Shown here: positions 1 to 64,000 of the stretch, piece by piece
How the letters are laid out: each line of letters starts with the position of its first letter
Position numbering within the stretch: position 1 is the first letter of the stretch
Virus record (IMG/VR): IMGVR_UViG_3300008954_000005
Span: 64,001 to 128,000 of that record
DNA length: 64,000 nt
Direction: 5' to 3' (one strand)
DNA from: a virus
Notes under the pieces: model-generated
Databases searched by the model: none
Seen by the model: the letters and a program-made list of their open reading frames with translations, nothing else
Told to the model about the DNA's origin: nothing
Made by a program: the position numbers and the translations under genes

Positions 1-601
1 CTGCTTCTTTATCGAGCGAAGCCATCTTTGGTTGCATTTGGGCGGGCATTCCTTGAGGAGCGGCCTGGGCAGGTGCCGGGGGTTGTCCACCCTCACTGGG
101 CTGGAATAACTTGTCGGCGGGGGCACGGGCCTGAGCCTGTTCAGCTTGAGCTTGTGCCTGAGCAGCCTGCTGCTGTTGTTGCATCATCGCTGCAAGGGCT
201 TGGGCCTTCTCCTCTTTACGGACACCTTTCGTGCTCTGGACTTCTGCACGGAGAGACTTCAACTGCTTAGCAGCTTGGAGAGCCTTCTTACGAAGTCTAG
301 AACCAGCCGCTGAATTACCCGCATCAAACTTGACGGCATCGGGAGCGGAGTCAGCTAAGATCTCCATCAGGGTCTTCAGCTTCTCTTCGGCACCTTCAGG
401 ATCACCACCGGGCATATCTTCTGGTGCTTTGGGAACCATTCCCGGAGGAGGCCCTCCTTCTGGTGAAGGGGCAGCGGCTTCTGGTGGAGGTCCTGCCTGA
501 GCCGCCGCTTCGGGGGGAGGCCCCTGTGGGGGCATTCCTTGTGGGGGCATTGGTGGCTGAGCAAGCTTCTCAAGTAATCTTATTTTGGTTGTGATGTCCA
601 T
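1..601 (-). CDS. P/Q/A-rich protein with central histone H1-like (Hc1-type) domain; truncated at window edge; absent from ORF track
   Basis: Manual translation from ATG at 601: MDITTKIRLLEKLAQPPMPPQGMPPQGPPPEAAA...ILADSAPDAVKFDAGNSAAGSRLRKKALQAAKQLKSLRAEVQ...QQQQQAAQAQAQ...; open to position 1. The KFDAGNSAAGSRLRK segment resembles the Hc1-family KFxxGNxAAGxRxRK motif. Confidence 0.8.
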   Translation of the reverse strand, partial: MDITTKIRLLEKLAQPPMPPQGMPPQGPPPEAAAQAGPPPEAAAPSPEGGPPPGMVPKAPEDMPGGDPEGAEEKLKTLMEILADSAPDAVKFDAGNSAAGSRLRKKALQAAKQLKSLRAEVQSTKGVRKEEKAQALAAMMQQQQQAAQAQAQAEQAQARAPADKLFQPSEGGQPPAPAQAAPQGMPAQMQPKMASLDKEA

Positions 602-602
602 T

Positions 603-1322
603 TTAACCCCATGCCTGTTGCTGAAGAGCAGGCCTTGCTGATTGTTGTTGTTTTGGTGCCCACTCCCGCTGGAACTCTTCTGTGGGTCCTTTTGGACCCC
701 TGGGTACAAAGCCGCTAGCTACGCTACCAGCAGTCTGTCGAGCTTCTGGCTTCAAGAGCATGTATGCAGCAAGTGCCGCAAGGCCCATTTTGCCTGGGTT
801 TTTCATGCCCCAACCAACAACACCCTTCGGCCTAAACTTGGTTTTGTAGTAGACGGTTTTCCCGCCCACACTTCCTTTGGTTATTTGGCCCTTCGCTCTA
901 CCAGACAAAATCTCGTCAGCGACCTCTTTGGATACAGGTGTAATATTGCCAGCCGCTATGTCTTTAGCCGCATTACCCGTTGCTAAAGAGTGGAGACGTT
1001 TACCTGCATGGACGCCTTCCGTGGAGCGCTTTCCTAAAAGGATCTCTTTGGCTTTATCGGCCCCTCTCCTAAAAGGAGTAGCAGCTAGCTCAGAGGGGCC
1101 TGACCACAGACCTTGGTTAACCCCTTGGGTGACCGACCGAAGAGAGTGTCCTCCGATACTCCTATCGAGGATGTTTCTATTAACCCACCCCCCAGCCTGT
1201 TCACCGGGGCCAGCAACCTTTCGAAGTTCCATAGCAAGCTTGTGCTTGTTTTGCTGCTTCTCATGGGGACGTACGTTAAGTGTCGAACGCTTTGCCACGG
1301 GTAGTGTGTGCACTAAACTCAT
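603..1322 (-). CDS. basic hypothetical protein, putative head-internal protein
   Basis: 239-aa ORF coupled to its neighbours; K/R/G-rich; KLA/KVA motifs; short hydrophobic helix near the C-terminus. Confidence 0.65.
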   Translation of the reverse strand: MSLVHTLPVAKRSTLNVRPHEKQQNKHKLAMELRKVAGPGEQAGGWVNRNILDRSIGGHSLRSVTQGVNQGLWSGPSELAATPFRRGADKAKEILLGKRSTEGVHAGKRLHSLATGNAAKDIAAGNITPVSKEVADEILSGRAKGQITKGSVGGKTVYYKTKFRPKGVVGWGMKNPGKMGLAALAAYMLLKPEARQTAGSVASGFVPRGPKGPTEEFQREWAPKQQQSARPALQQQAWG

Positions 1323-1978
1323 ACGAAACCTCTGTTTCTAGCAGAAGCGGGGATTACTGTGCCACGGAGACTAGCGTCCAACTGCCGCTGAGTCTCTTCA
1401 GCAGCGCCCCCTCTTGCGGGGCCAGGGCTGGAACCAAAACCACCACGTGCGGGAGGGGTGCTGCCACCGGGCACGACTAATCTTCTTCTTTTGTCGTTTG
1501 CCGCCCTTCTTCTAGGCCTGCCCGAACCCTGGGTTCCTATCTGATCAGGGGCTGCGGAATCAAAAAGGCTTTTCTTTAGATCCGCCGAGGCGCGAGAAGC
1601 TGGGCTTGGCATCGCGCCCATAGAAGGTGGGGCAGGTTGACCCTTCGGGTCTACAAGAGCTAGTCCTCTACTACCATGCGCGGCTGCTCCGGGTGCGTGG
1701 GTCGCAACTTGCCTAGCTGCTGGAGCCACATGGGAGAGGCCCCGCATCGCCACCGGAGCCAACGCTACACCAGCGCCCGCTATTTGTGCGCCCCGTTGTA
1801 AGACAGGCCGAGCTACTTGACGCGCAACACCCGGAACCGCTCTTAATGCGCCCCTACCACGGCCAGCAAGACGGAGGCCACCACTGACGAGCCCGCCAAT
1901 GGCGAGCTTCTCCAGATCAACCGGTGGTCCCGCATTACTCCCTAATGTTGCCCACGCTTTGGCTAAACGATCTTCCAT
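1319..1978 (-). CDS. basic A/G/R-rich hypothetical protein
   Basis: 219 aa; start overlaps upstream stop; LEKLA motif followed by an amphipathic GGLVSGG segment. Confidence 0.65.
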   Translation of the reverse strand: MEDRLAKAWATLGSNAGPPVDLEKLAIGGLVSGGLRLAGRGRGALRAVPGVARQVARPVLQRGAQIAGAGVALAPVAMRGLSHVAPAARQVATHAPGAAAHGSRGLALVDPKGQPAPPSMGAMPSPASRASADLKKSLFDSAAPDQIGTQGSGRPRRRAANDKRRRLVVPGGSTPPARGGFGSSPGPARGGAAEETQRQLDASLRGTVIPASARNRGFV

Positions 1979-3072
1979 TACCGTTTACCCCCAAACAGTG
2001 CACCCAAGCCCTTGCCACCGGGAGCGCCTCCAGATACTGGTCCCTGGGAAGGGGGTGGCCCTCCCGCAGGTGCAGCAGCAGCCTCAGGGGGAGGAGAGGA
2101 GGGCATTCCTGCAGGAGGACCACCGGAGGGCGGCGCGGCAGGTGCTGCACCGGTAGGTGGAGGGGCGGGTTGTGAACCCATACCGCCTGGATTGAACAAT
2201 CCACTGGCCATTGTGTGGCCTGGGTCTGGCCCACGAAGAATCCCAAGAAGTTCTGTCATCGAAGTCTGTACGCGATGCATAGACTGCTGAGCAGTCACAA
2301 GCTTTCCAGAAACACCCTCTAAATCCTGGGTCAGCCCAGTAATTGGGTTCCCTGGCATAACTGCCATTCCCTGGAAGGCCAACTTCTCTTTGCATCCGAA
2401 CTCTACAAGCCTATCCCCAAAGTCAATCTCAATAACATCGAGTAGGCCCTCAGAGGGGTTGGCGTCTTCAATGGCAGCACCAATTGTGCTGGTGGAGTAC
2501 CCTTCGGCCTGCGCCTCTTTGCATAGGTCTTTTAGGGCTGAAAGTTTTACCGCAAAGGTGTCTGCCAAAATGTCCACGTCAGACGCGTGGTTTTCACGAG
2601 CCACCCTTAGGTCAAGAAACTTTACCCCTAAACGGTGTCGTTCAGAATCAGAAATACCAGAAGCCTCTGCGGCCTTCTCGAAATCCTTTGCGCCAAAGGC
2701 TTCATCTAAGTCTACGTACTCCTGCCCAGGGATATAGTGTCCCCGTGGAAGCACTTTTCTTGAAGCAACCTTAGACATGGTTTCTCCCTTCTTCTGCATA
2801 ACAATTGACGCGTCAGCCATTGGGAAGGTGATATTCTTCTCATGCCCAGCCTTGAACAAGTGTCCAAACGTGTCGTTGTTTGCGTATTCAACAATCCGCC
2901 TAACCTGCTCTAGGTTTAAGCTGCTGGTTTTAACCATCTCAAGGATGCTGTCATTCAGAGGCTTTTGTTCCTGAATGTACGCATGCGCAGCGGTCGCCCC
3001 CATTTTTCGCAACTCATGGGGCGTAACCCCTGCGTCTTCTTTTGTGGACAAGTACTGTTCAAATTCGCTCAT
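1978..3072 (-). CDS. hypothetical head-associated protein with coiled coil and P/G/A-rich tail
   Basis: 364 aa; LNLEQVRRIVEYAN motif; KVAS/KAA/KLA motifs; directly downstream of terminase. Confidence 0.75.
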   Translation of the reverse strand: MSEFEQYLSTKEDAGVTPHELRKMGATAAHAYIQEQKPLNDSILEMVKTSSLNLEQVRRIVEYANNDTFGHLFKAGHEKNITFPMADASIVMQKKGETMSKVASRKVLPRGHYIPGQEYVDLDEAFGAKDFEKAAEASGISDSERHRLGVKFLDLRVARENHASDVDILADTFAVKLSALKDLCKEAQAEGYSTSTIGAAIEDANPSEGLLDVIEIDFGDRLVEFGCKEKLAFQGMAVMPGNPITGLTQDLEGVSGKLVTAQQSMHRVQTSMTELLGILRGPDPGHTMASGLFNPGGMGSQPAPPPTGAAPAAPPSGGPPAGMPSSPPPEAAAAPAGGPPPSQGPVSGGAPGGKGLGALFGGKR

Positions 3073-3074
3073 GA

Positions 3075-4718
3075 CTAACCTCTATCATGCTTATCATCCC
3101 CTGACGGGCTAATAATATCAGGTCTTGGGTGTTCTATCATAGACGCCAGAAAACAGTAGGTAATTGCGTGCAAAGTATCATCTGTTGTACCCGGTGTCCT
3201 ATTAATAATAGTCGTTCTTCGCGCCTCGTTGTACTCTGTAAATACAGATAAGAGGTCGCTTCCAAAGGGTGTTTCAAAATCTTCCCATTTAGGGAAGGCT
3301 AATTCGTCCTCACGATTAATTGCGTTAATAACCGCCATCAACGCCTCCGTCCTATTAACCATAAACCTATGGAGGCTTTTGTCGAAGTAGATTCTCTTAG
3401 CATTTACGTACTGATACCTCGCAACACGGGCAATCCCAAACTGCCTTATCAGCCGGTCATTACGGTCAAATCCACCCCCGTAGTCAACCCCAGCTATGCG
3501 AACTTCGAATCTATCCATCAGCTTGGCAATGTCGTTCATAAGGTTTTCTGGACTGCCGTCTTCACCCTCATACCGTCTACAGTAGATGATAGTAAAGATG
3601 CGGCCGATATAACACCCAGCAACAAGTACGGAATAAGTATTCTCTCCTGTACCCCAATCAATCCCTAGATAGACTTTTCGATTACGGCCCTTAACGAATT
3701 TAGTCGCGAACTCCAGTGTGTTTGGTCGTTCTTGATTACAGCACTTTATCAGAGATTCCTTGTTGATAGGTTTCTCACCAGAATCGTAACCAACGCCCAA
3801 AACCTCATTAAAAAACTGAGCGCGACTGTACCGTTTCCTTTTATCGAGAATATCGTCCCAACGCACCCAAGGAGCAATTAACTGTGGGATTCTGTACCCC
3901 TCAAAAGGCGTCGTAACCGGTGGGTGCTTCAGCCATTGGGGTGACCGCATGGACGCCCATTGAGCCCTTGGATGATCCGCATGTATGGCCCTCCCGCATT
4001 TTTTACAGATCAACCCCTGGGCACCAATGTTGTCTTCTCCCAGAACATTCCAAGTGTTACAGCCCTCACATGGAACAACCCACTCATTTTGGGTGCTGAA
4101 TTGGTTCCAATAGTAGCTGATGGTGTTGTCCAAGCTCTTCGGCGTACCGGAGTAGCGAAGAATCTTGAACGGGGAGTGCGACAACGCCTCCTCAATAATT
4201 GGGATGATGTCTGTAAGGATGTCCTGAATCTCATCCAACAAAAGCATGTCAGCAGAGATACCGCGCACGCGATCTGCGTGTAAAAAGGCATACCGCATAG
4301 TGATGTCTGAGCCTGTCACATACTTCTTGTACAGAACGTTGTTCTTGGTATTCGCTCCCTCTGCAAAAGTTTGTAGTGTGGGGGAGAGTTCTATAGGTGT
4401 CTGTATCCTATCCCTTGAGAATGTTTCAGTCTGCTGCTGAGTGGGGCTTACGAACAGCGACCTAAAGTGCCTTCTCAAAGTCGAGTATGTTAGCGTAATA
4501 TTCCCTAGGGTTGTGCTCTTCTCTACCTGTCGGCCACACTGAAGAAGCAGTCTCTGGGAAGGTGTGTCATAGATAGGGATCAGGTAACGCCTGCCTTTAA
4601 ACGAAAAATGCTCCAACTCTCCCAAGCTGGGCATATTGAAGAAAGATGATACAAACTCGCTAGGAAAGAGATTATTATCCCTCTCAAAAGCTGCTGATTG
4701 TTCATCGAGTAAAGACAT
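3075..4718 (-). CDS. terL: terminase large subunit (GpA-like)
   Basis: Walker A variant CGRQVEKST, Walker B LLLDEIQD, coupling motif SGTP, Zn ribbon CEGC...CKKC, nuclease motifs LGIDWG and DDTLH. ATG at 4718 preferred over TTG at 4724. Confidence 0.92.
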   Translation of the reverse strand: MSLLDEQSAAFERDNNLFPSEFVSSFFNMPSLGELEHFSFKGRRYLIPIYDTPSQRLLLQCGRQVEKSTTLGNITLTYSTLRRHFRSLFVSPTQQQTETFSRDRIQTPIELSPTLQTFAEGANTKNNVLYKKYVTGSDITMRYAFLHADRVRGISADMLLLDEIQDILTDIIPIIEEALSHSPFKILRYSGTPKSLDNTISYYWNQFSTQNEWVVPCEGCNTWNVLGEDNIGAQGLICKKCGRAIHADHPRAQWASMRSPQWLKHPPVTTPFEGYRIPQLIAPWVRWDDILDKRKRYSRAQFFNEVLGVGYDSGEKPINKESLIKCCNQERPNTLEFATKFVKGRNRKVYLGIDWGTGENTYSVLVAGCYIGRIFTIIYCRRYEGEDGSPENLMNDIAKLMDRFEVRIAGVDYGGGFDRNDRLIRQFGIARVARYQYVNAKRIYFDKSLHRFMVNRTEALMAVINAINREDELAFPKWEDFETPFGSDLLSVFTEYNEARRTTIINRTPGTTDDTLHAITYCFLASMIEHPRPDIISPSGDDKHDRG

Positions 4719-4950
4719 GATCAAAGATACCGTAACTAGTTTAGTGGGTTCCTTATCTAGGGCACTTGGAAACGACCTTGTTTCCTATAAAGAAGATGCC
4801 GAGAACACATACGTTCTTAAGCTGTGGCCCCCAATATCACAACATAATAAAAAGCTCTTAAAAGAGTTCATTGGTGAATACATACCGAGAGCCAGGGTCT
4901 CCATAAATACAAAAAGAGGGCTTGTGAAAATCACTCTGCGTCCTCGTTAA
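4717..4950 (+). CDS. small hypothetical protein (77 aa), antisense within the late region
   Basis: MIKDTVTSLVG...KITLRPR fills the gap between terminase and the next minus-strand gene; the terminase frame is closed upstream. Confidence 0.55.
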   Translation: MIKDTVTSLVGSLSRALGNDLVSYKEDAENTYVLKLWPPISQHNKKLLKEFIGEYIPRARVSINTKRGLVKITLRPR

Positions 4951-5203
4951 TATAGCTATCACACACAAAGTCTGCTCGCACGAACGTGCGGTACTCTGTA
5001 CACTCCCCATCCCCAGAATGGGCTCTGCCAGCCGAGTAGATGAACTGTTTACAGGTTACGCAGCGTTCATCAGCTTGCGCTAACCGCAGCCTGGGTGGCT
5101 GAGTGCTGGCTAGTTTGGCTTGGAGTTGGTCTAGAAGGCGATTTACCTCCAAATAATTTACTGAAGAACCCTTGTTTTGGGGCCTTTTGTTTCGGGTAAA
5201 CAT
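4931..5203 (-). CDS. small Cys4 protein, HiPIP-like signature (start uncertain)
   Basis: CVTCKQF-x10-GECTEYRTFVRADFVCDSY; preceded by KLAS; overlaps the 3' end of the SNF2 gene in another frame. Confidence 0.55.
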   Translation of the reverse strand: MFTRNKRPQNKGSSVNYLEVNRLLDQLQAKLASTQPPRLRLAQADERCVTCKQFIYSAGRAHSGDGECTEYRTFVRADFVCDSYINEDAE

Positions 5204-6857
5204 AACGCATCTTCCCTGTTGTGTTGTCTCTATACTTATAGATAAATTTAGTAGGCTTTTTAAAGGCTGTGTAGAAGTCCTTCTGCTGCTTGAACTTTCG
5301 CCCAGCAACTCCGTACATCCATTCGTCTGTGGTTTGGGGGGTCTTCTTACCCATCGCTCGACCAATAAATCCTGGTCTAGCTGCCTTGGGCACAGTACTT
5401 CTGTACCGTCGAACATCTACCGCCCGGTTCTCAACGGCACGGTGTTGCTGCCCACCGAGTCTACGGGCACGGGCTTCCGCCTGAAGAATCCGTTGCGGGT
5501 TGAAGTGCCCGTCCAACGCGTAAAACGCAGTAGAGTTCTTCAGGTCGAGGCCTTCCGCACCAGCACCGCTTAGGATGATTACTTTCTTCTTGCCTGCTTG
5601 GTAGTCCTTCACTCCCTGTTGTCTTGTCAGGGCAGTGACCTTGTTCTCACCAACGGTTGTTCCTTTGCCAACAAACACGGCATGATCGATACCGCGAGCT
5701 TTTAGGCCAGCAGATAGGACGTCCACACCACCACGTACCAAGTTGCTGTACAGGACAACCTTGTTGTCGGGCTTCTCTGTGAGATGCTGCGCCGTGTCAT
5801 CCAGTACCTTTTTAGCCTTTGGTGTCTGCTGAGCGGATTGCGCTGCAGTCACGTCTGATCTTCCGGTGTGCACAGAGTTAGCAACCTGTCGAGCCGCCGC
5901 GATCTGGGCGAAGATGAACTTCGCATCCTTGACGGTGATGTTCTTGTCTCTACGCATAAGCATCTCTTTAATCGCTGGATGCTTATCCAGAGCTAGCTGG
6001 TATAGATCGTACTGTGCGGGGGACATCTCCACGTCCACATTCCGCACATCCTTCCGGGGCATCGTTTTGCCCTTAAGATCACCCGTCTCAATGTAGTCTA
6101 TTCTCGGTTGTGTCCGGGCCTTTAGCTCCTCAACCCGCTGGTAGCCGCGAATCTTCTTCTTCCCACCACCAAAACCCTTTGCTGTCCCAACAGTCTTGGT
6201 GAACCTTCGTCTGAATTGCTGGGGCGTCATCTCTCGGTTGTTCTCGGAGATGGTCATCAACGAGGCAATTTCAGAAGGGCGGTTGTTGATCAAAGAGGCT
6301 GTCAGCCCCATGAAGTTGACCGCGTACCTTCGAGCCTCTACTGCCGCTTTAAACGTTGATGCGGATTCATTTCTAGTCTTGTGGAACTCATCTAAAATCA
6401 GAGTGTCAGCCCCGGTTCGCTCCATGAACCCTTTTGGGTCCTTCCGAAACTGGGCGTAGCTTATGATTGTGTAATCAGCGTTGCCCTCGCTACCTGGGCG
6501 TACGTAGCCGTCCTTCTTCCGAACTTCAGCAGGCGAGCCAACAATCTGAACGCTGCTAGTGGTGAACTTTCGAACACCGCCATCCGCAAAGTTGGCCCGT
6601 AAGCCAGAGGGAACAACTACTAGCGCCTTCTTTGCTTTCCCATCGTGACGTAGCTTCTCAAATCCGTAAATGCTTGTAGCGGTTTTCCCCGTGCCCATCT
6701 CGTGGGCGAGAATCATTTTTCCCTTATTTGCGTACAGACGCTCTATCGCTTTTGCTTGGTGCTCATACGGTTTAAACCACTCTTTAAGCGCGGGAATACC
6801 CGTACCGTGTTGCACTTCCTGAGCGACCTCGGCGGCGCATTTAAGGAAAAACCTCAC
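5070..6857 (-). CDS. SNF2/SWI2-family helicase/translocase
   Basis: PYEHQ, LAHEMGTGKT, VVVPSGL, ILDEFH, GLTAS, GAEGLDL, FNPQRILQAEARARRLG. Confidence 0.92.
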   Translation of the reverse strand: MRFFLKCAAEVAQEVQHGTGIPALKEWFKPYEHQAKAIERLYANKGKMILAHEMGTGKTATSIYGFEKLRHDGKAKKALVVVPSGLRANFADGGVRKFTTSSVQIVGSPAEVRKKDGYVRPGSEGNADYTIISYAQFRKDPKGFMERTGADTLILDEFHKTRNESASTFKAAVEARRYAVNFMGLTASLINNRPSEIASLMTISENNREMTPQQFRRRFTKTVGTAKGFGGGKKKIRGYQRVEELKARTQPRIDYIETGDLKGKTMPRKDVRNVDVEMSPAQYDLYQLALDKHPAIKEMLMRRDKNITVKDAKFIFAQIAAARQVANSVHTGRSDVTAAQSAQQTPKAKKVLDDTAQHLTEKPDNKVVLYSNLVRGGVDVLSAGLKARGIDHAVFVGKGTTVGENKVTALTRQQGVKDYQAGKKKVIILSGAGAEGLDLKNSTAFYALDGHFNPQRILQAEARARRLGGQQHRAVENRAVDVRRYRSTVPKAARPGFIGRAMGKKTPQTTDEWMYGVAGRKFKQQKDFYTAFKKPTKFIYKYRDNTTGKMRYVYPKQKAPKQGFFSKLFGGKSPSRPTPSQTSQHSATQAAVSAS

Positions 6858-7645
6858 TTCTTCTTACCACCGGACAAGGACTTGTTCGCTGCAGAAATCG
6901 CTTTGGATAGGACTAGCCCACCGAGCGCCCCTGCTGCTGCACCGCCTACACCACCCGCCATCATCTTCTTGCCGAAGATGCCTGGGTTGAACTTGTACGC
7001 CTTGCTGGTTGACTTCGCGGTAAGTTCCTTAATGATGGTATCGCCCGCACGGCTAAGCGCACCAGCCCCAGCCCCGCCCAAGGCAGCGGACATAAGAGCT
7101 TTATTCTTCTTACCCTTGCCTTTGCCGCCACCGCTTGTGAGGCCCTTCGCCATAATCAAAGCGGAAGGGATCTTATAGGAGAGCCTGCCCACCCCAAGAC
7201 CGAGGGCCTTCTTCAAAGAAGTGCCAGAAGCTTTAGCAGGGAGGCGACTAACTCGGCGTCGAATAGCTTTCGAGATTCCACCCTGCTCACCGATGCTCTC
7301 AAGCATCCCCTTCTGTACTGTGAAAGTGCTCGTAACCCCTACTAGGAGGGCCAGCCCCTTCTTGCGGTCGCTCTTCTTCTTAGACTTTAAGAGGCTAAGA
7401 CTCTTTAGGTATAGGGGAGCAGTGACAATTCCGCTCATTGCCCCAATCGCACGGCCAGAGCCCCTACCAGAAATCCCCTTCATGAAGCCCTTCCGTAGGG
7501 GTACCTTCTTGGGACCTAGTTTCAACTCGATTGCTTTCTCAATCCCACCTTTTGGAAGATCTCCCAAAACGGACTTAGCAAGAAAAAAGGGAGCGGCTTT
7601 GCCTAAGGTTGTCAGATACCCAGGGGCCTCTTGTCGTTTAGCCAT
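6854..7645 (-). CDS. highly basic G/A/K-rich protein with hydrophobic helices
   Basis: Start MAKRQEAPG at 7645 has SD AAGGAGGT; GGAAAGALGG glycine-zipper-like segments. Confidence 0.7.
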   Translation of the reverse strand: MAKRQEAPGYLTTLGKAAPFFLAKSVLGDLPKGGIEKAIELKLGPKKVPLRKGFMKGISGRGSGRAIGAMSGIVTAPLYLKSLSLLKSKKKSDRKKGLALLVGVTSTFTVQKGMLESIGEQGGISKAIRRRVSRLPAKASGTSLKKALGLGVGRLSYKIPSALIMAKGLTSGGGKGKGKKNKALMSAALGGAGAGALSRAGDTIIKELTAKSTSKAYKFNPGIFGKKMMAGGVGGAAAGALGGLVLSKAISAANKSLSGGKKK

Positions 7646-7958
7646 GTTTGGATACCTCCTTAGCAACCTTAGCGATAAGGCTTTCTGCAAGCACGTCAGA
7701 TATGCCAACAGTAATATTCTTCAATTCCCCGTACCAGCTATCTACTTCTGGCACGTACTCTGCAATCACAGACTTTTCCGGGAATTTAGACCATGCTTCT
7801 TTTATACAGGACTCAAGACAGTCAGGGAACTCGGGGTCAGCCCAAATATGAAACTTTACCCCGCTCTCGTAGATGTAGTACTCCACCCGAACACCTGGAA
7901 CCTTGGTCTTGGATTCCGTGAAAATCACGGGTTCAATTATAACGTTACTTGGGATCAT
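7638..7958 (-). CDS. hypothetical protein
   Basis: MIPSNVII start with SD GAAGGTGG; overlaps both neighbours. Confidence 0.65.
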   Translation of the reverse strand: MIPSNVIIEPVIFTESKTKVPGVRVEYYIYESGVKFHIWADPEFPDCLESCIKEAWSKFPEKSVIAEYVPEVDSWYGELKNITVGISDVLAESLIAKVAKEVSKHG

Positions 7959-8757
7959 CAGTACCACCTTCGGTAACGTCGCCAAGCTCTTCTACGCTGG
8001 AGATTTCCCGCTTACCTAGTTTAATTGCAATGTCTCTTAGCCCGTCAATTACTTGACTGACTGCGTCACCTGTCCGGTTCATCTCCTCTGTAGCTCTAAA
8101 AATGTTCTCTGCCCACAGCTTTGCTGTCATGGCCGTTTCTTTACCGTTGGGCATTTCAGAGGTCTCGAAAAAGCGCATCGATGACTCATGGAATAGGTCA
8201 CGAATAACGTCCTGCTGAGATAGTTCTAACTTGTAGCCAAGCTTCCATAAAGCAAAAGCCTCACCACGGTTGTAGCAAGACCTGAGCATGCGCCCATTAT
8301 CATGGCCCCTCAAGTACTCATACCACTGGCTAGTGGACAGGAGCGACCGATTCCAAAAGTAATGCGCGTACATGTTCAGTACGCGCTTTGAAACAACCTG
8401 ACCGGTAAGACTCTTTATATACTCAGGGATCTGGGCAATTGGTGTATCCGCAGTAAGAAGGGCTTCGAGGACAGGGCGAACTTTTGTATTTCCAAGTATG
8501 TCCCTAGCTTGCACTGCGTACTTGTCTTCTTTAGCCAAAGACATGATGCGCTGCCTACGGACCCACTTTCGTGTGTCCGAAAAGTCCATGCGAAATGGGC
8601 TCGGCTTTGTCCGCTCTAGCTGGTTCCGTATTTCCAACAAATAATCAGAATCCGGTTCCTGCATTTCATATAGAACAGCCGCTTCGCATACCTGCTCTAT
8701 GGACAAATCCGAGAACACCAGCATGTATCTAAGCCAATACTCGTTCGGATGCTTCAT
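7945..8757 (-). CDS. hypothetical helical protein
   Basis: 270-aa ORF within the operon; no recognised motif. Confidence 0.75.
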   Translation of the reverse strand: MKHPNEYWLRYMLVFSDLSIEQVCEAAVLYEMQEPDSDYLLEIRNQLERTKPSPFRMDFSDTRKWVRRQRIMSLAKEDKYAVQARDILGNTKVRPVLEALLTADTPIAQIPEYIKSLTGQVVSKRVLNMYAHYFWNRSLLSTSQWYEYLRGHDNGRMLRSCYNRGEAFALWKLGYKLELSQQDVIRDLFHESSMRFFETSEMPNGKETAMTAKLWAENIFRATEEMNRTGDAVSQVIDGLRDIAIKLGKREISSVEELGDVTEGGTDDPK

Positions 8758-8762
8758 AATAA

Positions 8763-10733
8763 TTACATAGTATTAGACCTGATCTGCAGCTTCTTAAGCC
8801 CAGTAATCGCACGCTCCATGCCAGAAAGGGATGACGCTACCGCAGGCTCAGGAATATCTGACAAACCAAGTCGAACGCCAACAAGTAGCTCAGCCAGCTT
8901 AGAGGCAGATTCCTCAAAAACAGGTAGAGCATCCAAGTATCCTTGGACGTTTTCTGGCGTAATAAAGTTAAGTGATAATACGGAGTCAACTGTCTCCGAG
9001 TTGTTTAGAACCGCAGCCTCCTTGACCAAATCCATCCTAATCACCGACGCAATTTGCGCGGCTTCGTCATTCGAGCCCAACTCAATCGTTGGCGCTAGAA
9101 TCCTACGACTAGCGACGAAAACCTCTTCTCCCTTATCAGCCGCATGAGCTAACTTAGTCATAGCTCCTTCTGAAGAATCTCCGAGAACACCCAGTACCAG
9201 AAGCGCCTCATCCAACTTCAAGAAGGCCCTCTTCTCTAGATCTTTTACCGGGGCTCCCTCAAAGCTAAATTCTGTCCCATCGCTAATGATTTTAACTTTA
9301 TTGATATAGTCGGTTCTGGCCGAAATCTTCTCAATCTGCGTGGTGTCTGACCGGTAGCTCCCGTTAAAGGTCATAGGCACAAACACACTGTCTTCGGGAA
9401 TTAGGAAATCACGCCCACCAAGGCCGACAGGAATCCGCACCGACGCCAGCTTGAGCGTTCCCCGTCCCTGTAGGGGGGTTTCGTAGATGTACGAAGTCTC
9501 CCCGTTCGCATCCGTCACCGCGTGGTTTACGGTCAATGGTTCCGAAACCTTACCTGCCGTCTTAAACACAAAGACTCCCTCCCCTATTGGGGCCGAGCCT
9601 TCGAGAGCGTTTAGGTCAAGATCCCCACAACGAACACCAGCTACCTTAGCCTGAAAAGCGGCTCCGCTAGACCCAACAACCAGACGAAGGTCGGATTCCC
9701 GCCCGTCCAGGGTGAGAACATCGGTGATCACTGCGGCTCGTCGCGCACTGCCGTACTTATCTAGGACAGAGAACACACCGGTTTCATCAATAACCTCTAG
9801 ATCTTTGGTCACCTCGATTTTAGGTAGCGCTTCAGTATTATCAGCTAATAATACGGATCCTGTCTTCACCACACTATTTCGAACCTCCCTGGGAAGGGTC
9901 GCCGCGTCCTTGTTGCGGAGCTTGTGTGTAGAAACCTCAAACCCGTTAGAGCTTGCGGTTTTAATCAGGTAGCCGCCGCCAACTTTACAGACAACCGCTG
10001 CCTCAAAATCAGAGGTTGTGGGCGCACTCTCAACGGGCTGGTTTTCTACGGAGTGTGCCAACTTGGACAACACTGATGAAAACGCGGGATTTAGATCAGC
10101 CGCATCAACAAGACGCTCACTAGCCGCAATCTTGTTGAAGAACTTCTCAACCACCTCTTTGCCCAATGACACACCAGCAAATGCAGAAGCCTGCTTAACT
10201 GACTGGTTTGGGGAAAGGGGACCACCACCACTCATACCCTCGGGCTCAGCGGGGTTAACGTTCTGGTTAGCCGACGCCCCTAGTGCTTTGGGAACAGGAG
10301 CGATGGAGTACGGACCCGCATCAAACATCGCCGCTGCAACGCGCATCTCGTTTAGGGGCAAGAACCTACCATCGGGAGTGATGAAAACGTCGTAGGAGTA
10401 CGCCTTCTTATTCTCCACAATGATCGGGATACGAACACTATTGTTCGGATCTGGCTCTGGTTGACCCTGACTAATCATCTGTCCCATCTGCTGTGTTCCC
10501 TCTGGGGGTGGAACATCGCTGGGCTGGCTGACGAGGAATACACCATACATGTATCCTTGGCTCTCATCCTGCCCTTGGACAGAGATGTTCACCTGATACT
10601 TACCCAGGTAGGGGTGCTGCTTGTACAGATGAGCGATCAACTCACTGGGGTAAGTGGACGGGTTATCCCCGAGAAGGAACTTGGCAGCTACCTTCTCGAA
10701 GTGTGGTCCTTTTAATTTTCTGGTAAGTTCCAT
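8763..10733 (-). CDS. large putative head-associated protein, K-x-A-rich
   Basis: 656 aa; SD AGGAG; about 12 K-x-A motifs; C-terminal DLVKEAA...TVDSVLSLNFITPENV helical block. Confidence 0.8.
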   Translation of the reverse strand: MELTRKLKGPHFEKVAAKFLLGDNPSTYPSELIAHLYKQHPYLGKYQVNISVQGQDESQGYMYGVFLVSQPSDVPPPEGTQQMGQMISQGQPEPDPNNSVRIPIIVENKKAYSYDVFITPDGRFLPLNEMRVAAAMFDAGPYSIAPVPKALGASANQNVNPAEPEGMSGGGPLSPNQSVKQASAFAGVSLGKEVVEKFFNKIAASERLVDAADLNPAFSSVLSKLAHSVENQPVESAPTTSDFEAAVVCKVGGGYLIKTASSNGFEVSTHKLRNKDAATLPREVRNSVVKTGSVLLADNTEALPKIEVTKDLEVIDETGVFSVLDKYGSARRAAVITDVLTLDGRESDLRLVVGSSGAAFQAKVAGVRCGDLDLNALEGSAPIGEGVFVFKTAGKVSEPLTVNHAVTDANGETSYIYETPLQGRGTLKLASVRIPVGLGGRDFLIPEDSVFVPMTFNGSYRSDTTQIEKISARTDYINKVKIISDGTEFSFEGAPVKDLEKRAFLKLDEALLVLGVLGDSSEGAMTKLAHAADKGEEVFVASRRILAPTIELGSNDEAAQIASVIRMDLVKEAAVLNNSETVDSVLSLNFITPENVQGYLDALPVFEESASKLAELLVGVRLGLSDIPEPAVASSLSGMERAITGLKKLQIRSNTM

Positions 10734-10820
10734 GTTATATACTCCTACGACCTGTGCGATGAGCGTCGGCTTGGTCTAATAATACATTGTTAGTATCAAG
10801 TGTTGAAGGCATTAGCTACT

Positions 10821-11321
10821 CTAGCTCCAAGGGGTTGTGGGTACTGGACCACCGGGAGTGGTCACAGAAACCAACCCCGTCGCAGCCCATGTAAGTAGTT
10901 TCGGGTGTATTTCAGCTATTATCGGTGCGTGAGAATCACTAGCAGGGCTAGTTATCACAGTAATCACCGGTGGGGCGGGGGGAGGCGTGATGGGGATAAG
11001 CTGCCCAGCGATGCCCGGTGCAGCGTTTACTGGTATAGAGGCCAGCGCCCCAAAAGCTTGAAACCCGTTCTGCAGGGCAGTAGCGAGCGTCGCCCCGGCT
11101 GGGTCGGGGGCAACAGTGGCCCCGAACGCTGCTGCGAAAGCCGCCTTACCGGCCTCTAGCCCAACCGGTGTCCACGTCGGGTTCAAGCCGTTCTCAAAAA
11201 AGGCTTCGCCCACAACCGCCCACTCTTGTCCTGCGTGAGTACTTTCATCGCCTTCATTCATGGCGGAAACTACGCCTTCCAGGGCGTCGGTCATTGCTGA
11301 TAGGGCTGCTGCTAATGGCAT
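10821..11321 (-). CDS. A/P-rich hypothetical protein, possibly spike-associated
   Basis: 166 aa immediately downstream of the spike gene. Confidence 0.65.
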   Translation of the reverse strand: MPLAAALSAMTDALEGVVSAMNEGDESTHAGQEWAVVGEAFFENGLNPTWTPVGLEAGKAAFAAAFGATVAPDPAGATLATALQNGFQAFGALASIPVNAAPGIAGQLIPITPPPAPPVITVITSPASDSHAPIIAEIHPKLLTWAATGLVSVTTPGGPVPTTPWS

Positions 11322-11322
11322 T

Positions 11323-12780
11323 TTACTTTTTAGCCTTTACTGTCTTAGACGCTACATCATCTTCAAACGTAACTGTCGCGCTAGGGAGGACGGGTCCGCT
11401 AGGACCAGCCGGGGTAGCGCATGAGAACTTGCTCTCTAGCCAAGTCTTTAAATCCTGCCAACGAACCACCCCTTGTAGTTCGTCACTGTTGGTTCCCAAC
11501 TGAATATTTGCCTCTCCCTGAATAAGGACATCGCCCTTAACCTGGAAATCCATCTCTTCCAGCACCTTGAATAATACTGATTTTACTTGAGCTTCAAACT
11601 CATTAGTGTCTAATAATTCAAGGATACTCTGCTTATTTTCCTTGGTATCTTCGCTCCCACCGTCACCACCGTAAACAACCTTGATACCTTTATTAACACG
11701 CGCATATAGTGTCTGGTCTATCTCAGCGTGTATATGCCCCTTTGTGAAAACAAGTGCATCCCCTTCTCGATTTAGTTGGAAGGCGTAGCAAACGGAATCC
11801 TTGGTCTCGGTGTTCGTATCCTTCTCGGGGTCATGGTTGTAGATGGTAAGGCTGAGGATGCCCTTGGACTCTTTTCTAATACCTTTAGCTTTGTGGCTAC
11901 CCGTTAACCGTACTGGCTGATCAACTCGATCCTTGGTGGCTTTGTGCCCCAAATAACCAAACTCATGTTCAGCATCCTCCTCGGTATCTAAGACCTCTGG
12001 AGTTAAACGACCAATACGAAGCTCTACAGTGTACTTGCCTTCCTTAACGTCCTCTTGGCACAAATCTTTTATGTTGTACCGAACCATCACCGGCGTCTCT
12101 GCTGCCGCGCTCAGAGCCTTGCTCTTATCGGCCTCCTCCAACAAATCAGAAGACAAGTAGCCTAGAACCTCTGTGGGCGTTTCGCCCTCAACTAGTTGTG
12201 CGTGGCCCCATTCAATCTCTCCAACGGGGCTGTAGGCTTGGTATCTCTGGAAGTAGTCGCGTACTAAATTCTCGATGGGCAGGTAGACGCGCTGCGCTAA
12301 CCCAGTAGCGCCGATTTGTACCATCCCACCACGCCGAACAATGACATGATTACCGTCAATAGCACCCATGTAAATGTCGCCGGGTTCTAGGTTCTCCCGC
12401 ATTGCCCGGAAGTTCGGCCCAGCATCAGCGGACTCTTCAATCAATTCTGCGCTTGGGCCGTCCAACTCAGCCATGTGCTCCGGGACAACGGCTGGCTGTG
12501 CGTTTATGATGAACGAGAGGATAAAGGACGTCCCATCGGCACACTCACACACATAACAGTGTGAGTTCACTTCCGGCATCCAGTACAACCCACCAACATG
12601 ATCTTGATGACAATACCCAGCAGCAAAAGGAACATCCACCAATGCCTTATGCGTGTAAATCGTCATCAAGTCACAAGTAAACTCTTGCACGTTCACACTC
12701 TGTACCAGAGCTAGGTGCACCTTCGCGGGCCTGTCAGCAAACCCAGGAGTTTGCCCCATACCATCTTGAAATTCAGACAT
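11323..12780 (-). CDS. baseplate central spike (gpV/gp5/VgrG-like)
   Basis: N-terminal OB-fold-like segment (LALVQSVNVQEFTCDL...GGLYWMPEVNSHCYV), C-terminal beta-strand repeats, tip motif CATPAGPSGP. Confidence 0.7.
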   Translation of the reverse strand: MSEFQDGMGQTPGFADRPAKVHLALVQSVNVQEFTCDLMTIYTHKALVDVPFAAGYCHQDHVGGLYWMPEVNSHCYVCECADGTSFILSFIINAQPAVVPEHMAELDGPSAELIEESADAGPNFRAMRENLEPGDIYMGAIDGNHVIVRRGGMVQIGATGLAQRVYLPIENLVRDYFQRYQAYSPVGEIEWGHAQLVEGETPTEVLGYLSSDLLEEADKSKALSAAAETPVMVRYNIKDLCQEDVKEGKYTVELRIGRLTPEVLDTEEDAEHEFGYLGHKATKDRVDQPVRLTGSHKAKGIRKESKGILSLTIYNHDPEKDTNTETKDSVCYAFQLNREGDALVFTKGHIHAEIDQTLYARVNKGIKVVYGGDGGSEDTKENKQSILELLDTNEFEAQVKSVLFKVLEEMDFQVKGDVLIQGEANIQLGTNSDELQGVVRWQDLKTWLESKFSCATPAGPSGPVLPSATVTFEDDVASKTVKAKK

Positions 12781-15700
12781 TAATAAGGGCCTCCGCTATC
12801 TTTAGGCTTACCGAATTCAGCGGAATAAGCGATGCCTGGGGCGGGGTGTGTTCCGTGAAGATCAGACTCCCATCCCTCATTCGCAGCCCTAATAAAGGTT
12901 TCTTTAAGTTTTCGGTACTGAAGCCTAGCGATCCAGTCTGTACTCTGATCCAGAGGAAGTGTCTCGATACCACGGAGCATCGGCTGCACTCTGATCGGGG
13001 CTTTCATTTTGCCAGAACGATTGAGGGCAGCAGCGTGTGATAAAGAGATGTAGTCATTCTTGATAAACGAGGAGTCTCCAGGGTCAGTGACCCGCCCGAG
13101 GTTGGTTACCGCCTTGGTGACCACCTCAATGTTCCTTCGTTTAATCCCTTCGCTCTTATACACCTTGTTGATCTCGTCAGCGATGTACGCCTGGACTGTG
13201 TCTACGTTGGTCTTTGCCAATAGGTCTCGGGGCTCAATTACACCACTTGAAATCTGCTGGCCCTTCCTAACCTTGTCCCCAACACCGATACTGATCGTTC
13301 GCCCAGCCGGAACATAGATGTCCTCGTTACCAATAGAGATATCAAAACCACCGACAGGGCTCTTAGTCACCTTGCTTACCTCAGCGGTAGCTGGAGAAAG
13401 TACTGCTGCGTTAGGTAGCGTTGCGGGCATCTTCAGAAGTTGGCTAATCCGGTCAATGCCACCAACGACACCCGCAGAAGACCCGGCCACACCGCCCGTA
13501 TGGAATGTCTTCATAGACAACTGTGTGCCGCGTTCCCCCAATGCGGTTCCGGCAATAAGCCCGATATTGGTCCCCACCTCAACAGGCCTTCCACCATCCA
13601 TGAGCCCATAGCAGTGAGAACACAGCCCCTTCTTGGACTCACATTTCATAGGCGATCTAGCCACAACTTTAGAGACCTTTGAGGCCTTTAGCTTAGAAAG
13701 CAGCGCAGGGGTTATGGCCGTACCTGCGGGGACCGTGGATCCCCCAGCCTTAAAGGCTTTAGCAGTAAACCGATCAACTAAATCTGAGTCGCCAATATCT
13801 AGGGCAATCCCCCGCTTCGTACCACAATTATTCTGTGTAACTACGTAGCTAATAGCCGTGTTGGCTATTTGTTTATTCAGTGCCCCCGGAACAGATACAG
13901 ACTGTACCTTCTCAATGAGGCCCTTACGCGCACCAGATGAAGCGACCCAGTAATCAGAAGAACGCAGACCTTCGGAATATGACCTGTCTACAGGCACAGG
14001 AATAACCCGACCGCTCGCATTCTCTAGAAGCATGGGTCCGATAAGCATCTGCTGTAGCTGCGACCAAGCGGGTTTGACTCCTGCGTTGTTCATAGCTCTG
14101 AGTTTGTTTCCATCTTTGTCTAGAATCTTCTTAGCTTCTGACGACAGGTCTTCTGTCACCTTGGTATACAGGTCGATAATTTGAGCTTCGGCGGCGCTAG
14201 GAGAGATGAGCTTCATCTTCTCCTTTTTCCTGATGGCTGTTTCCTTAGCCCGCGCAACTTTCATCCTGCTATTGCGAAGCTCTGTGAGAGTGTTGAAGTC
14301 ATCCAAATCAAACGAGAACCCGGTGTCGTACGCATGACCAAAGCCAAGATTCTTTATCTTGTCTGCTGTGGCTTGGAACTCTGCGGGGCTTTTCACAGCT
14401 ACTTGGCGCAAGATGTTTTGGAGGACACCCTTCCCCATAATCAGCTTAGGGTCTGTGAGGATTTCTTCAGATTGAACCTTTTTCGGCAAGGCATTATTGA
14501 ATAATATTCTTCCCGCCGTTGTTCGTAATCCCCCAACAGACACAACATCAGTAGCTAGAATATCTCCAGCCTCTGCGGCGGCTAATGCTTCTTTAGCATC
14601 GGCAAACTTAGTTCTCGTCTTCTTCCCCATTTGGGTAAGCAGGTAGAGCCCTAACTGGCCCTCTAGGCTCGGCTGGTACATCACCCTCCCAGTAGCAGGG
14701 TTGAACAGGTTCTTTGAGGGCAGCATTTTATGCGCCTCATCGACGGCCTCTTGGGATACGGGCACAAAGATGGCCATTGTGTCCCCGTCAAAGTCAGCAT
14801 TGAACCCACCGGTCACCAGAGGGTGGATGTGGATGGACTTCTCATCGTGAAGTTTTGGCTTAAAGGCCATGATCCCAAACTTATGTAGAACTGGGTCACG
14901 CTTAAAAAGTACCGGGCGCTTGTTAACAGCAACCTCAAGGGCTCTATTCGCCAAAGAACTATTCTTCTCGATTTCTTCCCTAGCCTTGAGGGGCGTATAC
15001 CCCATGTTTACAAGCTCCTTCACCACAAAGGGCCTGTAGATCTTCATAGCCCCCTTCCTCGGAAGACCTAACTCGTCGAGGTGCAGATCCATATCGGGAA
15101 CAATGACCGACCGCATGGAGATGTCCTGCTTACGATCCAGAATTCGTTTGTGGAAAAAGCTCTGCTTTGGCGATTGACGGCCAGAGAGAATGGTGAGTAT
15201 TCCGGGGGGTCTTGCTTGACCATCCATAGTCATGGCCCCCTCTGTAGGGGTAGACACGCCCATCAAAGCATCCACAGCATTGTATAGGTCGCCCCGGAGC
15301 TTCGCGGTTGCGGACTCGGGCAAAACCCCATCGGCCTCCTTTAGCTTTTGGTTGAGCATGGCGATATCGCGGTACAACATGTTTGTACCATCGATGTTTA
15401 GATCCCCGCCCTCCATAGCGGTAATGGGCCTAAAGATAGGGGGCAGGACTGGCACATTGCTTATTCCGTACGCCTTGTCAGCGGAAAGGCCCTCCTTCTT
15501 GAGCATCAGCAGGTACTTAATCTTCTTGTTCAGCTTATCTAGCTCACCCCGTCTAGCGGTCTTTATCTGTTCCTTAGCCGAGGCAAGCTCTTCATCCACA
15601 TTTAGTGCAGCTAGGGCAGCAATGATTCCTTGAGGACCGACTATGTCTTTATGCGTTCCCGCAATAGCACTGTCGTACTCTTTCCCAGTCAGTCCCAGCA

Positions 15701-18700
15701 AAGACCGAACACCCTTTTCAAACATGGGGTTCGGCATAGAGGTTCCAAGAGCGATGTGCCCCCAATGATTACCGCCTGGGCCACCGGTCACGTCCTCATC
15801 AAATAGACCGCCCTTTTCTGGCTTTAGATCCTTGCCGCGAATTACGCGACTACCATCGGTAATCTCACCGTTAGAGGTCTCAAGAATTTGTTTATCCGTG
15901 AGAGGTGAGACAACAAGACCATTCCCCTCCTTCTCCACGTTAAGACCAAGAGCCCCCATGTACGCCAAGAATTTTTCATATGCGAACGATGGTTTTGGGT
16001 TGGGGAGGATCTGGCCTGTTTGGACTGCTGTCCAAATCTCATCCTGTTGCTTATCGCTTTTGTAGGTCAGTGCGTCCCGAATATTGGCTGTAGCTCCGTG
16101 GGCAAGCATGGCGTAAAGACCTAGTTCGCCAAACCGCTGTGCGCCTCCGGTTTCCCCACCGCCCTTGGGAACCAAGTTTGCGTCGTAGTCGTGTCCGTAA
16201 CCATGTGCCCTAGCACGGAGCTTCTTATCAATCTGATGTAGCAGCTTAAGCGTGTACTGCTTACCTACCAGTACTTGCCCCAGACTCTTCCCTGTGACCG
16301 GATCGAACAACTCCGTGGTTTCAGAGACGCCCTCTGCGGCAAGAACCTTCTTTACCTGCTCTTGGTAGCCGACTTCACGGTCGTGGGCCTTAATCGTTAT
16401 TTGCTTAGGGCCTTCTTTTGTCTGGATAGTGCGGGTGTGCTCCTTAACCCGGACAATCTTTTTCCCTCCGCTAGCCTGAAAGTTATCGACTGCGTAAGGC
16501 TCGCCCCGCTTGTCAGCAACCTTAGCCAAACTGGTCTCTAGGACCTGCCCTAGATTGATTCGGCCCGGAACACCAGAAGGATTCAGAATCAACTGGAGTG
16601 GGTTCCCTTCCGCATCTCTGGGCATCTCCTCATCAGGTATTACGGCAGTAATAACACCTTTATTGCCATGCCTACCTGTGAGTTTATCTCCTACGTCTGC
16701 GGGTTCTTCGGTCTTTACGTAGACCATTATCTCTCGACCATTACGAACAACATCCGTAACGACTCCGGCGTAAGGCTTCTCCCAGGTGACAGAGCGGTCC
16801 TTGAAGGGGCGTACCAGGGATTTATGGATTCCCTTCAACATCGCCTGCTCTTTTGAGGGCTCTGTCTTTTGGAGAACCGTCATCAAAGTGTCGCCTGGGT
16901 CAACCCGCTGGCCCTTCTTAATGACACCATCCTCATCCAGCTTGGCAGCGTTATCGTCCGTTACTGAGCCTGGGAAATTTGCCCGGAACTTGCGTAGCCC
17001 AACCTGCATATTTTTTTCAACGTACGCCCTATTTTTGTGCAGATGCTCGCTAGTCAGCTTCTTTGACGCCGTTTCAGAGATGACGATGCCGTCCTCAAAC
17101 ACCAAACCTTTGTAGGGGATGTAGCCAACCCTAAGGTTCGTGCCCATCGACAGCGTCCCGTCTTTTGTGAAGTTGGTGTCCGCGAGTGTCTGGCCAGCTT
17201 TGACGGTGTCCCCCTTCTTAACCAAGGGGGTGCTGCTGACAAAGGCCTTCTTGTCGTTCAGGGGAAAGTTGTCGTAGAGGGGCATCTCTACCTTGCTACC
17301 GTCCTTCGCCTGTAGAACGATTTTGGTGGCCCCAACAGACAGAACAGTCCCAGAGATTGGGCTGTTGTGACTAGTGAAGGAACCTACAATGTTTTCCCAC
17401 GTTTTAAACCGTTTGCTCGGGTTGCCGGAGACTACCTGCACAAGTGGTTGTTCTCGATCTTTTAGGGCTACCGCTTGTTCCATGTGGCGGGTAGCCATTC
17501 CAGCGCGATTAGCCTGATCCGTAGGGAGGAACGGGATCAGATTTGCTGTGATGGAGAACATGCCTTTGGGGGACCGAAGGATGTAATCGACCTCATTAGG
17601 CGCAACCTTCTCTGGATCCCCACCGTCTTTTCGGACAACCGTTACTAAGCTGTCAACGGCCTTAGGCTTCTTTCCAGAAAAGTCGTACTGGTCCGGGAAA
17701 GCGATGGCGGCATTAGCTAGGTCTGCTGGGCTTTTATCCACGTACGCCCCAGACTTGGTGTCGTACACAGTGATTAACGGCGTCGTCCCATCCTTCTTAA
17801 CACCCAAAGCAAGATGCCCGCTGATACCAGAACGCTTGCCCTCTGGTGTGTGCACCGGATCGATAAACCCTAGGAAGCTAGAGTCAATAAGCTTTGCATC
17901 ATCTGAAACAGCCTGCTCATTAGAAATACCACCCTGCCCCATAATGGTCGTTCGTAGGAACCCACCAATCATATCTACCGGGTTAACTTGGCTTGTTTGC
18001 TGGGACAGCGACGTTGACGTAAAGAAGGTTTTGATAGGGATGTTGAAGACATCCGGTGTAACGATGGCGCGAACGCTATCCTTCCTATCGATATTGTTCC
18101 CTAGCTTATACTGGATTCTTCTAGCTGAATTACCAATCCGCTCGGGAATGTGGTTGTCAATGGACCAAAGCTCCTTAAACCGAAGGGAGTCCCGATTATC
18201 AACCTCAGCCTCCCCCCTATTAATGGCTAATAACTTTCTAGAAGAGGCTAGCAGCGCACCACCGGAGACTTTATCGAAGCCTTCACCCAGGGTAATCGCT
18301 GTTGTATCTTTGAGTAACGCTGTTTTGTCGTACGCTTCTTTGACGATTGCCGCAGCCTCAGTATCGTTTGCTGGGGCGGCACCGCGTACAAGAGCCTTGG
18401 CGAGCTTAACGACCTCCCCCCGCTTTTTATCAGAGACGCTCCGTGCGTATAGCTCAGCCCCCCAAGCAGCACGGATGTCCTCATCCGGAATTCCCAAAGC
18501 TTGTAGAACGGGCAGTAGTTGAACGTTTGACGTTCCATACCCCATTAAGAATCTTCGTCTTGCGGGGTCGAATCCCAAACGGAAACCCCGCCCAGCCGCT
18601 AGGTTGAACTGGCTCTCAAGCTCTCCGTTGGCTTTACGTCTGGCGTACACCCCGGATTTTAGCCGCCACTGGTTGTCTACCTGATACTCCGTACCATCGA

Positions 18701-19013
18701 CAATGTAGCTATATCTTCTTGTGATTTTCGGGACAGCGGCAACTTTAACCTTAGCCACCTTATCTATGACTTTGCCGGTCTCGTTATCGACTAACTCAAA
18801 GTCACCATAGACTCCCTGAGCCCATGTTCGTCCACGTAATCTAGCTTTTTTCTGCGAAGGAATATCATCTAAATCAGTATCGCCCGTGGTGTAGATATTA
18901 CGAGCTACTAATGTTTGCTTCTTGCCTACTAGTGGAAAAAAACTATTTATTTTTTCTACGGTCCCGTCTTCGAGAGCTTTCATAACTCTCTGGGGATCTA
19001 GAACGTTTGCCAT
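12780..19013 (-). CDS. rpoBC: DNA-directed RNA polymerase, fused beta-beta' single polypeptide
   Basis: beta motifs DPVHTPEG, FEDGIVISE, GDKLTGRHGNKGVI, NPSGVPGRINLGQ, GGAQRFGE; then beta' motifs WGHI, VPVLPPIFRP, RDPVLH, catalytic NADFDGD (14781-14801), bridge helix GARKG, Zn site RSPMKC..LCSHCYG, trigger loop GERGTQLSMKTFHTGG. Confidence 0.97.
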   Translation of the reverse strand: MANVLDPQRVMKALEDGTVEKINSFFPLVGKKQTLVARNIYTTGDTDLDDIPSQKKARLRGRTWAQGVYGDFELVDNETGKVIDKVAKVKVAAVPKITRRYSYIVDGTEYQVDNQWRLKSGVYARRKANGELESQFNLAAGRGFRLGFDPARRRFLMGYGTSNVQLLPVLQALGIPDEDIRAAWGAELYARSVSDKKRGEVVKLAKALVRGAAPANDTEAAAIVKEAYDKTALLKDTTAITLGEGFDKVSGGALLASSRKLLAINRGEAEVDNRDSLRFKELWSIDNHIPERIGNSARRIQYKLGNNIDRKDSVRAIVTPDVFNIPIKTFFTSTSLSQQTSQVNPVDMIGGFLRTTIMGQGGISNEQAVSDDAKLIDSSFLGFIDPVHTPEGKRSGISGHLALGVKKDGTTPLITVYDTKSGAYVDKSPADLANAAIAFPDQYDFSGKKPKAVDSLVTVVRKDGGDPEKVAPNEVDYILRSPKGMFSITANLIPFLPTDQANRAGMATRHMEQAVALKDREQPLVQVVSGNPSKRFKTWENIVGSFTSHNSPISGTVLSVGATKIVLQAKDGSKVEMPLYDNFPLNDKKAFVSSTPLVKKGDTVKAGQTLADTNFTKDGTLSMGTNLRVGYIPYKGLVFEDGIVISETASKKLTSEHLHKNRAYVEKNMQVGLRKFRANFPGSVTDDNAAKLDEDGVIKKGQRVDPGDTLMTVLQKTEPSKEQAMLKGIHKSLVRPFKDRSVTWEKPYAGVVTDVVRNGREIMVYVKTEEPADVGDKLTGRHGNKGVITAVIPDEEMPRDAEGNPLQLILNPSGVPGRINLGQVLETSLAKVADKRGEPYAVDNFQASGGKKIVRVKEHTRTIQTKEGPKQITIKAHDREVGYQEQVKKVLAAEGVSETTELFDPVTGKSLGQVLVGKQYTLKLLHQIDKKLRARAHGYGHDYDANLVPKGGGETGGAQRFGELGLYAMLAHGATANIRDALTYKSDKQQDEIWTAVQTGQILPNPKPSFAYEKFLAYMGALGLNVEKEGNGLVVSPLTDKQILETSNGEITDGSRVIRGKDLKPEKGGLFDEDVTGGPGGNHWGHIALGTSMPNPMFEKGVRSLLGLTGKEYDSAIAGTHKDIVGPQGIIAALAALNVDEELASAKEQIKTARRGELDKLNKKIKYLLMLKKEGLSADKAYGISNVPVLPPIFRPITAMEGGDLNIDGTNMLYRDIAMLNQKLKEADGVLPESATAKLRGDLYNAVDALMGVSTPTEGAMTMDGQARPPGILTILSGRQSPKQSFFHKRILDRKQDISMRSVIVPDMDLHLDELGLPRKGAMKIYRPFVVKELVNMGYTPLKAREEIEKNSSLANRALEVAVNKRPVLFKRDPVLHKFGIMAFKPKLHDEKSIHIHPLVTGGFNADFDGDTMAIFVPVSQEAVDEAHKMLPSKNLFNPATGRVMYQPSLEGQLGLYLLTQMGKKTRTKFADAKEALAAAEAGDILATDVVSVGGLRTTAGRILFNNALPKKVQSEEILTDPKLIMGKGVLQNILRQVAVKSPAEFQATADKIKNLGFGHAYDTGFSFDLDDFNTLTELRNSRMKVARAKETAIRKKEKMKLISPSAAEAQIIDLYTKVTEDLSSEAKKILDKDGNKLRAMNNAGVKPAWSQLQQMLIGPMLLENASGRVIPVPVDRSYSEGLRSSDYWVASSGARKGLIEKVQSVSVPGALNKQIANTAISYVVTQNNCGTKRGIALDIGDSDLVDRFTAKAFKAGGSTVPAGTAITPALLSKLKASKVSKVVARSPMKCESKKGLCSHCYGLMDGGRPVEVGTNIGLIAGTALGERGTQLSMKTFHTGGVAGSSAGVVGGIDRISQLLKMPATLPNAAVLSPATAEVSKVTKSPVGGFDISIGNEDIYVPAGRTISIGVGDKVRKGQQISSGVIEPRDLLAKTNVDTVQAYIADEINKVYKSEGIKRRNIEVVTKAVTNLGRVTDPGDSSFIKNDYISLSHAAALNRSGKMKAPIRVQPMLRGIETLPLDQSTDWIARLQYRKLKETFIRAANEGWESDLHGTHPAPGIAYSAEFGKPKDSGGPY

Positions 19014-19042
19014 TGGGTGCCTCCGCGCTAACTACGCTCCCG

Positions 19043-19062
19043 TTTTAGGTATAAGAACTATG
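19043..19062 (+). promoter_or_regulatory. putative phage-RNAP promoter, copy 1 (TTTTAGGTATAAGAACTATG)
   Basis: 14 of 20 positions identical to the copies at 23119 and 42768; intergenic; upstream of a plus-strand gene. Confidence 0.7.
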
Positions 19063-19092
19063 GAGCAATGTAGCTCCCAACCAAATAAGAGG

Positions 19093-19120
19093 AGTATACC
19101 AGCGTGTATCTTTCTAACAA
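19093..19120 (-). promoter_or_regulatory. sigma70-like promoter for the RNAP gene (TTGTTA-N16-TATACT with extended -10 TG)
   Basis: Minus strand reads TTGTTAgaaagatacacgcTGgTATACT, about 80 nt upstream of the RNAP ATG, which has SD GGAGG. Confidence 0.45.
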
Positions 19121-19166
19121 TCATGGAACAATAGTCAAAGAGGTGCTTTATGTGGTGTCTTAACAC

Positions 19167-19445
19167 ATGCGAACTATTCGCGTCAGCCGTAGAATCATCG
19201 CTGATGATCGTCGGATAGCGATGTCTACTCGCGCCCCCAAACCTATTGCTTGTGACGTTGCCGGAATCTGGTGCTACGAACCCAAGAATTGCGGGGCGTG
19301 TGCTCATTTCATTGAGAACACTGGTTGCGTTAGATGGGTTTGCTCTGCATGTGTCGTTAAAGCTGATAAGGCCTCCCCGTACTATCAACGGGGCGTTTGC
19401 GACAGATGCGATAACCCCTCGGCAATACTAATTCTTGTCCATTAA
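19167..19445 (+). CDS. small Cys-rich putative zinc-binding protein
   Basis: 92 aa with 9 Cys including CGAC, CSAC and CDRC; fills the gap between RNAP and portal; its stop overlaps the portal stop (TTAA). Confidence 0.65.
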   Translation: MRTIRVSRRIIADDRRIAMSTRAPKPIACDVAGIWCYEPKNCGACAHFIENTGCVRWVCSACVVKADKASPYYQRGVCDRCDNPSAILILVH

Positions 19446-21445
19446 ACCTGCGCTCTATCTGGGTCTGCGCGTGAAGGTAGTTTCTCCGGTAGGGGATTCA
19501 TGGACTTCACGCCAGCCCCAGATAGGGCATTATTCACCAACATGTAGAGATCAGGGTTGCTTGCACGGATTTGGGACATGGCCCGATACCTGTCCACCTC
19601 ATTCATCTTTTTTAGCTCTGAGGTGAGTTGCTTGGCCTGTGCAAACATATCTACCATGCCGCCGTTTTGTTGAGCCTGAACCGGACTCTGCTCCACCCCT
19701 TGGACAGGCCCGCCTTCTTGTTGCGGCGGCTGTTGTTGCTGTTGCTCCATTCCGGGAGGCGGTGCCCCCTGTTGTTGAGCGGCGGCTGGATCACCGCCGC
19801 CTTGCTGTGGCGGAGCGCCTCCTTGTTGCGGAGCACCACCGCCCTGTTGAGCGGCTGCTTGTTGCTGGGCCATTTCCGGGAATGCCTGTTGCAACTCCTG
19901 CTGAGACTCTGCCTGTAGGAATTGAGCCTGTCCCTGATACCGAGTATTGATGAGCATTGCTTCGCCCTGAGCGCTCGCCTGTGCGATCATTTGCTCACGC
20001 TGCTGCTTATTCATCTTCGTCAGTTCAGTGCTGATAAGTTCCTGCTCGCTCTCAAAGTTAAAGTCTCGGGACTCCAAGAAGGTTCTGCGACTAATCATGT
20101 TTGAGCCAGCAAGCTGCATATCAAACTGTGCTCGCTGGATGTCGTCAGCCATCTTGAATGGCTTGAACTTCAGTTTGATTTTAGGAAGATCCAAGAAAGC
20201 GCACACACGATCACGGATAAACTCAACGAGACGAAGCATATCCTGCCGATTTCCCAAAAACTCATTCTCTAGCGCCCTAAGATTCACTGAGGCCCCTGAG
20301 TACTGCTGCTCTCCGTAAAAGAACCCAGTGGGAACACCCATTCCAGCGATTATTTGATCATTATAAATTCGGAGTTCTTGGTGGAGGAGTAGTGACCGCC
20401 CTTGCCCGCCAATCATCTGGTAGCCAACGGGGACAGGCATCACCGGGATATGGTTGTTGTCCTGCCGCCACTTCTTAATCTGACTAGAGACCTCTTCCTG
20501 CCAATCCTGAAGATTGATGTGTGCGTAAGGGTTGTTCCCGTCTGTAGTTACCTGTGGAAACATGACCCGCATGGGGACGATGTGCTCCATGGCGACAGCT
20601 TCCTGAGCTTTCCTCAAGACCTGTAGAAAGAAAATATCCTTAAGCACTGGGAGGATGAGTGGAGCACCCCAGCCACTATCGGAGGGGGCTCTTGAGATTG
20701 ATGCACGTTTCGCGTGAAACAGTTTAGAGCTTTCGAGAAGGATGCTCTTCTTCTTCCGCATTGCCTCGATAAAAGCCTGCGGCACCGTTTCGATGATTGA
20801 GGGTTTACCGAGGGTGATATCGTTTTTGATATAGCGAGGAACCTCGTAGTAATACTCGCTTTTCCCGGTAATTTCGTTGTAGTTGATTTTGATGTTCTTC
20901 GGATTCCAACGAATAAGCCGAATCTGTAGGCCAGCCTTTACTGGCTCATCCTTTACACCAGCAATCCCTTCGTGCCCGCACGAGTCGCAAGTGATGTGGA
21001 ATTGATAGCTCTTCCACTTGTACTTGATCTTCCTTGCCTCGTAGTCTGCCTTGCACTCCTTACAAGTAAGAACCTTTGTAAAGGGGAAGGATACGGAGAC
21101 AAAAGCATTGCCGTACGTGTACCTATCTAGATTCGTTTCTACGAGGAACTGCCGCAGCAAAAACTGCTTTTCGAAGATCTCTTTGTATCGCTCTGTGACG
21201 CCTTCGTTATCGTCCTCATAGATAAGGTCGGTAATGGCGTAAGTTGCGAGCTTCTGCGTAATGCTGCTGACCAGGGGATTAGTAAGCTGGTAGTACAAGC
21301 ACCAGTCAAAAGTATCTTTGATCGTTTTGGGTAGATAGTTTTGTGCAACGTCAAAAAAGGGACTCGGGTAGAACTTTTCTGGTCTGCCCACCGTGGATGC
21401 GCGGGCTCTACCGCCTGAAACGTAACGACCAATATTACTAGACAT
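19442..21445 (-). CDS. portal protein with Zn-ribbon insertion and Q/P/G-rich tail
   Basis: Portal-like pattern (YTYGNAFV, LIRWNP..I, GWGAPLILP, IIAGMGVP, GASVNLRALEN); CKEC...CDSC insertion; lies in the head module. Confidence 0.75.
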   Translation of the reverse strand: MSSNIGRYVSGGRARASTVGRPEKFYPSPFFDVAQNYLPKTIKDTFDWCLYYQLTNPLVSSITQKLATYAITDLIYEDDNEGVTERYKEIFEKQFLLRQFLVETNLDRYTYGNAFVSVSFPFTKVLTCKECKADYEARKIKYKWKSYQFHITCDSCGHEGIAGVKDEPVKAGLQIRLIRWNPKNIKINYNEITGKSEYYYEVPRYIKNDITLGKPSIIETVPQAFIEAMRKKKSILLESSKLFHAKRASISRAPSDSGWGAPLILPVLKDIFFLQVLRKAQEAVAMEHIVPMRVMFPQVTTDGNNPYAHINLQDWQEEVSSQIKKWRQDNNHIPVMPVPVGYQMIGGQGRSLLLHQELRIYNDQIIAGMGVPTGFFYGEQQYSGASVNLRALENEFLGNRQDMLRLVEFIRDRVCAFLDLPKIKLKFKPFKMADDIQRAQFDMQLAGSNMISRRTFLESRDFNFESEQELISTELTKMNKQQREQMIAQASAQGEAMLINTRYQGQAQFLQAESQQELQQAFPEMAQQQAAAQQGGGAPQQGGAPPQQGGGDPAAAQQQGAPPPGMEQQQQQPPQQEGGPVQGVEQSPVQAQQNGGMVDMFAQAKQLTSELKKMNEVDRYRAMSQIRASNPDLYMLVNNALSGAGVKSMNPLPEKLPSRADPDRAQV
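19606..19617 (+). terminator. putative sequence-specific termination signal TCTTTTTTAGCT, copy 1
   Basis: Exact 12-mer shared with the terminators at 41628 and 43548; 160 nt after the 19167-19445 gene; antisense within the portal CDS. Confidence 0.5.
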
Positions 21446-21454
21446 AATAATCCC

Positions 21455-22114
21455 CTACGGAAGAAGCCGTTTTAACTGAATAAGAAGCATTCTGGAAGAA
21501 CTCTCCAAGAAGTCTTGCACAGTAATGCACTTCATAATTTGTACGTCATCCTCGTTCACACCATCAAACGTGGGGACATATTTCCGGTCCAAAGCCGCCT
21601 TTACTCGCAACTGCTGCTCCCGAGAAACAAACTTAAGTAGGTGTTCGTTGCACGGACCCAGCGGACCCGGCCCGTAGGCCAAGCCGTAATCCATCATGCA
21701 CGCGGCGGTGTACTTGTACACCTCATCCGAAATCTTTGTGCCCTCTTTTACTTGGCTTAGCACATCTAATGCAAAGGCCGCTCTGTGTGGAGAGGGCTTC
21801 TGTATCAAGTCGAACTTGGGTGGTGTCCCTAAAAGCCCAGAGCAAACAAGATCGAATACTTCCCAACGCTCGTAGGGCTGGTCCGTTGTGTGGCAAGTCC
21901 GGATAGCCTGGATTTTATTTCTGTTTACTTCAGAAACGGTTGTTCCCCATGTACGGGAAATCTCAAGCCAACAAGTTTCCGGTTCCCAACCAAGGTACTC
22001 AGGACCAAACTCCTTAACCAAGAGAAGGTTCAGTACAAGTGGGTGCGCAGACTTATTCGTGAACGCGTGTTTGGGGGAGCCCAAACCACTATTAGCCTTA
22101 ATGGGCTTCATCAA
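21455..22114 (-). CDS. hypothetical protein upstream of portal
   Basis: 219-aa ORF coupled to its neighbours. Confidence 0.75.
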   Translation of the reverse strand: MMKPIKANSGLGSPKHAFTNKSAHPLVLNLLLVKEFGPEYLGWEPETCWLEISRTWGTTVSEVNRNKIQAIRTCHTTDQPYERWEVFDLVCSGLLGTPPKFDLIQKPSPHRAAFALDVLSQVKEGTKISDEVYKYTAACMMDYGLAYGPGPLGPCNEHLLKFVSREQQLRVKAALDRKYVPTFDGVNEDDVQIMKCITVQDFLESSSRMLLIQLKRLLP

Positions 22115-23093
22115 TCATCCGAGCGATTGCTTGCTTGTGGGTAGTCGGTAGGCTGGACAACACCGTGGCTGGGTCAGCCTGGAATTGCTCCTTGAAGTCC
22201 TCACCAAAAGCATCTTCTAGTTGTGAGGCTCCGCCACCTGTAACCCAAGAAGCGATCCTGTCGGATGTATATTCGTTTCCACCAATCTCTACCGGGCGCT
22301 CTACGTTTGCGGCCTTCTCAATAGTAGAGCCAAATACGGATGCGTACGGATCCAATATTACGTTGTTATAATGGTGGGTAATCTTGTACTTCTCATCAAA
22401 CTCTGTGAGGGCTTCGGCCAAAGGCTCCCCAACAAACCCAGCGGACGCCTTTTTCTGAAGCTCTTCTAATTCGATGATGGCGTCGGCCTCCATAAGAACG
22501 AGTCTTCTTGTATCGAGAGCAAGATTGAAGTCACTTCCGATATCATCAGCAGCATAATTAGCCAGCTTTTCGGAGAACTCTGCGCCTGCCTCTTTAACCT
22601 GAAGAGCCAAGCGACGTTTTCCTCTTGGGGAGAGGCCGCTGAATGCATCCTCAACCAACTCCATGTTGTCCTCGTCTGAGCCGGTAAACCCAAACAGGGT
22701 CTCAAGAGACATATCCTCGCCCTCACCACTGTAACCAACCTCAATTGCGGCAGTCTTAGTGAGTTCTTCAGGGGGCGTAAAGCCAAAAGAGACTAGGGCC
22801 TCATTCAGCTTCTTCGCAGCTTCCTTGCGGAGGTCTCCAGGCAGAGAATCCCCGTACTCAGCGAAGTAAATCGCTGATGCAACGGTGTTCCCAGCGTCAC
22901 ACACAGGATAACGGTATTCCGTACCATGCTCAGTTTCAGCAACTAGAGCGTAATCTTCAGCATGCTTAATCGTTGCTTCCGACAAGTTTGCGGCAACTTT
23001 AATAATTGCAGGAACGCCCTTGTCAGAAAGCTCCCTTCGAAGGAAGCGTCCTTCATCGTCATACTGGTCGTAAACATTTGAAAAGCTTGGCAT
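22098..23093 (-). CDS. acidic K-x-A-rich putative head/scaffold protein, first gene of the minus-strand block
   Basis: ATG at 23093 with SD GGAG; KVAA, KHA, KEAA, KTAA, KEAG, KLA, KKAS, KAA motifs; YRYPVCDAGNT..SAIYF motif. Confidence 0.75.
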   Translation of the reverse strand: MPSFSNVYDQYDDEGRFLRRELSDKGVPAIIKVAANLSEATIKHAEDYALVAETEHGTEYRYPVCDAGNTVASAIYFAEYGDSLPGDLRKEAAKKLNEALVSFGFTPPEELTKTAAIEVGYSGEGEDMSLETLFGFTGSDEDNMELVEDAFSGLSPRGKRRLALQVKEAGAEFSEKLANYAADDIGSDFNLALDTRRLVLMEADAIIELEELQKKASAGFVGEPLAEALTEFDEKYKITHHYNNVILDPYASVFGSTIEKAANVERPVEIGGNEYTSDRIASWVTGGGASQLEDAFGEDFKEQFQADPATVLSSLPTTHKQAIARMIDEAH

Positions 23094-23118
23094 TTCTATC
23101 TCCACAATGGTTGAGCCC

Positions 23119-23138
23119 TTTTTGGTATAAGCACTTTG
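23119..23138 (+). promoter_or_regulatory. putative phage-RNAP promoter, copy 2 (TTTTTGGTATAAGCACTTTG)
   Basis: At the strand switch heading the replication block; matches the motifs at 19043 and 42768. Confidence 0.7.
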
Positions 23139-23179
23139 TTAGCTACCTTACCTACACCCTAACTCGGAGGTTAGTGATC

Positions 23180-23452
23180 ATGTCAAATGATAAACCGTAT
23201 ACCATTAATGTAGAAGTGCCAACTGATTCTATAACAACAGATGAACCCAGAGAAGTTCCTGAAATTTTAGTAACTGGTTTGATGGACTTATTCAATAGGA
23301 TCTCCCGCAGTCTCCGCAAACCACCCTCTCAAGATACCACAGGGACTGCGCTTGAAACCGGTGGAACCATCATAGATATCGACTTTGACGAAGTATCTGC
23401 TTGTGACAAAGAAGATTCTGTCATATATCATGATAGCGATCAAGACAACTAG
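23180..23452 (+). CDS. small acidic hypothetical protein
   Basis: MSNDKPY start with SD GGAGG; 90 aa. Confidence 0.6.
   Translation: MSNDKPYTINVEVPTDSITTDEPREVPEILVTGLMDLFNRISRSLRKPPSQDTTGTALETGGTIIDIDFDEVSACDKEDSVIYHDSDQDN
23403..23435 (+). promoter_or_regulatory. sigma70-like promoter (GTGACA-N17-TATCAT) overlapped by inverted repeats, probable operator
   Basis: TGACA-N10-TGTCA (23404-23423) and palindrome TATCATGATA (23426-23435) lie just upstream of the XRE gene. Confidence 0.55.
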
Positions 23453-23463
23453 CAGAGGACTCT

Positions 23464-23901
23464 ATGAAAACAAAATCTCGTTTCGGCACGGTTTTGTCAA
23501 CCATGCGAACCAGCCGCAGACTGTCCTCTCGTAAATTTGCAGAATTGTGTGGATTAAATAGAGAGACGTACCGTCAGTACGAAACGGGCAAAGTTTTACC
23601 GCCAAACCAGAGTTTGGAGAAGATTCTTAAGGCACTCGACCTTGACCCCAGTAAAGACGAAGAGGCTAAACGGCTGATAGCGGCTCTATACGAAGAACGA
23701 AGTAAAAGAGAGCCCGCAGCTAAACGAGCTTTTGGTGCCGCCGCTAACGCGGAACTTCGGAAATATATTAAAAAGGACTCCATCTCAGAAGACAAGACCG
23801 CCCGAATAGTGGACTTGTTCTTTGAGCACCTCCCAACAGAACGAACGGAGAGTATGGAACATTTTATCTCGGGGGCAATAACCCGGATATTGGAGAAGTA
23901 A
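23464..23901 (+). CDS. XRE-family HTH transcriptional regulator
   Basis: FGTVLSTMR...LSSRKFAELCGLNRETYRQYETGKVLP...LEKILKAL. Confidence 0.88.
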   Translation: MKTKSRFGTVLSTMRTSRRLSSRKFAELCGLNRETYRQYETGKVLPPNQSLEKILKALDLDPSKDEEAKRLIAALYEERSKREPAAKRAFGAAANAELRKYIKKDSISEDKTARIVDLFFEHLPTERTESMEHFISGAITRILEK

Positions 23902-23902
23902 C

Positions 23903-25306
23903 TTGAAACCCTACCTACCAGAAAGTGACCAGGGTGCGTCGCTTGAAGGTCTAGTTTGTTGTTCTGCTTCCGTTTGGGTTCCCTCTGAGCGGTTGACCAA
24001 CAAGCAAGCCTTCATACGAGCAGCCACGATCAATGTGGTAAACGACCGGACTGGGGATGTAACCTCAGTACCGCTAGCCGCAGAAGTAGGGGATTACGTT
24101 GTAATAGCTAGACACTTTTTCACTAAAGAGGTCTGGTTAGAGAAGGTAGAGTCTTGGGAACAAGTCTCTCTTTCCTACGAATCTTTTGACTTCGGTGACA
24201 AGATCACACCTAGAGACGCTGACCAGCTTGCTGCTTGGGAAGCCTTCTCTGAAAGAAATCACGGCGTCTTGAACCTAGCCTGCGGAAAAGGCAAAACCGT
24301 CCTAGCACTAAAAAAGATTGCTCAGCGCGGACATCCCGCCGTCGTTGTGGTGAACAACAGTGGCCTTATGGATCAATGGAAAGAGCGTGCATTAGAGTTT
24401 TTGGACATCTCAGAAGATGACATCGGTATCGTGCAAGGCCCAAAGGCTGAGTGGGATAAACCTCTTGTCATCGCCATGATTCACACCCTCGCAAAACGAG
24501 CAGACTCTATCCCCTTGGATATCCGAACCCGTTTTGGAACTGTTGTGTTTGATGAAGTACACCACCTCTCGGCCACAACCTTTAGCCAGACAGCCCCATT
24601 ATTTTTCGGTAATAGGTTCGGCTTAACCGCTACACCTTGCCGGGAAGATGGCTTAGAAGATGTGTACTACTCTCATGTAGGGCGCATTTTCTATAGTGAT
24701 TTAGCTGGTGACATAGAGGCGGAGATATACTTCAAGAAGGTGTCCACCCCAATGCCAAAAGACACCTCGGTGATTAAAGACATCACCGGAGAGTTCTCGG
24801 CGGGGAAGATGTACAAATACTTTGCGGAGCACGACGCCCGCAACGTCGCCCTTTTAAAGACGGTCGAGTCCGCGTTGGACAGTGGAAGAAAAGTCCTTGT
24901 CCTCACGCACAGTAAGGATCATCCAGCCATCATGGTTGAGAAGTTTCTGGACAGCCCGTGTAAGGAAAGGTATACAGCAGGGGCGGTTTCAGGGGATACC
25001 CCCGGAGACCTCCGAACGAAAATAATTGAAGATAACAACGTGACTTTCGCCACTTTTGGGGTTGCCCGTGAGGGGCTGGATGTCGCAGCACTGGACACGC
25101 TTATTTTTGCTAGTCCATTTAAGGCTTGGGGGGCGTTTCAACAAGGGAAGGGGAGAATTGAACGCCGCCACAAAGACAAGAAACCCCCAGTGGTTATCGT
25201 TTTAGACGACTATAACTTTGGCCCAGCCAGGGCAATGTGTAAACACCTAAGGAAGAGTATTAGAGCCAATGGATTTAGACACAGTGACATCGGAAGAGAA
25301 GATTGA
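23903..25306 (+). CDS. superfamily 2 DNA helicase (UvsW/XPB-like)
   Basis: LACGKGKT, VFDEVHH, GLTATP.REDG, REGLDV, QQGKGRIER. Confidence 0.9.
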   Translation: MKPYLPESDQGASLEGLVCCSASVWVPSERLTNKQAFIRAATINVVNDRTGDVTSVPLAAEVGDYVVIARHFFTKEVWLEKVESWEQVSLSYESFDFGDKITPRDADQLAAWEAFSERNHGVLNLACGKGKTVLALKKIAQRGHPAVVVVNNSGLMDQWKERALEFLDISEDDIGIVQGPKAEWDKPLVIAMIHTLAKRADSIPLDIRTRFGTVVFDEVHHLSATTFSQTAPLFFGNRFGLTATPCREDGLEDVYYSHVGRIFYSDLAGDIEAEIYFKKVSTPMPKDTSVIKDITGEFSAGKMYKYFAEHDARNVALLKTVESALDSGRKVLVLTHSKDHPAIMVEKFLDSPCKERYTAGAVSGDTPGDLRTKIIEDNNVTFATFGVAREGLDVAALDTLIFASPFKAWGAFQQGKGRIERRHKDKKPPVVIVLDDYNFGPARAMCKHLRKSIRANGFRHSDIGRED

Positions 25307-25937
25307 GAACTTACTGTTCGAACAACGCTCTTGCACCTCATGTGGTCTCCACAGAAACCGCAAAGTTCTTCTTTGTGGAAAAGGCAGTCCTAGTACCCAC
25401 CTTGTAGCTGTAATTGATCGCGTCGGCCCAAGGGCCGCTGTGACAGGCGATATTCTCTCAAGCGGTGAAGGCCGGTTCCTGAACACTCTGTTCAAGAGAG
25501 CCGGAATGAGTCCAGCGGCTATTTGGGTTACCCCAGTAGTATCTTGCCCGACAGGGGGGCTTAGGCCACAACCACGTCGAATAGAGATGCTTCCGGCACC
25601 GAAAAAGTCAGAAGTAGAAGCATGTAATACACGGCTCCACCAAGAGATTCATCTAATTGAGCCTTGCCTTATATTTGCCTTCGGCTCCGCTTCAGTGAAC
25701 GCGCTTGTTCCAAACGTAAAGGTTCAAGAAGTACAAGGGCGGGTAGTAGAGGCCTTCATTCAGGGAGACCTAATTAAATACCCAGTGCCTACTATGGCAC
25801 TCCCATCTGTCAACCAACTGTATAGAAACCCGTCACAAAAAGTCGGGGGTATATGGAATAAGACACTAGATAACATACGCGTGGGTTTAGATATAGCCCA
25901 CAGAATCAAATCCTTAAGGAGGAATCAACATGGCTAG
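25269..25937 (+). CDS. uracil-DNA glycosylase family-4-like protein with degenerate active site
   Basis: CTSCGLHRNR, G.GSP, VVSCP, P...EVEAC..RLHQEI.LIEP, LYRNP follow the UDG-F4 fold; GEAPG and HP motifs are missing. Confidence 0.8.
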   Translation: MDLDTVTSEEKIENLLFEQRSCTSCGLHRNRKVLLCGKGSPSTHLVAVIDRVGPRAAVTGDILSSGEGRFLNTLFKRAGMSPAAIWVTPVVSCPTGGLRPQPRRIEMLPAPKKSEVEACNTRLHQEIHLIEPCLIFAFGSASVNALVPNVKVQEVQGRVVEAFIQGDLIKYPVPTMALPSVNQLYRNPSQKVGGIWNKTLDNIRVGLDIAHRIKSLRRNQHG

Positions 25938-26352
25938 TGAACGAGAAGTACGGAAGCTTGAGAAAGCTTTCGCAAACAAAAGAGATCAATTGTTGGAATT
26001 TATGGCTGACCACGAGCAAGTGTTTGACCAGTTCCATCAACTTGTACAGGAGTACAACGTTTCTCGCAGTAATGCGATTGACGCATTTAGAAGTCGTCCC
26101 GGAACGGACCCCATGTCTATCGGGATTATGGACCGCTCACGGGCACCAGAAACCTGGGCCTACGAGCCCCATGAACTTCCGTCTTCATATCTGAAGACCC
26201 CTGGCGTCGTTAAATCCGTTGATAACCGTGTAATCGAGCAAGGTATTGTTGCAGGTACCTTCGACGCCGACTTGATTAACGGTGCTAGAACCAAAAAGCA
26301 CGGCACCCCACGGGTCTCGGCCCCGAAGGAAGTCGTTATTAAGGTCGCATAA
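25930..26352 (+). CDS. hypothetical protein
   Basis: SD AAGGAGG; 140 aa; N-terminal coiled coil. Confidence 0.75.
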   Translation: MASEREVRKLEKAFANKRDQLLEFMADHEQVFDQFHQLVQEYNVSRSNAIDAFRSRPGTDPMSIGIMDRSRAPETWAYEPHELPSSYLKTPGVVKSVDNRVIEQGIVAGTFDADLINGARTKKHGTPRVSAPKEVVIKVA

Positions 26353-26786
26353 TGCGTGCTCGCATGCACGACGGGGAGGGTGCTTACGGCACCCTCTCCG
26401 TCTTTATACGAAAAACGTGGAAAGATGGACCATCTAAAAAAGATAAGGAGTACGAAATGGCCGAAAGACTTGAAGATCGAATCCCCGTTCGAGACTTAGT
26501 ATTTGAACGAGACGATGGATACGCTGCTGTTACAGCCAGCGTATCCACAAAAGTATCAGACTCAGTACATTACGCAGAAGGGACCTGGGATAAGATCCCA
26601 TACAGCGTTGAGGTTTTCTCAAGTGTCACGCTTCAGTGTGACCAGAACGCCGACACTATCCGTGCTGCGCACAACATGGCATATGACTTGGCTTGGGAGG
26701 CTTCTCGTGAGCATCTCGGTAAAGCCATGATGGGCCATGTTACAGACATTAGAACACGGTTGTATGAGGAACGATTCAATGATTGA
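26352..26786 (+). CDS. hypothetical protein
   Basis: TAATG coupling; 144 aa. Confidence 0.7.
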   Translation: MRARMHDGEGAYGTLSVFIRKTWKDGPSKKDKEYEMAERLEDRIPVRDLVFERDDGYAAVTASVSTKVSDSVHYAEGTWDKIPYSVEVFSSVTLQCDQNADTIRAAHNMAYDLAWEASREHLGKAMMGHVTDIRTRLYEERFND

Positions 26787-27081
26787 ATTTAACAGCAACC
26801 GAATAAACGGCCTCAAGTGTTTTGAGGTTACGGTGTCCTGGCACCACCATGGGACCAATGTGCGTCCTACGGTGGAGGCCAGTATCGCGTACTTAACGGA
26901 GGGAAAAGCCGCAGGTATGGCGACGTCTAATGAGTTCTCTGAAGAAGTTCTGACAAAAGCACAACAGCTTGTTGAGGCGATTGAGTCAGAATTTCTGAAG
27001 GGCGTTGGCGGTAGTGAGGATGACACCAGTGAAGAGGCAGTACGTACAACCATCAAAGGCTTAGTAGACAGGGAGTTCTAA
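26779..27081 (+). CDS. hypothetical protein
   Basis: MIEFNSN start with SD GAGGA; coupled to DnaB. Confidence 0.65.
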   Translation: MIEFNSNRINGLKCFEVTVSWHHHGTNVRPTVEASIAYLTEGKAAGMATSNEFSEEVLTKAQQLVEAIESEFLKGVGGSEDDTSEEAVRTTIKGLVDREF

Positions 27082-28505
27082 TGGCTAATTGGGAACTGCA
27101 AGTAATCTCTTCTGTGATTCGCGCAGAAGACCCCTCAACGGCTTGGGAGACTATCCTTAAAGAAGGATTGCAGTTCCGTACGTTTGGTAACATGGAGGCT
27201 AAGTCACTGTTTTCGGCAGTAGACGCGCATTACCGAAGACCAAACAATTTCGGGCATATCCCTAGTGAGGAATCTTTAACTGAACAATTTCCGGGTCTGG
27301 ACCTACCTAGGCCCCTAGAAAACCTTGTTGACCTTTGTGAAAAGGTTAAGCACCAACACGTAAAAAGAGAGTCCGAAAAACTCATCAATACCTTTATGGA
27401 GCAGACCGGCACTAACCCTATTGGGGCCATGACCGATCTGTACGACTCTCTAGGACAACTCCAAGAAAAGGTCCAAACATCAGATGATGTGGTCTTTACC
27501 CAAGTTGCCTTAGAGGAAACTATAGAGGAACTCAATCGTCATAGAGAGGCTGATGGGATTACCGGAATCCCTTGGCCCTGGGCACGATTAAACCGAGCAA
27601 CCAACGGTATTCAAGAAGGGGACTACATCATGGTGTGGGCGTTGCCCAAGTCCATGAAAACGTGGTTCGGTCTTGTTGTCGCTGCTCATGTCTTGTCCAC
27701 GGGAAGACGAGTACTTGTATATAGCAAGGAAATGACGTGGACCGCCGTTAGACGAAGAGTGAGTAGCATTATGAGTAAGGTGAACTACACCAGACTTAAG
27801 AATGCGTCGCTCTCTCGTGCCGAGATATCTCACCTACTGGAGACACAAGAGCAGCTTGCTTCTGATGATTTCCCCGGAGAGCTATTCTTCACTAACTGCG
27901 ACAGACCAGATGGGTCACCCGGTGGGCCTGCCGAAGTTCGGCGTAAAATCGAAATCTACAGGCCACACTTTGTGTTGCTTGATTCGTCATACATGTTGGA
28001 ACTTCCCGGTTCTGGGAATTCAAATGCTCTTGATTGGAAGGTCTTGTCCTCAATCAATAGACAGCTAAAGCAAATCGCAAAATCAACCGGAATACCGGTT
28101 CTTTCAATTCTGCAAGAAAATGAGCGGTCTGCATATAAATATTCAAAGTCTAGGGGCACAGCGTCATTAGCTATGAATACTGGTGCCGTAATGGACTGTG
28201 ACGTAGGTATTCGTCTTGTCTACCATCCACGAAAACAGGAACTAAGTATCCACCTAGCTGCCGCTAGGGAGACTACAGACCCTGGGTTCACGATTCATGC
28301 GCTTGCCTCGGAAAACTTCGGGTACGCGCACGATACGTTGTACTCGTTGACGGACACACAAGATGAAGAGGAAAGGATGCACGATCAGGAAGAAGTTCCT
28401 GAGGATGCCTTTGAGATCCAACCCGCTGTTACCAGCCCTTTAATGGATCAGGCTCGAAACCAACAAGAACCTGACGAGATAGATGAGGATACAGCAACGG
28501 GGTAA
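27081..28505 (+). CDS. dnaB: DnaB-like replicative helicase
   Basis: GIPWPW..LNRATNGIQEG, Walker A variant ALPKSMKT, YSKEM, LLDS, LKQIAK..GIPV. Confidence 0.88.
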   Translation: MANWELQVISSVIRAEDPSTAWETILKEGLQFRTFGNMEAKSLFSAVDAHYRRPNNFGHIPSEESLTEQFPGLDLPRPLENLVDLCEKVKHQHVKRESEKLINTFMEQTGTNPIGAMTDLYDSLGQLQEKVQTSDDVVFTQVALEETIEELNRHREADGITGIPWPWARLNRATNGIQEGDYIMVWALPKSMKTWFGLVVAAHVLSTGRRVLVYSKEMTWTAVRRRVSSIMSKVNYTRLKNASLSRAEISHLLETQEQLASDDFPGELFFTNCDRPDGSPGGPAEVRRKIEIYRPHFVLLDSSYMLELPGSGNSNALDWKVLSSINRQLKQIAKSTGIPVLSILQENERSAYKYSKSRGTASLAMNTGAVMDCDVGIRLVYHPRKQELSIHLAAARETTDPGFTIHALASENFGYAHDTLYSLTDTQDEEERMHDQEEVPEDAFEIQPAVTSPLMDQARNQQEPDEIDEDTATG

Positions 28506-28507
28506 GG

Positions 28508-29494
28508 ATGTTTTCAAAAGAAGAGGTAGTCGATTTATTATCGAATTATATAACGTTTGATAAACACGATACCCCTGGTGATAACCTCCCAGCTTTTTGC
28601 CCCTTCCATAAGGAGGGCAAAGAGAGCCGTCCATCCCTTTATGTTTACATAGGTAATCAGTCCATATCCCGACATGTAGGTATGGCTTTCTGCCACACAT
28701 GCAACAAGGGGTGGACCCTAACGGGATTGCTTAAAGACCTAAAGGTTGGTCCACAGATTGTGGATACCTTCAAAAAGGTTCTTGAGGAGCAGGCACCGAA
28801 AGTAAAGGTAGATCCGTTTCGGACCCTAGACTTTTCGGTGCCTATTCTTCCCGAAGCCATCTTGGGAGTCTTTGAGTACATGCCCAAAGCACTCATAGCT
28901 GAGGGATTCTCCCCTAAACTTCTTCGGGAGTACGACATAGGTTTCGACCGAGGACGTAAGCGGATAACCTTCGCTCTTAGGGATCATCAGGGAAATTTAG
29001 TGGGCATCTCAGGACGAACCGTCCGTGGAGAGATGCCAAGATACAAAATATACCGCTCAGAGTTCCACGAAGTTTCTCGTAACTATGAGTTTAAGAAGGG
29101 CCGCATTCTGTACGGACTAGACAAGTTTTATCCAAGGAGAATGTATACAAGTATTGACATGCCGGTTATACTGTGTGAAGGCTTTAAAGCCTGCCTATGG
29201 TGTGTTCAGTCTGGGTATACCGATTCGGTTGCCATGTTGGGTTCATTTCTCAGCAGGGAACAGAAGACGTTACTCCAAAGAGTCACCAACAAGGTGGTCA
29301 TTTTTCTAGACAACGATGAAGCAGGGAGGAGAGCAACGCACCAAGTTATTAAACAATTATGCGGTATTGAGGTGCGGGTCGCCAACTATGGAACCAACGA
29401 CCCTATATCACCAGACGATCTAACAAAAACACAGACACAATTATCAATCGAAACGGCGCTTAAGCCGTATGAATGGAGTAGTCAAAATGGCTAA
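28508..29494 (+). CDS. dnaG: DNA primase (CHC2 zinc finger plus TOPRIM)
   Basis: CPFHKE..PS...FCHTC, GISGR, PRYK, LYGLD, ILCEG, FLDNDEAG. Confidence 0.92.
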   Translation: MFSKEEVVDLLSNYITFDKHDTPGDNLPAFCPFHKEGKESRPSLYVYIGNQSISRHVGMAFCHTCNKGWTLTGLLKDLKVGPQIVDTFKKVLEEQAPKVKVDPFRTLDFSVPILPEAILGVFEYMPKALIAEGFSPKLLREYDIGFDRGRKRITFALRDHQGNLVGISGRTVRGEMPRYKIYRSEFHEVSRNYEFKKGRILYGLDKFYPRRMYTSIDMPVILCEGFKACLWCVQSGYTDSVAMLGSFLSREQKTLLQRVTNKVVIFLDNDEAGRRATHQVIKQLCGIEVRVANYGTNDPISPDDLTKTQTQLSIETALKPYEWSSQNG

Positions 29495-30665
29495 AGAAGA
29501 AGAAGCAGTAAACTGGAAATCCTTTCGCGACCAACAGCGAGGAGACTTCAGAAAGAAAATGCTTGCCGGTAAAAAGGGCAAGTTCTCGGCGGGTAGGAAA
29601 CCCCCCGCCAGCAACTCTTTTGCAGAAAAGAAGATGCCCCCTGCGTGGAAGCTTCGTCACCGGGACAGTAAGTTTAAGCCCGACGAGACCCCAACGCGGA
29701 TTCGCATCATCCCGACTACAGAAGAGAAGCCCTTCTATAAGTTCTATACGAAGTGGATTAAGACCCCAGAAGGACAAAACCGAAACCTCATTTCAAATGC
29801 TTGGAATGGTGAACGGGATGTCCCCTGTGTTCTTTACTACTACTGCGAGAAAGAAGAGAGCGAAAACTATTGGGCAGATGAAAAGCTCGCTGTGACCGTT
29901 CTCGTTCTTGAGGACTTCTATAAGATTCCCCATACCTCAAAGAATGGTTTTGAGTATTTCACTTACGAGCGGGTTCCCGCTGCCGACCGTCACGGTCGGA
30001 TTGTCCACCCATCTTCTGCTCACGAGGAATACGACATCGTATTCGGTCGCAAGCTTTGGTGGGAAATGTGGGACTCTCAGAAGAGAGACTTTGAGTCAAA
30101 GCTAGACGGAATCGGTGAAAGCTGTTCCAGTTGCGGTGAGGGCGAAATCAGTACTTATGCGTATGCGTGCGCTAAGTGTGACAATGAGTTCGCAAACCAT
30201 AGAGAAGACGCTATCGACGTTGACACCGAAGAGCAGCTTCGGACTATGGAAGTTGAGTGCGAAGAGTGCAAGCACTACGCTAAAGCTAAGCAGCTTATCG
30301 ACTGCGTGCACGTTAAAGGCGTCGGAAGCCGAAAGCAATACGTTGAGGGGTGCGGTAATCCTGCCCAGCTTGACTGGTCTGCCTGTGACGTAACCGTCTC
30401 AGCCATTTCAGTCGGCAACAGGACCGCTGTAAACATCGACGAGTTTTCCGTATCCGAGGAACTGGATGTTCCTAGCTGGATGACTGAACCCATGGACTTC
30501 GATTATTTTCTTGGTCGTCAGGACCTTGATGACCAAGCGAAGGCGATGGGCCGACGAAATCCGTTTGACGCGAGTGCCCAGCGAGCACTAGACAAGTACT
30601 TCGAAACTCCCCGCAACAGGGAAGACAACGATAGTACGCCTGTCTCCGACAACGACGTATTCTAA
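29487..30665 (+). CDS. single-stranded DNA-binding protein (gp32-like) with Zn-finger insertion
   Basis: RIRIIP..EKPFY, CVL, several CxxC pairs, acidic C-terminus ending DNDVF; lies between primase and polymerase. Confidence 0.6.
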   Translation: MAKEEEAVNWKSFRDQQRGDFRKKMLAGKKGKFSAGRKPPASNSFAEKKMPPAWKLRHRDSKFKPDETPTRIRIIPTTEEKPFYKFYTKWIKTPEGQNRNLISNAWNGERDVPCVLYYYCEKEESENYWADEKLAVTVLVLEDFYKIPHTSKNGFEYFTYERVPAADRHGRIVHPSSAHEEYDIVFGRKLWWEMWDSQKRDFESKLDGIGESCSSCGEGEISTYAYACAKCDNEFANHREDAIDVDTEEQLRTMEVECEECKHYAKAKQLIDCVHVKGVGSRKQYVEGCGNPAQLDWSACDVTVSAISVGNRTAVNIDEFSVSEELDVPSWMTEPMDFDYFLGRQDLDDQAKAMGRRNPFDASAQRALDKYFETPRNREDNDSTPVSDNDVF

Positions 30666-30688
30666 TAAATTCAACGTCATTTGGTACG

Positions 30689-30734
30689 GGGTGGGCCAGG
30701 GGAAATAACTCCTCTGGTCCACCCAACCTAGCTA
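30689..30734 (+). terminator. 15-bp stem-loop followed by TAGCTA (leaky terminator or stabilising hairpin)
   Basis: GGGTGGGCCAGGGGA-aataac-TCCTCTGGTCCACCC then aaccTAGCTA; no U-tract. Confidence 0.55.
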
Positions 30735-30747
30735 ACGGAGGTCAGCT

Positions 30748-32655
30748 ATGGGTATGTTTACCCTATTGCCGGATGCTATCCGGATTCAAGAGCCTGAACA
30801 GGCTATTGCCCTAGCAGAAACCCTGCAGGACAAAAAGATATTAGCCGTTGATACAGAGACTACAGGACTCTCCAGAATCCGTGACCGGACTATCATCCTC
30901 GCAATCAGCGATGGTGAAGAAAGGTTTGCTATCTGGCCTGAGGTGCTCCCGTACTTCAAAGGGCTGCTAGAAAATCCAGAGTTGAAGCTCATCATGCATA
31001 ACGCGAACTTTGACACTTGGATGCTTCGTAATGTGGGAATAGACATCTACAAGTATTGCAACCGAGACCACTACCGTGTCTATGACACGATGGTCATGCA
31101 CGCTCTCGTAGATGACACCCTTCCCCATGACCTAAAGTTCTTAACAAAGCACTACACGGGAATCGAAATGGTCCCGTTCAAATCCGTGTTTGGTACTCAG
31201 CTTCGAAAGCGCCCCCTGCACGAAGTTCTTCTAGACCCAGACAATGAAGACATCGTATCGAACTACGCCTCCCTGGATGCGTATGCAACATACAAGCTTT
31301 TCTTCAAAGTAAGGGACGAGATGCGAGATATCTGGGTCTTCCCAGAGAGGGCCAAAGCAGATGCTCCCTACCCAACCATGTGGGACTACTACCTGAAAAC
31401 AGAACTCCCCTTCACAAAGATTCTGTACATGCTTGAACGAGAGGGGATCACAATTGACAAAATTGCCCTTCTTGAACAGGCCCCTGTTATCGAAGAGCAG
31501 CTTCTGGCTATTCAGAAATGGTTTGGCCGAGAAACCGGTCGAATGTACATCAATCTGAAGTCGAACAAAGAGATGGGTGGGCTGTTCTTCGAAGGGTTGG
31601 ACAGAAAAGCAGTTAGCTACACGGACAAGGGACAACCACAACTAAACAAGGATGTTCTTACCATGTGGGCTCGTGCGGGGTGTGAGTTTGCAACGAAGCT
31701 TCTTCTCTACCGAGACTTAGATAAAAAGCTTGGAACCTACATCAGTAACCTTCTTGAGAAGATCCACATCGATGAAAAAATCCATGCGTCGTTCAACCAA
31801 ACCGGTGCCCGCACTGGTCGGTTGAGTTCTTCGGACCCAAACCTACAGAACCAGCCCCCATACATTCGCTCAGCGTATGTCCCATCACAGGGTAATAAGC
31901 TAATGGCGGCTGACTATGCTCAACTAGAGATGCGTATCTTGGCGCACTTCTCCAATGACGAAACACTCATTGACGCCATCCAAGCAGGCATGGACGTTCA
32001 CTCGTCTACGGCTGCTGAAATGTTTCGTGTTCCTTACGAAGACATTATGGCCGCTCGTACCAAAGACGATAACGGGGAGAGCCTAGACAAGTACGAGAGT
32101 AGTCTTCTCAAGTACAGAAAGAGCGCGAAGGCGATTAACTTTGGCCTCATGTACGGGCAGGGTGCTGGTAAGTTAGCGGGCACCTTGGACTGTACAATCG
32201 ATGAGGCACGCGGTCTTATCCGTCAGTACTTCAGTGCGTTCCCTAACGTCACAAAGTACTTCAGAAACGCAATCATTAAAGCTAAAGAAGATGGCTTCTG
32301 CTCTACCCTTCTGGGTAGGCGTCGGCAGGTTCCGGGCCTTAGGTCTAATGTTGGTGCTGACATTGCTCAAGCGGAACGAAAGGTAAAGAACTCTCCCATT
32401 CAAGGTACGGCTGCGGACATCACTAAGATGGCTATGGTGCGTATATGGGAAGATGATTTCATTGCCAACTCTGGTGCCAGAATGGTCATTCAGGTCCACG
32501 ATGAAATCGTGTTCGAAGTGCCTGAAGAATTTGTAAACGATAAAGAATTTAACGACCGCATCGAAGAACTAATGATGCATCCCTTTGACTTCGACTTGGC
32601 TGTTCCTTTGGAAACGTCAAGCAAGTACGGGGACAACTGGCTGGAGTGTAAGTGA
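30748..32655 (+). CDS. polA: family A DNA polymerase with 3'-5' exonuclease
   Basis: Exo motifs AVDTETTG, HNANFD, YASLDA; polymerase motifs TGRLSSSDPNLQN, ADYAQLEMR, RKSAKAINFGLMYG, QVHDE. Confidence 0.96.
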   Translation: MGMFTLLPDAIRIQEPEQAIALAETLQDKKILAVDTETTGLSRIRDRTIILAISDGEERFAIWPEVLPYFKGLLENPELKLIMHNANFDTWMLRNVGIDIYKYCNRDHYRVYDTMVMHALVDDTLPHDLKFLTKHYTGIEMVPFKSVFGTQLRKRPLHEVLLDPDNEDIVSNYASLDAYATYKLFFKVRDEMRDIWVFPERAKADAPYPTMWDYYLKTELPFTKILYMLEREGITIDKIALLEQAPVIEEQLLAIQKWFGRETGRMYINLKSNKEMGGLFFEGLDRKAVSYTDKGQPQLNKDVLTMWARAGCEFATKLLLYRDLDKKLGTYISNLLEKIHIDEKIHASFNQTGARTGRLSSSDPNLQNQPPYIRSAYVPSQGNKLMAADYAQLEMRILAHFSNDETLIDAIQAGMDVHSSTAAEMFRVPYEDIMAARTKDDNGESLDKYESSLLKYRKSAKAINFGLMYGQGAGKLAGTLDCTIDEARGLIRQYFSAFPNVTKYFRNAIIKAKEDGFCSTLLGRRRQVPGLRSNVGADIAQAERKVKNSPIQGTAADITKMAMVRIWEDDFIANSGARMVIQVHDEIVFEVPEEFVNDKEFNDRIEELMMHPFDFDLAVPLETSSKYGDNWLECK

Positions 32656-32900
32656 TGCAACTAACACAAGACGTAGATCGAGAAGAACAATACTTAAACG
32701 GCGGGGGGCTGCGATGCCCCTACTGCCGCACTAAAAATATCAGTGCAAGGCCTCCGAGCACAGACGCCATGGAAGCCTGGGCACAAGTGTCCTGCGAAGA
32801 GTGTTTTGCCGAGTGGAACGACGTGTACAAACTCGTCGGGATAGAAATAACCTTAGGACCTTCCCTGGAACAGGCAGCGGAGAAGAAACAAAATGACTGA
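32652..32900 (+). CDS. small Zn-ribbon protein
   Basis: CPYC...CEEC..W.DVY.L pattern. Confidence 0.7.
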   Translation: MMQLTQDVDREEQYLNGGGLRCPYCRTKNISARPPSTDAMEAWAQVSCEECFAEWNDVYKLVGIEITLGPSLEQAAEKKQND

Positions 32901-33141
32901 AGAAGCAAAGCTAAAGGTGACTAACTACTTCCCGGACTGCGACTCAATTACGCTCGAAGTCGGTGACTACCACATCGCTGTATATAGGGACGGTGAGGGA
33001 GAGTACGACAGGAAGACCCACGTAGACATCCACAATAAGAAAACAAGCTCAACAACGTATCTGGTTGTGGGAGCACCGTCAGAATTGAAGGAGTTACTGA
33101 ATGACGAGGAAGAGGAAGAAGAACCACCAATGTTCGTCTGA
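32893..33141 (+). CDS. small acidic hypothetical protein
   Basis: 82 aa; coupled to neighbours. Confidence 0.65.
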   Translation: MTEEAKLKVTNYFPDCDSITLEVGDYHIAVYRDGEGEYDRKTHVDIHNKKTSSTTYLVVGAPSELKELLNDEEEEEEPPMFV

Positions 33142-33388
33142 CCATCCGTACATAGAAAAAGCACTCGTCCTTTCAACAGCGCATATGCCCGGAGAGTCCC
33201 CAGAGTTTGGGGGCCTTCGGGCTTTGTCTTTTGAGTATGGCTACGTCGTATGGGTTTCAGAGCCTGGATACGGCGTTCCTGATTGGATCACTCCGATCAT
33301 GGAGATCGCGTACCGAGATGAGTGCACGCTTGTAGTCTTAGATAGAGATGGAAACACAGACAAAAACTTTCAAACATGGGATTGGTAA
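33101..33388 (+). CDS. DUF5983-like protein
   Basis: LVLSTAHM...YGYVVWV...VPDW...C..VVLDRDG pattern; start uncertain. Confidence 0.6.
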   Translation: MTRKRKKNHQCSSDHPYIEKALVLSTAHMPGESPEFGGLRALSFEYGYVVWVSEPGYGVPDWITPIMEIAYRDECTLVVLDRDGNTDKNFQTWDW

Positions 33389-34059
33389 TGAACCAAAAAG
33401 ACTACAAGCCTGCTCCCGATAATTATTGGGAACCTCTTTGGCCTGGGAAGCCACTAAACCACCCAATGGCAAAAACCGGGGAAACCTGGGTCAACGATAA
33501 GTGTCAAGTATTCGTATATGACTACCCTGTAATGTCCTACTTCCCCAAGGAAGTTTCGAGAGAAGAAGTTATCGCTGGGCTCGGATTGACGGGTTGGCCA
33601 CAAATCGTGGAGCTTTCATTAAAGCTTAATACGCGAGAGCCGTGGCAAGATTGGCGCGACTTCTACAGAATCAAGTCAGAGCTTTGCGGCACGGCTTGCT
33701 GGGGGATGCAGATGTACCCTCCCCAGGAGGAGCTTCTAGATACAGCGAACCAGTATCACATGTACGTACTGGACCCAAGCTGCGACGCTTTCCCTATCCG
33801 GCAATTGCAGCCCCCGTTCACTGATTACTCAGAGGGCTGGGAGAAGGTTGTGGAGGAGGGAAAGAAGCATTTTGGGATCGGAAATGACCAGCTTAGAAAT
33901 GCGAAGCAGCGGCCCTGGCAAGAGCACCATAAGTGTGACGACTTGCCACTCATAGGACCAGTGTGGCGCAGCCGAGGCTGGTCTCTTGATGAAGAAGGAA
34001 AACCTCTCTTTACGCCCTCTGGGGCAGGGACGCACGGTAATGGAACAAAAACATTATAG
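33388..34059 (+). CDS. conserved phage hypothetical protein (DUF7694-like)
   Basis: DWRDFYRIKSELCG...QMYPPQEELLDTANQYHMY motif. Confidence 0.65.
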   Translation: MNQKDYKPAPDNYWEPLWPGKPLNHPMAKTGETWVNDKCQVFVYDYPVMSYFPKEVSREEVIAGLGLTGWPQIVELSLKLNTREPWQDWRDFYRIKSELCGTACWGMQMYPPQEELLDTANQYHMYVLDPSCDAFPIRQLQPPFTDYSEGWEKVVEEGKKHFGIGNDQLRNAKQRPWQEHHKCDDLPLIGPVWRSRGWSLDEEGKPLFTPSGAGTHGNGTKTL

Positions 34060-34228
34060 AGTAATAATCGAGGATGAGCTTAAAGCCGACAGCTTCGAAA
34101 GGGCGCTCGTAGTAACCCTAGATCGTATTGAGACCGAAGAAACCGTAGCCTCCGTGGAGTGTCTCTCTACGGGGGAAGTACGGCACTACGAAATACAAAC
34201 AGGAGAAAGGTTAGATGACGAATCATGA
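34040..34228 (+). CDS. small hypothetical protein
   Basis: MEQKHY..., coupled ORF. Confidence 0.55.
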   Translation: MEQKHYRVIIEDELKADSFERALVVTLDRIETEETVASVECLSTGEVRHYEIQTGERLDDES

Positions 34229-34463
34229 CCACGAATTAGAACTATTCCAAGTAGACGATACGGTCTGGATTACGGTGAACAACATCTTGGTCCGAGTAAT
34301 GATGACCGATGAGGGTGCGCTGTGCGACATGTACAGCCAAGCCCTAATAAAAGACGACCATGATGAAGCCCATCTAGCTGCTTGCTACGCCTTCTTTAAT
34401 GAGGCCGGTACAGAAGACACAGATGACGCTGACGAAGACATGGATTACTTCAATGACGACTGA
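34215..34463 (+). CDS. small acidic hypothetical protein
   Basis: 82 aa; overlaps neighbours. Confidence 0.6.
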   Translation: MTNHDHELELFQVDDTVWITVNNILVRVMMTDEGALCDMYSQALIKDDHDEAHLAACYAFFNEAGTEDTDDADEDMDYFNDD

Positions 34464-34737
34464 GTATTCCGAGTGGTTGGATGTAGCTACCTGCTACTTC
34501 TGCGAACAAAAGTACACAGCGGATGAGTGGGAAGACCACCATAGCCCAGTAGAAAACCCACTATCTCATTGTCACGCTAGGTGTTGCGATCACCCAGACT
34601 GCAACGAAGAAGATGTGCCTGACCTTGAGCCCACACATTACAACTGCTGCCATGCGCCCAAAGACATGGGCCACATGTTCGGCTGTCCCAATAGCCCTGA
34701 AAATGAAGGAGGTGAGAGCCATGGGGTACAGGAGTAG
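34453..34737 (+). CDS. small Cys/His-rich protein
   Basis: CYFC...HCHARCCDHPDC...CCH..HMFGC. Confidence 0.6.
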   Translation: MTTEYSEWLDVATCYFCEQKYTADEWEDHHSPVENPLSHCHARCCDHPDCNEEDVPDLEPTHYNCCHAPKDMGHMFGCPNSPENEGGESHGVQE

Positions 34738-35146
34738 TTACCAAATACTTGTTGAGGCACCTAAGGATAAGATGGATGCCTTCTTCAAATGGCTGAAGAC
34801 CCAAGAAGAGATGTGCAAAGAACTAGAGAAAAAAGCACCCATCCCAAGTAGCTATGGGTTCACCGTTGGGGAAACCTACGAGAACATCCAAATGTCCCAA
34901 ATTGACCTAGACATTGTGAACGCAGACAATGGACTTGCCAGGGCTGCATTCGAACATGACTACTGGAAGTGCTACGATCCCTGGGATCTTGTGATAAACC
35001 AGATCGATGAATACTGCACAGATAATGATATCGCCTTCGCCTACGGAAGATTAGGCGAATCAATGGAAGATGCAGAATTCCAAGATAATGACTTAGGTCT
35101 TTACGTAGGCTTTGTCCGTAAGTTTGTTTCCCCGTTTGAGGGCTAG
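34721..35146 (+). CDS. hypothetical phage protein (MGYRS family)
   Basis: SD GGAGGT; MGYRSS...WKCY...YGRLGE..ED pattern. Confidence 0.7.
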   Translation: MGYRSSYQILVEAPKDKMDAFFKWLKTQEEMCKELEKKAPIPSSYGFTVGETYENIQMSQIDLDIVNADNGLARAAFEHDYWKCYDPWDLVINQIDEYCTDNDIAFAYGRLGESMEDAEFQDNDLGLYVGFVRKFVSPFEG

Positions 35147-35148
35147 TT

Positions 35149-35418
35149 GTGCCAAAAAAGAAGCTATGGTTTGTATACGTTGTTAGGTGTTCAGACGGTT
35201 CTCTCTACACAGGGATTACTACGGACCTGAAACGACGCGTGCACGAACATAACAGCACCAGGAGAGGGGCTAAGTATACGAGGTCTAGAAGACCCGTCTA
35301 CTTAGCCTACTCCCATAGGTGCCGGGACAAGGCGGAAGCCTTAGTCTCTGAGCATGGCTTCAAGCGTATGAGTAAGAAAGAAAAAGAAGAATTTATCACG
35401 GAGTTTGGCTATGGCTAA
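35149..35418 (+). CDS. GIY-YIG nuclease (YhbQ/UPF0213-like)
   Basis: WFVYVVRCSDGSLYTGITTDLKRRVHEHN...GAKYTRSRRPV. Confidence 0.92.
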   Translation: MPKKKLWFVYVVRCSDGSLYTGITTDLKRRVHEHNSTRRGAKYTRSRRPVYLAYSHRCRDKAEALVSEHGFKRMSKKEKEEFITEFGYG

Positions 35419-35896
35419 TTACCTGCCCGCAGTTAGATCATCCTATTTTAGGGTGAAGGACAAAGAGAAGTTTCAAGATTGGTTCGATACCCTCATCTCT
35501 AGCGATGATGGTTTAGAGCTTTGGACAAAGGCGGTAGATACCGCAGAGGTCCACCAAAAGTACGCGAGTGACCCGGAAGAAGAGCCGTTTGAACTCGTAG
35601 CCTTCGGGGGGTACACCAGTTGGCCCTGTGAGCGCATAATTGTAAAAAATGATGGTGACGGGGGCGAGGGGGACGACTTTGAAGACTGTGAAGAAATCGA
35701 CTTCACAACGGAACTACAGGAGCACGTCCACGAGGACTGGTCTGTAATCTTACAAGAAATCGGATATGAGAAGCTCCGATACCTTGTGGGCTTCTGCGCC
35801 ATCGTAGATAGTGAAAATATTGAATGGATCGATCTGACCAACTGGGCCGTAACAAAGATCCCAGATGGAAGTAAGTTTACATCACCGGAGTACTGA
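35411..35896 (+). CDS. hypothetical phage protein
   Basis: MANY...RSSYFRVKD...EIGYEKLRYLVG. Confidence 0.75.
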   Translation: MANYLPAVRSSYFRVKDKEKFQDWFDTLISSDDGLELWTKAVDTAEVHQKYASDPEEEPFELVAFGGYTSWPCERIIVKNDGDGGEGDDFEDCEEIDFTTELQEHVHEDWSVILQEIGYEKLRYLVGFCAIVDSENIEWIDLTNWAVTKIPDGSKFTSPEY

Positions 35897-35899
35897 TAG

Positions 35900-36448
35900 A
35901 TGAACCTGAGCGAGTACCAAAGGTTAGCAGCGAGAACCATCCCAGTAGAAGAAATAGATAGCCTTCTAACGAACTTTTGTTTAGGTCTTGCTGGGGAGGG
36001 TGGGGAGTTGATTGACCACGTTAAGAAAGCGGTCTTTCATAAGCACGCCCTTGATAAAGATTACTTGGCTAAAGAGCTTGGTGATCTCCTTTGGTACATC
36101 GCCGGGATTTCGAGCATATTAAAACTCGACCTGTCGGACATAGGTGATATAAATATAGACAAGCTGAAGCGCCGTTATCCGAACGGCTTCACAACCCATC
36201 ACAGTGTTCACCGGGAGGAAGAATTGGACATAAATGACATGATCAAGAAGCGGCAAGTAGCCTTACTAGAAATCATCGGATCAGTGAATACCACTGTCAC
36301 CGAGGGTGATGCCGTCGTTGGGGCCTTCCTCGACATAGACCAAGGCTACGTTGAGCTAGAAGATGGCTCTGGCTACCGAATGTCTATGGGACCAGTAACC
36401 AAGTCTGAGATGCGTTCCGTGAAGAAACGCCTAAACCTAGAAGAGTAA
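35900..36448 (+). CDS. MazG-like nucleoside triphosphate pyrophosphohydrolase
   Basis: YQRLAART, LGLAGEGGE..D.VKK, KELGDLLWY, NIDKLKRRYPNGF. Confidence 0.9.
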   Translation: MNLSEYQRLAARTIPVEEIDSLLTNFCLGLAGEGGELIDHVKKAVFHKHALDKDYLAKELGDLLWYIAGISSILKLDLSDIGDINIDKLKRRYPNGFTTHHSVHREEELDINDMIKKRQVALLEIIGSVNTTVTEGDAVVGAFLDIDQGYVELEDGSGYRMSMGPVTKSEMRSVKKRLNLEE

Positions 36449-36452
36449 TATT

Positions 36453-36698
36453 ATGGAAAAATACAGCGACGCCTCCCAACTTGTCGCAACACTTCTGAAG
36501 ATGAAGCTCTGCGATTCTGAAGAGGCTGCGATGGAAAAAATAGCTTCCGGGAGAGCCCCCCAAATGATTAAGGACTTCAAGATGAAGCTGCTTAACGACA
36601 TGGTCAGTCTGTACAGAGACCAGCTTGGGGATGACGGTATGGACCCAGAACTTATCGAAGAATTTGAAAAAATGAGAAAAGAACTAGAGGAGACCTGA
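36453..36698 (+). CDS. small hypothetical protein
   Basis: 81 aa; coupled to RecA. Confidence 0.65.
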   Translation: MEKYSDASQLVATLLKMKLCDSEEAAMEKIASGRAPQMIKDFKMKLLNDMVSLYRDQLGDDGMDPELIEEFEKMRKELEET

Positions 36699-37780
36699 TG
36701 GCCAAAAAAGATCTAAGCCACCTCATTAAATCGGTACAAAAGCGTCTCGGTGGAGCCGCGACAGTTACCCCCATTACAGAGGTAGAGACCCCGTTTGATA
36801 CGAGGCTCCCTACCGGAATATTATCGCTTGATATCGCGTTAAAAGGCGGGTTGCCCGGTGGCTCAATGATCCAACTTTTCGGGCCAGACGGCGTAGGTAA
36901 AGACTACCTTTCGAACCGAGTGATTGCTGAGGTACAGCGGACACACGGAGACGCAGCTAACATTGCCTGGATGAGCTTCGGATACAAACCGGACCCAGGG
37001 TTCATGGAACTGGCTGGTATTGATCTAGATTGCGGAAACCTACTCTTTGTCGATCTCGCTACCACCGACTCCGATGCACCAGCAGAGACAATGCTGGACG
37101 CCATGCTAGAGATGGTTAAATCCCAGGAGTTCCACTTGTTGATCATCAACGAACTCGGCTCCGGAGAAACGCGACACAATCTAGTTAAAGGCCTGGGCGA
37201 AGACGCAAAAATCGCTACGTGGGCTTCTTTACTTAGTTCCTTCTGTCAGAAGTTCTACTCTGCCATGCGCGTTCCTGGCGAGGACGGCAAGCCCAACCAG
37301 ACTTGTGTAGTCATGATTAACCCGGTTCGGGCAAACATGAACGCGCACAGCGCGAAGTACGTTCCTTACACCCAGCCTGGGGGATACGCCCTCAAGCACG
37401 CAAAAGCTGTAGATATTCACTTGAAGCCGGGTCAGACCCTAAAGAAGGGAACGACAAAAATCGGAAAAGAGATCAAGTGGAAAATCTCAAAAGGCAAGCA
37501 CGGGATTAGCGAGGGTGCTGAGGGGAGCTATAGCTTCATCTTCAACCAAGGCGTAGATTTAGTTCAAGACCTAGCGCGTGCAGCAAAGGCACACGGTGTG
37601 GTTAGGAATAGCGGTCCTGTTTACTATATCCTCGATTACGAGGATAAAATCAAAGGTGGCCTGGATGGGGTAGTCTCAATGTTGAGATCGTCCCCAGAAC
37701 TAGCCGCTGAAGTCCGAGCCGCAGTGCTGGGTAAAACACCCAATGAAGAGGAGCCTTCTGATGATGAAGTACTTACCTGA
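36698..37780 (+). CDS. recA: RecA/UvsX-like recombinase with non-canonical ATPase motifs
   Basis: LPTGILSLDIALKGGLPGG, FGPDGVGK, TQPGGYALKH, KGKHG, GVDLVQDL, G..Y. Confidence 0.88.
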   Translation: MAKKDLSHLIKSVQKRLGGAATVTPITEVETPFDTRLPTGILSLDIALKGGLPGGSMIQLFGPDGVGKDYLSNRVIAEVQRTHGDAANIAWMSFGYKPDPGFMELAGIDLDCGNLLFVDLATTDSDAPAETMLDAMLEMVKSQEFHLLIINELGSGETRHNLVKGLGEDAKIATWASLLSSFCQKFYSAMRVPGEDGKPNQTCVVMINPVRANMNAHSAKYVPYTQPGGYALKHAKAVDIHLKPGQTLKKGTTKIGKEIKWKISKGKHGISEGAEGSYSFIFNQGVDLVQDLARAAKAHGVVRNSGPVYYILDYEDKIKGGLDGVVSMLRSSPELAAEVRAAVLGKTPNEEEPSDDEVLT

Positions 37781-38039
37781 ACCAGCTATTTTCATAGTGT
37801 TAATCTCATTCCTCGTCGTCTCTACCGGTTGGTACCTGTTCTGGATCCAACCAAACGATGCGAAGTTAGCGAAAATACACGCCTGTATGGGCGAAAAATA
37901 CGCCGACCTACAACAAGCCGATGGCGATCTCTGGCGAGTTTACGCTCGCTCTGGAACACTCTCGGCTAGTGCGGCAGGTAATGAGCTAGACCACGCTATT
38001 TACACCTCGTGTGTGAGACAGCTAAATACCGGTAACTAG
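37761..38039 (+). CDS. small membrane protein
   Basis: N-terminal TM helix AIFIVLISFLVVSTGWYLFWI; two Cys. Confidence 0.65.
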   Translation: MMKYLPEPAIFIVLISFLVVSTGWYLFWIQPNDAKLAKIHACMGEKYADLQQADGDLWRVYARSGTLSASAAGNELDHAIYTSCVRQLNTGN

Positions 38040-38040
38040 C

Positions 38041-38808
38041 ATGGCAAGACTCTGTATTCGGATAGGGCCAAAAGCACAACCGCACTATGTAGATGGGTTC
38101 CCCTTCCTTCCTGGGCTGTACTTTCACAAGCCGCCCAAGAAGGCAAAGGGGGGCACAGAGTATTCCATCACGCATATAAAGAGCGGTCTTGCGGTCCTCC
38201 CGAATATAGATGAGCGTCACCTAGAGCTATGCCGAATGATTCTAGGGCGCGTAGACTGGGACAAGGGCGCGGAACAGATTTACAACGACACAACATATGA
38301 CATCGTAATAAAGGAGGCATTAGCTGTGACCACAAACCGCGATGCTAGTAAAAAACAAGAGAAGCGCATCGCGAAAGAACTTGAAGGAAAAACTCAAGCA
38401 GGCTCCGGGTCAGTTTGGGGGTTCAGACGGGATGTGGTGACACCAGAGCTTCTGGTGGAAGCGAAGACAACAACAACGGGGAAATACGCCCTAAGCTTAA
38501 AAGACCTAAAGCACTTGAAATTTCAAGCATATTCAGAAGGTAAAATACCTGCGTACATAATAGAGTTTGCGAGGAAAGGTGAGGTAGCCATAGTCCCATT
38601 TCAGGATCTAGGAGAAGATTTCCTAGAAGAGCTTTCTTCTACTAGGGATATCCCAAGCAAAAAGAAATCTTCAAAGATATTAACTATTTCTCTAGAGATG
38701 GCCGCAGACGTTTTCAATGACGTAGGCGTGCGATTTACCGTTGAGTCGGATGAGTATCTACTGATGAGCTACGAGAATTTCCTCACCTTTGCGAAAAGAG
38801 GTATATGA
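38041..38808 (+). CDS. PD-(D/E)XK nuclease, Holliday-junction-resolvase-like, with extra N-terminal domain
   Basis: KKQEKRIAKEL.G.TQAGSGS....RDV...LLVEAKTT. Confidence 0.75.
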   Translation: MARLCIRIGPKAQPHYVDGFPFLPGLYFHKPPKKAKGGTEYSITHIKSGLAVLPNIDERHLELCRMILGRVDWDKGAEQIYNDTTYDIVIKEALAVTTNRDASKKQEKRIAKELEGKTQAGSGSVWGFRRDVVTPELLVEAKTTTTGKYALSLKDLKHLKFQAYSEGKIPAYIIEFARKGEVAIVPFQDLGEDFLEELSSTRDIPSKKKSSKILTISLEMAADVFNDVGVRFTVESDEYLLMSYENFLTFAKRGI

Positions 38809-38809
38809 A

Positions 38810-39523
38810 ATGGCAAAGAAAAAAGGATTTAGGATTCCAGCACGCTGCCTAAACGAAAAGAAGATAAAAGAGGACGGAGAGTTCTCAGTATTAAAAGAAA
38901 TAGAGCGTATTGACTTCGAATCAAACCTAGAGCCTTGGTCTAGAAGAACCGGTGGGTATCACCCATCCTCTCTTACGCCAACGGCCTGTAAACGTGCTCT
39001 TTGGTACGACCGGACAGGGCAAGAGCCCGAAAGCCGAATCCCATCAGATCTCCGTATGCTGTTTGACATGGGGCACGCGCTTCACGACATGATCCAAGAG
39101 AAGCTTGAGAAGGAGTTCGACGGATTCAACGCCGAGATCCCAATCAGTAACGAAGACCTCCACATCGTGGGCCACTGCGACGGAATATTCCGTGATAGGG
39201 ACTGGCTACTTGAGATCAAAACAGTGGGCGAGAGTGTGTTTAAATCACTTGTTCGGCCCAAGAAAGAGCATATCTACCAAGTACACTGTTACATGTTCTG
39301 CGAGGACGTCCCAAGGACTCAGCTACTTTACGTGGCTAGGGCGACGGGACAGATGCGACTCTTCAAGATTGAGTTCGACAACGACATCTTCCAGGAAATT
39401 GTGAGCATAATAAAGACAGTTGAAGAATTTGTAGAGGCTGGAGAAGCCCCTCCAAAGGAACCAAACAAATGGGTATGTAGAACATGTAAGTTTCAGCATG
39501 TCTGCCAGCCCTTCAGCGAGTAG
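38810..39523 (+). CDS. Cas4-like PD-(D/E)XK exonuclease with Fe-S cluster
   Basis: HPSSL..AC.R.LWY, GHALH, GHCDG, LEIKT, QVHCY, CRTCKFQHVC. Confidence 0.85.
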   Translation: MAKKKGFRIPARCLNEKKIKEDGEFSVLKEIERIDFESNLEPWSRRTGGYHPSSLTPTACKRALWYDRTGQEPESRIPSDLRMLFDMGHALHDMIQEKLEKEFDGFNAEIPISNEDLHIVGHCDGIFRDRDWLLEIKTVGESVFKSLVRPKKEHIYQVHCYMFCEDVPRTQLLYVARATGQMRLFKIEFDNDIFQEIVSIIKTVEEFVEAGEAPPKEPNKWVCRTCKFQHVCQPFSE

Positions 39524-39532
39524 GAGGTGCCT

Positions 39533-40078
39533 ATGGCTGAGAAGGATTTATTCCTTGAATTACGTGAAACACTAGAAAAAGATCTGCGTGCCACGGGTTT
39601 TGCTCCTGATCGGGAGCCACCCAGTGAAGAACCTAGACTACCTGCTGGGTTGAAGGACTTACCGAACGAAGACCTCAAAGAACTCTACGATGATTTCTTG
39701 GCGTTCTTTGAGTATCTTTCTGATCAAGTTGCTAAAGCCAGTAGCTACATGTCCGTCAGTAAAGCGAGACTTGAGGCGGTAACCGCGACGGCAACTCTTG
39801 CATCTGCCAAAGATAAAAAGTTAACCAACGCAGACCTCCGAAAGGCGTACGTCGTAACTGCCTGTTTAGGGGCAAAGCGGGACTACGTTTACTTCAAGGC
39901 AAAGGTAGATGTCCACGATGCTAGGCTAAGAAAGATAAGCAAAAGCATGGACAGAATCGGAAGAGAGCTATGGTTTAGAACACAAGATGAGCCCGAGCGT
40001 AACTCTGAGTTTTCCTTGAGTAAATCAAAGCCAGCAAAGAAATTTGCCGGGGGTTATAAGCCGGTGTCTCGTGAATAA
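39533..40078 (+). CDS. coiled-coil protein, possibly UvsY-like recombination mediator
   Basis: SD AGGAGG; long helical protein within the recombination cluster; function inferred from context. Confidence 0.55.
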   Translation: MAEKDLFLELRETLEKDLRATGFAPDREPPSEEPRLPAGLKDLPNEDLKELYDDFLAFFEYLSDQVAKASSYMSVSKARLEAVTATATLASAKDKKLTNADLRKAYVVTACLGAKRDYVYFKAKVDVHDARLRKISKSMDRIGRELWFRTQDEPERNSEFSLSKSKPAKKFAGGYKPVSRE

Positions 40079-40505
40079 AAATAAGACGGTGTTCACTGCA
40101 GAGTTGACGTTGCTACCACCGTCAGTTAACAATATGTATATCTATACTGCTCGTGGGCCTAGGCCGTCTAGCAAGATGAAACAGTTTAAAGCGAAAGCGT
40201 CTATGGAGATAGCCCAACAACTGTCCTTTGACGGGAGCCCTCTAAACGGAGACAAGCCCCATCGACTAAGTATTTACTACTACCTACCAGCCTTGTTCAA
40301 CAAGGGGTGGCCAACAAAGGCCAAGACCCGATTCAAGCGGCGGGACGTATCAAACTTAGTAAAGGTGTTAGAGGACGTACTGGCCGACTGTTTAGGTATC
40401 GACGATTCTTGTTTCACGGAGGAGTTTATTCAGAAATTAGACGGACCCGCCCATGACTTCGTGGGCATCAAAATAAAAATAGAAGAGCTTAGCGATGAAT
40501 CCTAA
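40071..40505 (+). CDS. rusA: RusA-family Holliday junction resolvase
   Basis: PPSVNNMY, RDVSNLVKVLEDVL..GIDDS. Confidence 0.88.
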   Translation: MNKNKTVFTAELTLLPPSVNNMYIYTARGPRPSSKMKQFKAKASMEIAQQLSFDGSPLNGDKPHRLSIYYYLPALFNKGWPTKAKTRFKRRDVSNLVKVLEDVLADCLGIDDSCFTEEFIQKLDGPAHDFVGIKIKIEELSDES

Positions 40506-40779
40506 AACAGGTAAGGAGGAACTAAGGCACATAGTCCTAGAACAAACAGGAGTCCGTGTGTCTCCATCAACAAAGCTAGAAGACCTACACAGTTTTCTGC
40601 AATTCAACCTAGAGGAAATACCAGAAACGCCTATCAATCAAATGAGAAATAGTCTTATAGCTTTTATTGAAAACAACCGTAGCAGGCTTTCCCTCCCATG
40701 TAATGGTAACTGCTACGAGCATCATGATGGGGTTGTATTATTCTGCTATAAACAACTCCTGGAGGAAGAAAATGGGTAA
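40495..40779 (+). CDS. hypothetical protein
   Basis: 94 aa; LPC.GNC..H....V..CY motif. Confidence 0.65.
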   Translation: MNPKTGKEELRHIVLEQTGVRVSPSTKLEDLHSFLQFNLEEIPETPINQMRNSLIAFIENNRSRLSLPCNGNCYEHHDGVVLFCYKQLLEEENG

Positions 40780-41563
40780 AGTAACAAAGAAAATGTTGAC
40801 CCCGCTCGACCGAGCGGAAATTAGAAAAATCGTAATCGTGGGAATGGGGATGGAACCCCTTGAAGCGTACACCAAGAAAGAGGGCGAAACGATCTCTTGG
40901 ATTCAAGAGCGTGCTGAAGACTTTGCGTCTCTGGACCTAGAGACCATTGGCGCGGAACAGTTCCGACCAAATGTCGTAGCGTACCTACAGCAGTTGCAGC
41001 AATTCATTCTTGGTAACTCCAAGGCTCCCACCTTCCCTACTGGCGGGGCCACGGAAGAGGCAGTGGAAGCTGAAGAAGGCACTGCTGTCACTGTTGAACC
41101 TCCTAAGAAGAGGAAGCGTGGACGTCCCCGCAAAAACCCGGTAGTAGAAACTGCTGCTACTGAAGAAACTGTCGAAGCTGCCCCTGCTAAGCGAAAGCGC
41201 GGTAGGCCACGCAAGACCACTACAGACGCCAAAGCTGCTACTAAGACGGCTACCAAGAAGCAGGAAACCACCGCCAAGAAAAAGAAGGGCGGCTTCCGAG
41301 TAAAGAAGACTGCTGCTGAAGCTGTTGAGGTGGTGAAGGAAGAAATTCCAACCACTACGCCTGAGGTCACCCTTAGTGTGGGTACCGACCTTAATTCCTT
41401 CCTGACGGGGATTGATAGCCTCCGTGGGGAGGTTCAGGCGATGCGTGCTGAGCAAGCGGCGATGTACGCTGATTTGCATGACGCTTTGGTATACATCCTT
41501 AATACGGCGATCATTGAAGACGATGATGACCTTATTAAGGACTTGTCACAACTAAAGAAGTAG
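40772..41563 (+). CDS. AT-hook/histone H1-like DNA-binding protein
   Basis: Two KRKRGRPRK AT-hooks, K/A/T-rich tract, C-terminal coiled coil; SD GGAGG. Confidence 0.8.
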   Translation: MGKVTKKMLTPLDRAEIRKIVIVGMGMEPLEAYTKKEGETISWIQERAEDFASLDLETIGAEQFRPNVVAYLQQLQQFILGNSKAPTFPTGGATEEAVEAEEGTAVTVEPPKKRKRGRPRKNPVVETAATEETVEAAPAKRKRGRPRKTTTDAKAATKTATKKQETTAKKKKGGFRVKKTAAEAVEVVKEEIPTTTPEVTLSVGTDLNSFLTGIDSLRGEVQAMRAEQAAMYADLHDALVYILNTAIIEDDDDLIKDLSQLKK

Positions 41564-41594
41564 TTCTAGGCCCTACCTGATCAGGGCTTAGGTT

Positions 41595-41640
41595 GAAGGG
41601 GGGATCACCATCACGGTGGTCCCCCCTTCTTTTTTAGCTA
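41595..41640 (+). terminator. intrinsic terminator ending the replication block, with TCTTTTTTAGCT tail
   Basis: Stem GAAGGGGGGATCACC/GGTGGTCCCCCCTTC, U-tract, then AGCTA. Confidence 0.85.
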
Positions 41641-42629
41641 CTACCAGTATCGGCACCCGCGTCCAGTCCAGTATCCGGCTCATCAATCACATACCCAATC
41701 TCAACCAAAGAATTACTCGGGGGTATCACCGTAAACAAAACTTTGTTCTCTACCGCGTCATACGTCCAGTCTGAGTTCAATGCGCTATCGATAAATACAC
41801 GAACAGTGTCCACTATTGGGGTATGCGAAAGAGGCCATTCGCTGTGAGGCTCTACTTGTACGCCAGCATCAACAGACCCCTGTGACCAATCCTCTGAGCA
41901 AATATCCAAAACAACGCCAACGAAATGGTTCGTCACGTCAATATACTTGTCACCCGCATGCATCGCAGAGCTATTGCACATAGACTCGGCGGGGTCGAGG
42001 TTCACGATGCTGGCGGCAAACGGAGAGATAGACGTCGTTTGATACCAATAGATGAAGTCTTGGGCCGTCGCCATAGTTACGCTCTGGTCATCTTCGTCAG
42101 ACACAAACACAACTAGAAGCGCCGCATCATCTCGCATCCATGTGAGCGAGTATGGATTTGACATTACATAGTGGTACACAGCGTCAAGCCCAGCCTCAAG
42201 GTGCCCACTAGCCATATTATTCAGCATGTCTGTCGCATCCTGAACAGTGTCTCCAGGCACCAGAGGGAACTGGTTCTCAATAGAGGCAGCAGTCGGGTCC
42301 GCTGGAATTATTGCAAGACGCCATCCAGACGGTGGTAAGGCGTTCATCATGGCCCCTATACCCGCGAGTAGATTGGGCTCATCATTCTGCATGGATCCAG
42401 ACTGGTCAACCACCCACAGGATGTCTACGCCGTCAACCGACCCAGGCTGGGTAAAGGAATCTACCCATACATTCCCCCCTGGAACCTCCTCTTCAATATA
42501 GACGGGCACCTCCACGGGCACCTCGACTATATTTTCGTAGGTTAAGTAGTGGTCAGATCCACATCCGATCTGACTCGGTATTAATAGGCCGGTCGCTGTA
42601 AGCAATGTAGTAATAACCTGTCTTCCCAT
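41634..42629 (-). CDS. vWA-domain lipoprotein
   Basis: Signal peptide with lipobox-like QIGC; MIDAS DILWVVDQSGSM; E.GL.A; LLVVFVSDEDDQS; DICSEDW. Confidence 0.8.
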   Translation of the reverse strand: MGRQVITTLLTATGLLIPSQIGCGSDHYLTYENIVEVPVEVPVYIEEEVPGGNVWVDSFTQPGSVDGVDILWVVDQSGSMQNDEPNLLAGIGAMMNALPPSGWRLAIIPADPTAASIENQFPLVPGDTVQDATDMLNNMASGHLEAGLDAVYHYVMSNPYSLTWMRDDAALLVVFVSDEDDQSVTMATAQDFIYWYQTTSISPFAASIVNLDPAESMCNSSAMHAGDKYIDVTNHFVGVVLDICSEDWSQGSVDAGVQVEPHSEWPLSHTPIVDTVRVFIDSALNSDWTYDAVENKVLFTVIPPSNSLVEIGYVIDEPDTGLDAGADTGSS

Positions 42630-42635
42630 ATTTAG

Positions 42636-42641
42636 ATTATA
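42636..42641 (-). promoter_or_regulatory. TATAAT -10 box, 6 nt upstream of ATG (probable leaderless transcript)
   Basis: Minus strand ccaTATAATctaaatATG; no SD. Confidence 0.5.
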
Positions 42642-42675
42642 TGGAACGCGCTAATACTTGAAGAAGACCATTCCG

Positions 42676-42767
42676 ATAATAATTTTTATTATTTAATAAT
42701 TACAGCGTAATAAAATACCCATTATCACTACGTAATAAATGCCCAAAAAGTGCAAAAATAGGGGTGT
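42676..42767. repeat. AT-rich intergenic element with an inverted repeat and a direct repeat
   Basis: ATAATAA-TTT-TTATTAT (42676-42692); CGTAATAAA(A)TRCCC twice (42706-42720, 42731-42744). Confidence 0.55.
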
Positions 42768-42787
42768 TTTTAGGGATAAGAATAGTG
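42768..42787 (+). promoter_or_regulatory. putative phage-RNAP promoter, copy 3 (TTTTAGGGATAAGAATAGTG)
   Basis: Matches the motifs at 19043 and 23119; heads a two-gene plus-strand unit. Confidence 0.7.
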
Positions 42788-42847
42788 AAGGGAAGCAATA
42801 GGTGTTTCTCTCGTAAAACCCTTTTTGTCCTTTAGGAGGAATGTCTC

Positions 42848-43027
42848 GTGGGTAATACTTTTCGAATCATTGGTCAGGTGTTTTTGACCGTCGTCGCAGT
42901 CGACGTAGCTATCAAGGCCTATCGCGGTCTGGCTAGCGTCGGTACCGATGCTGCCAACATCATCGAGGCGAAGTATCGCAATCGTGCGAACCGTGCTCTC
43001 GAAGCTGTTGGTGCGGACCCCCGGTAG
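42848..43027 (+). CDS. 59-aa protein with N-terminal hydrophobic helix (below the ORF-track cutoff)
   Basis: SD AGGAGG then GTG; MGNTFRIIGQVFLTVVAVDVAIKAYRGLASVGTDAANIIEAKYRNRANRALEAVGADPR*. Confidence 0.7.
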   Translation: MGNTFRIIGQVFLTVVAVDVAIKAYRGLASVGTDAANIIEAKYRNRANRALEAVGADPR

Positions 43028-43085
43028 TCGTTGAATTCTCAACGGCTTTTCTTTCAACGCAACTCAACCCATTAAGGAGGGAAAT

Positions 43086-43496
43086 ATGTTGCAAGCAATC
43101 AGGCCTGCTGGTCAGGCCATCATTCAGAACCGAACTGTTCAACAGTTCGTCCTTGCCGTAGGATGCGGCGTCACCACGCTCTACACGATCCGTGCACTAG
43201 ATAATCTAGGCGCACGTCGTCGTCGGTGGGCGAGCAATCGTCAGGCCCTGAAGGCCCAACGACAGGCTGCGAAGCTGGCAAAGGCTGAAGAAGCGAAGGC
43301 TGTTGAAGCCTCCACTGCTACTCCCGAGCCGGTGACGGAGGCTGTTGTTTCCGACGCTGTTCAGACCGTCATGGAGGGTGCAAGCTTTAACGAGCTTCGC
43401 GCTGCTGCCAAGTCGCACGGTCTGGATGTTGGTCCTCACCCGACCAAGGAAGCGTTGGCTCGCGCCATCGTGGAGTTCCAAACCGCCTCAGCATAA
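43086..43496 (+). CDS. membrane-anchored protein with C-terminal Rho-N/HeH (SAP/LEM-like) domain
   Basis: SD AAGGAGG; hydrophobic FVLAVGCGVTTLYTI; basic coiled linker; SFNELRAAAKSHGLDVGPHPTKEALARAI. Confidence 0.75.
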   Translation: MLQAIRPAGQAIIQNRTVQQFVLAVGCGVTTLYTIRALDNLGARRRRWASNRQALKAQRQAAKLAKAEEAKAVEASTATPEPVTEAVVSDAVQTVMEGASFNELRAAAKSHGLDVGPHPTKEALARAIVEFQTASA

Positions 43497-43520
43497 TCTT
43501 ATTCTGAGGAAGACAGTCAG

Positions 43521-43560
43521 AAAGAGGAGGGGGGTAACACCCCCTTCTCTTTTTTAGCTA
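43521..43560 (+). terminator. intrinsic terminator with TCTTTTTTAGCT tail
   Basis: Stem AAAGAGGAGGGGG/CCCCCTTCTCTTT, U-tract, then AGCTA. Confidence 0.85.
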
Positions 43561-46500
43561 TCAGTCTTTATCCCAATAGTTCAGGGTCGGATTTCCGAAG
43601 TACTTAGACCCTGTACAACTCGGGATAGACGCATTTCCATGTTCGCCATTAGCCTGGAATGGTCCAGTGGTTGAGTCCATATTACCCCACCAATGGGTGT
43701 TCGACCCAACCCAGTCCTTTAATCCCCAATACGGATGCGTAAAGTCCTCAATAGTAAATCCGGCGAAGCTGCCGCCCTCGGTCCAAAGCTCTGTCATTAC
43801 GGTAAAGATATCATCAGTTAATCTATTACCAGTCCAATCACCGAAGGAACCACCAATACATGGGATGACGCGGTCTGACAGGTACCTAAGAGAGTTCCCA
43901 GAAGCATACGGACCCTTGTATTCACCATTATCGAAAAAATCGTCTGTATCATTGGTAAAGTTTTCTGTGTGGTGGTCCGGCTGGCGAACCCAGCCCATAA
44001 CCCCAGCGGCCTGATTAAAAGTAACAACCGTACCGTAGTTTTGTTTATGCGCTTGCATGTGGCTGGAGCCGTCATCCGAAGTTGAAATGATTTGCGCAAA
44101 AGGGTTTCCAAGACGATTTAGGTAGATTTCCCCCCATTCGACTCCATCCATCGTGTTATCCCACCACCTGTCCGGGTAGGGACCTCGTGCGGCATTCAAA
44201 ACGTTATGGTTGGCTGTTACCATCGTACAGTTATCGATGAGGATATTACCGCCGCCGCCGAATAGATACTTAGACGTCGCCCACTGCTCCTCCTCAGGTG
44301 TTGTGTCGTTGGAAAGGTTTATTTGGGAGGAACAGAACGAGGTACGATCAGTATGCCAACCACAGGTGTTCCCATTAACCATCAAGGAGACCTGTACAGA
44401 GCCCCAGTTATAGACGGTGTCATCCCCATCAGGGCCAGACGATACGTCCCCCCAATTGTAATTATCCGCAATCCAAATAGACCCCGAGCATTTGTTGTCA
44501 CTCACGACGAATTCTGTCACGTCGCCGTGAAGTAAGATGCTGTGGTTTTTCAGTGTGTAGTTCGGATTAAACCCGCCCCAGAAACACCGATTTCTCGTGA
44601 CTGAGCCCTTGGAGCAGTTATCGACCTCGATATGAGCTACTTTATTATTGTTAATATCGACCCCAAAAGAGTCATAAGCATAGATACGGCGTCCCCACGT
44701 TGTGTAGCTATCGGTACTACCCAGCATTATCTCCATTGAGGGGAACCCATCATCCGACCGACGCCTAGACTGCCAATTAAGGGGGCTGAACGGGCCTACG
44801 TTGTTGGTCCCGCCGCTACAAGAGTACAGCCCGCCTGAGTTGCTGTATACCAAGCCGATGCGATGTTTACTGTGATCTTCCGCTGGGAACCCAGATTCGC
44901 CGGGTTCTGGTTGCTGGCACCAGTAGTTATGGCCGGGACCACCGACGTGGTTGCTATTACCCGCTTCAGCAAAAGCCCTAGTATCCTGGTGTGCCGTTAC
45001 GTTGCCCTCTGTATCACCTCCCGCGTCGATGTACTGCATGACATAAACGCCATGATCAAAATCTACTTGGTAGCCGCTTTCTGGTCCGTACAACTCCCAG
45101 TTTCGGAAAGGTGCAACGTAATCGGCGTAGTACAAATGGTCGTTAGGATCGGTTCTTACCCCGAGAAGGTATTTGGGTCTTGCGGATATTTCTTCATAGC
45201 CCATAAGCGAAACATTCCCAGAAACCACAGCATTGTCAGAACTCTGCAATACGATATTTCCCTGGCCGTGTATATGCCTAGCCGGGTCATCGGTGGGGTT
45301 ATATCGAACCTTGCCCGAAACCGTGTCAAGGCTGAGCATCTGGGGCTCTATCACTGATAGGTTATTATTAATAATCTGGAGGGACTTGCCGCTGTAGGTA
45401 ACAATGTCACGACCCACACTATTCTCACTAATTATCCCGTTGTCATTCCAAGCACTATAAATAGTCCCAGGACAAGCGTTTCCAGAAATACGTGTGGCCC
45501 TACCGTAAGACTCGATGTTGGGCTGATAGAACGTTCCGACAAACAGCCAAAGGTCCAAAGCCTGTTGCAGTGGGCGTCCGTCACCTGGGGAATAACGTCG
45601 GAGGTCATTATCAACAATAGAGCCTCCCCACGAATACATATGGATTGAGCCGCCGTTCAGCTTGTTCCTAGAAACTGTAAAATTAGCGCCTGCCCTTTTT
45701 TCTGCGATTATCGTGTCTCCTTCCGCCAGGGCTACCTGACCCGACCCATACCAGTCTCCAAGATCCCAATTGTAGTTGCCAACAAAGATGTCATTATTCA
45801 GCAAGACGTTGTCTGCAATTAAGCCCCCACCGCCGTCCCAATAAACCAGCCCACCGTTATGGATGTCATCTCCATCCAGGTCGTAATCCCACAGGTCGAT
45901 TTCGCCCAAGTACCCCTGGTTGTGATCAATATCGGCGGTATAGAACCCACCGTAGTAGGCATAATTACTTTGGGTCTCTGCGCGGACGCCCCACTTGTTA
46001 CCTCTAATCGAGCAGTCGAAACAGTCACCCCCGGCACCGACGAAGATAAACCCATCACCAGGGATGTGGTTGTTGATGATATTTGCTTGGTGACAATCTT
46101 CTCGTAAAAAGATGCCTACCGGCTGGTTCACTGGATCAATAACGTACCTATCTCCATGCGGGTACAGGTTGTTCCCGTCAACCTTTGCGTTCATACAGGA
46201 ATCAAGAAAGACGTGCCCCATATGCATTTGGTTATTGGTGATAGAAATATTTTGCGTGTCATACGCAACGAGCATCGCCGCATTACCCTTATCGTTTGTG
46301 TTCATCACCCCGTTACTTTCTGGCAAGTATCCGCTTGGCGATGCCGCACAATCTCGAAGAGTATTATTCGAAAATATCGAGTTGTTTGTTCCAATACCGA
46401 AGTACACGGGTCCAACAAGATTGTTGTCTACGATCTTCACGGTTTGGTGACCCCAGCCAACGAAAATGCTGAACGGGTAATTTGTTCCCATAAGCTCAAA

Positions 46501-49500
46501 GCGTGCGTCGGCGGCATCGAAAACATCGTCCACGCCCCCCTCGTTGTTCTCGTAAGAGTAGTACCCTGTAGACCACGAGTATCCGGTGGTAATATCGTTG
46601 ATGATATTATTACCGTTTATATGGATTCCGTGCGTGTGGGAAGCTACGTACTCCCAAAAATCCGTCATTACAGCGTCAGCGAGAACAATCCCCTTAAGGG
46701 CCTTACCGACCAGATGGATGCTGTTCCCAGAAATTTCAGACGGAAGAGCCTTGTAGTAAAACGCCTGAGCCCCGGTGAAATAAATACCCCCACAGAAGTT
46801 ACTCTGAGATTTATCGAGCCCATCTCCGCCATACGCGTCTAGCGCGTAAACGGTGTGTCTAATAGTGTTTCCGGTAACTTGGAAGTTGGCCCCATCGACA
46901 ACAATGCCCCATGGGTCTTCACACGCGTATTGTGTACTGTAATTTTCCTTCTTCCAGTAGGGCATCCCTGGGTCGCGGATCGTATTGTTGACAATACGGA
47001 TGTCTGAAAATTCGTGCTGTGAGCAGGCGAAGATACCTACTTCTAAAGGACCACTAATCGTATTGTTTTCGATTGTTCCGGTGGCCCAATGCTGGCTCTC
47101 TGCAGACCCCCCGAAGTCATACCATTGCACATCCTCCCCAAAATAGACGCCGTAAGCGAACCCACCGTGGAAAGAGCAGTTAGTGACAGTCACTTCTTTT
47201 GAGTGAGTCGCAAACACACCCGCACGACGCTTACTGAACGCGGTGTGATCCTCTTCCCACATTTCATGCATGTGCCCGTGCTCTGACGGGACACACACAG
47301 CCTCGCAAGAATCAATCGTAATACCCTTGTGGTACTTCTTATGGTTACCCGCACCGTACGAGAACGCCGCACCGTATGGGGTCACATTGTCCCAATTCAC
47401 CATCTCGCCCACGTCACCGTCGTCCGCCCAAATAGTGCACCCGAAGGCCGCTAAACCGTGGGTAACATTGATAGCCCGACAATTCCGTAGGGTAATGTTG
47501 TCCAACGATGCGGTGGTTCTTGTGTACGTCGTGGGGTTGTAGAAATCACAAAGGATTCCACCATTGTGGAGGGTGACCCCCTCAAATAAGTAGTTCCCTG
47601 AGAAAGCGGCGTTGGGCCTCTGTAACCCGTAAATAGCCGTCCACATGCCTCCCCGATCCTGATCCATGGCTGGGATGGACAGGTCCCCATCCTTGCGGGT
47701 GCAGATGAAGGCGGCAACATTCGGCCGAGTGTTATGGCCGTCCTCGACACCGGTGTCCCAGCCGGTGTCCCAATAGTTCCCAGCAAACGCCTCTTCGTCT
47801 AGACCGTGGTCTACACCGATGAAGCGGAGATTGACATCTCTAACAGTGACACCTTGTCGGCTGTTTAGATCGAACAGCGGCTTACCCTCAGACCAATAAA
47901 TTACTGGTCCATGTCCTGGGTGGATTCTGAGCCATCCGTCGTCATTTACTGCGTCATCGGTCGGGGTTGCAGCACCATGCCACCAAGACATCCACACCCC
48001 TTCCGCTGATGCTGGTTCTGTCGGGTGGGTATATGCTGTCCTCATTTCCCGGTTATGCAGCCAGGACTGGTCTGCGCCTTTGTGCCCGATGAGATTGATA
48101 CCGTGCACAGGGAACCGCATGGGGAGCGTGATCCCTCTGGCCTCGTGATCGAACTCATGGCAAGAGCCAACTACCTCAATTGTCCACTTACGCCCTTTGT
48201 ACGCTTGGGTGTTATCCATGTGCTCGATGTAAACAAGGGCCTCACCTACGTTCTTAAAATGAAGCTGTGCCTGTGTGTGTGCGTCTACACCAAACTGGGA
48301 GTGGCCTTCGCCCGGAGCGCTATCCACCAACTTCATGTGTGAAGCTAGCTCTTCTGTAGAGGTGGTCCCCACCAATAGGTTGGTTCGTTCATCGACACGC
48401 GAAATCGGCTTTCTAAGGTTTATTACGGCCTCGATAAAACCGTCGTTATCCGTAACCACCTTTGCAAACGGGACAATATGCGCCTCATCGTACTGACTCC
48501 ACAACCAGGGGTCAGCAGCGGCTGGGGATGAGTGCATATCAGCAGCCGAGCCAATTGGCTTAATTAGAACTTTTCGGGCTCGTGCGTCAAACCAAACCAT
48601 GAACTCCCGGCTATCTAGGTCGTCCGAGTAATCCTCTAGATTGTACACGTCAGCAGGAATATGCCACTTCGCCCCACCAAGAAGAACGTAAGCTTCGCAA
48701 AACACAAGCCCACGCTTAGCGCCATCCGCGTCATCCGCAGTCCAATCACCAAAATCATGGTAACTTAGCCGGTCAAACAAAGTGTCCGAAGGGAAGATTT
48801 CCCCGGCATTCTCATTCACCAAAGAAAAACAATATCCACCGGTAATAACACCATTAGAAAGAACACCAAATTGGTGCTCTGTCTTCATGTAGGCTTCGCC
48901 AATAGTTACTGTCTCATGCCCGTATAGCTTCCTGGTTGCCTCATTTACAAGGTCGTGGTTGTAGTTACCGAGCACCGTGGCTTCGATAGATCCAAGAATA
49001 GACCTGTCTTGGCTCTCTTGCGGCGTCGTAGAGTGGTCGAAAGCTGCCTGCTTTAAAGATGGGTTTTTATCGCCACCATCATCTCTAGCTGCCGCACTGA
49101 CCATCCCTTCTAAAGGGATATCTCTTCGAACGAGGTCTGGGTCTATTCCCCCAACCTCAAGGGTGACGCCCTCGCTATCGTATACATTCCAACCAATATC
49201 TTCGTCGTACCATGGGGGTGTAGCGGTAATGGTTTCACTACCAAAAACAGTGCCATGCGCCCAGGCGTACCAATTATCCAATCCAAAGACGTTGTAGTGA
49301 TAACCTGTAGAACTAGCCCAGGTCAGGGAATCGTCCTGGGACTTGATCGTGTCGATCTCGCTATCCCCGTCATCATCCACCTGTTTCCGTGGAGCAATAG
49401 CGTTAAGCCTTCCGTACCCTATCCGTACCCGAGCCCCCTGTTCGCGCTCGGTGTTGGTAGACCAAACGTCGTCATAGTCATGGTGTTTGCTGTCCAAACG

Positions 49501-52212
49501 GACCAAGGTGACATGGTCAGCATCGGACCTAAGCCAGATAAAGCGTTCCCAGTCCTGCCAGTTTGGCAAAACAAGTGTGAACGGCCGCATCGGGTTTTCA
49601 TAGATGGTGTTACCGGTAGCAGACTGAACCGCTCGCCCGTCCACGGGGCTCACTAGCCCCGAATACCGCATATTCTCGTTAGCAGAGAAGTTGTTGTGGT
49701 AAGCAGCATTCAGTCCGTGTGACGGAACGAAACTAACACCCTCAGAATTAGTTACAACGGGGGCCTTGGTGATGTACTTAACCTGCCAAGTATCGCCACC
49801 ATCTGTGTAAAAAGTACTGCCGCCAGCGGCATCACCATGCGTACCATTCTGGTCAGTAGCCTGGAATGGGTATCCGCCTGGACCCACTAAAGTTAGGTGA
49901 TCGTGTTCGGGGCCATCGTCTTCAGGTTCTGCGTGAACGCTCCCGACAATGATTGTTCCGCATTGATCGTTGTTTGGATCAGCGACGGCTGAAATTATTT
50001 TCCCGGCATATCTGCGGAATTTATGAGTACCTACATTACTATCTGGGTGCTCAAACCGAACCCAGTCACCCCAGCAGCCCCACGTACTATCCTCCCAAGC
50101 TTCTGTGAGCGTAGGCTTACCGGCAACCGTGCACTCGACGTATAGCTCCCACAAACTACTCCCAAGTATCTGGGCGGTTGGGGAGTCCGTCGTGTTCAAC
50201 CCATCATTTCTTGGGTGTGGTATCCCAGGCCCAACGCCCAAAGGAAGCTCTACGGTAGTTTGCTTATCAATCTCGGCGTCTGTTCCTGTGCGTAGAAACG
50301 ACTGCCACCCTCGGAGCTTCATAGCGTCCGCAAAATCAAGCCCTGCGTCTAAGTTTAGACCCTCAGTAAAGAAGTCAGGCTTAATCGCTGACAGCAGGTT
50401 CTCTCGAACGGTGCTTAGGGTTTTGATGTGCGCTTGGTACGAACCACTATAAAAAGACTTCCCGTCTTGGAAGGTAAGGACAGGGTTCAGAATAAACCCA
50501 GACGGAGCGCAACCATAGATTAGGCCGGGAGCAGTTTCCAAAGAGAACAGGACTGGCTCACCAGCAGCAACAACGCCATTATGAACACCATCATCTGGAC
50601 CTAAAACATCGGAGCCAAACTTGATATCTCCGATAGCTGCGGCCATGCCCCACTCTCCTGCGGAGTGGTCTTCTGGCCAGATGTGTGCGTGTCCGTGGAA
50701 TAAGAAGGTGCCGGGAAGGAGGCCCCAGTTTTGTTCCGCGCCGTCCTCCTTATCGGGGAGGCCGACGCTGTTTCGTGAGCGTTGCCCGCCGTACCTGTTG
50801 TACGTCGTTACCCCACCGCTAGCATGAGCAACACCGCGAGACCAATCGTAAGAACCGTCAGCACCGTCGTAGTTTTTCGTTACGAATCTGGTGGTATCCG
50901 TACTTGCGGACAGGTACAGGTCTCCAGGTCGCTCATCGGGGCGATCATCTCTGAGGAGATCGGGGCGTGGGACGACAAACGCGATGTGCGCAAAGTTCGA
51001 TCTAAGCGCCGGGTTCAGCGCCGTACTTTCAGGATCTGTAGGATCACCCGAATCTTGGTGATACGGGGCGGTTCTCCAAGAGACAAACTCCCCCTCCATA
51101 AACTGCATGTAATCTCGAACAGTTACTTTATGGAGGCCCCCGCGTGTAAGGATGACCTTTGACCCGGTTCCGGTAGGCGGTTTCGCGTCAGCCGGTACAA
51201 TTTCGGCAATCTGAAAAAGTCCATTATTACCTGCCTGGGCTCCCTCAGCACCGTCACCGGTGATTTCAACGAAACACCCTGGCTTCAGATACAACTCATC
51301 AAAGGAGTAGTCTTTGATGTACAAGCCGTCTGTGTCCCATTCGGCAATACGTGCATATCGCTCGTTTCCACTATAGGGCGGAAGGTCTGTTTTAATGCGC
51401 TTAACTGGGGGGATATACAGCGGTATTCCTGACGCAGCTTGGCTGGTCAAAAAGCGCTGTTCTTGATTCTTGTACTTTGGTTGGTGGTACGAATACCCTG
51501 TACCGCTGTTGTACTCGGTATCGTTCTCAAATACGTCGCTAGGACAAACTGTGTGGTGCGTATCTTGGATAGGCTGGAGGCCACCAGTCTCATTGGGGTT
51601 CGCAACTACAGATAAGTCCGTGGCCCCTTCTGGGTGTACGGCACCTCCGCCACCGGGGACTCCCCCACCGTACTGTCCTTCTACCCTATGGAATTTGACG
51701 TGCCTTTGAAGTTCGTTGGGGGTCTGCCCAACGTATACCCACTGAGCGGGGACTCTTCCGCTTGCGTTAGTCCCACCAGAAAGGTGTAAATCCGTCTTAC
51801 CGGTTCTTACCAAATCATCGCTGGTGGTAAGTGCCGCATTCATCATGTCGGCTTGATCACCAACATCGTGATTATCGCTAAGTACGACTGAGCCCCGCAT
51901 CCACAGAATTTCGCCGGTCCAACCACCGGACATGAAATCGTCGTCGTTCCAGAGTTGCATGGGAGAGATCACGGCGCTCTTTAGCGTGATCGCATTTAGT
52001 ACCGAACTAATAGATTCGATATTAGTCGCTAATGCTGCAAGAGCCCGGTTAAACGCTAGACTAGTAGCGTCTTCCCCATAGGCCATAAACTTTGTGGCCG
52101 GTTGCTGTGGGTCGAACGGGGTAAGTGTATTTGCTGGGGCAGACTCGGTTAGTGCCTTCTCGCCCGTAGATACCTTCCCAACTAACCGCCCAAAATACTT
52201 ATAGGACATCAT
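43561..52212 (-). CDS. giant tail fibre/spike with parallel beta-helix (PbH1) repeats
   Basis: 2883 aa; N-terminal anchor-like AYGEDATSLAFNRALAALATN; dozens of I.NN.I / V.GN repeats in the C-terminal half. Confidence 0.8.
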   Translation of the reverse strand: MMSYKYFGRLVGKVSTGEKALTESAPANTLTPFDPQQPATKFMAYGEDATSLAFNRALAALATNIESISSVLNAITLKSAVISPMQLWNDDDFMSGGWTGEILWMRGSVVLSDNHDVGDQADMMNAALTTSDDLVRTGKTDLHLSGGTNASGRVPAQWVYVGQTPNELQRHVKFHRVEGQYGGGVPGGGGAVHPEGATDLSVVANPNETGGLQPIQDTHHTVCPSDVFENDTEYNSGTGYSYHQPKYKNQEQRFLTSQAASGIPLYIPPVKRIKTDLPPYSGNERYARIAEWDTDGLYIKDYSFDELYLKPGCFVEITGDGAEGAQAGNNGLFQIAEIVPADAKPPTGTGSKVILTRGGLHKVTVRDYMQFMEGEFVSWRTAPYHQDSGDPTDPESTALNPALRSNFAHIAFVVPRPDLLRDDRPDERPGDLYLSASTDTTRFVTKNYDGADGSYDWSRGVAHASGGVTTYNRYGGQRSRNSVGLPDKEDGAEQNWGLLPGTFLFHGHAHIWPEDHSAGEWGMAAAIGDIKFGSDVLGPDDGVHNGVVAAGEPVLFSLETAPGLIYGCAPSGFILNPVLTFQDGKSFYSGSYQAHIKTLSTVRENLLSAIKPDFFTEGLNLDAGLDFADAMKLRGWQSFLRTGTDAEIDKQTTVELPLGVGPGIPHPRNDGLNTTDSPTAQILGSSLWELYVECTVAGKPTLTEAWEDSTWGCWGDWVRFEHPDSNVGTHKFRRYAGKIISAVADPNNDQCGTIIVGSVHAEPEDDGPEHDHLTLVGPGGYPFQATDQNGTHGDAAGGSTFYTDGGDTWQVKYITKAPVVTNSEGVSFVPSHGLNAAYHNNFSANENMRYSGLVSPVDGRAVQSATGNTIYENPMRPFTLVLPNWQDWERFIWLRSDADHVTLVRLDSKHHDYDDVWSTNTEREQGARVRIGYGRLNAIAPRKQVDDDGDSEIDTIKSQDDSLTWASSTGYHYNVFGLDNWYAWAHGTVFGSETITATPPWYDEDIGWNVYDSEGVTLEVGGIDPDLVRRDIPLEGMVSAAARDDGGDKNPSLKQAAFDHSTTPQESQDRSILGSIEATVLGNYNHDLVNEATRKLYGHETVTIGEAYMKTEHQFGVLSNGVITGGYCFSLVNENAGEIFPSDTLFDRLSYHDFGDWTADDADGAKRGLVFCEAYVLLGGAKWHIPADVYNLEDYSDDLDSREFMVWFDARARKVLIKPIGSAADMHSSPAAADPWLWSQYDEAHIVPFAKVVTDNDGFIEAVINLRKPISRVDERTNLLVGTTSTEELASHMKLVDSAPGEGHSQFGVDAHTQAQLHFKNVGEALVYIEHMDNTQAYKGRKWTIEVVGSCHEFDHEARGITLPMRFPVHGINLIGHKGADQSWLHNREMRTAYTHPTEPASAEGVWMSWWHGAATPTDDAVNDDGWLRIHPGHGPVIYWSEGKPLFDLNSRQGVTVRDVNLRFIGVDHGLDEEAFAGNYWDTGWDTGVEDGHNTRPNVAAFICTRKDGDLSIPAMDQDRGGMWTAIYGLQRPNAAFSGNYLFEGVTLHNGGILCDFYNPTTYTRTTASLDNITLRNCRAINVTHGLAAFGCTIWADDGDVGEMVNWDNVTPYGAAFSYGAGNHKKYHKGITIDSCEAVCVPSEHGHMHEMWEEDHTAFSKRRAGVFATHSKEVTVTNCSFHGGFAYGVYFGEDVQWYDFGGSAESQHWATGTIENNTISGPLEVGIFACSQHEFSDIRIVNNTIRDPGMPYWKKENYSTQYACEDPWGIVVDGANFQVTGNTIRHTVYALDAYGGDGLDKSQSNFCGGIYFTGAQAFYYKALPSEISGNSIHLVGKALKGIVLADAVMTDFWEYVASHTHGIHINGNNIINDITTGYSWSTGYYSYENNEGGVDDVFDAADARFELMGTNYPFSIFVGWGHQTVKIVDNNLVGPVYFGIGTNNSIFSNNTLRDCAASPSGYLPESNGVMNTNDKGNAAMLVAYDTQNISITNNQMHMGHVFLDSCMNAKVDGNNLYPHGDRYVIDPVNQPVGIFLREDCHQANIINNHIPGDGFIFVGAGGDCFDCSIRGNKWGVRAETQSNYAYYGGFYTADIDHNQGYLGEIDLWDYDLDGDDIHNGGLVYWDGGGGLIADNVLLNNDIFVGNYNWDLGDWYGSGQVALAEGDTIIAEKRAGANFTVSRNKLNGGSIHMYSWGGSIVDNDLRRYSPGDGRPLQQALDLWLFVGTFYQPNIESYGRATRISGNACPGTIYSAWNDNGIISENSVGRDIVTYSGKSLQIINNNLSVIEPQMLSLDTVSGKVRYNPTDDPARHIHGQGNIVLQSSDNAVVSGNVSLMGYEEISARPKYLLGVRTDPNDHLYYADYVAPFRNWELYGPESGYQVDFDHGVYVMQYIDAGGDTEGNVTAHQDTRAFAEAGNSNHVGGPGHNYWCQQPEPGESGFPAEDHSKHRIGLVYSNSGGLYSCSGGTNNVGPFSPLNWQSRRRSDDGFPSMEIMLGSTDSYTTWGRRIYAYDSFGVDINNNKVAHIEVDNCSKGSVTRNRCFWGGFNPNYTLKNHSILLHGDVTEFVVSDNKCSGSIWIADNYNWGDVSSGPDGDDTVYNWGSVQVSLMVNGNTCGWHTDRTSFCSSQINLSNDTTPEEEQWATSKYLFGGGGNILIDNCTMVTANHNVLNAARGPYPDRWWDNTMDGVEWGEIYLNRLGNPFAQIISTSDDGSSHMQAHKQNYGTVVTFNQAAGVMGWVRQPDHHTENFTNDTDDFFDNGEYKGPYASGNSLRYLSDRVIPCIGGSFGDWTGNRLTDDIFTVMTELWTEGGSFAGFTIEDFTHPYWGLKDWVGSNTHWWGNMDSTTGPFQANGEHGNASIPSCTGSKYFGNPTLNYWDKD

Positions 52213-52218
52213 ATGCTC

Positions 52219-52875
52219 CTAGAAACGAATTTCCCACTCTACGCGAAGAATAACATTTGGCGTCACGTGAATAGGATCAAAGATATTGTACGCGACTAGG
52301 TAATTAGACGCTGCAGGATCTGCCTCTTCTGGGAGAGGCGGGTTGGCTTCATGCGTGTACCTCGGATTTGCGGAACTCAAATACAAGCCAGCCTCTGTGA
52401 TGGGAACGCTCGTTCCCACTTCCACATTAGACACCCTCGTAACGTTCCCAGCAAAAGATAGCTCATCCTCAGCAATATCACAGATAAACCTAGTACGAAA
52501 ATCACCCGGAAAATAGACACTATCATTCGATTGATTGTCTACCTGTTTCAGGTATAGCCTCTGGTCGAAATCAACGCTAATCGGGATTGGGTCTTGGATA
52601 GCCGTTACTGTAACTAATTCAGTCTGGCCTGTCGCAAAGTCGGTGTCTGTTTGTAGGGCTCCACCACAACCGAAACCGATGTACTTGATCTTGTCTGTGT
52701 TGTGTGGGCTCGGGGGGTCTTGGCTGTAATTATCGGAACCAATGATCTTGGCCAACCAACTGCGCCCGGTGTTTGTGAAGACGTTGTGCCCAAAACGCTC
52801 TTCAATTAGTTTCCCATCCTTAATAACAGCGATCGCTACGTTTATTGTCGGGTCGAGTTTATCGGATAACAGCAT
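52219..52875 (-). CDS. tail-collar fibre/baseplate-like protein
   Basis: HNVFTNTGRSWLA, IKYIGFG.GG, ITEAGLY, LVAY..FDPI, VEWEIRF. Confidence 0.7.
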   Translation of the reverse strand: MLLSDKLDPTINVAIAVIKDGKLIEERFGHNVFTNTGRSWLAKIIGSDNYSQDPPSPHNTDKIKYIGFGCGGALQTDTDFATGQTELVTVTAIQDPIPISVDFDQRLYLKQVDNQSNDSVYFPGDFRTRFICDIAEDELSFAGNVTRVSNVEVGTSVPITEAGLYLSSANPRYTHEANPPLPEEADPAASNYLVAYNIFDPIHVTPNVILRVEWEIRF

Positions 52876-53016
52876 AGTTGCGTCCTTGTAAATAACTTAG
52901 ATACTGCGCGTGAAGTACCTATTTCTCTAACAGCTTTTATCATATATCCCAAGACCTGGGTTGAAAAGCAGCAGTATAAAAATGGTCTCAGTCTTTCATT
53001 ACAAGATAATAAGGTT

Positions 53017-53050
53017 GGGGAGGGGGGAAAAATCCCCCCTCCCCGGTTTT
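53017..53050. terminator. GC stem-loop downstream of the 53069-56065 gene
   Basis: GGGGAGGGGGG-aaaaat-CCCCCCTCCCC flanked by A/T runs. Confidence 0.7.
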
Positions 53051-53068
53051 ATTAGATGGCTACATCAC

Positions 53069-56065
53069 TTACGCAATGTTGTCACCACCGCTGTTGGCAC
53101 CACCCGTACCATCGCAGAACATGACGATACGAATATCCTCAAGACCCTGCGGGTTGGTTTGGAAGGTGATGAGTTCACTACCGCCAGCATCCTCATGGAG
53201 AATGTGCTCTGACGTAAGGCCGGTGTACTCTGCCATTCCGTTGATAGCCGTCAGAAGCTCACCATCGGTGTAGCCCTCCGTGTCGACATCAAGGATCCAC
53301 ATCTTCACAACGTCGTCAAACTGATTTCCAGCCTCAGTCTCATAAGACGCAGCTTCTACGAAATCAATCTCGATACCACTAACGTGCGCAAAGAGATCAA
53401 CGACATCCGCAACGCCCGCGCTGACAGCACCGGTGAGATCTGAAACAGCAACATTTACGGGATCGCTGCCGTCACCGACAATCTTGGAAGGTGCTCCTCC
53501 AGAAAGACGCATATCAGTGTTTGCGAGTTCCGCAATCCGCAACACGTTGCCGTGTGCCGGGTAGAGGCCGCGTGCACTGACGATTTGAATGATCTCTTCA
53601 AGAGCGGCGCTCTCGTCGACCTCAAGCAAAGCATCAACCAAATCAGCGCCCTGGATAGCGGACGGGAAGGTGTAGAACGAGCGGTCTCCCGAAAAGAACA
53701 AAGCCTCATTGTCAGCGAACTGGTCGGAGTCGCAAGCACGAGTCATGATACGAACATCGTATCGAGAACCCTCTACCTCTTCACCGGCACCGTCAAGCGA
53801 AGACTCAATACCAGTACTGACGTTGGCCGCGTACTGGCCTACTTCGTGTACCGCTTGCACGGACAGGGTCAGTTGAGTCTTCAGACCCCGCTGCTCCCGA
53901 CCATCGACTTCCTTGTAGGTTGAGCCATCACTAGCAAACACCGAATTGATAAGGAAGAGCTTGTCTCCCGTACCGTGCGGTGCAACCAAGTCATCAGCCA
54001 CAGTACAGGACACCACTTCCGTGGTCCATCCGCCTGCACCATCGTCGACCTGCTTCGTGATCTCACAACCGACCTGGATAAGTTCAGCAACAGGGTCGTT
54101 ATCTACACCAGCCTCGTAAGCGGCTTCCGCCATGTTGACACCAACGTAGACGAAATCATGAGAAGCACCCAGTGCGGAATCAGTTCCCGCCTGAACCCAA
54201 CGGTCGGCCTCAGCAGTTCGAACACCAGCGTACTCTGCTGCAGCGCCACTCATAAGGGTGGTATCAGCAATATTAAGAGGAGCAGGCTTCTCACAAGTGA
54301 TGAACACCGAATCATACGATCCCGAAGACAGTGCGGTTGCGCCCTCATCAGGCTCGCCCCACAATTCTTCCGCAGCAGCGTCAGTGTCTTCGTGCTCATA
54401 CACATCAAGTACCAACGTAAAGACACCGGTGTGCTTCAGACGATCTAGGTCCGCGCCATTCAGATGGTTTGCATCGTTAGCGGCACGAAGGTCTACGTCA
54501 AAGGTCATGGAGTCATCATCAATGATGGCAACATTTTCCAGAGGTAGTGTGAACGTAGCTCCACCCGACTCCTTCTTGAGATAACCCCAAAGAGCGGTTC
54601 CCTCTCCAGCGCCGGGAAGGTTTGCCCCAGCAGCCAGTTCGAGTGCCCACGAAGCCATCTCGCCCCATTCTTGGGCTTGGTTATCAGCAGCGTCAAATGG
54701 ACCAGGGGCCACCGAAGCGATGTTGAGAGAAGTGACGTTAACGACAATATCCTGCGCCGACAGCGTTACCTGACCAACCGTTACCCCAATACCAGCACCG
54801 TTTTGGTCACCAAAGACCTTAACGTTCCAAGTTCCCTGAGGGGAATCGGCTGGGATGCTGTACTCACACGACAGGATCTTACCGGTCGCATCAATAGGGT
54901 CCACTGCTTTGTTACTGACGTTGAACGCCTTACTAGTGAACACATCGTGAGTGATGGTAACACCGTGACCCAATTGAGTCCCCAGACACGCACGGGAACC
55001 AGCGGCAGCACATGTGACCGTGAGGTCTCTAGTTCCACCTACGCCCGCAGTCAGATCAGCCGCCGCAAGGGCAACAGCACTACCAGTCGCGTCAACAATC
55101 GTTGCAGTAGCCGAAGCAATCGGCTCCAGAGCAATCTGAAACGCGAGTGCATCACCGGGATCACCCGCATTCTTCGAAACAGCCGTTCTTAACGCAGTAT
55201 TACCGTCCCAAGCGCGAAGACGGACAGAGTAGTCCTTCTTGCCCTCTGGAAGCAGTGAGTTGGCCATCGCGTCGGAAGCAGGGATGCTCAGCGCAGCAGA
55301 TGCCGCGAGGCGATCAGCCTGATCCCTACCAGCTACGGTCACACTAGAAACCTCAATGAGTGTATTTAGGTTACCAGTCGCGTGGTCCATAATATCGACC
55401 ATAAGCGGGATCTGAGCACCAGCGGCAAAGTCAAGGCTCCCGGCCGACAAGGCCCCGGATACCCAACCCTGGGCTTGGCCAGAAACCCCTGGCTGATGAA
55501 TACCCAAGCCAGCGGCAGAAAAGATGCCGTTGTTGAGGTGGTACATCCCGAAACCACTCAAAGAGAGAGTGGGGCTCCCACCGGGTTGGTATGGAAGAAC
55601 GCCATCACCACCGGGGGCACCATCCCGAGCGCCAGCTTCCGAAGGGAAAAAGGAACGAAGGTCATTGGGAATACAGATCGCTGCATGATCCTTGCTAAAC
55701 ACGCCTGATTGCGTGGTAATAACAAGCTTCTTCGTTCCGAGTTTGGTACTCGGATCGATCAAGCAGTGTACGTCTGCCGATTCTAAGCTGACTTCGTCGA
55801 TTGAGGCTACTGTAATGCCCCCAACCGCGTCGTCTAGCTGGTCTTTGATTTGGACTGAATAGTCCGCTAAATTAAAAGCCATGAGTTGTATCTCCTGTGT
55901 TATTGATTCAAGGCCGTTTACAAACAAGACAGCAGGAGAAAGACCTACTATCTCAACGAACCCTAATATTAGGGGGGTTTGGGCAACAAAAAACGGTCTC
56001 CCGTTCGTATAAAGTGCTCGGTCGTTACTCGAATAAAATTCTACGCTGTCTAGCTTTGGGGCCAT
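53069..56065 (-). CDS. large acidic beta-rich structural protein (Ig-like/adhesin-like)
   Basis: 998 aa, A/D/G/V-rich; followed by a hairpin; lies in the tail module. Confidence 0.7.
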   Translation of the reverse strand: MAPKLDSVEFYSSNDRALYTNGRPFFVAQTPLILGFVEIVGLSPAVLFVNGLESITQEIQLMAFNLADYSVQIKDQLDDAVGGITVASIDEVSLESADVHCLIDPSTKLGTKKLVITTQSGVFSKDHAAICIPNDLRSFFPSEAGARDGAPGGDGVLPYQPGGSPTLSLSGFGMYHLNNGIFSAAGLGIHQPGVSGQAQGWVSGALSAGSLDFAAGAQIPLMVDIMDHATGNLNTLIEVSSVTVAGRDQADRLAASAALSIPASDAMANSLLPEGKKDYSVRLRAWDGNTALRTAVSKNAGDPGDALAFQIALEPIASATATIVDATGSAVALAAADLTAGVGGTRDLTVTCAAAGSRACLGTQLGHGVTITHDVFTSKAFNVSNKAVDPIDATGKILSCEYSIPADSPQGTWNVKVFGDQNGAGIGVTVGQVTLSAQDIVVNVTSLNIASVAPGPFDAADNQAQEWGEMASWALELAAGANLPGAGEGTALWGYLKKESGGATFTLPLENVAIIDDDSMTFDVDLRAANDANHLNGADLDRLKHTGVFTLVLDVYEHEDTDAAAEELWGEPDEGATALSSGSYDSVFITCEKPAPLNIADTTLMSGAAAEYAGVRTAEADRWVQAGTDSALGASHDFVYVGVNMAEAAYEAGVDNDPVAELIQVGCEITKQVDDGAGGWTTEVVSCTVADDLVAPHGTGDKLFLINSVFASDGSTYKEVDGREQRGLKTQLTLSVQAVHEVGQYAANVSTGIESSLDGAGEEVEGSRYDVRIMTRACDSDQFADNEALFFSGDRSFYTFPSAIQGADLVDALLEVDESAALEEIIQIVSARGLYPAHGNVLRIAELANTDMRLSGGAPSKIVGDGSDPVNVAVSDLTGAVSAGVADVVDLFAHVSGIEIDFVEAASYETEAGNQFDDVVKMWILDVDTEGYTDGELLTAINGMAEYTGLTSEHILHEDAGGSELITFQTNPQGLEDIRIVMFCDGTGGANSGGDNIA

Positions 56066-56068
56066 ATA

Positions 56069-58561
56069 TTATTCCCAACCGTTCGTGATTGGATAACGCA
56101 CCCACGTATTAGGAGCTACGCACTCATACATATATGTGCCGTCATAACACCGTTGACCTTTTAACCCCGAACTATTCGGGAGAGGTACCGCATTTGCGAA
56201 AAAGGTTGGACTGACCCACTGCTCTACTGGTTCGATAGGAACGATATTACCGTCGCGATTAAAAACCGCTAAGTCGCCCTCTTCTACATTAGCTAAATGA
56301 CCCTCCTCAATTCGGAGGTCAGCTTGTGAAGACCCAAATAGATATGCAGTCCATACGGAGTAGGATATAACCGAGACCCAGCGCCCCGATTGCTCGGAAT
56401 CTCTGTCGTCTGGTCTTACTACTATAAAGCCATAGTCGGGTTCATTGGAATACTCCTCTGAAAAATCTTTTCGGTCTTTGTCGAAATAATAAGTTCCCCA
56501 GTTGTCGGGAACCGCCCTCGGAACAGGGAGAGTAGTCCCACTGTGTCCCTCAGAGACCACCAATGTTGTCGTATCAACGGTATCTACGCCCAAACCAAAC
56601 AGATCTAAACCAAAAGAGTCTGGGCCTTCGATGGTGTTCGGCGTGCCTGGGTACACACTGTTCTCTACACGATTTTCCGGCCCATATACCCCGTTGATAC
56701 CCAGAGAATCCTGGCCGGTGAACTTCCAGTGGCTAAGAAGATTTCCCGGCTCAAACGCTGTATCAGATTCAGAAAACAAAATGTTCGTTCCGTGCTCACT
56801 TGGGTCACCGTGCGCAGAAAGAATAACCTGATCAAGCTTCCCGTAGAAGGGGCTCTTATAGGTAATTGACCCATTATCCTCGGTAGGTATCGCGCCCAAA
56901 CAAATACGCTTAAACGTGGGTGCTGACGTGGTGATTCGCACGGACGTATCTGTAGAAGCGGAGTATCGGACATCCGCCACCTCTTTATTCAGGTACAAAG
57001 ACACCGCTTCAGGAATATCGTCCCTAGTAAAATCGAAGCTTAGAACACAGAAGTTCCACGCTAGATTCTCAATTTTATTCAGTGCGCTTAACGACCAAAC
57101 GGTTCCCCCTGTATCAACCAACTCAACATGGAGAGACAACCCACCAGCCGAAGTACCAGAAAGGTACACCCTGATCCCGTTTTCGTCGCTAGAGGTAGTC
57201 GCCTCATACCCAAAACTAAACAAACACGACTTTCCTGTGGGCTGATTACCCACAAGAGTAGAAGCATCCACATAAAAGGGGATAGCTATCGTCCCCTTGG
57301 TCCAATCCGTAAAGTTATCCCAATCAGATGAGGAACTATTAGAGACTAATACGCCGAACCCGCCATCAGACCCCAACGAAAACTCTGTTCCCTTAAAGCT
57401 GGCTGACAACGGGACGTAAGACTTGGTCTCCGCAAAACCATCAGCCGGTGTTTCTCCCAAAGTGCGTACAACAATTTGTGTCTCAAACGTCTCTTCCCTG
57501 TAAACCTTGGTCTCTTCTTGCGTTTCTAGAAATACCGATGAAGAGGTTAACCCCTCAAATCTGACCTTGTTCGTCTCTGTTGGTATAGGGAGTGTGTCGC
57601 CAATGGACCAATAATGTGCACACTGTGATAAATCCACCATGCCGATGGTAGGTGAGCCATTCGCCCAAAAAGACGTAGAGACCTCATCGGCGCTTACGTT
57701 TCTATTAAAATAGAAAAACTCATCAATGGAGCCAGGAAAAAACCCACCCTTGGTACCCTCCTCGTCTGTATGAGAGCCCAGATATAGATTATGCGTATTT
57801 ATTAAGTTCTCGCCGTTGAATTTAATCTGCTCAATATCTACCTGCGGAATTCCCAAAAGCTCATACACTGCCGATAACTCTGCGTCGTACGCTAAGTTAT
57901 TCGAATACACCTCATTACCATTAATAAATATGGTCAACGTCTTAGCTGCGTTGTCCATCTTTAGTACAACGTTGTACCATTTATCCGATAATAATTCATA
58001 TCCGGTCTGCCTGGAAAACTGGATGGCTGACGTTTGGTTGTTCGCGACAACCGAAAGACTCGCAGAAACGTAAAGGTTGAATACGTTCGTTGGGTTACCC
58101 GGCATGTCATAATTAGGGTTCAGGTCTACAGGGTTCCCAACATTTAGAGACAGCCCGCGAATACCGTATGGATTACTTGTGTTACCCGTTCCCGCCGATT
58201 CAAGGGTGGGTATATGCAACAGCGTAGAGTCAACCAACTCGTCTAACTTGAACCACACCGAAATTACGTTTCCAGCACCACCAACAAGGGAGACCTCATC
58301 CTTTGTCCAAGAGGCCGCTAAATCTTGGGAGCCCCCGTCTAAAGAGGCGTACCCAGAACTAGGCCCAGACCATACCGTGCTTTGTTCAGGAAGTGAGACG
58401 TAGTTCGTCGCCCCAACCATTGCTGAATACTCAACAGTGGAAACAATGACAAATTGCCCATCGGTTACGTCTGCGATTCCTTTTGTCGGGAGCTTTTTTA
58501 ACGCCTCAAGAGAGGCAACTCGTCGGTTCCCGACTGTCAGCGCTCTCTGTCTGAGTGTCAT
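56069..58561 (-). CDS. LamG/concanavalin-A-like tail protein (two lectin-like domains)
   Basis: ISVWFK...KWYNVVL...TIFINGNEV...LYLG...FFPGSIDEFFYFNR; second copy WNFCVLSFD...LYLN...FYGKLDQV; C-terminal fibre motif GLKGQRCYDGTYMYECVAPNTWVR. Confidence 0.82.
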   Translation of the reverse strand: MTLRQRALTVGNRRVASLEALKKLPTKGIADVTDGQFVIVSTVEYSAMVGATNYVSLPEQSTVWSGPSSGYASLDGGSQDLAASWTKDEVSLVGGAGNVISVWFKLDELVDSTLLHIPTLESAGTGNTSNPYGIRGLSLNVGNPVDLNPNYDMPGNPTNVFNLYVSASLSVVANNQTSAIQFSRQTGYELLSDKWYNVVLKMDNAAKTLTIFINGNEVYSNNLAYDAELSAVYELLGIPQVDIEQIKFNGENLINTHNLYLGSHTDEEGTKGGFFPGSIDEFFYFNRNVSADEVSTSFWANGSPTIGMVDLSQCAHYWSIGDTLPIPTETNKVRFEGLTSSSVFLETQEETKVYREETFETQIVVRTLGETPADGFAETKSYVPLSASFKGTEFSLGSDGGFGVLVSNSSSSDWDNFTDWTKGTIAIPFYVDASTLVGNQPTGKSCLFSFGYEATTSSDENGIRVYLSGTSAGGLSLHVELVDTGGTVWSLSALNKIENLAWNFCVLSFDFTRDDIPEAVSLYLNKEVADVRYSASTDTSVRITTSAPTFKRICLGAIPTEDNGSITYKSPFYGKLDQVILSAHGDPSEHGTNILFSESDTAFEPGNLLSHWKFTGQDSLGINGVYGPENRVENSVYPGTPNTIEGPDSFGLDLFGLGVDTVDTTTLVVSEGHSGTTLPVPRAVPDNWGTYYFDKDRKDFSEEYSNEPDYGFIVVRPDDRDSEQSGRWVSVISYSVWTAYLFGSSQADLRIEEGHLANVEEGDLAVFNRDGNIVPIEPVEQWVSPTFFANAVPLPNSSGLKGQRCYDGTYMYECVAPNTWVRYPITNGWE

Positions 58562-58600
58562 TCTTGGTGTCTCCCAATAAACAATAGAGTACAAATATTA

Positions 58601-61600
58601 TTAGATAATAAGCCATCGTTCCCCATCACAAACCAACGTCAAAGACGACCAAGGGTCAGGCAATAACGCTGCATCAGGAATATCACCGCTGGTCTGTACA
58701 GATCCAATATCATCAATGTACTCTCCGGTCCCATCATCTCCTACGGACGCTCTCACCACAACCATCGGATAGACCCCATCCTTATTGGAAAATCCTTGGG
58801 AATCCTTGATCACGATCTTTCGGCCGGTGTTCGTAACCGTATCAAAGCTGTCTGCTACTGGCGGAAGAACAAGCACAAGTCTCGCCCCCGAAGCTGGGAA
58901 ATTCCCCCACTCATCTGTGAAGGGATCAAAGTCTCCTCCACGTACAGCGTCGTCATTAATGACAGAAACTAGGTCTGCCTTAACAATGTTCTCTGACGCC
59001 CCAATATCACGAATGAAATCGACCCCAAGTAGATTCCCGTCATTGTCAAAACGGTCTACCTTCTGGTTGTTCGCGGAATCAAAGAAATGCATCGTAAGTG
59101 ACACCGAGGAGGAGCCACTAGTGATTACCCCGGTAAGCGTACCATTGGGGTCGGACAAGAATTTGATCTTAGGATCAGCAATTTTTGGGGCTTGAAGCGA
59201 CCCATCCGACGCTAAGTACGGAACCTCGTAATCAACTGCGTCGTCTGGATTATCCACCGTCGAGCCTGACGCGGTGAGCAGGTCGTCACCAAGCATCAAA
59301 GCCCCGTCAGGGTCTCGAAGCCAGACGACCGTATTCAGTAGGTCTGTCCAGTCTGCCGGATCTCCCCCGTTGGCAATAATAGCGGCCTTACCTGGATTAT
59401 CTGCAGTCTTCGTAAGTTGTAGGCCCGTTGGGTCTACGATCCCGGTGACTTTGAGGTCACCCTCCACCACCATTTGCGGCATAGTCGCAGCTAGACAGAG
59501 GTGAGCGGACTTGTCGAACGACATGGCCCCTACCATCAGGACACCGCGCTTATCCGGGTCTATAGATACCGTTCCTGGGGCTGGGCCAATTAGCTCGGGA
59601 GGTCCACCGCCTCCTGGGGCTAAGTCAACTGGCCACGGGATAGAAACCATCGCCCCAGCGGGGAGGTCCCACTCTTGGGCGTCGGGACCAGTCTGTACCA
59701 CCTCCGTGTCAGGATTCCCGTCAGGAGGGTCGCTAGTATCGACCATATGCCGGGGCCAATCAGGCTCACCAGGGATGATAGTGACATGACTGGGGTCTGC
59801 TGCTGTCCCTACACCAGCTACACCAGATTGGATGGTTACATTACCGCCGACAACCCCTGAGTTTACTCGTGCAATAGAGTCCGCACCTCTAATTAAGATG
59901 TCCCCTACGGGGCCATGCCCAGCAAGAGGATCATGGCCTAACCCGCCGTCATAGTCAGGAGCGCCTGATGCAGCATCCCAGCCCTCATTAGAGTGAAGCG
60001 TCTGGATGATGATTGAGCCCGAGCCGCCTGTATGATCACCAGCACCTCCTGTGATGAATACGCTTCCACCCCTCCCGTGGAACTGATGATTTCCCGCGTT
60101 CTTGTATAAGATATGCGACTCGTCAACAAACGCCCCCAGCGTGTGTTCACGGACAGTGCCGCCAGCCATTCCTCCGCCTGTTCCAACGCCTGCGCTACCA
60201 CCAGAAATGGTAACGTCACCACCACTAGGCCCTTGAACGGTCCAAGTCGGATCTCCAGGGTCGCCGTTGGGAGCTTGGTAAGTACTGCCGCCCGCAAGCG
60301 TGATGTCTCCACCACGAACAGCGATGTCTGTAATTCCCGCCTCTAAAGATGCCTTAGTCCCAGTCGTATCGAGGCCCGCTATACCGCCTGTGATGTCGAC
60401 GGAGCCGCCGAATCCGTGCCCATGCATAGAGCCAGTGAAGTCGTATGAATTTCCCCCACCAATGTAGACAGCGCCACCATCGTTACCGTCTCCACCATGC
60501 ATATCGGCGTTTCCGCCTCGGCCACGCCTCTCCCAATCGTTGGGGCTTGGGGTGGTTCCGGAGTGGTTCTGCCCACCAATTGCGTGGACGTACCCACCGG
60601 CGTGAGTAAAATCAGCAGCCGTTTTGCCCACAGCACCACCGACTAAATCAACAAACCCCCCGTTACTGCCATCAACTTCAGACTCGCCCCCAAAAACGTA
60701 CACATTTCCGGAATGCGCATGAGATGACGACCCCGGCTGAATTCGAATAGACCCCGCTGTGGTACCAGAAGCCGCAGGGGAAGAGCCTGTTGTAATTAAC
60801 AACGGAAAGCTTGTTGTAACAGGAACGCCCTCTATAGTTCGTGTAGTCGCGTCAACAACAGTTGAGAGTGAGGACATATCCGCAAATTCAACCGTAAACG
60901 GGCCAGACTCTGCGTCCACGAGAACCTTAGAATTTTCTAAGGTATCCCCATTAATATCTGCCCACTTAGCGATTGCATGAGCGTACGTGCTGTTAGCAAG
61001 AGGCCCTGGAATTGTCAGTCCTGCGCCCGTCGAGAGGCTTACAATCTTCTCGTCTACCCCATCGTGCCCATGCGCGTACTTGTAATACAACTCGTTGGCC
61101 ACCAAGGCGTCACCAAGGTGATCCTGCCCAGAACCAGAAGAAACAAAGAGGGCACCTTCATCAGCAGCTATTTCCGTCGTAGGTGCCGCCTCCATCATAT
61201 CCGCTGCGTCAGTGGTCAAGATGAGCGCAATCGGGTCAATGACCCCGTCTACCGTTAATTTCTCAGTAATATGGAGATCTCCGATAAACTTGGAATCCCC
61301 GGTTACTTGAAAAACCTCATCATCCGCATCCAGCGGGGCAGCGCCACCAACACCAACCTTCCCTGTGGTATTGGCCAGCAACACGTCTCCATCCAGGGAG
61401 CCTGGGCTTAGCTTCGCACCGCCGTCTATGAAGACAGTCCCGCCTGGATTCCCTGTTCCTGCGGCGATAGTTACATCGCCTCCCTTTGTCCCAGCACCAT
61501 CGGCGTCGGCAGAGTTTCCTGCTGTAACGGTTAAGTTGCCCGCGTCAGCGCGAGTAGCACCACCAGCCGTAAGATGTATATCTCCGCCAGGAATATCGTC

Positions 61601-63199
61601 TGACAAGCCTGCGTTGATGTTTATATCACCGGCTTGCATACAAGCTTGCGTACCTATGTTTACAGAACCAGAAGCCGTCGCGGGGCTTGTGGGGTCTACT
61701 GGCGCACCAGCGGATAGGTGAAGATCCCCACCAGCGCTTCCCCCAACACCACTAGTGATGTACACCTCCGCAGGGGAGCCTGTGGAGGACTCTCCGGGGA
61801 GGATGTGGATCCCACCAGCCTGTCTACCCTCCGATGGTTGAGTAGTGATTCGTAGGTCGGTGTCCGTGGCTTCGCCAGCGTCTCTGTGATCGACGGTGAC
61901 AAGCTCAACAGAACCAATATCGTCGTAGTCGTCAGTTGTTGTGGTGTTTGTTGTCGTTTGGTAGTGCAGAACCTGTACAGCACTATTTTGGATCAATTCC
62001 CCAGTGGTGCCATCCCACCGAACAAGGGCCTTATCCGTGCTCTCTAATGGGCCAGTAACCACCCCAGGCAACCATGAAGTGTGTCCATGGAAGTAAACGG
62101 CTCCAGGGGTCTCAACATCGTCCGAGGTCTGGCCCCGTAGTACGTGTCCGACATAACGGTCGTAATAGCCAAGGCCCATCGTACTGGGCTGCGTAGCCCC
62201 TAGAACAGCCGTAGGCTGAATAAACAGCCTAGTGTTATTACCTGTAATGGCGTCGATGGTAGGGATACCACTGGTGTCCATTGGGAGGGTTCCCTCTACC
62301 AACATGTACACCCGATCCCCAATCGAAGTCGTCGTCCCTAAACTAATGAAGATTGGGAGTTCCGCCAACGACGGGCTCTCTAAGTCAGCCGCGACAATGG
62401 GCCGAACCTGTACAGCATAGTTGTAGTAATAAACCTCTTCACCACCATCAACTAAGTCTGTCCCAACCAATGAGTCATGCCATTGCTTATATTCCTCCTC
62501 GTTAGTCACCGTAAGCAGGGTCCCAAAGGACACCGTACTCGTTGTGACCGCCCCGGAAGCAATCTTACGGAAACTCATCCCCTTTGAGAGCGTAGAAAAA
62601 TAACGCTCCGCGCTGCGAGACCAACCCTCGTCAGCGTCGTACTCAACCTCTTCGGTTGGGGCAACATACGAGGTTCCAATTGAACCGCTGCTCGTCTCTA
62701 GGTGCCCACCATCGATGTTCCCAATTACATGGGGGTCTTCGATTTCAAGAAGCGCAGTAAACGCCGTTACCTCTTCAGAGGCCACGTTGTACCCAGCGCC
62801 TGTATCGGTTTCCTGCTCAATCAGATGGCCGTGTACTCGAATAAGCCAACGACCGGGGGTGACGGCCTGAAACTGTTTAGGGTTCCACTCAACGCCATCG
62901 ATATCTGTCGGACCCGCGTCGGACAAAACTCTGGCAGGCCCATCTGGGCCGAAGAGCTTCCATGAGTCTGCGTCAAGGACGTATTTACCTAGAGCCGACT
63001 CCCCACCTACGTCCTCGTAAACCTCAATCGAGCCGATGTCGCCACCCGCATCTATTGTTGTAGAGGACCCTGTCCACTCCGCTTGGTTTCCTTCGTCGTC
63101 TTCGAAGGTGACGAGGCATTGGCTCGAAACGGTCGCGTTAACGTCGTAAAGTACGCGATCTTTCGAGCCCAGGGGGTGTTGGATATAAAGCTTAGCCAT
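58601..63199 (-). CDS. Gly-rich tail fibre-like protein with GGxIxIxxG repeats
   Basis: 1532 aa; many GGDVTIxAG-type repeats; STDKALVRWDGTTG motif; C-terminal SLTLVCDGERWLII. Confidence 0.78.
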   Translation of the reverse strand: MAKLYIQHPLGSKDRVLYDVNATVSSQCLVTFEDDEGNQAEWTGSSTTIDAGGDIGSIEVYEDVGGESALGKYVLDADSWKLFGPDGPARVLSDAGPTDIDGVEWNPKQFQAVTPGRWLIRVHGHLIEQETDTGAGYNVASEEVTAFTALLEIEDPHVIGNIDGGHLETSSGSIGTSYVAPTEEVEYDADEGWSRSAERYFSTLSKGMSFRKIASGAVTTSTVSFGTLLTVTNEEEYKQWHDSLVGTDLVDGGEEVYYYNYAVQVRPIVAADLESPSLAELPIFISLGTTTSIGDRVYMLVEGTLPMDTSGIPTIDAITGNNTRLFIQPTAVLGATQPSTMGLGYYDRYVGHVLRGQTSDDVETPGAVYFHGHTSWLPGVVTGPLESTDKALVRWDGTTGELIQNSAVQVLHYQTTTNTTTTDDYDDIGSVELVTVDHRDAGEATDTDLRITTQPSEGRQAGGIHILPGESSTGSPAEVYITSGVGGSAGGDLHLSAGAPVDPTSPATASGSVNIGTQACMQAGDININAGLSDDIPGGDIHLTAGGATRADAGNLTVTAGNSADADGAGTKGGDVTIAAGTGNPGGTVFIDGGAKLSPGSLDGDVLLANTTGKVGVGGAAPLDADDEVFQVTGDSKFIGDLHITEKLTVDGVIDPIALILTTDAADMMEAAPTTEIAADEGALFVSSGSGQDHLGDALVANELYYKYAHGHDGVDEKIVSLSTGAGLTIPGPLANSTYAHAIAKWADINGDTLENSKVLVDAESGPFTVEFADMSSLSTVVDATTRTIEGVPVTTSFPLLITTGSSPAASGTTAGSIRIQPGSSSHAHSGNVYVFGGESEVDGSNGGFVDLVGGAVGKTAADFTHAGGYVHAIGGQNHSGTTPSPNDWERRGRGGNADMHGGDGNDGGAVYIGGGNSYDFTGSMHGHGFGGSVDITGGIAGLDTTGTKASLEAGITDIAVRGGDITLAGGSTYQAPNGDPGDPTWTVQGPSGGDVTISGGSAGVGTGGGMAGGTVREHTLGAFVDESHILYKNAGNHQFHGRGGSVFITGGAGDHTGGSGSIIIQTLHSNEGWDAASGAPDYDGGLGHDPLAGHGPVGDILIRGADSIARVNSGVVGGNVTIQSGVAGVGTAADPSHVTIIPGEPDWPRHMVDTSDPPDGNPDTEVVQTGPDAQEWDLPAGAMVSIPWPVDLAPGGGGPPELIGPAPGTVSIDPDKRGVLMVGAMSFDKSAHLCLAATMPQMVVEGDLKVTGIVDPTGLQLTKTADNPGKAAIIANGGDPADWTDLLNTVVWLRDPDGALMLGDDLLTASGSTVDNPDDAVDYEVPYLASDGSLQAPKIADPKIKFLSDPNGTLTGVITSGSSSVSLTMHFFDSANNQKVDRFDNDGNLLGVDFIRDIGASENIVKADLVSVINDDAVRGGDFDPFTDEWGNFPASGARLVLVLPPVADSFDTVTNTGRKIVIKDSQGFSNKDGVYPMVVVRASVGDDGTGEYIDDIGSVQTSGDIPDAALLPDPWSSLTLVCDGERWLII

Positions 63200-63213
63200 A
63201 GTTAGAAACTCCT

Positions 63214-64000
63214 CTATTCCGTGCTACCCCAAGGCGAAGTACCCCACGAGGCTCCTCCGAATCCTTCAGTTGAATAGTAATATGCACGTTCTGCAATAAC
63301 TGTATCGATGTGGACATTACGCTTTTCCTCGGAAACATCAGACCCCATGTACCAAGGCCTATAATTTCGCACGATGACATCATAATATCCTTCTTCACTC
63401 AGTGTTGGAATGTTGAACTCAATGATGTGACCATCACTTCTTTGTCCGGGATCGCTCGCATCTGCTGGGTCTGGCTCTCTGCCAAGTACCCACGTCGATA
63501 GACCGTCCCGTAAAGGGCCTTTTGGGACGATATGTCTACCCTCGTGTACACCTGTCTCAAAGCTCCAGTCCGTAACTAAAAATTCATCTTTGGTTACTGA
63601 ATTACGCATAAATACCCAACTACCCCCGATACTGCCATCGTGTGTAGTTTCTGTCGGTAGTTCAACCCTGGTTGGGTCGTCATTGCAGAAATAGAAGCCA
63701 CAGACACGAAGGTCGTAACCAGAGGACGCCGGTACAATCATCTTAATCGTTGGGGCAGGGATGTAAAACTCTGTGAACCCGTGCGTAAGGTGCTTTGTTT
63801 TACGGGCTTTTACCTTCATCCCGATATGAACATTCTGCAATGCGGTCGCTTCAGCGGGGGGCTCCCAGCCTGTATGCGCTACAGGATTAGCCGCAGATAG
63901 TTTCCCTTGGTCTGCGTACCCCCAAACTAACAGAGGAAGGACCTCTGAAGCGGGCACAATCCCGGAGCCAACACCATCTACCGTAGTCGGTACAGGAACA
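63214..64000 (-). CDS. structural protein with IPT/TIG-like domain (5'-truncated by window)
   Basis: Frame is open to the window end; PAPTIKMIVPASSG...V.G..F...IP....G.YDVIVRN; C-terminal GFGGASWGTSPWG. Confidence 0.7.
   Translation of the reverse strand, partial: VPVPTTVDGVGSGIVPASEVLPLLVWGYADQGKLSAANPVAHTGWEPPAEATALQNVHIGMKVKARKTKHLTHGFTEFYIPAPTIKMIVPASSGYDLRVCGFYFCNDDPTRVELPTETTHDGSIGGSWVFMRNSVTKDEFLVTDWSFETGVHEGRHIVPKGPLRDGLSTWVLGREPDPADASDPGQRSDGHIIEFNIPTLSEEGYYDVIVRNYRPWYMGSDVSEEKRNVHIDTVIAERAYYYSTEGFGGASWGTSPWGSTE

What the first reader, a model, noticed from the sequence alone, without database searches (positions are those of the whole stretch)
12780..43560. Candidate self-contained phage transcription system: fused beta-beta' RNAP with its own paired promoter and terminator signals
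Seen: three plus-strand units (19167-19445; 23180-41563; 42848-43496) are each preceded by the same 20-bp motif and followed by the same 12-mer TCTTTTTTAGCT. The window also encodes a complete single-chain two-barrel RNAP and a SNF2 ATPase inside the morphogenesis block. No alpha, omega or sigma gene is recognisable here. Established: phiKZ-like, N4-like and crAss-like phages package RNAPs for early transcription, and metagenomic Caudovirales with deep-branching bacterial-like multisubunit RNAPs have been reported. I do not know of cis-signals described for this type. Inference: this RNAP, probably virion-packaged, recognises the motif and uses the AGCT-tailed terminator for an early programme independent of host RNAP.
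Basis: partly seen in the sequence, partly recalled or inferred. Interest (0 to 1): 0.9.

Follow-up and report, generated by a model that had tools for sequence, protein, structure and literature searches.

The report
Phage polymerase, sigma and own promoter
This uncultured marine phage encodes a bacterial-type RNA polymerase core as a single protein plus its own sigma factor, which very probably read a two-part promoter that marks non-structural genes across a whole phage lineage, including the cultured Salmonella phage Arash; the proposed special terminator is ordinary.

Summary
The polymerase and promoter are real; the special terminator is not. Window 12780-19013(-) is an intact 2077-aa beta-beta' fusion beside the portal gene. 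The '20-bp motif' is a bipartite promoter-like element, AA-N16-GGnATAAG-N5-TG (3 in window, 0.01 expected), with sigma-28-like geometry. It faces away from the polymerase gene in 53 of 54 relatives, recurs in 20 of 20 genomes, and occurs 20 times in cultured Salmonella phage Arash. It is found in 19 of 21 related genomes and, among 50,697 phage records, only in the four carrying this polymerase. Arash virions contain the beta, beta', sigma and SNF2 homologues (published proteome). Core and sigma show matched interface substitutions. No alpha gene was found. Of the three 12-mers, two are ordinary intrinsic terminators and one is portal coding sequence. Best model (0.68): a packaged phage core plus sigma transcribes early genes; host sigma-70 probably transcribes the virion block. 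No transcript or biochemical data exist. Earlier scan notes reached this reading on other genomes.

The parts
12780..19013 (-). Single-chain beta-beta' RNA polymerase, 2077 aa; catalytic residues intact; beta' N-terminal zinc finger lost; rifampicin pocket, sigma-binding clamp helices and two alpha-assembly positions altered. Its likely partner, a 299-aa group-3-like sigma factor (homologue of Arash gp10), lies OUTSIDE the window at G000:C1:153079-153978(-), locus L106:1501-2397
   Evidence: RNAP. Sigma:
19028..19062 (+). Promoter copy 1: AA at 19030-31, GGTATAAG at 19048-55, TG at 19061-62 (predicted +1 = G19062); points away from the RNAP gene
   Evidence: the same position and orientation in 53 of 54 non-redundant relatives
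19093..19120 (-). Candidate host sigma-70-type promoter (TTGTTA-N16-TATACT with TG) 80 nt upstream of the RNAP start; unconfirmed single site
   Evidence: such matches are at chance frequency in this region, so weak
19167..19445 (+). 92-aa Cys-rich gene in a variable slot between portal and RNAP; similar Cys-rich ORFs in L001, L006, L009, unrelated short ORFs in others
19442..21445 (-). Portal protein (34% identical to Arash gp204)
19606..19617 (+). 12-mer copy 1: not a hairpin terminator; antisense of portal codons E-L-K-K-M
21455..23093 (-). Two conserved genes (219 and 331 aa) heading the portal-RNAP-terminase block throughout the metagenomic relatives; function not assigned
23104..23138 (+). 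Promoter copy 2: AA 23106-07, GGTATAAG 23124-31, TG 23137-38; heads the replication block
23180..41563 (+). DNA replication and recombination block: HTH, SF2 helicase, UDG, DnaB, primase, family A DNA polymerase, MazG, RecA, Cas4-like nuclease
41595..41639 (+). Ordinary intrinsic terminator (15-bp hairpin plus U-tract); its tail overlaps the stop codon of the converging vWA gene 41634-42629(-)
42636..42641 (-). Perfect TATAAT 6 nt upstream of the ATG of the vWA-domain gene (candidate leaderless host-type promoter)
   Evidence: single site
42753..42787 (+). Promoter copy 3: GCAA at 42753-56, GGGATAAG 42773-80, TG 42786-87
42848..43496 (+). Two small non-structural genes (59 and 136 aa)
43526..43559 (+). 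Ordinary intrinsic terminator at a convergent junction
5070..6857 (-). SNF2-family ATPase, homologue of Arash gp217 (27%); beside the RNAP block only in the close clade and Arash
3075..4724 (-). Terminase large subunit (GpA-type ATPase, PF05876)

Best explanation
The phage encodes a minimal bacterial-type holoenzyme: a single-chain beta-beta' core and a dedicated group-3-like (FliA/SigB-like) sigma factor. Both genes lie in the virion block and the proteins are probably packaged and injected. Sigma region 4 reads the upstream (G/C)(C/A)AA element at about -34 to -31, regions 2-3 read GGnATAAG at -14 to -7, and transcription starts at the G of the conserved TG. These promoters drive replication genes, tRNAs and small non-structural genes. 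Transcripts end at ordinary intrinsic terminators. The virion block, including the RNAP gene, is probably transcribed later by host sigma-70 holoenzyme from promoters lying back to back with the phage promoter. The covalent beta-beta' link probably replaces alpha-dependent assembly. SHOWN here: the genes, the motif, its orientation, conservation and co-occurrence with core and sigma. PUBLISHED for a distant relative: presence in virions. INFERRED: who reads the motif, the start site, timing, alpha independence, rifampicin resistance, host-driven late transcription.
For: (1) Motif in 53 of 54 non-redundant RNAP-upstream regions, facing away from the RNAP gene, at 37-78% RNAP identity. (2) 20 of 20 genomes carry 5-20 copies against 0-6 for the reversed control. 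GGTATAA is the top 7-mer upstream of non-structural genes (49 against 2.4) and is not among the enriched words upstream of virion genes. (3) In 109 intergenic sites chosen on the core alone, positions 18 and 17 nt upstream are A in 83% and 82%. With TG as -1/+1, ATAA falls at -11 to -8 and AA at -32/-31, the positions of ATAA and AA in the sigma-28 fliC promoter (PMC12784957). (4) A sigma gene exists: E 1e-21 to Arash gp10, profile hits to sigma factors down to E 2.5e-14, SigBFG hits 17/17 and FliA/WhiG 16/17 members, below the curated cut-offs, Foldseek hits listed are sigma factors. It is single copy in 19 of 21 genomes. Among 50,697 phage records only Arash and Vibrio phages D69, D148, D181 have it, the best phage matches of this RNAP. 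(5) Arash has 20 copies, 19 on the non-structural strand, mostly just upstream of a ribosome-binding site; D69 has a GTTATAAG form. (6) Arash virion proteome: beta gp206 is the most detected protein (128 unique peptides), beta' 40, sigma gp10 24, SNF2 gp217 38, portal 32; primase, ligase and UDG have 2-3, and the second sigma gp196 is not listed (PMC10585845). (7) Matched interface changes: beta' R275 (17 of 19 bacteria) is never R in 21 phage enzymes and E295 (17 of 19) is L in 15 of 21; the sigma region 2.2 positions aligning to D403 and Q406 are A in 16 and 14 of 17. (8) Complex model of RNAP 560-1320 with sigma 66-299: score 0.71, best control 0.00; the mark was reached by 58 of 80 solved and 2 of 110 mismatched pairs; runs agree in at least 83% of contacts; partner pLDDT at least 76; contacts at clamp helices/region 2.2 and flap tip/region 4. 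This is a textbook pair, so the pass shows likeness only. (9) TTG-N16-18-TAnnnT points into the RNAP gene in 24 of 41 distant relatives (shuffle mean 3.5, max 10; other strand 1), and in about half of these its TTG is the reverse complement of the phage promoter's CAA. 14 of 17 RNAP genes without a Shine-Dalgarno have TAnnnT 4-18 nt upstream, against 2.1 in shuffles.
Against: No transcript, start-site or biochemical data exist for this phage or, as far as found, for Arash. The Arash proteome lists 116 proteins including clear non-structural ones, and its authors allow carry-over; Arash is only about 31% identical. The window's RNAP carries none of the K-x-A motifs enriched in virion-block proteins. 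The sigma-70-type late promoter is absent between motif and start in the close clade (0 of 10), and a genome-wide test on crude gene calls was negative (3 against 2.2). G017 (91% complete) has the motif and RNAP but no sigma hit. In several relatives and in Arash a motif copy lies upstream of the sigma gene, so sigma is not purely a late gene. The upstream AA element is weak in Arash (63% and 37%). Related genomes are not independent observations.
Confidence: 0.68

Rival explanations
1. Phage core plus phage sigma read the motif, but are not injected: host RNAP first transcribes the RNAP and sigma genes, and the motif marks a middle programme.
For: Host-type promoters directly precede the RNAP gene in 24 of 41 distant relatives. 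The RNAP has no K-x-A motif. A 230-kDa protein must pass a tail channel.
Against: The RNAP gene sits in the portal-terminase-capsid block in the relatives examined. In Arash, core and sigma are detected in particles with peptide counts like the portal's. In several genomes sigma lies behind the motif, which would need pre-existing sigma.
Confidence: 0.14
2. The phage sigma redirects the HOST core enzyme to the motif, as in T4-like or phiEco32-like strategies, and the phage core does something else, such as late transcription.
For: Phage sigma factors thought to use host core are common (PMC7824862). The complex model does not test host core. No second phage-specific motif was found for late genes, which leaves their polymerase open.
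Against: Sigma lacks the D403/Q406-equivalent residues used on the bacterial clamp helices, and the phage core has matched hydrophobic changes. Sigma and core co-occur closely. Late-block promoters look like sigma-70 sites in many relatives.
Confidence: 0.09
3. The motif is read by a host alternative sigma (FliA/WhiG or SigB/SigF type) or is an operator for a phage DNA-binding protein, unrelated to the phage RNAP.
For: Geometry matches sigma-28 promoters. An HTH gene lies in the motif-led replication operon.
Against: The -10 element differs from GCCGATAA upstream of the ATAA. The motif is kept across phages of 44-64% G+C and in Salmonella and Vibrio phages. It is non-palindromic, oriented, and ends in a pyrimidine-purine step at start-site distance.
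Confidence: 0.05
4. One reading: TCTTTTTTAGCT is a dedicated signal paired with the promoter and read by the phage RNAP, even without a hairpin.
For: Three exact copies in the window and a fourth T6-AGCT terminator at G000:27251. A T-tract followed by AG lies in the portal 3' end of several close relatives. AG is the second most common 2-mer after U-tracts (44 of 290).
Against: The exact 12-mer occurs 0-1 times in 11 related genomes. Most strong terminators of this genome have other tails (ACCT, ACCC, ACAT, ATTT). The 19606 copy has no hairpin and follows from Lys-Lys codons. At 41634 the tail overlaps the converging gene's stop codon.
Confidence: 0.07

Closest known systems
Salmonella phage Arash (OQ632216; PMC10585845) and Vibrio phages D69/D148/D181
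   Same: Homologous RNAP (about 30-31%), portal (34%), MCP (28%), TerL (26%), sigma gp10 (30%), SNF2 gp217 (27%); RNAP next to portal; same motif before non-structural genes. Core, sigma and SNF2 were found in Arash particles.
   Different: Arash and D69 split the core after the beta' catalytic barrel (1525 + 606 aa in Arash); here it is one chain. Arash has a second sigma (gp196) with no homologue here. The paper describes no promoter (the word does not occur) and no function.
mReC Caudovirales (Weinheimer and Aylward 2020, PMC7481178); YerA41, Carin-5, RHph_TM30 as probable cultured examples (my inference)
   Same: Beta and beta' recognisably homologous to cellular enzymes and branching outside bacteria; the YerA41/Carin-5 enzymes join this lineage in my tree.
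   Different: mReC entries seen have separate beta and beta' genes, MCP of PF07068 and PF03237 terminase; here fused, no Pfam hit for the MCP, PF05876 terminase. YerA41, Carin-5 and TM30 keep RNAP genes among replication genes; YerA41 and Carin-5 keep the beta' zinc finger. The paper mentions no sigma, promoter or virion location.
phiKZ/AR9 virion RNAPs (PMC7598289)
   Same: Injected two-barrel RNAP without alpha or omega, an early promoter motif centred near -10, a linked SNF2 helicase.
   Different: Those are split into five or more highly diverged polypeptides, come as two sets, and make infection host-independent. Here there is one near-bacterial chain, a canonical sigma-70-family factor and a -35/-10 promoter.
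Sigma-28 (FliA/WhiG) and SigB/F/G holoenzymes
   Same: Sigma regions 2, 3 and 4 without region 1.1; ATAA at -11 to -8 and AA at -32/-31.
   Different: GGn in place of GCCG; scores far below the family cut-offs; core-binding region 2.2 altered; the partner core lacks the beta' zinc finger proposed to stabilise sigma-28 open complexes.
crAss-like phi14:2 gp66 and N4 virion RNAP (from my own knowledge)
   Same: Works alike: single-chain packaged RNAP for early genes, host RNAP for late genes.
   Different: gp66 is barely alignable to cellular enzymes and N4 vRNAP is T7-like; neither uses a phage sigma-70-family factor.

Membership tests
Two-barrel multisubunit-type RNAP (active enzyme) | beta' DxDxD, beta E813/D814, K1065, K1073, R1106, trigger-loop His, second Zn site | tested here: met
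   All present in the window protein; invariant in 21 of 21 phage sequences
Bacterial RNAP core | Alpha subunit gene and alpha-assembly residues; beta' N-terminal Zn finger; rifampicin pocket | tested here: not met
   No PF01000 or PF01193 match over cut-off in 21 genomes; beta G1215 is P in 21/21 and D1084 is E in 20/21; Zn finger deleted in 21/21; D516, H526, S531, L533, I572 changed in the window protein. The role of D1084/G1215 in assembly is from my own knowledge.
Bacterial RNAP core | Omega subunit | not tested
   PF01192 was not searched
mReC (Weinheimer and Aylward 2020) | Beta and beta' detectable with cellular profiles | tested here: met
mReC (Weinheimer and Aylward 2020) | Falls in the deep phage RNAP clade | tested here: inconclusive
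   FastTree on 1937 columns: phage enzymes separate from 19 bacterial ones with support 1.0, this lineage sister to YerA41/Carin-5. The paper's own sequences and archaea/eukaryotes were not included; long branches may attract.
mReC (Weinheimer and Aylward 2020) | MCP of PF07068; TerL of PF03237 | tested here: not met
   MCP (28% to Arash gp226) has no Pfam hit at E 0.05; TerL hits PF05876
mReC (Weinheimer and Aylward 2020) | Separate beta and beta' genes, as in the entries read | tested here: not met
   One ORF here; only parts 1 and 10 of 14 of the paper's table were read
phiKZ/AR9-type RNAPs | Two sets of split, highly diverged subunits | tested here: not met
   One fused gene here, about 27-33% identical to bacterial enzymes
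Sigma-70 family, group 3 | Regions 2, 3 and 4, no region 1.1 | tested here: met
FliA/WhiG or SigB/F/G subfamily | Curated NCBIfam cut-off | tested here: not met
   15.9 bits against 189.6 and 25 bits against 234: works like, but is not a member
Virion-packaged RNAP | Present in purified particles and active without protein synthesis | not testable with these tools
   Indirect only: Arash homologues in the virion proteome
Intrinsic terminator | G+C-rich hairpin followed by a U-tract (sites 41595 and 43526) | tested here: met
Intrinsic terminator | G+C-rich hairpin followed by a U-tract (site 19606) | tested here: not met
   z 0.06, inside the portal gene
Arash-like unclassified myovirus lineage | Shared portal, MCP, TerL, sheath, RNAP, sigma and motif | tested here: met

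The most novel reading that the evidence does not exclude
A two-protein, alpha- and omega-free, rifampicin-resistant holoenzyme (one core chain plus one sigma), orthogonal to the host machinery through a rewired clamp/sigma-2.2 interface, is injected from the virion. It reads one lineage-wide sigma-28-like promoter whose -35 overlaps the -35 of an opposing host sigma-70 promoter, so that the two enzymes form a built-in early/late switch: phage enzyme early, host enzyme late.
Probability: 0.35. Interest if true: 0.85.

Novelty: new variant of a known kind. Interest (0 to 1): 0.7.

Why it matters
Packaged phage RNA polymerases are known, but those characterised are T7-like or very diverged. This one stays close to the bacterial enzyme, yet lacks alpha, carries its own sigma and has a defined promoter. 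It bears on whether a bacterial-type core can assemble and work without alpha and omega, and on how sigma-core specificity can be rewired. A cultured member (Arash, on laboratory Salmonella Typhimurium) has the same motif and sigma, so each step can be tested directly. If true it also offers a compact orthogonal transcription system. I found no paper describing the promoter or the sigma-core pairing in the searchable library, which lacks most subscription journals.

Tried and rejected
Pfam Sigma70_r2/r4 searches of the own genome missed the sigma; the weak r4 hit at G000:40916 is a ParB-like protein. Window genes of 331, 219, 270, 485 and 656 aa were considered as sigma or alpha substitutes: no family hits, and the 331-aa gene shows no similarity to Arash gp196. 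The Atlas gave only a weak terminase-small-subunit lead for the 270-aa gene and nothing for the 656-aa gene. A second sigma is sporadic (over cut-off in 5 of 21 genomes) and absent here. I first considered the motif as pointing into the minus-strand genes, since all three copies sit at divergent junctions; rejected because genome-wide copies face downstream non-structural genes. De novo k-mers found no phage-specific late motif. A genome-wide sigma-70 test at late junctions was negative on crude gene calls. The GTDB scan returned only ordinary bacterial rpoBC, so no host was identified. The treekit run did not finish; FastTree was used. Sequencing runs: no RNA holder listed. Literature searches for the motif, YerA41 promoters, mReC follow-ups and RP13 returned nothing relevant. 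Six IMG sample ids of my loci did not match mReC entries in the stored supplements, one of which is cut.
Full report
Context. The window is bases 64001-128000 of a 155,722-bp linear phage contig, estimated 87% complete. Near-identical DNA lies in marine metagenomes of two studies, one of which may be the source. One strand carries the virion block (portal, RNAP, SNF2, terminase, capsid, sheath); the other carries replication and small non-structural genes.

Observation check. The RNAP is one ORF of 2077 aa with beta domains first and beta' domains second, the junction near residue 1031 and NADFDGD at 1405. All catalytic residues checked are intact. The three upstream motifs exist but share only 12-16 of 20 bases; what is conserved is AA-N16-GGnATAAG-N5-TG, found exactly at the three places named, against 0.01 expected. 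All three sit at divergent junctions, so their direction was open at first. The 12-mer is present three times. Two copies are tails of strong hairpins; the copy at 19606 has no hairpin and is the antisense of portal codons.

The motif is a lineage-wide, oriented, bipartite element. Seventy IMG/VR loci encode relatives of the RNAP at 37-78% identity, mostly as one fused ORF. In 53 of 54 non-redundant loci the motif lies upstream of the RNAP gene on the opposite strand. Twenty of 20 genomes carry 5-20 copies against 0-6 for the reversed pattern. It is the top 7-mer upstream of non-structural genes and is not among the enriched words upstream of virion genes. In this genome about a dozen intergenic copies face non-structural genes, one of them a tRNA. 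In 109 intergenic sites selected on the core only, the AA 17-18 nt upstream appears in 82-83%, so it is part of the element and not an accident of the RNAP junction. If the conserved TG is -1/+1 (inference), ATAA lies at -11 to -8 and AA at -32/-31, as in the sigma-28 fliC promoter with (-15)GCCGATAA(-8) and (-36)TCTAAAG(-30) (PMC12784957).

A cultured relative. The best true phage matches are Vibrio phages D181, D148, D69 and Salmonella phage Arash. Arash shares portal, capsid, terminase, sheath and SNF2 with this genome. It has 20 copies of the motif, 19 on the non-structural strand and mostly just before a ribosome-binding site; the one on the virion strand precedes gp9-gp10, gp10 being its sigma. 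D69 has a GTTATAAG form. In the published Arash virion proteome, beta is the most detected protein, and beta', sigma gp10 and SNF2 gp217 have 24-40 unique peptides, like the portal (32), whereas primase, ligase and UDG have 2-3. The list is long (116 proteins) and the authors allow carry-over (PMC10585845).

The missing sigma. Searching with Arash gp10 found a 299-aa homologue at G000:153079-153978, 25 kb beyond the window, in the virion block (E 1e-21). It has regions 2, 3 and 4 and no region 1.1. The listed PDB matches of its profile are all sigma factors, as are those of its model by Foldseek, though global TM-scores are low, as expected for mobile domains. It is closest to SigB/F/G and FliA/WhiG models, far below their cut-offs. 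It is single copy in 19 of 21 genomes, and among 50,697 phage records occurs only in the four that carry this RNAP.

Core and sigma look like an exclusive pair. Against Salmonella rpoBC and 18 other bacteria, the clamp-helix residues R275 and E295 (each 17 of 19) are replaced in the phage enzymes, mostly by hydrophobic residues; the sigma positions aligning to D403 and Q406 are Ala (the roles of these bacterial residues are from my own knowledge). A complex model placed region 2.2 on the clamp helices and region 4 on the flap tip: score 0.71, best control 0.00; the mark was reached by 58 of 80 solved and 2 of 110 mismatched pairs; runs agree in at least 83% of contacts; partner pLDDT at least 76. 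Sigma-core is a textbook pair, so this shows likeness, not that this copy binds, and it does not exclude binding to host core.

Alpha and rifampicin. No alpha domain was found in 21 genomes. Beta G1215, invariant in 19 bacteria, is Pro in 21 of 21 phage enzymes, and D1084 is Glu in 20. Even where the enzyme is split (Arash, D69), beta stays joined to the beta' catalytic barrel. This fits assembly without alpha, but use of host alpha is not excluded. The rifampicin pocket is altered at D516, H526, S531, L533 and I572, which predicts resistance (inference). The beta' N-terminal zinc finger is lost throughout the lineage.

Who transcribes the virion block. In distant relatives a TTG-N16-18-TAnnnT site points into the RNAP gene in 24 of 41 cases (shuffles 3.5, max 10), and in about half of these its TTG is the complement of the phage promoter's CAA. 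Several heads of the block carry TTGAC-N17/18-TAnnnT, and Arash portal and gp222 have similar sites. In the window's own compact clade this was not seen (0 of 10); the window offers only single candidates at 19093-19120 and 42636-42641. A crude genome-wide test was negative. I put host sigma-70 late transcription at about 0.55.

Terminators. Of 290 hairpin-plus-U sites in 12 genomes, 10 are followed by AGCT; the exact 12-mer occurs 0-1 times in relatives; most strong terminators of this genome have other tails. They are ordinary intrinsic terminators at convergent junctions, one overlapping the opposite stop codon.

Comparison. It works like the packaged early RNAPs of phiKZ/AR9, N4 and crAss-like phages, but is a member of none. 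Its RNAP branches outside bacteria together with YerA41 and Carin-5, but the mReC markers (PF07068 capsid, PF03237 terminase, separate genes) are not met, so I do not file it under mReC. It belongs to the unclassified Arash-like lineage. I found no publication of the promoter or the sigma-core pairing. Earlier AI notes of this scan reached the same reading on other genomes; I formed my reading before that look-up and do not count them as evidence.

Verdict. Observation partly confirmed; interpretation partly supported and improved by the sigma factor. New variant of a known kind; interest 0.7, mainly because a cultured relative makes an alpha-free, bacterial-type phage holoenzyme and its promoter directly testable.

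Noticed in passing
G000 virion-strand proteins, e.g. window 8763-10733 and 22098-23093; G000:147402-154836: A K-x-A motif is enriched in virion-block proteins (EKTA 38 against 4.1 expected over 11 genomes; EKAA 7 against 0 in Arash), including the MCP and sigma N-termini but not this RNAP. Possibly a head-maturation or packaging signal.
   Followed up: partly
G000:34930-38165 (L072:14930-18165): Four co-oriented genes with weak E2 (UQ_con) and JAB hits: a possible phage ubiquitin-like conjugation operon.
   Followed up: partly
window 42670-42760: Very A+T-rich stretch with short repeats just upstream of promoter copy 3; possible origin or UP-like element.
   Followed up: no
L034, L041, L045, L050, L055, L069 and others: RNAP, portal and TerL genes of many relatives are 300-900 aa longer, probably from inteins.
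   Followed up: no
G000:28465-31700: Four tRNA genes (Lys, Leu, Ile, Arg); the first starts about 19 nt after the predicted start site of a motif copy at 28432.
   Followed up: partly
window 5070-6857: The SNF2 ATPase is next to the RNAP block only in the close clade and Arash; most distant clades lack it there, so it is not a core part of the system.
   Followed up: partly
G017 (record behind L028): A 91%-complete relative with RNAP and 16 motif copies but no sigma hit; either in the missing part or diverged.
   Followed up: no
window 43561-63199 and G000:127214-141735: Several giant minus-strand ORFs (2883, 1532, 2225, 2613 aa); those scanned have few or no family hits; probably tail and baseplate proteins.
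   Followed up: no
window 7945-8757: Conserved helical 270-aa protein upstream of SNF2/TerL, homologous to Arash gp219; weak lead to terminase small subunit.
   Followed up: partly

What the first reader, a model, noticed from the sequence alone, without database searches (positions are those of the whole stretch)
12780..19013. Minimal single-chain beta-beta' RNAP (2077 aa) with a very short fusion junction
The beta C-terminus (…AYEKFLAYMGALGLNVEK, cf. E. coli SFNVLLKEIRSLGINIEL) runs through about 4 residues into the beta' N-terminus (LVVSPLTDKQILETSNGEI…KPEKGGLF) near 15920-15945. All catalytic elements are intact, yet the chain is about 670 aa shorter than E. coli beta plus beta' (1342+1407). 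It is far more bacterial-like than the phiKZ or crAss enzymes. The gene sits between portal and baseplate spike, consistent with late expression and packaging (inference). The fusion may remove the need for the alpha assembly scaffold (inference).
Basis: partly seen in the sequence, partly recalled or inferred. Interest (0 to 1): 0.78.

Follow-up and report, generated by a model that had tools for sequence, protein, structure and literature searches.

The report
Single-chain phage RNA polymerase, own sigma
An uncultured ~180-kb marine phage encodes both large catalytic subunits of a bacterial-type RNA polymerase as one intact 2,077-residue protein. It belongs to a large, essentially undescribed phage family that carries its own sigma factor and, judging from a cultured relative, probably packs the enzyme into the virus particle.

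Summary
Window 12780-19013 (-) is one open 2077-codon gene with beta domains followed by beta' domains and an intact catalytic centre. The last beta strand and the first beta' strand are joined by a two-residue turn (G1030-N1031).

It is not an artefact or a captured bacterial gene. More than 100 protein clusters and about 30 IMG/VR loci share the architecture, mostly on 130-200 kb phage contigs. In trees the family is one clade, apart from all sampled bacteria (including a fused Paceibacterota rpoBC) and from the published mReC phage RNAPs. It scores far below NCBI's cut-offs for Helicobacter- and Wolbachia-type fused RpoBC.

Full fusion and loss of the beta' zinc-binding domain are family-wide. 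The Arash-type split of beta' looks secondary. The phage has one sigma70-family gene, whose family recurs on contigs of the same lengths as RNAP-bearing ones. The sigma-docking residues and the rifampicin pocket have diverged.

In the cultured relative Salmonella phage Arash, polymerase and sigma were detected in virions. Virion delivery here, and independence from host alpha, are inferences only. The portal and spike neighbours are supported.

The scan met the same family in several other genomes, and two earlier follow-ups reached similar conclusions.

The parts
12780..19013 (-). Fused beta-beta' RNA polymerase gene, 2077 codons plus stop (protein P0001)
   Evidence: ORF and translation; Pfam Rpb2_3/6/7 and Rpb1_1/2/3/5; PDB beta' hits at 1e-116
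15924..19013 (-). Beta module, residues 1-1030. It starts at the equivalent of E. coli beta residue ~37 and lacks SI1 and SI2
   Evidence: Alignment with E. coli and the family; NCBIfam rpoB match over 254-1027
15903..15944 (-). Fusion junction, residues 1024-1037. It is modelled as a beta-hairpin: strand 1024-1029, turn G1030-N1031, strand 1032-1037
   Evidence: AF2 model of residues 740-1500 (pLDDT ~90 at the junction, overall 84.8, pTM 0.74); no indel at the junction in 22 of 23 family rows
12783..15923 (-). Beta' module, residues 1031-2077. It lacks E. coli beta' residues 1-17, the zinc-binding domain, SI3 and the C-terminal tail
15771..15788 (-). TGGPGG (residues 1076-1081), standing where bacteria carry the ~32-aa Cys4 beta' zinc-binding domain
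   Evidence: Alignments: the domain is absent in all 23 family rows and present in the sampled bacterial rows shown
15276..15401 (-). Beta' clamp helices (residues 1205-1246), the predicted docking site for the phage sigma
   Evidence: Interface residues; the positions of bacterial R275, R278, L282 and E295 are substituted in the family
14781..14801 (-). NADFDGD catalytic loop (residues 1405-1411)
   Evidence: D1407, D1409 and D1411 are invariant in all 23 family rows and all 16 bacterial rows
17940..18026 (-). Counterpart of rifampicin-binding cluster I (residues 330-358), strongly diverged
   Evidence: D516 to S, H526 to G, S531 to T; elsewhere V146 to D, I572 to S, R687 to E. Bacteria are conserved at these positions
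16809..16865 (-). Beta flap-tip helix region (residues ~717-735), retained but diverged
   Evidence: segment alignment
13611..13826 (-). Second beta' zinc site (C1730, C1791, C1798, C1801), retained
11323..12780 (-). 485-aa gp5/VgrG-like central spike homologue. Its ATG overlaps the RNAP stop codon (TAATG)
   Evidence: overlap; a homologue lies directly downstream of the RNAP in ~20 related loci; the family profile hits the T4 gp5 spike at E 5e-4; 8 of 18 members hit Pfam Phage_base_V
19442..21445 (-). Portal protein, 667 aa
   Evidence: 34% identity to the Arash portal gp204, E 9e-94; weak SPP1_portal match
19167..19445 (+). Conserved Cys-rich small ORF on the opposite strand, between the portal stop and the RNAP start
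   Evidence: Amino-acid-level conservation with locus L007
5070..6857 (-). SNF2-type helicase, homologue of Arash gp217
   Evidence: Pfam; 27% identity, E 2e-34; gp217 was detected in Arash virions (PMC10585845)
3075..4724 (-). Large terminase
   Evidence: Pfam GpA_ATPase; Arash TerL homologue, E 9e-40

Best explanation
The gene encodes the complete catalytic core of a bacterial-type (two double-psi-barrel) RNA polymerase as one polypeptide. The last strand of beta and the first strand of beta' are closed into a hairpin by a two-residue turn, so the two modules are always present 1:1 and pre-tethered. The enzyme belongs to a large clade of ~150-200 kb, mostly marine phages whose cultured relatives are Salmonella phage Arash and Vibrio phages D69, D148 and D181. 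Full fusion and loss of the beta' zinc-binding domain appear ancestral in this clade. I propose that it initiates with the phage's own sigma70-family factor (regions 2-4, encoded ~70 kb away), docked on diverged clamp helices and flap tip. That would make a holoenzyme orthogonal to the host's and probably insensitive to rifampicin. By analogy with Arash, core and sigma would be made late with the structural proteins, packed into the virion, and delivered with the DNA to transcribe phage genes without host RNAP. Shown here: the architecture, catalytic integrity, family distribution, phylogenetic placement, presence of the sigma gene, and divergence of the interfaces. Inferred: sigma use, virion delivery, rifampicin insensitivity, and any independence from host alpha and omega.
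For: Architecture and intact active site. The junction is a confident hairpin in the AF2 model and is length-invariant across the family. Family size: more than 100 clusters of 2030-2117 aa at 42-85% identity on 130-200 kb contigs, and about 30 IMG/VR loci with one ORF spanning residues 1-2070. Trees: the family is one side of a branch with SH-aLRT 100, apart from 26 and 16 bacterial rows and from mReC-like phage RNAPs; split forms nest inside fused ones. The phage is of the Arash lineage: homologues of TerL, portal, MCP, helicase gp217, gp13, gp222, gp233 and sigma gp10 are present. Sigma: a 299-aa protein matches Pfam Sigma70_r3 at 27.2 bits (cut-off 25.3) and RpoS at 4e-5 in the PDB, and its family alignment shows sigma regions 2-4. 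Members of the sigma and RNAP families come from contigs of identical lengths in 13 cases, taken to be the same contigs. It is the only sigma-like gene in the record. Complex model of beta' 1031-1480 with sigma 60-299: score 0.71, best of 3 controls 0.00. That mark was reached by 58 of 80 solved complexes and 2 of 110 mismatched pairs; the runs agree in at least 52% of contacts and the partner pLDDT is at least 68. My own alignments were used, so the counts hold only roughly. Sigma-clamp-helix complexes are solved, so the pass may reflect likeness rather than binding. The interface is the clamp helices 1205-1246 against sigma 85-129. Virion: in Arash the beta-beta'N protein gp206 had the most spectra (3516); gp216, sigma gp10 and helicase gp217 were also detected (PMC10585845). 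No second RNAP and no alpha or omega gene was found in the 155.7-kb record.
Against: Nothing is measured for this phage: there is no expression, virion or activity data. The Arash authors themselves note that abundant enzymes might contaminate purified particles, and Arash is only ~31% identical. The record is 87% complete, so a missing alpha-like or second RNAP gene cannot be excluded. There is no N-terminal extension on the RNAP that could serve as a capsid-targeting signal; residue 1 aligns to E. coli beta residue ~37. The sigma could instead redirect host RNAP, as in phages that have sigma factors but no RNAP. The naturally fused Helicobacter enzyme is, to my knowledge, still assembled with alpha, so fusion alone does not show alpha independence. 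Rifampicin insensitivity is read from substitutions only.
Confidence: 0.6

Rival explanations
1. It is a non-virion phage polymerase. It is made after infection and used only for middle or late transcription, while early genes are read by host RNAP. Its detection in Arash particles would then reflect abundance or carry-over.
For: The Arash authors raise this possibility themselves. The RNAP has no recognisable targeting extension. A few sigma70-like matches exist in the region, including one upstream of the RNAP gene.
Against: gp206 had more spectra in Arash virions than the major capsid protein (3516 against 1333), and sigma and the helicase were detected with it. The gene sits between the portal and spike genes and is translationally coupled to the spike. 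There is only one RNAP set in the genome. The sigma70-like matches are no more frequent than in shuffled sequence.
Confidence: 0.25
2. It is a hybrid enzyme. The fused chain still needs host alpha2 (and perhaps omega) to fold or function, as cellular fused RpoBC enzymes do, so fusion serves stoichiometry rather than alpha independence. This is compatible with either timing model.
For: Overall bacterial-type architecture with conserved beta and beta' core regions. The phage has no replacement scaffold gene that I could recognise.
Against: According to reviews, phiKZ/AR9-type phage enzymes work without alpha and omega (PMC13282480). The sigma-docking surfaces here have diverged from positions that are invariant in bacteria, which suggests host-partner contacts in general were free to drift. 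If the enzyme is delivered by the virion, it would have to find host alpha after ejection.
Confidence: 0.35
3. It is a cellular rpoBC: bacterial DNA mis-binned as viral, or a recent capture from a bacterium with a fused gene.
For: Two family members are filed under an 'Alteromonadaceae bacterium' MAG. Fused rpoBC does exist in cells: NCBIfam NF007172 and NF011417, and a Paceibacterota MAG found here.
Against: The gene is flanked by portal, spike, terminase and capsid genes in a 155.7-kb virus record. Identity to any sampled bacterium is at most 32%. It lies in a clade separate from all sampled bacteria, with support 100. It scores below every NCBIfam cut-off.
Confidence: 0.01

Closest known systems
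RNA polymerase of Salmonella phage Arash (gp206 + gp216, with sigma gp10) and of Vibrio phages D69, D148 and D181
   Same: Same clade (support 100). Identical beta/beta' junction and identical loss of the zinc-binding domain. Same position just downstream of the portal gene. Homologous sigma, helicase, terminase, portal and capsid.
   Different: About 30% identity. In those phages beta' is cut into two genes at P0001 ~1485-1497, giving beta-beta'N of ~1525 aa and beta'C of ~606 aa. Here the whole enzyme is one chain. The Arash sigma lacks the ~65-aa N-terminal extension. The published annotation calls gp206 simply 'beta subunit' and does not mention a fusion.
Bacterial RNAP core (beta + beta'; E. 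coli, Thermus, Bacillus)
   Same: Same domain order and catalytic residues. Clamp helices, flap tip, bridge helix, trigger loop and second zinc site are retained. About 27-32% identity.
   Different: One chain instead of two. No zinc-binding domain. No lineage-specific inserts. Diverged rifampicin pocket and sigma-contact residues. Scores below the rpoB and rpoC equivalog cut-offs. No alpha or omega gene in the genome.
Naturally fused cellular RpoBC (Helicobacter type NF007172, Wolbachia type NF011417; a Paceibacterota MAG found here)
   Same: Beta and beta' in one polypeptide, in the same order.
   Different: Independent events. The Paceibacterota fusion groups with unfused CPR bacteria and keeps the zinc-binding segment and a short linker. 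The NCBIfam fused models score about a tenth of their cut-offs. Those proteins are ~2840-2890 aa.
mReC phage RNAPs (Weinheimer & Aylward 2020, PMC7481178)
   Same: Phage-encoded, cellular-like beta and beta' recognisable by sequence, on large phage contigs, forming a deep branch.
   Different: mReC-like loci carry two separate genes in the order beta' then beta, at 25-28% identity. They form a separate clade, and bacteria and the fused family group together against it. The fused-family contig from the same metagenome is not in their tables, and no protein of six typical family lengths (2031 and 2086-2091 aa) is listed.
phiKZ/AR9 virion and non-virion multisubunit RNAPs; crAss-like gp66 and YonO single-chain two-barrel RNAPs; N4 vRNAP
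   Same: Functional analogy: phage-encoded transcription independent of the host, in several cases delivered by the virion.
   Different: phiKZ/AR9 enzymes are split into 4-5 pieces, are far more divergent and have no sigma70-family factor (PMC7598289, PMC13282480). crAss and YonO enzymes are barely alignable with cellular subunits (PMC7481178). N4 vRNAP is of the T7 type.

Membership tests
Two-barrel multisubunit-type RNAP (beta/Rpb2 plus beta'/Rpb1) | Rpb2 and Rpb1 domain sets in the canonical order | tested here: met
   Rpb2_3, Rpb2_6, Rpb1_2, Rpb1_3 and Rpb1_5 score above their gathering cut-offs. Rpb1_1 (34.5 against 39.7) and Rpb2_7 (27.3 against 32.1) fall just below.
Two-barrel multisubunit-type RNAP (beta/Rpb2 plus beta'/Rpb1) | Catalytic NADFDGD triad, the two beta lysines and the trigger-loop histidine | tested here: met
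   all are invariant in the 23 family rows and the 16 bacterial rows.
Bacterial rpoB / rpoC equivalogs (NCBIfam NF001616, TIGR02386) | Score at or above the curated cut-off | tested here: not met
   408.5 against 896 for rpoB, and 544.2 against 963.5 for rpoC.
Cellular fused RpoBC (NF007172 Helicobacter type, NF011417 Wolbachia type) | Score at or above the curated cut-off, or nesting with a cellular fused lineage | tested here: not met
   546.7 against 5372, and 501.1 against 4632. The fused Paceibacterota row groups with CPR bacteria, not with the phage family. Actual Helicobacter and Wolbachia sequences could not be fetched.
mReC (Weinheimer & Aylward) | Separate beta and beta' genes forming the published deep clade | tested here: not met
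   different gene order and a separate clade; the family is absent from the held supplementary tables.
Arash-like phage lineage | Shared RNAP clade plus homologous terminase, portal, capsid, sigma and helicase | tested here: met
Sigma70-dependent holoenzyme | A cognate sigma70-family factor together with clamp-helix and flap-tip docking elements | tested here: inconclusive
   A sigma-like gene is present and the docking elements are present but diverged. The complex model scores 0.71 against a best control of 0.00, which supports binding but does not show it.
Virion-packaged RNAP | The protein is present inside purified particles and active before new protein synthesis | not testable with these tools
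   The only evidence is the virion proteome of Arash (PMC10585845).

The most novel reading that the evidence does not exclude
A complete cellular-type transcription machine reduced to two polypeptides, a single-chain beta-beta' core and a dedicated sigma. It would need no alpha or omega, would be carried in the virion and injected, and would be orthogonal to the host enzyme and to rifampicin. It would come from a lineage that branches beside, not inside, all sampled bacterial RNAPs.
Probability: 0.3. Interest if true: 0.85.

Novelty: new variant of a known kind. Interest (0 to 1): 0.62.

Why it matters
If the enzyme works as proposed, it is the smallest known natural cellular-type RNAP holoenzyme: about 230 kDa of core in one chain, plus a 33-kDa sigma. 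That would make it a convenient object for structural and single-molecule work, and a candidate orthogonal transcription module. It also gives a natural test of what alpha, omega and the beta' zinc-binding domain are really needed for. It would add a fourth solution to virion-delivered transcription, beside N4, phiKZ and crAss. The family is abundant in marine metagenomes, and its cultured members (Arash, Vibrio D69-type phages) make every claim testable. Its position beside the bacterial clade bears on the debate about the origin of phage RNAPs.

Tried and rejected
- Megablast of the gene against phage records found nothing.
- PHROGs gave nothing for the neighbouring genes.
- The window's own spike-like protein gave nothing in Pfam, PHROGs, tblastn against phages or single-sequence PDB search. 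Only the family-level tests worked.
- The AF2 model of that protein was too poor to use (pLDDT 55.5), so no fold search was run on it.
- Own-genome searches for Sigma70_r2, the Gp23 capsid, RNA_pol_L, RNA_pol_A_bac and Rpb6/omega found nothing. The record is 87% complete, so absence is not proven.
- mReC membership was considered and rejected.
- The sigma70-type promoter and terminator scan around the gene was no better than shuffled sequence.
- Three full-text searches for a described phage beta-beta' fusion of this kind found none. The library holds open-access papers only.
- No RNA holder was listed among sequencing runs, and read laying was not used.
It held no Helicobacter or Wolbachia, and NCBIfam models were used in their place.
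- Foldseek of the junction model returned only ordinary beta' chains and no fused chain.
- A capsid-targeting motif at the RNAP N-terminus was considered and dropped, because that segment is homologous to bacterial beta residues ~37-60.
- The trees are unrooted quick searches with SH-aLRT support only. They cannot tell whether the family is sister to bacteria or a fast-evolving offshoot.
Full report
**Observation**

The window holds a single open reading frame at 12780..19013 on the minus strand. It is 2077 codons long, and its ATG is preceded by GGAGG and a 6-nt spacer. Pfam places Rpb2 domains 3, 6 and 7 at residues 340-996 and Rpb1 domains 1, 2, 3 and 5 at residues 1141-1863 of the same chain. 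The best PDB sequence matches are bacterial beta' chains (E ~1e-116).

A fragment spanning the junction aligns to bacterial beta up to E. coli residue 1340 of 1342 at P0001 ~1029. Beta' homology starts a few residues later.

**Why the chain is short**

A family-guided alignment with E. coli shows no insertion of 12 residues or more, only deletions:
- Beta: residues 1-36, SI1, 388-403, SI2 and 1158-1179.
- Beta': residues 1-17, 68-99 (the Cys4 zinc-binding domain), 127-176, 551-567, 704-717, SI3 and the C-terminal tail.

About 416 of the 672 missing residues are E. coli lineage-specific inserts, so 'minimal' is partly a matter of the yardstick. The real peculiarity is that the zinc-binding domain is replaced by TGGPGG.

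The following are all retained:
- the catalytic residues, invariant in the family and in bacteria: beta K777, K785, R503, R818 and beta' D1407, D1409, D1411, R1372, H1838;
- the bridge helix and an insert-free trigger loop;
- the second zinc site;
- the clamp helices and the flap tip.

**Genome context**

The window is bases 64001-128000 of a 155,722-bp IMG/VR virus record estimated to be 87% complete. Near-identical DNA occurs in marine and seawater metagenomes from two studies, one of which may be the source of the record.

The closest isolates are Salmonella phage Arash and Vibrio phages D69, D148 and D181. In these phages a ~1525-aa protein covers beta plus the N-terminal half of beta', and a ~606-aa protein covers the rest.

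The window's genome has homologues of these Arash proteins:
- TerL (window 3075-4724);
- the portal (19442-21445; 34% identity, E 9e-94);
- helicase gp217 (5070-6857);
- the major capsid protein, gp13, gp222 and gp233;
- the sigma factor gp10 (outside the window, genome 153082-153960).

**A large family, not a one-off**

A search of 5.8 billion proteins returned more than 100 clusters of 2030-2117 aa. They are 42-85% identical over the full length and mostly lie on 130-200 kb contigs. Many more are lengthened by inteins or LAGLIDADG endonucleases.

An IMG/VR scan with ORF parsing found about 30 loci with one ORF covering residues 1-2070 (2021-3008 aa). At least seven loci carry the Arash-type split at P0001 ~1485-1497. 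A more distant set has separate genes in the order beta' then beta, at 25-28% identity.

**Relation to bacteria and to known phage RNAPs**

All are 27-32% identical.

I built two trees of concatenated beta+beta' (IQ-TREE, LG+C20 PMSF, quick search).
- First tree (41 rows, 1973 columns): the 15 phage rows lie on one side of a branch with SH-aLRT 100 and a long stem. All 26 bacterial rows lie on the other side.
- Second tree (46 rows, 1829 columns): three clades, each with support 100. These are the mReC-like phages (7 rows), bacteria (16) and the fused family (23). Bacteria and the fused family group together against the mReC-like set.

One bacterial row, a Paceibacterota MAG, turned out to have rpoB and rpoC in a single 2284-codon frame. 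It groups with unfused CPR bacteria and keeps the zinc-binding segment, so it is an independent fusion.

NCBIfam models of the Helicobacter-type and Wolbachia-type fused proteins score 547 and 501 bits against cut-offs of 5372 and 4632. The ordinary rpoB and rpoC models also fall below their cut-offs. The caveats are that the trees are unrooted and that Helicobacter and Wolbachia sequences themselves could not be fetched.

The mReC paper (PMC7481178) lists two separate proteins per contig. It includes the contig behind my distant locus L140. It does not include the fused-family contig from the same metagenome, nor any protein of six typical family lengths that I searched for, 2031 and 2086-2091 aa. 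This family is therefore not the published mReC set.

**Evolution within the family**

The junction has the same length in 22 of 23 family rows, and the basal L123 has ten extra residues. The zinc-binding domain is missing in all 23. The split (Arash-type) forms make a clade with support 99, nested among fully fused rows, and the fused L123 and L100 branch near the base. Full fusion therefore looks ancestral, and the beta' fission secondary.

**Structure of the junction**

I ran AlphaFold2 on residues 740-1500 with a 29-row family alignment. It gave mean pLDDT 84.8 and pTM 0.74. The model has a strand at 1024-1029, a two-residue turn (G1030-N1031) and a strand at 1032-1037, with pLDDT about 90. 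The TGGPGG segment is also confident. The fusion is thus modelled as a closed beta-hairpin, not a flexible tether. Foldseek finds ordinary bacterial beta' chains and no fused chain.

**Partners**

The record has no detectable second RNAP, alpha or omega.

It has exactly one sigma-like gene, encoding 299 aa. Its evidence:
- Pfam Sigma70_r3 at 27.2 bits, above the 25.3 cut-off;
- RpoS at 4e-5 in the PDB;
- weak hits to sigma70-family models in NCBIfam;
- a family alignment showing regions 2.1-2.4, 3 and 4, plus a conserved ~65-aa N-terminal extension.

Members of the sigma family come from contigs of exactly the same lengths as RNAP-bearing contigs in 13 cases. I take these to be the same contigs.

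Positions that are invariant in the sampled bacteria and that I take, from memory of the literature, to contact sigma are substituted across the family. These are beta' R275, R278, L282 and E295, and beta L901, F906 and K909. This fits a co-evolved, host-orthogonal pair.

I modelled the complex of beta' 1031-1480 with sigma 60-299.
- It scored 0.71, and the best of 3 controls scored 0.00.
- That mark was reached by 58 of 80 solved complexes and by 2 of 110 mismatched pairs.
- The runs agree in at least 52% of contacts, and the partner pLDDT is at least 68.
- My own alignments were used, so the calibration counts hold only roughly.
- The interface is the textbook one: clamp helices 1205-1246 against sigma 85-129. 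The pass may therefore reflect likeness to solved holoenzymes, and it supports binding without showing it.

**Rifampicin pocket**

Positions that are conserved in bacteria are changed: D516 to S, H526 to G, S531 to T, I572 to S, R687 to E and V146 to D. They vary across the family. This predicts insensitivity to rifampicin, but it is an inference only.

**Neighbours and expression**

The upstream neighbour is the portal gene.

The downstream 485-aa gene starts on the RNAP stop codon (TAATG). Its own sequence matches nothing. However, its N-terminal domain is conserved directly downstream of the RNAP in about 20 related loci. A profile of these proteins hits the T4 gp5 central spike and VgrG (best E 5e-4). 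Of 18 members, 8 match Pfam Phage_base_V, and others match Gp5_C, Gp5_trimer_C or DUF2345.

Between the portal stop and the RNAP start lies a conserved Cys-rich ORF on the opposite strand. The RNAP gene is therefore not simply the next cistron after the portal gene.

The only experimental evidence bearing on packaging is the Arash virion proteome (PMC10585845). There gp206 had the most spectra (3516), and gp216, sigma gp10 and helicase gp217 were also present. The authors caution that abundant enzymes might be carried over into purified particles.

**Mechanism proposed**

A single-chain core ensures 1:1 stoichiometry and proximity of the two barrels. This would be an advantage for an enzyme delivered in a few copies. 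It would pair with a phage sigma on diverged docking surfaces and transcribe phage DNA independently of host RNAP.

My confidence in each step:
- real fused, catalytically competent core: about 0.97;
- use of the phage sigma: about 0.75;
- virion delivery: about 0.55;
- independence from host alpha and omega: about 0.4.

**Novelty**

I found no paper describing this fusion. The Arash paper annotates the subunits without comment.

The same scan flagged the family in several other genomes. Two earlier follow-ups reached similar conclusions.

- the hairpin model of the junction;
- the separation from mReC;
- the independent CPR fusion;
- the polarity of fusion against split;
- the diverged sigma-docking and rifampicin positions;
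- the family-level identification of the spike.

Noticed in passing
window 19167-19445 (+): A 92-codon Cys-rich ORF lies on the strand opposite to the portal and RNAP genes, in the 428-bp gap between them. It is conserved at amino-acid level in a 77%-related phage (L007), so it is probably a real small zinc-binding protein. Gene callers left this gap empty.
   Followed up: partly
window 19043-19062, 23119-23138, 42768-42787 (+); genome 4434 and 39151 (+): The motif TTTTAGGTATAAGAAC (3 mismatches or fewer) occurs 5 times in the genome, all on the + strand, against 1.25 expected from shuffles. The copy at 19043 is conserved in L007 and precedes the Cys-rich ORF. It looks like an extended -10-type phage promoter.
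   Followed up: partly
L019:163-7014 (DATJQA010000074.1, Candidatus Paceibacterota MAG): A CPR bacterium has rpoB and rpoC in one 2284-codon open frame with a short linker. It groups with unfused CPR bacteria, so this is a cellular fusion independent of the phage one. I did not check it for assembly error.
   Followed up: partly
L001 (Arash), L002 (Vibrio D69), L115, L117, L124, L130, L138: The Arash-type beta' split falls at P0001 ~1485-1497. This is the same place as the cyanobacterial rpoC1/rpoC2 boundary: the rpoC1_cyan model ends at 1492 and rpoC2_cyan starts at ~1542. In Vibrio D181 and D148 a homing endonuclease gene is annotated within the matched RNAP region, which hints that endonuclease insertion caused the fission.
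   Followed up: no
proteins P0029-P0121; L101, L104, L110, L120, L125, L141: Many family members are 2400-3260 aa because of intein or LAGLIDADG/Hom_end insertions in the RNAP gene. The window's copy has none.
   Followed up: no
L132-L147: mReC-like phage loci carry beta' upstream of beta, the reverse of the bacterial order. Some keep the Cys4 zinc-binding domain (L132, L136, L140) and others have lost it.
   Followed up: partly
genome 153082-153960 (-), = L005:7080-7979; alignment A3: The phage sigma family has a conserved ~65-aa N-terminal extension (NPVxDFLKYA ... AHTRR ... acidic linker). The 234-aa Arash sigma lacks it. Another reader suggested a capsid-targeting or cleavage signal, which I did not test.
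   Followed up: no
L113:3499-8964: In one IMG/VR relative the RNAP frame is broken into three ORFs (187, 603 and 1030 aa). This could be a pseudogene, sequencing errors or recoding.
   Followed up: no
proteins P0017, P0018, P0157: RNAP and sigma family members are filed under an 'Alteromonadaceae bacterium' MAG. These are either phage contigs binned with the host or a hint at the host group.
   Followed up: no
window 43561-52212 (-): A 2883-aa ORF, and neighbours of 1532 and 998 aa, have no Pfam match. They are presumably giant virion or tail proteins.
   Followed up: no

What the first reader, a model, noticed from the sequence alone, without database searches (positions are those of the whole stretch)
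19043..42787. Conserved 20-bp motif TTTTWGGKATAAGMAYWNTG at three minus-to-plus strand switches
19043-19062 TTTTAGGTATAAGAACTATG; 23119-23138 TTTTTGGTATAAGCACTTTG; 42768-42787 TTTTAGGGATAAGAATAGTG. 14 of 20 positions are invariant. All three are intergenic, on the plus strand, and about 40-105 nt before the first gene of a unit. The motif is one contiguous block with no -35 partner, unlike a sigma70 promoter. I saw no clear copy before the small plus-strand ORF at 4717. Inference: single-block phage-RNAP promoter with the start site near the terminal TG.
Basis: partly seen in the sequence, partly recalled or inferred. Interest (0 to 1): 0.8.

Follow-up and report, generated by a model that had tools for sequence, protein, structure and literature searches.

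The report
Phage's own sigma-type promoter class
The three 20-base motifs are real copies of a two-part promoter that this uncultured 156-kb phage, and a whole family of relatives up to a cultured Salmonella phage, most likely use with their own bacterial-type RNA polymerase and their own sigma factor rather than with the host's enzyme.

Summary
Observation confirmed. The three copies are exact. A matrix trained only on nine sites outside the window ranks them as its three best untrained hits inside the window. The genome has 13 such sites, all co-oriented with the next gene and none deep inside a long gene. First reading partly right: it is very probably a phage-specific promoter with its start at the terminal TG, but it is not single-block. 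Across the family, GCAA lies exactly 16-17 nt upstream of GGnATAAG, giving sigma70-family geometry: -35 GCAA, 17/18-bp spacer, -12 nATAAG -7, G+1. The -7 base is always G, never T. The phage encodes one fused beta-beta' RNAP (window 12780-19013) and one divergent sigma70-family factor (outside the window). Both are core genes of the family. The same GGTATAAG-N5-TG block occurs about 30 times before non-structural genes of Salmonella phage Arash, whose purified virions contain RNAP beta, beta' and the orthologous sigma (PMC10585845). Salmonella's own promoters are TTGACA/TATAAT. Best model: a phage sigma-RNAP holoenzyme, probably virion-delivered, reads these promoters. No RNA or binding data exist. 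This scan found the same promoter class before on other phage genomes (e1-5813184, e1-5877005 and others). I found no paper in the searched library describing it.

The parts
19027..19062 (+). Promoter site 1: -35-like GCTA 19027-19030, 17-nt gap, GG 19048-19049, TATAAG 19050-19055, TG 19061-19062 (G 19062 = predicted +1). Divergent from, and 14 nt away from, the RNAP start codon; the RNAP ribosome-binding site (antisense CGGAGG, about 19021-19026) abuts the -35 block.
   Evidence: 25.6 bits; conserved in 10 relatives
19062..19077 (+). 5'-terminal RNA hairpin (GGAGC-loop-GCUCC) beginning at the predicted +1 G.
   Evidence: a hairpin starts at this G in 9/9 orthologues, with different stem sequences
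19221..19445 (+). Small Cys-rich protein (about 74 aa, 8 or more Cys) driven by site 1. The open frame starts at 19167, but the conserved start is 19221.
   Evidence: conserved in L001, L002, L003, L005, L006, L008, L009, L013; no Pfam family
19606..19617 (+). TCTTTTTTAGCT, candidate end of unit 1. It lies inside the 3' end of the convergent portal gene and has no strong hairpin.
23104..23138 (+). Promoter site 2: -35-like ACAA 23104-23107, 16-nt gap, GG 23124-23125, TATAAG 23126-23131, TG 23137-23138.
   Evidence: (25.1 bits), 26 and 63: CACAAGG and TTTTTGGTATAAGCA are invariant in 8 relatives while the spacer varies
23180..41563 (+). Unit 2, about 18.4 kb. It holds a 90-aa protein, the XRE-type HTH protein (23464-23901), a helicase (23903-25306) and the other plus-strand ORFs, most of which I did not annotate.
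41598..41639 (+). Intrinsic-type terminator closing unit 2: G/C hairpin 41598-41626, then TCTTTTTTAGCT 41628-41639.
42752..42787 (+). Promoter site 3: GCAA 42752-42755, 17-nt gap, GG 42773-42774, GATAAG 42775-42780, TG 42786-42787.
   Evidence: 21.6 bits; the whole promoter is conserved in G003 although the upstream context differs
42848..43496 (+). Unit 3: a 59-aa ORF (42848-43027) and a 136-aa ORF (43086-43496).
43529..43559 (+). Terminator closing unit 3: hairpin 43529-43544, then TCTTTTTTAGCT 43548-43559.
12780..19013 (-). Single-chain beta-beta' multisubunit-type RNA polymerase (2077 aa, NADFDGD motif). It is the only RNAP gene in the contig and has no motif promoter of its own.
19442..21445 (-). 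Portal protein, an orthologue of Arash gp204. The order portal - RNAP - helicase is shared with Arash.
5070..6857 (-). SNF2-family helicase, a homologue of the virion-detected Arash gp217.
   Evidence: PMC10585845

Best explanation
The motif is the downstream two-thirds of a bipartite, sigma70-family-type promoter. The consensus is GCAA, then 16-17 nt, then GG-n-ATAAG, then 5 nt, then TG. In promoter numbering this is -34 GCAA -31, a 17/18-bp spacer, GG at -14/-13, nATAAG at -12 to -7, and G at +1.

It is most likely read by the phage's own sigma factor, a 299-aa divergent sigma70-family protein at genome 153079-153978, outside the window. That sigma probably works with the phage's own single-chain beta-beta' RNA polymerase (window 12780-19013).

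By analogy with Salmonella phage Arash, the polymerase and sigma are probably packaged in the virion and injected. They would then switch on the non-structural units without host RNAP: small early genes, tRNAs, the replication module and the small Cys-rich gene.

The virion, RNAP and sigma genes themselves lack the motif and must use another signal.

Shown here: the motif class, its two-block geometry, its position and orientation, its family-wide conservation, and the presence of sigma and RNAP.
Inferred: which protein binds it, the exact start site, and virion delivery in this phage.
For: 1. Motif class. There are 13 sites in the 156-kb genome. All are co-oriented with the next gene. In 9 of the 13 a Shine-Dalgarno-preceded ORF starts 30-61 nt after the predicted +1. 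One site lies 19 nt before tRNA-Lys. The other three have longer leaders.

2. Fixed partner. GCAA lies at 16 nt (41 cases) or 17 nt (13 cases) from GGnATAAG over 1.8 Mb of family DNA, with 3 or fewer cases at every other distance. When sites are selected only on the flanks, nATAAG appears in 30 of 127 and nATAAT in none. TG is 70-89% conserved without being selected.

3. Footprints. Both blocks are invariant and the spacers vary in orthologous sites of relatives with 63-78% RNAP identity.

4. Family-wide spread. GCAA-N17-19-ATAAG gives 198 hits against 41 for the reversed control in 25 genomes. The family loci span 44.5-64.4% GC.

5. Own machinery. There is one beta-beta' RNAP. There is one sigma, supported by TIGR02937/TIGR02980 and Pfam Sigma70_r3 matches, an RpoS match in the PDB, and a Foldseek top 50 that is all sigma factors. 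Sigma is present in 13 of 14 relatives that are at least 90% complete. No second sigma was found in G000 or in the complete relative G003. The region 4.2 helix (VSRLK) and region 2 residues are among the most conserved columns of the sigma alignment.

6. Cultured relative. The Arash genome has GGNATAAG 36 times on the gene strand against 7-8 in controls. Its consensus is GGTATAAG-N5-TG. In one 47.5-kb stretch, 14 of 14 sites lie in annotated intergenic gaps, 13-150 nt before the next gene. Arash gp10 is the best GenBank homologue of this sigma. RNAP beta, beta', sigma gp10 and helicase gp217 were found in purified Arash virions (PMC10585845).

7. Start site. The 5' hairpin starts at G+1 in 9 of 9 orthologues.
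Against: No transcript 5' ends, binding data or in vitro transcription exist for any member of this family.

Phage sigmas often redirect the host core enzyme (T4 gp55 and SPO1 gp28, from general knowledge), so sigma could pair with host core instead of the phage RNAP.

Virion packaging is shown only for Arash, which shares about 30% identity. The Arash authors themselves note that abundant enzymes could be carried over in the particle preparation.

In the distant relative G022 a motif copy lies about 200 nt upstream of the long ORF that carries the sigma domain. That fits an early, host-read promoter as well as self-reinforcement.

Vibrio phages D69/D148/D181 have a homologous RNAP and sigma but show no enrichment of the motif.

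Arash has only a weak -35 block at the GCAA position.

The contig is only 87% complete, so a second sigma or RNAP could have been missed here.
Confidence: 0.7

Rival explanations
1. The phage sigma reads these promoters but recruits the HOST core RNA polymerase, as T4 gp55 and SPO1 gp28 do. The phage beta-beta' enzyme would then serve other promoters, for example those of the late genes.
For: The promoter has canonical sigma70-family geometry. Sigma factors from one bacterium can work with foreign cores (PMC5829568). The RNAP and sigma genes are about 70 kb apart and are not co-transcribed.
Against: Sigma and the fused RNAP are both core genes of the family. In Arash both are found in the virion together, which would be pointless if sigma only needed host core. 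The region aligned to RpoS region 2.2, which in known holoenzymes contacts the beta' coiled-coil (PMC12784957), is strongly diverged: EFQLRF where RpoS has EGNLGL.
Confidence: 0.15
2. It is an ordinary early promoter read by the host's housekeeping sigma factor. The deviations from TTGACA/TATAAT would reflect the unknown host's own consensus.
For: TATAAG matches TATAAT at 5 of 6 positions. The 17/18-bp spacer and the 7-nt distance to the start are canonical. In Arash a T often precedes GG, giving a TGn-like extended -10.
Against: The same GGTATAAG-N5-TG block is used by a Salmonella phage and by aquatic or other uncultured phages spanning 44-64% GC. G at -7 is invariant and T never appears there, whereas T-7 is one of the two bases that sigma70-type factors flip out and bind (PMC7598289). 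T before GG is depleted in the distant clade. Where present, the -35 is GCAA, not TTGACA.
Confidence: 0.08
3. It is a protein-binding operator, for the XRE-type protein at 23464-23901 or another regulator, rather than a promoter.
For: An XRE-type HTH gene is the second gene of unit 2. One of the 13 promoters (genome 39158) does overlap a separate palindrome.
Against: The motif has no obvious dyad symmetry (by eye). All 13 of 13 sites here and 14 of 14 checked in Arash are co-oriented with the downstream gene and lie at a fixed distance from it. Three separately conserved blocks at -35, -10 and +1 spacing do not fit an HTH dimer site.
Confidence: 0.03
4. It is a single-block promoter of the T7/N4 kind, recognised directly by the polymerase without a specificity factor.
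For: The 20-nt block from the T-rich stretch to TG is the most conspicuous conserved part. In Arash the upstream block is weak.
Against: There is no single-subunit RNAP gene; the enzyme is beta-beta' type. The GCAA partner sits at a fixed distance. A conserved sigma is present.
Confidence: 0.04

Closest known systems
Salmonella phage Arash (OQ632216.1; PMC10585845), with RNAP beta gp206, beta' gp216, sigma gp10 and helicase gp217 detected in virions
   Same: The portal (34% identity), RNAP (about 31%), SNF2 helicase (27%) and sigma (30%) are homologous, and the order portal - RNAP - helicase is shared. The same GGTATAAG-N5-TG block precedes its non-structural genes and a tRNA. Hairpin terminators ending in TTTTAGC also occur there.
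   Different: In Arash the RNAP is split into two genes, a second and more canonical sigma (gp196) is present, and the -35 block is weak (cCAnAA rather than GCAA). The published paper does not mention promoters. Arash is cultured; this phage is not.
Sigma-28 (FliA, group 3) promoters: (-36)TCTAAAG(-30) ... (-15)GCCGATAA(-8) (PMC12784957)
   Same: Both have the A-11 T-10 A-9 A-8 core in the same register. Both extend the -10 element upstream with G/C-rich bases. Both have AA at -32/-31 in the -35 block. Both have 19 nt between that block and ATAA. The sigma has regions 2, 3 and 4 but no long region 1.
   Different: The 5' extension is GGn, not GCCG. G-7 is an extra invariant base. The -35 is GCAA, not TCTAAAG. 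The phage sigma scores far below the FliA/WhiG and SigB/F/G family cut-offs, so it is not a member of those subfamilies.
Sigma-B promoters of Bacillus: GTTTAA-N15(+/-2)-GGGTAT (PMC9847131)
   Same: The -10 element is G-rich at its start: GGGTAT against (G)GGTAT(AAG). The best NCBIfam subfamily hit of the sigma is SigB/F/G.
   Different: The -35 differs, the spacer is longer, and in the distant clade the register differs (GGGATAAG). This is a resemblance only.
Early promoters of the virion RNAPs of jumbo phages phiKZ and AR9 (PMC7598289)
   Same: A phage multisubunit-type RNAP, probably carried in the virion, would read a conserved roughly 10-nt block centred near -10 before early genes. That block can be found by bioinformatics alone. 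phiKZ late promoters also start at the G of T-A-T-G.
   Different: Those enzymes are split into several beta/beta' pieces and have no sigma70-family factor. Their early motifs are AT-rich single blocks. Here the enzyme is one chain, a true sigma70-family protein is present, and the promoter is bipartite with a -35 partner.
mReC clade: multisubunit-RNAP-encoding Caudovirales (Weinheimer & Aylward 2020, PMC7481178)
   Same: Both are uncultured tailed phages with a deeply branching beta/beta' RNAP, found widely in metagenomes. This contig probably belongs to that wider assemblage. This is inferred from the RNAP and from IMG/VR relatives; I did not test it by phylogeny.
   Different: That paper does not mention sigma factors or promoters.

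Membership tests
Sigma70-family-dependent bipartite promoter | Two conserved blocks separated by a fixed spacer of about 16-18 bp | tested here: met
   GCAA lies 16 nt (41 cases) or 17 nt (13 cases) before GGnATAAG, which equals a 17/18-bp spacer between hexamers. All other distances have 3 or fewer cases.
Sigma70-family-dependent bipartite promoter | A -10 element with A at -11 and an A/T-rich core | tested here: met
   When sites are selected only on the flanks, the hexamer is nATAAG in 30 of 127.
Sigma70-family-dependent bipartite promoter (housekeeping type) | T at -7 and a TTGACA-like -35 | tested here: not met
   The -7 base is G in all sites. nATAAT occurs 0 times in 127. The -35 is GCAA.
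Sigma70-family-dependent bipartite promoter | Transcription starts 6-8 nt downstream of the -10 element | not testable with these tools
   Only indirect support exists. TG is conserved 6-7 nt after ATAAG. A hairpin begins at that G in 9 of 9 orthologues. SD-preceded ORFs lie 30-61 nt further on in 9 of the 13 sites.
Sigma70-family-dependent bipartite promoter | A cognate sigma70-family factor is available | tested here: met
   The 299-aa protein matches TIGR02937 at E 2e-7. TIGR02980 aligns over residues 127-298. Sigma70_r3 scores above its cut-off. The Foldseek top 50 are all sigma factors.
Sigma70-family-dependent bipartite promoter | Direct, sequence-specific binding and open-complex formation by the holoenzyme | not testable with these tools
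   This needs EMSA, footprinting or in vitro transcription.
Single-subunit phage RNAP promoter (T7/SP6/N4 type) | A single-subunit RNAP gene and one contiguous recognition block with no upstream partner | tested here: not met
   The RNAP has Rpb2_3/6/7 and Rpb1_1/2/3/5 domains. A GCAA partner is present.
Jumbo-phage virion-RNAP early promoter (phiKZ/AR9 type) | Split beta/beta' subunits, no sigma70-family factor, and an AT-rich single block at -10 | tested here: not met
   The enzyme is one fused chain, a sigma is present, and the motif has a GG extension and a -35 block.
Jumbo-phage virion-RNAP early promoter (phiKZ/AR9 type) | The polymerase is packaged in the virion | not testable with these tools
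   This is shown only for the relative Arash, by mass spectrometry (PMC10585845). Here it is inferred from homology and gene order.
Repressor operator (XRE/Cro type) | Dyad symmetry, with position independent of gene orientation | tested here: not met
   No dyad is visible in the motif (by eye; no repeat search was run). All 13 of 13 sites are co-oriented with the downstream gene, as are 14 of 14 in Arash.
FliA/WhiG or SigB/F/G sigma subfamilies (for the sigma protein) | A score above the curated subfamily cut-off | tested here: not met
   TIGR02980 scores 25 bits against a cut-off of 234. TIGR02479 scores 15.9 against 189.6.

The most novel reading that the evidence does not exclude
A complete, host-independent, bacterial-style transcription kit travels in the virion. 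It would consist of a single-chain beta-beta' RNA polymerase, a dedicated sigma70-family factor, a private bipartite promoter (GCAA-N16/17-GGnATAAG-N5-TG, with an obligatory G at -7) and a private terminator tail (hairpin plus TTTTAGC). The kit would be conserved from a Salmonella phage to a large family of uncultured phages spanning 44-64% GC. This would be the first sigma-dependent phage multisubunit RNAP. It would also be a ready-made orthogonal polymerase, sigma and promoter set.
Probability: 0.5. Interest if true: 0.8.

Novelty: new variant of a known kind. Interest (0 to 1): 0.62.

Why it matters
The phage multisubunit RNA polymerases studied so far (phiKZ, AR9) work without any sigma70-family protein and use single-block or minimal promoters. 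Here a whole phage family appears to keep the bacterial scheme of core, sigma and a -35/-10 promoter, but in a private version. Its -7 base is G, which housekeeping sigmas do not accept.

The consensus defined here turns an uncharacterised polymerase family into a directly testable system. The templates, the sigma and the polymerase are all known sequences, and a cultured relative, Arash on Salmonella, carries the same -10 block.

The consensus also gives a practical rule for annotating transcription units in these phages. If confirmed, it offers a compact orthogonal transcription module.

Tried and rejected

2. A six-frame search with Pfam Sigma70_r2 found nothing, and Sigma70_r4 hit only a ParB-like ORF. 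The sigma was found only with TIGR02937.

3. Vibrio phage D69 has a homologous RNAP and sigma but no enrichment of GCAA...ATAAG or GGNATAAG. The motif therefore does not extend to that branch.

4. The second sigmas of D69 and Arash have no counterpart here.

5. I looked for a second, late promoter class. 7-mer enrichment gave only terminator T-runs, the motif itself and an uninformative TTATTAG. Simple sigma70 scans at window 18000-24000, 42500-43000 and 52700-53200 gave nothing above shuffles. My crude gene calls in Arash were too noisy for this. Earlier notes of this scan report a host-like class before virion genes in other genomes. I could not confirm or exclude it here.

6. Literature: the mReC paper, the moraphage paper and a full-text search for GGTATAAG gave no promoter description.

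7. I did not run the large homology searches for sigma, because they could not settle which enzyme reads the motif.

Full report
**What the window is.** The window is bases 64001-128000 of a single 155,722-bp IMG/VR virus contig, linear and estimated 87% complete. It is a tailed phage. It carries a large terminase (3075-4724, minus strand) and an SNF2 helicase (5070-6857, minus). It also carries a 2077-aa single-chain beta-beta' RNA polymerase with NADFDGD (12780-19013, minus) and a portal (19442-21445, minus). Other features are an XRE-type protein (23464-23901, plus) and a 2883-aa ORF rich in Gly/Asn/Asp repeats that I did not characterise. The RNAP has the bacterial-type domain set Rpb2_3/6/7 and Rpb1_1/2/3/5. 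It is the only RNAP gene in the contig.

The three 20-mers are exactly where stated. Each lies where a minus-strand gene meets a plus-strand unit.

I therefore searched the whole genome. GG[GT]ATAAG and TATAAG turned up ten further promoter-like sites in the first 40 kb.
- The next real hit in the genome scores 17.8. Twenty shuffled genomes had maxima of 15.9-21.9.
- The genome thus holds 13 sites.
- TATAAG is half as frequent as expected: 38 against about 81.

All 13 sites point at the next gene. In 9 of them a Shine-Dalgarno-preceded ORF begins 30-61 nt after the terminal G. One site is 19 nt before tRNA-Lys, and the other three have longer leaders. No site occurs in the two long minus-strand blocks that hold the virion, packaging, RNAP and sigma genes.

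**The motif is not a single block.** Aligning the sites showed a second block, yGCAA, upstream. I counted the distance from GCAA to GGnATAAG over the genome, two complete relatives and 57 distant loci, 1.8 Mb in all. It is 16 nt in 41 cases and 17 nt in 13, and every other distance from 8 to 25 nt has 3 cases or fewer. Control tetramers show no such peak.
- Selecting only on GCAA-N19/20-ATAAG recovers GG at the two positions before nATAAG (66-92%), an A after it, and T (70-84%) G (74-89%) 6-7 nt downstream.
- Selecting only on the flanks recovers nATAAG in 30 of 127 cases, and never nATAAT.

In promoter numbering the consensus is -34 GCAA -31, a 17/18-bp spacer, G-14 G-13, n-12 A-11 T-10 A-9 A-8 G-7, and G+1. 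This is the geometry of a sigma70-family promoter with an unusual, invariant G at -7.

**Phylogenetic footprints.** The RNAP finds 70 loci in IMG/VR. Thirteen share 63-78% identity and the rest 37-45%. In the close relatives both orthologous sites keep the -35 and -10 blocks while the spacer changes. Site 3 is likewise conserved in the complete relative G003, although its upstream neighbourhood differs.

The ribosome-binding sites and start codons of the divergent minus-strand genes abut the -35 blocks. These are the RNAP and the gene ending at 23093. The leftward transcripts must therefore start inside the rightward units.

Behind site 1, a hairpin begins exactly at the G of TG in 9 of 9 orthologues, with different stem sequences: GGAGC, GAGGCA, GAGCAG, GCAGCAG and GGAGGA. 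A structure pinned to that base is what a 5'-terminal stabilising stem would look like. It supports the predicted start, but only indirectly.

Site 1 drives a conserved Cys-rich protein of about 74 aa whose conserved start is 19221.

**The motif follows the phage family, not a host.** In 25 family genomes GCAA-N17-19-ATAAG occurs 198 times, against 41 for the reversed control. In distant members a copy very often lies 60-100 nt upstream of, and divergent from, the RNAP gene, as here. The family loci range from 44.5 to 64.4% GC, and the motif is present at both extremes. In the distant clade the -12 base is mostly G, C or A rather than T.

**The phage has its own sigma.** A six-frame search with TIGR02937 found a 299-aa ORF at genome 153079-153978, outside the window, among basic proteins of the late block.
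- It passes the Pfam Sigma70_r3 cut-off.
- It aligns to TIGR02980 (SigB/F/G) over residues 127-298.
- It matches RpoS chains in the PDB (E 4e-5).
- An AlphaFold model (pLDDT 71) has only sigma factors among its 50 best Foldseek matches.
- It falls far below every subfamily cut-off, so it is a divergent sigma70-family member and not a FliA or SigB orthologue.

Homologues occur in 21 of 24 long relatives and in 13 of 14 relatives that are at least 90% complete. No second sigma was found in this genome or in the complete close relative. In the alignment of 20 homologues, the region 4.2 helix (VSRLK) and region 2 positions are among the most conserved columns. This parallels the invariance of GCAA and ATAAG.

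**A cultured relative settles host versus phage.** The best GenBank-phage matches to the RNAP include Salmonella phage Arash. Arash gp10 is the best match to the sigma: 29.6% identity, E 4e-19. The portal (34%) and SNF2 helicase (27%) are also homologous, and the order portal - RNAP - helicase is shared.

The Arash paper reports that RNAP beta gp206 had the most spectra of any protein in purified particles. It also found beta' gp216, sigma gp10 (100% coverage) and helicase gp217 there, and it suggests a role in early transcription. It says nothing about promoters (PMC10585845).

I found GGNATAAG 36 times on the Arash gene strand, against 7-8 in controls. The consensus is ctGGTATAAGtAAagTGTA, with T (87%) G (74%) at the same distance as here and a weak cCAnAA at the GCAA position. 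In one 47.5-kb stretch, 14 of 14 sites lie in annotated intergenic gaps. They are co-oriented and 13-150 nt before the next CDS or tRNA, among replication and nucleotide-metabolism genes.

Salmonella's housekeeping consensus is TTGACA/TATAAT, and sigma70-type factors flip out and bind T-7 (review PMC7598289). A block with invariant G-7 that is shared by a Salmonella phage and by uncultured phages from other environments is therefore a property of the phages.

**Mechanism proposed.** The phage sigma reads GCAA through region 4 and GGnATAAG through regions 2 and 3. It probably does so on the phage beta-beta' core, with initiation at the G 7 nt downstream. By analogy with Arash, the holoenzyme is packaged and injected, and it transcribes the non-structural units.

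In the window these are three units, each closed by TCTTTTTTAGCT.
- Unit 1: 19062 to about 19617.
- Unit 2: 23138 to 41639.
- Unit 3: 42787 to 43559.

The virion, RNAP and sigma genes lack the motif, and I could not define their signal here.

The steps that are shown are the motif class, its geometry, its conservation, and the presence of the genes. The steps that are inferred are the sigma-motif pairing, the choice of core, the start site, and virion delivery in this phage.

**Comparison with known systems.** The closest promoter architecture is that of group-3 sigmas. Sigma-28 promoters read (-36)TCTAAAG(-30) ... (-15)GCCGATAA(-8), with A-11 flipped (PMC12784957). That is the same ATAA core in the same register, with a G/C-rich 5' extension. 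Sigma-B promoters read GTTTAA-N15-GGGTAT (PMC9847131).

The logic resembles the virion-RNAP early promoters of phiKZ and AR9 (PMC7598289). Those enzymes, however, are split, lack a sigma70-family factor and use single AT-rich blocks.

The phage probably belongs to the RNAP-encoding Caudovirales of Weinheimer and Aylward (PMC7481178). That paper does not treat sigma or promoters.

**Relation to earlier notes of this scan.** After I had reached the reading above, a word search showed that other agents had described the same GGTATAAG class, the Arash link and a second host-like class on other genomes. I count these as agreement, not as evidence. The one item I took from them is the sigma-28 paper, which I checked.

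**Verdict.** This is a real promoter class, conserved across the family. I rate it a new variant of a known kind: a private sigma-type promoter for a phage-encoded polymerase and sigma pair.

Noticed in passing
window 19221-19445 (+): A protein of about 74 aa with 8 or more Cys and no Pfam family. It is conserved in eight close relatives. It always lies behind the site-1 promoter and is divergent from the RNAP start. It could be a zinc-ribbon transcription factor, for example for the late genes.
   Followed up: partly
window 19606-19617, 41598-41639, 43529-43559; genome 27250: The units end in a G/C hairpin followed by TCTTTTTTAGCT; the copy at 19606 has no hairpin. The tail TTTTAGC is also the most enriched intergenic 7-mer in the distant relative G022. 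It follows several hairpins in Arash too, so the terminator tail may be family-specific.
   Followed up: partly
window 22098-23105 (-) and 19013-19026: The minus-strand gene probably starts at ATG 23093 (conserved CAT, antisense GGAG at 23100-23103) rather than at GTG 23105. Its ribosome-binding site, like that of the RNAP gene, abuts the -35 block of the divergent promoter. The leftward late transcripts must therefore start inside the rightward units and run antisense to them.
   Followed up: partly
window 23187-23214 (-): A sigma70-like TCTACA-16-TATCAT lies on the minus strand inside the first codons of the 90-aa gene. The TATCAT is kept in most relatives, but it coincides with a conserved Asp-Asp-Lys coding stretch. 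Whether it is a promoter for the leftward block is open.
   Followed up: partly
window 5070-6857 (-): An SNF2-family helicase homologous to Arash gp217, which was found in Arash virions. It may be part of the injected transcription apparatus.
   Followed up: partly
genome 28434 (35.6 kb before the window): A motif promoter lies 19 nt before tRNA-Lys. Four tRNA genes (Lys, Leu, Ile, Arg) lie downstream at 28465-31700. Arash has the same arrangement, with a site 13 nt before tRNA-Asn.
   Followed up: yes
genome 39158 (24.8 kb before the window): The predicted +1 of this promoter is overlapped by a TGACA-N10-TGTCA palindrome upstream of a ParB-like gene. This is a likely case of repression at the start site.
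   Followed up: no
genome 37708 (26.3 kb before the window): GGTATAAG-N5-TG occurs inside a coding region without a GCAA partner. It is conserved in the relative G003. It could be an internal promoter or a coding constraint.
   Followed up: no
genome 4441 and 5010: Two promoters share an almost identical upstream stretch (TTTTTACCTGCAA...), which suggests a local duplication of a promoter-plus-gene cassette.
   Followed up: no
G022 25485 (+) (within locus L092, which spans G022:25443-29219): In this distant relative the sigma domain is the C-terminal part of a 681-aa open frame, and a motif copy lies about 200 nt upstream of that frame. Sigma may be under its own promoter class there.
   Followed up: no
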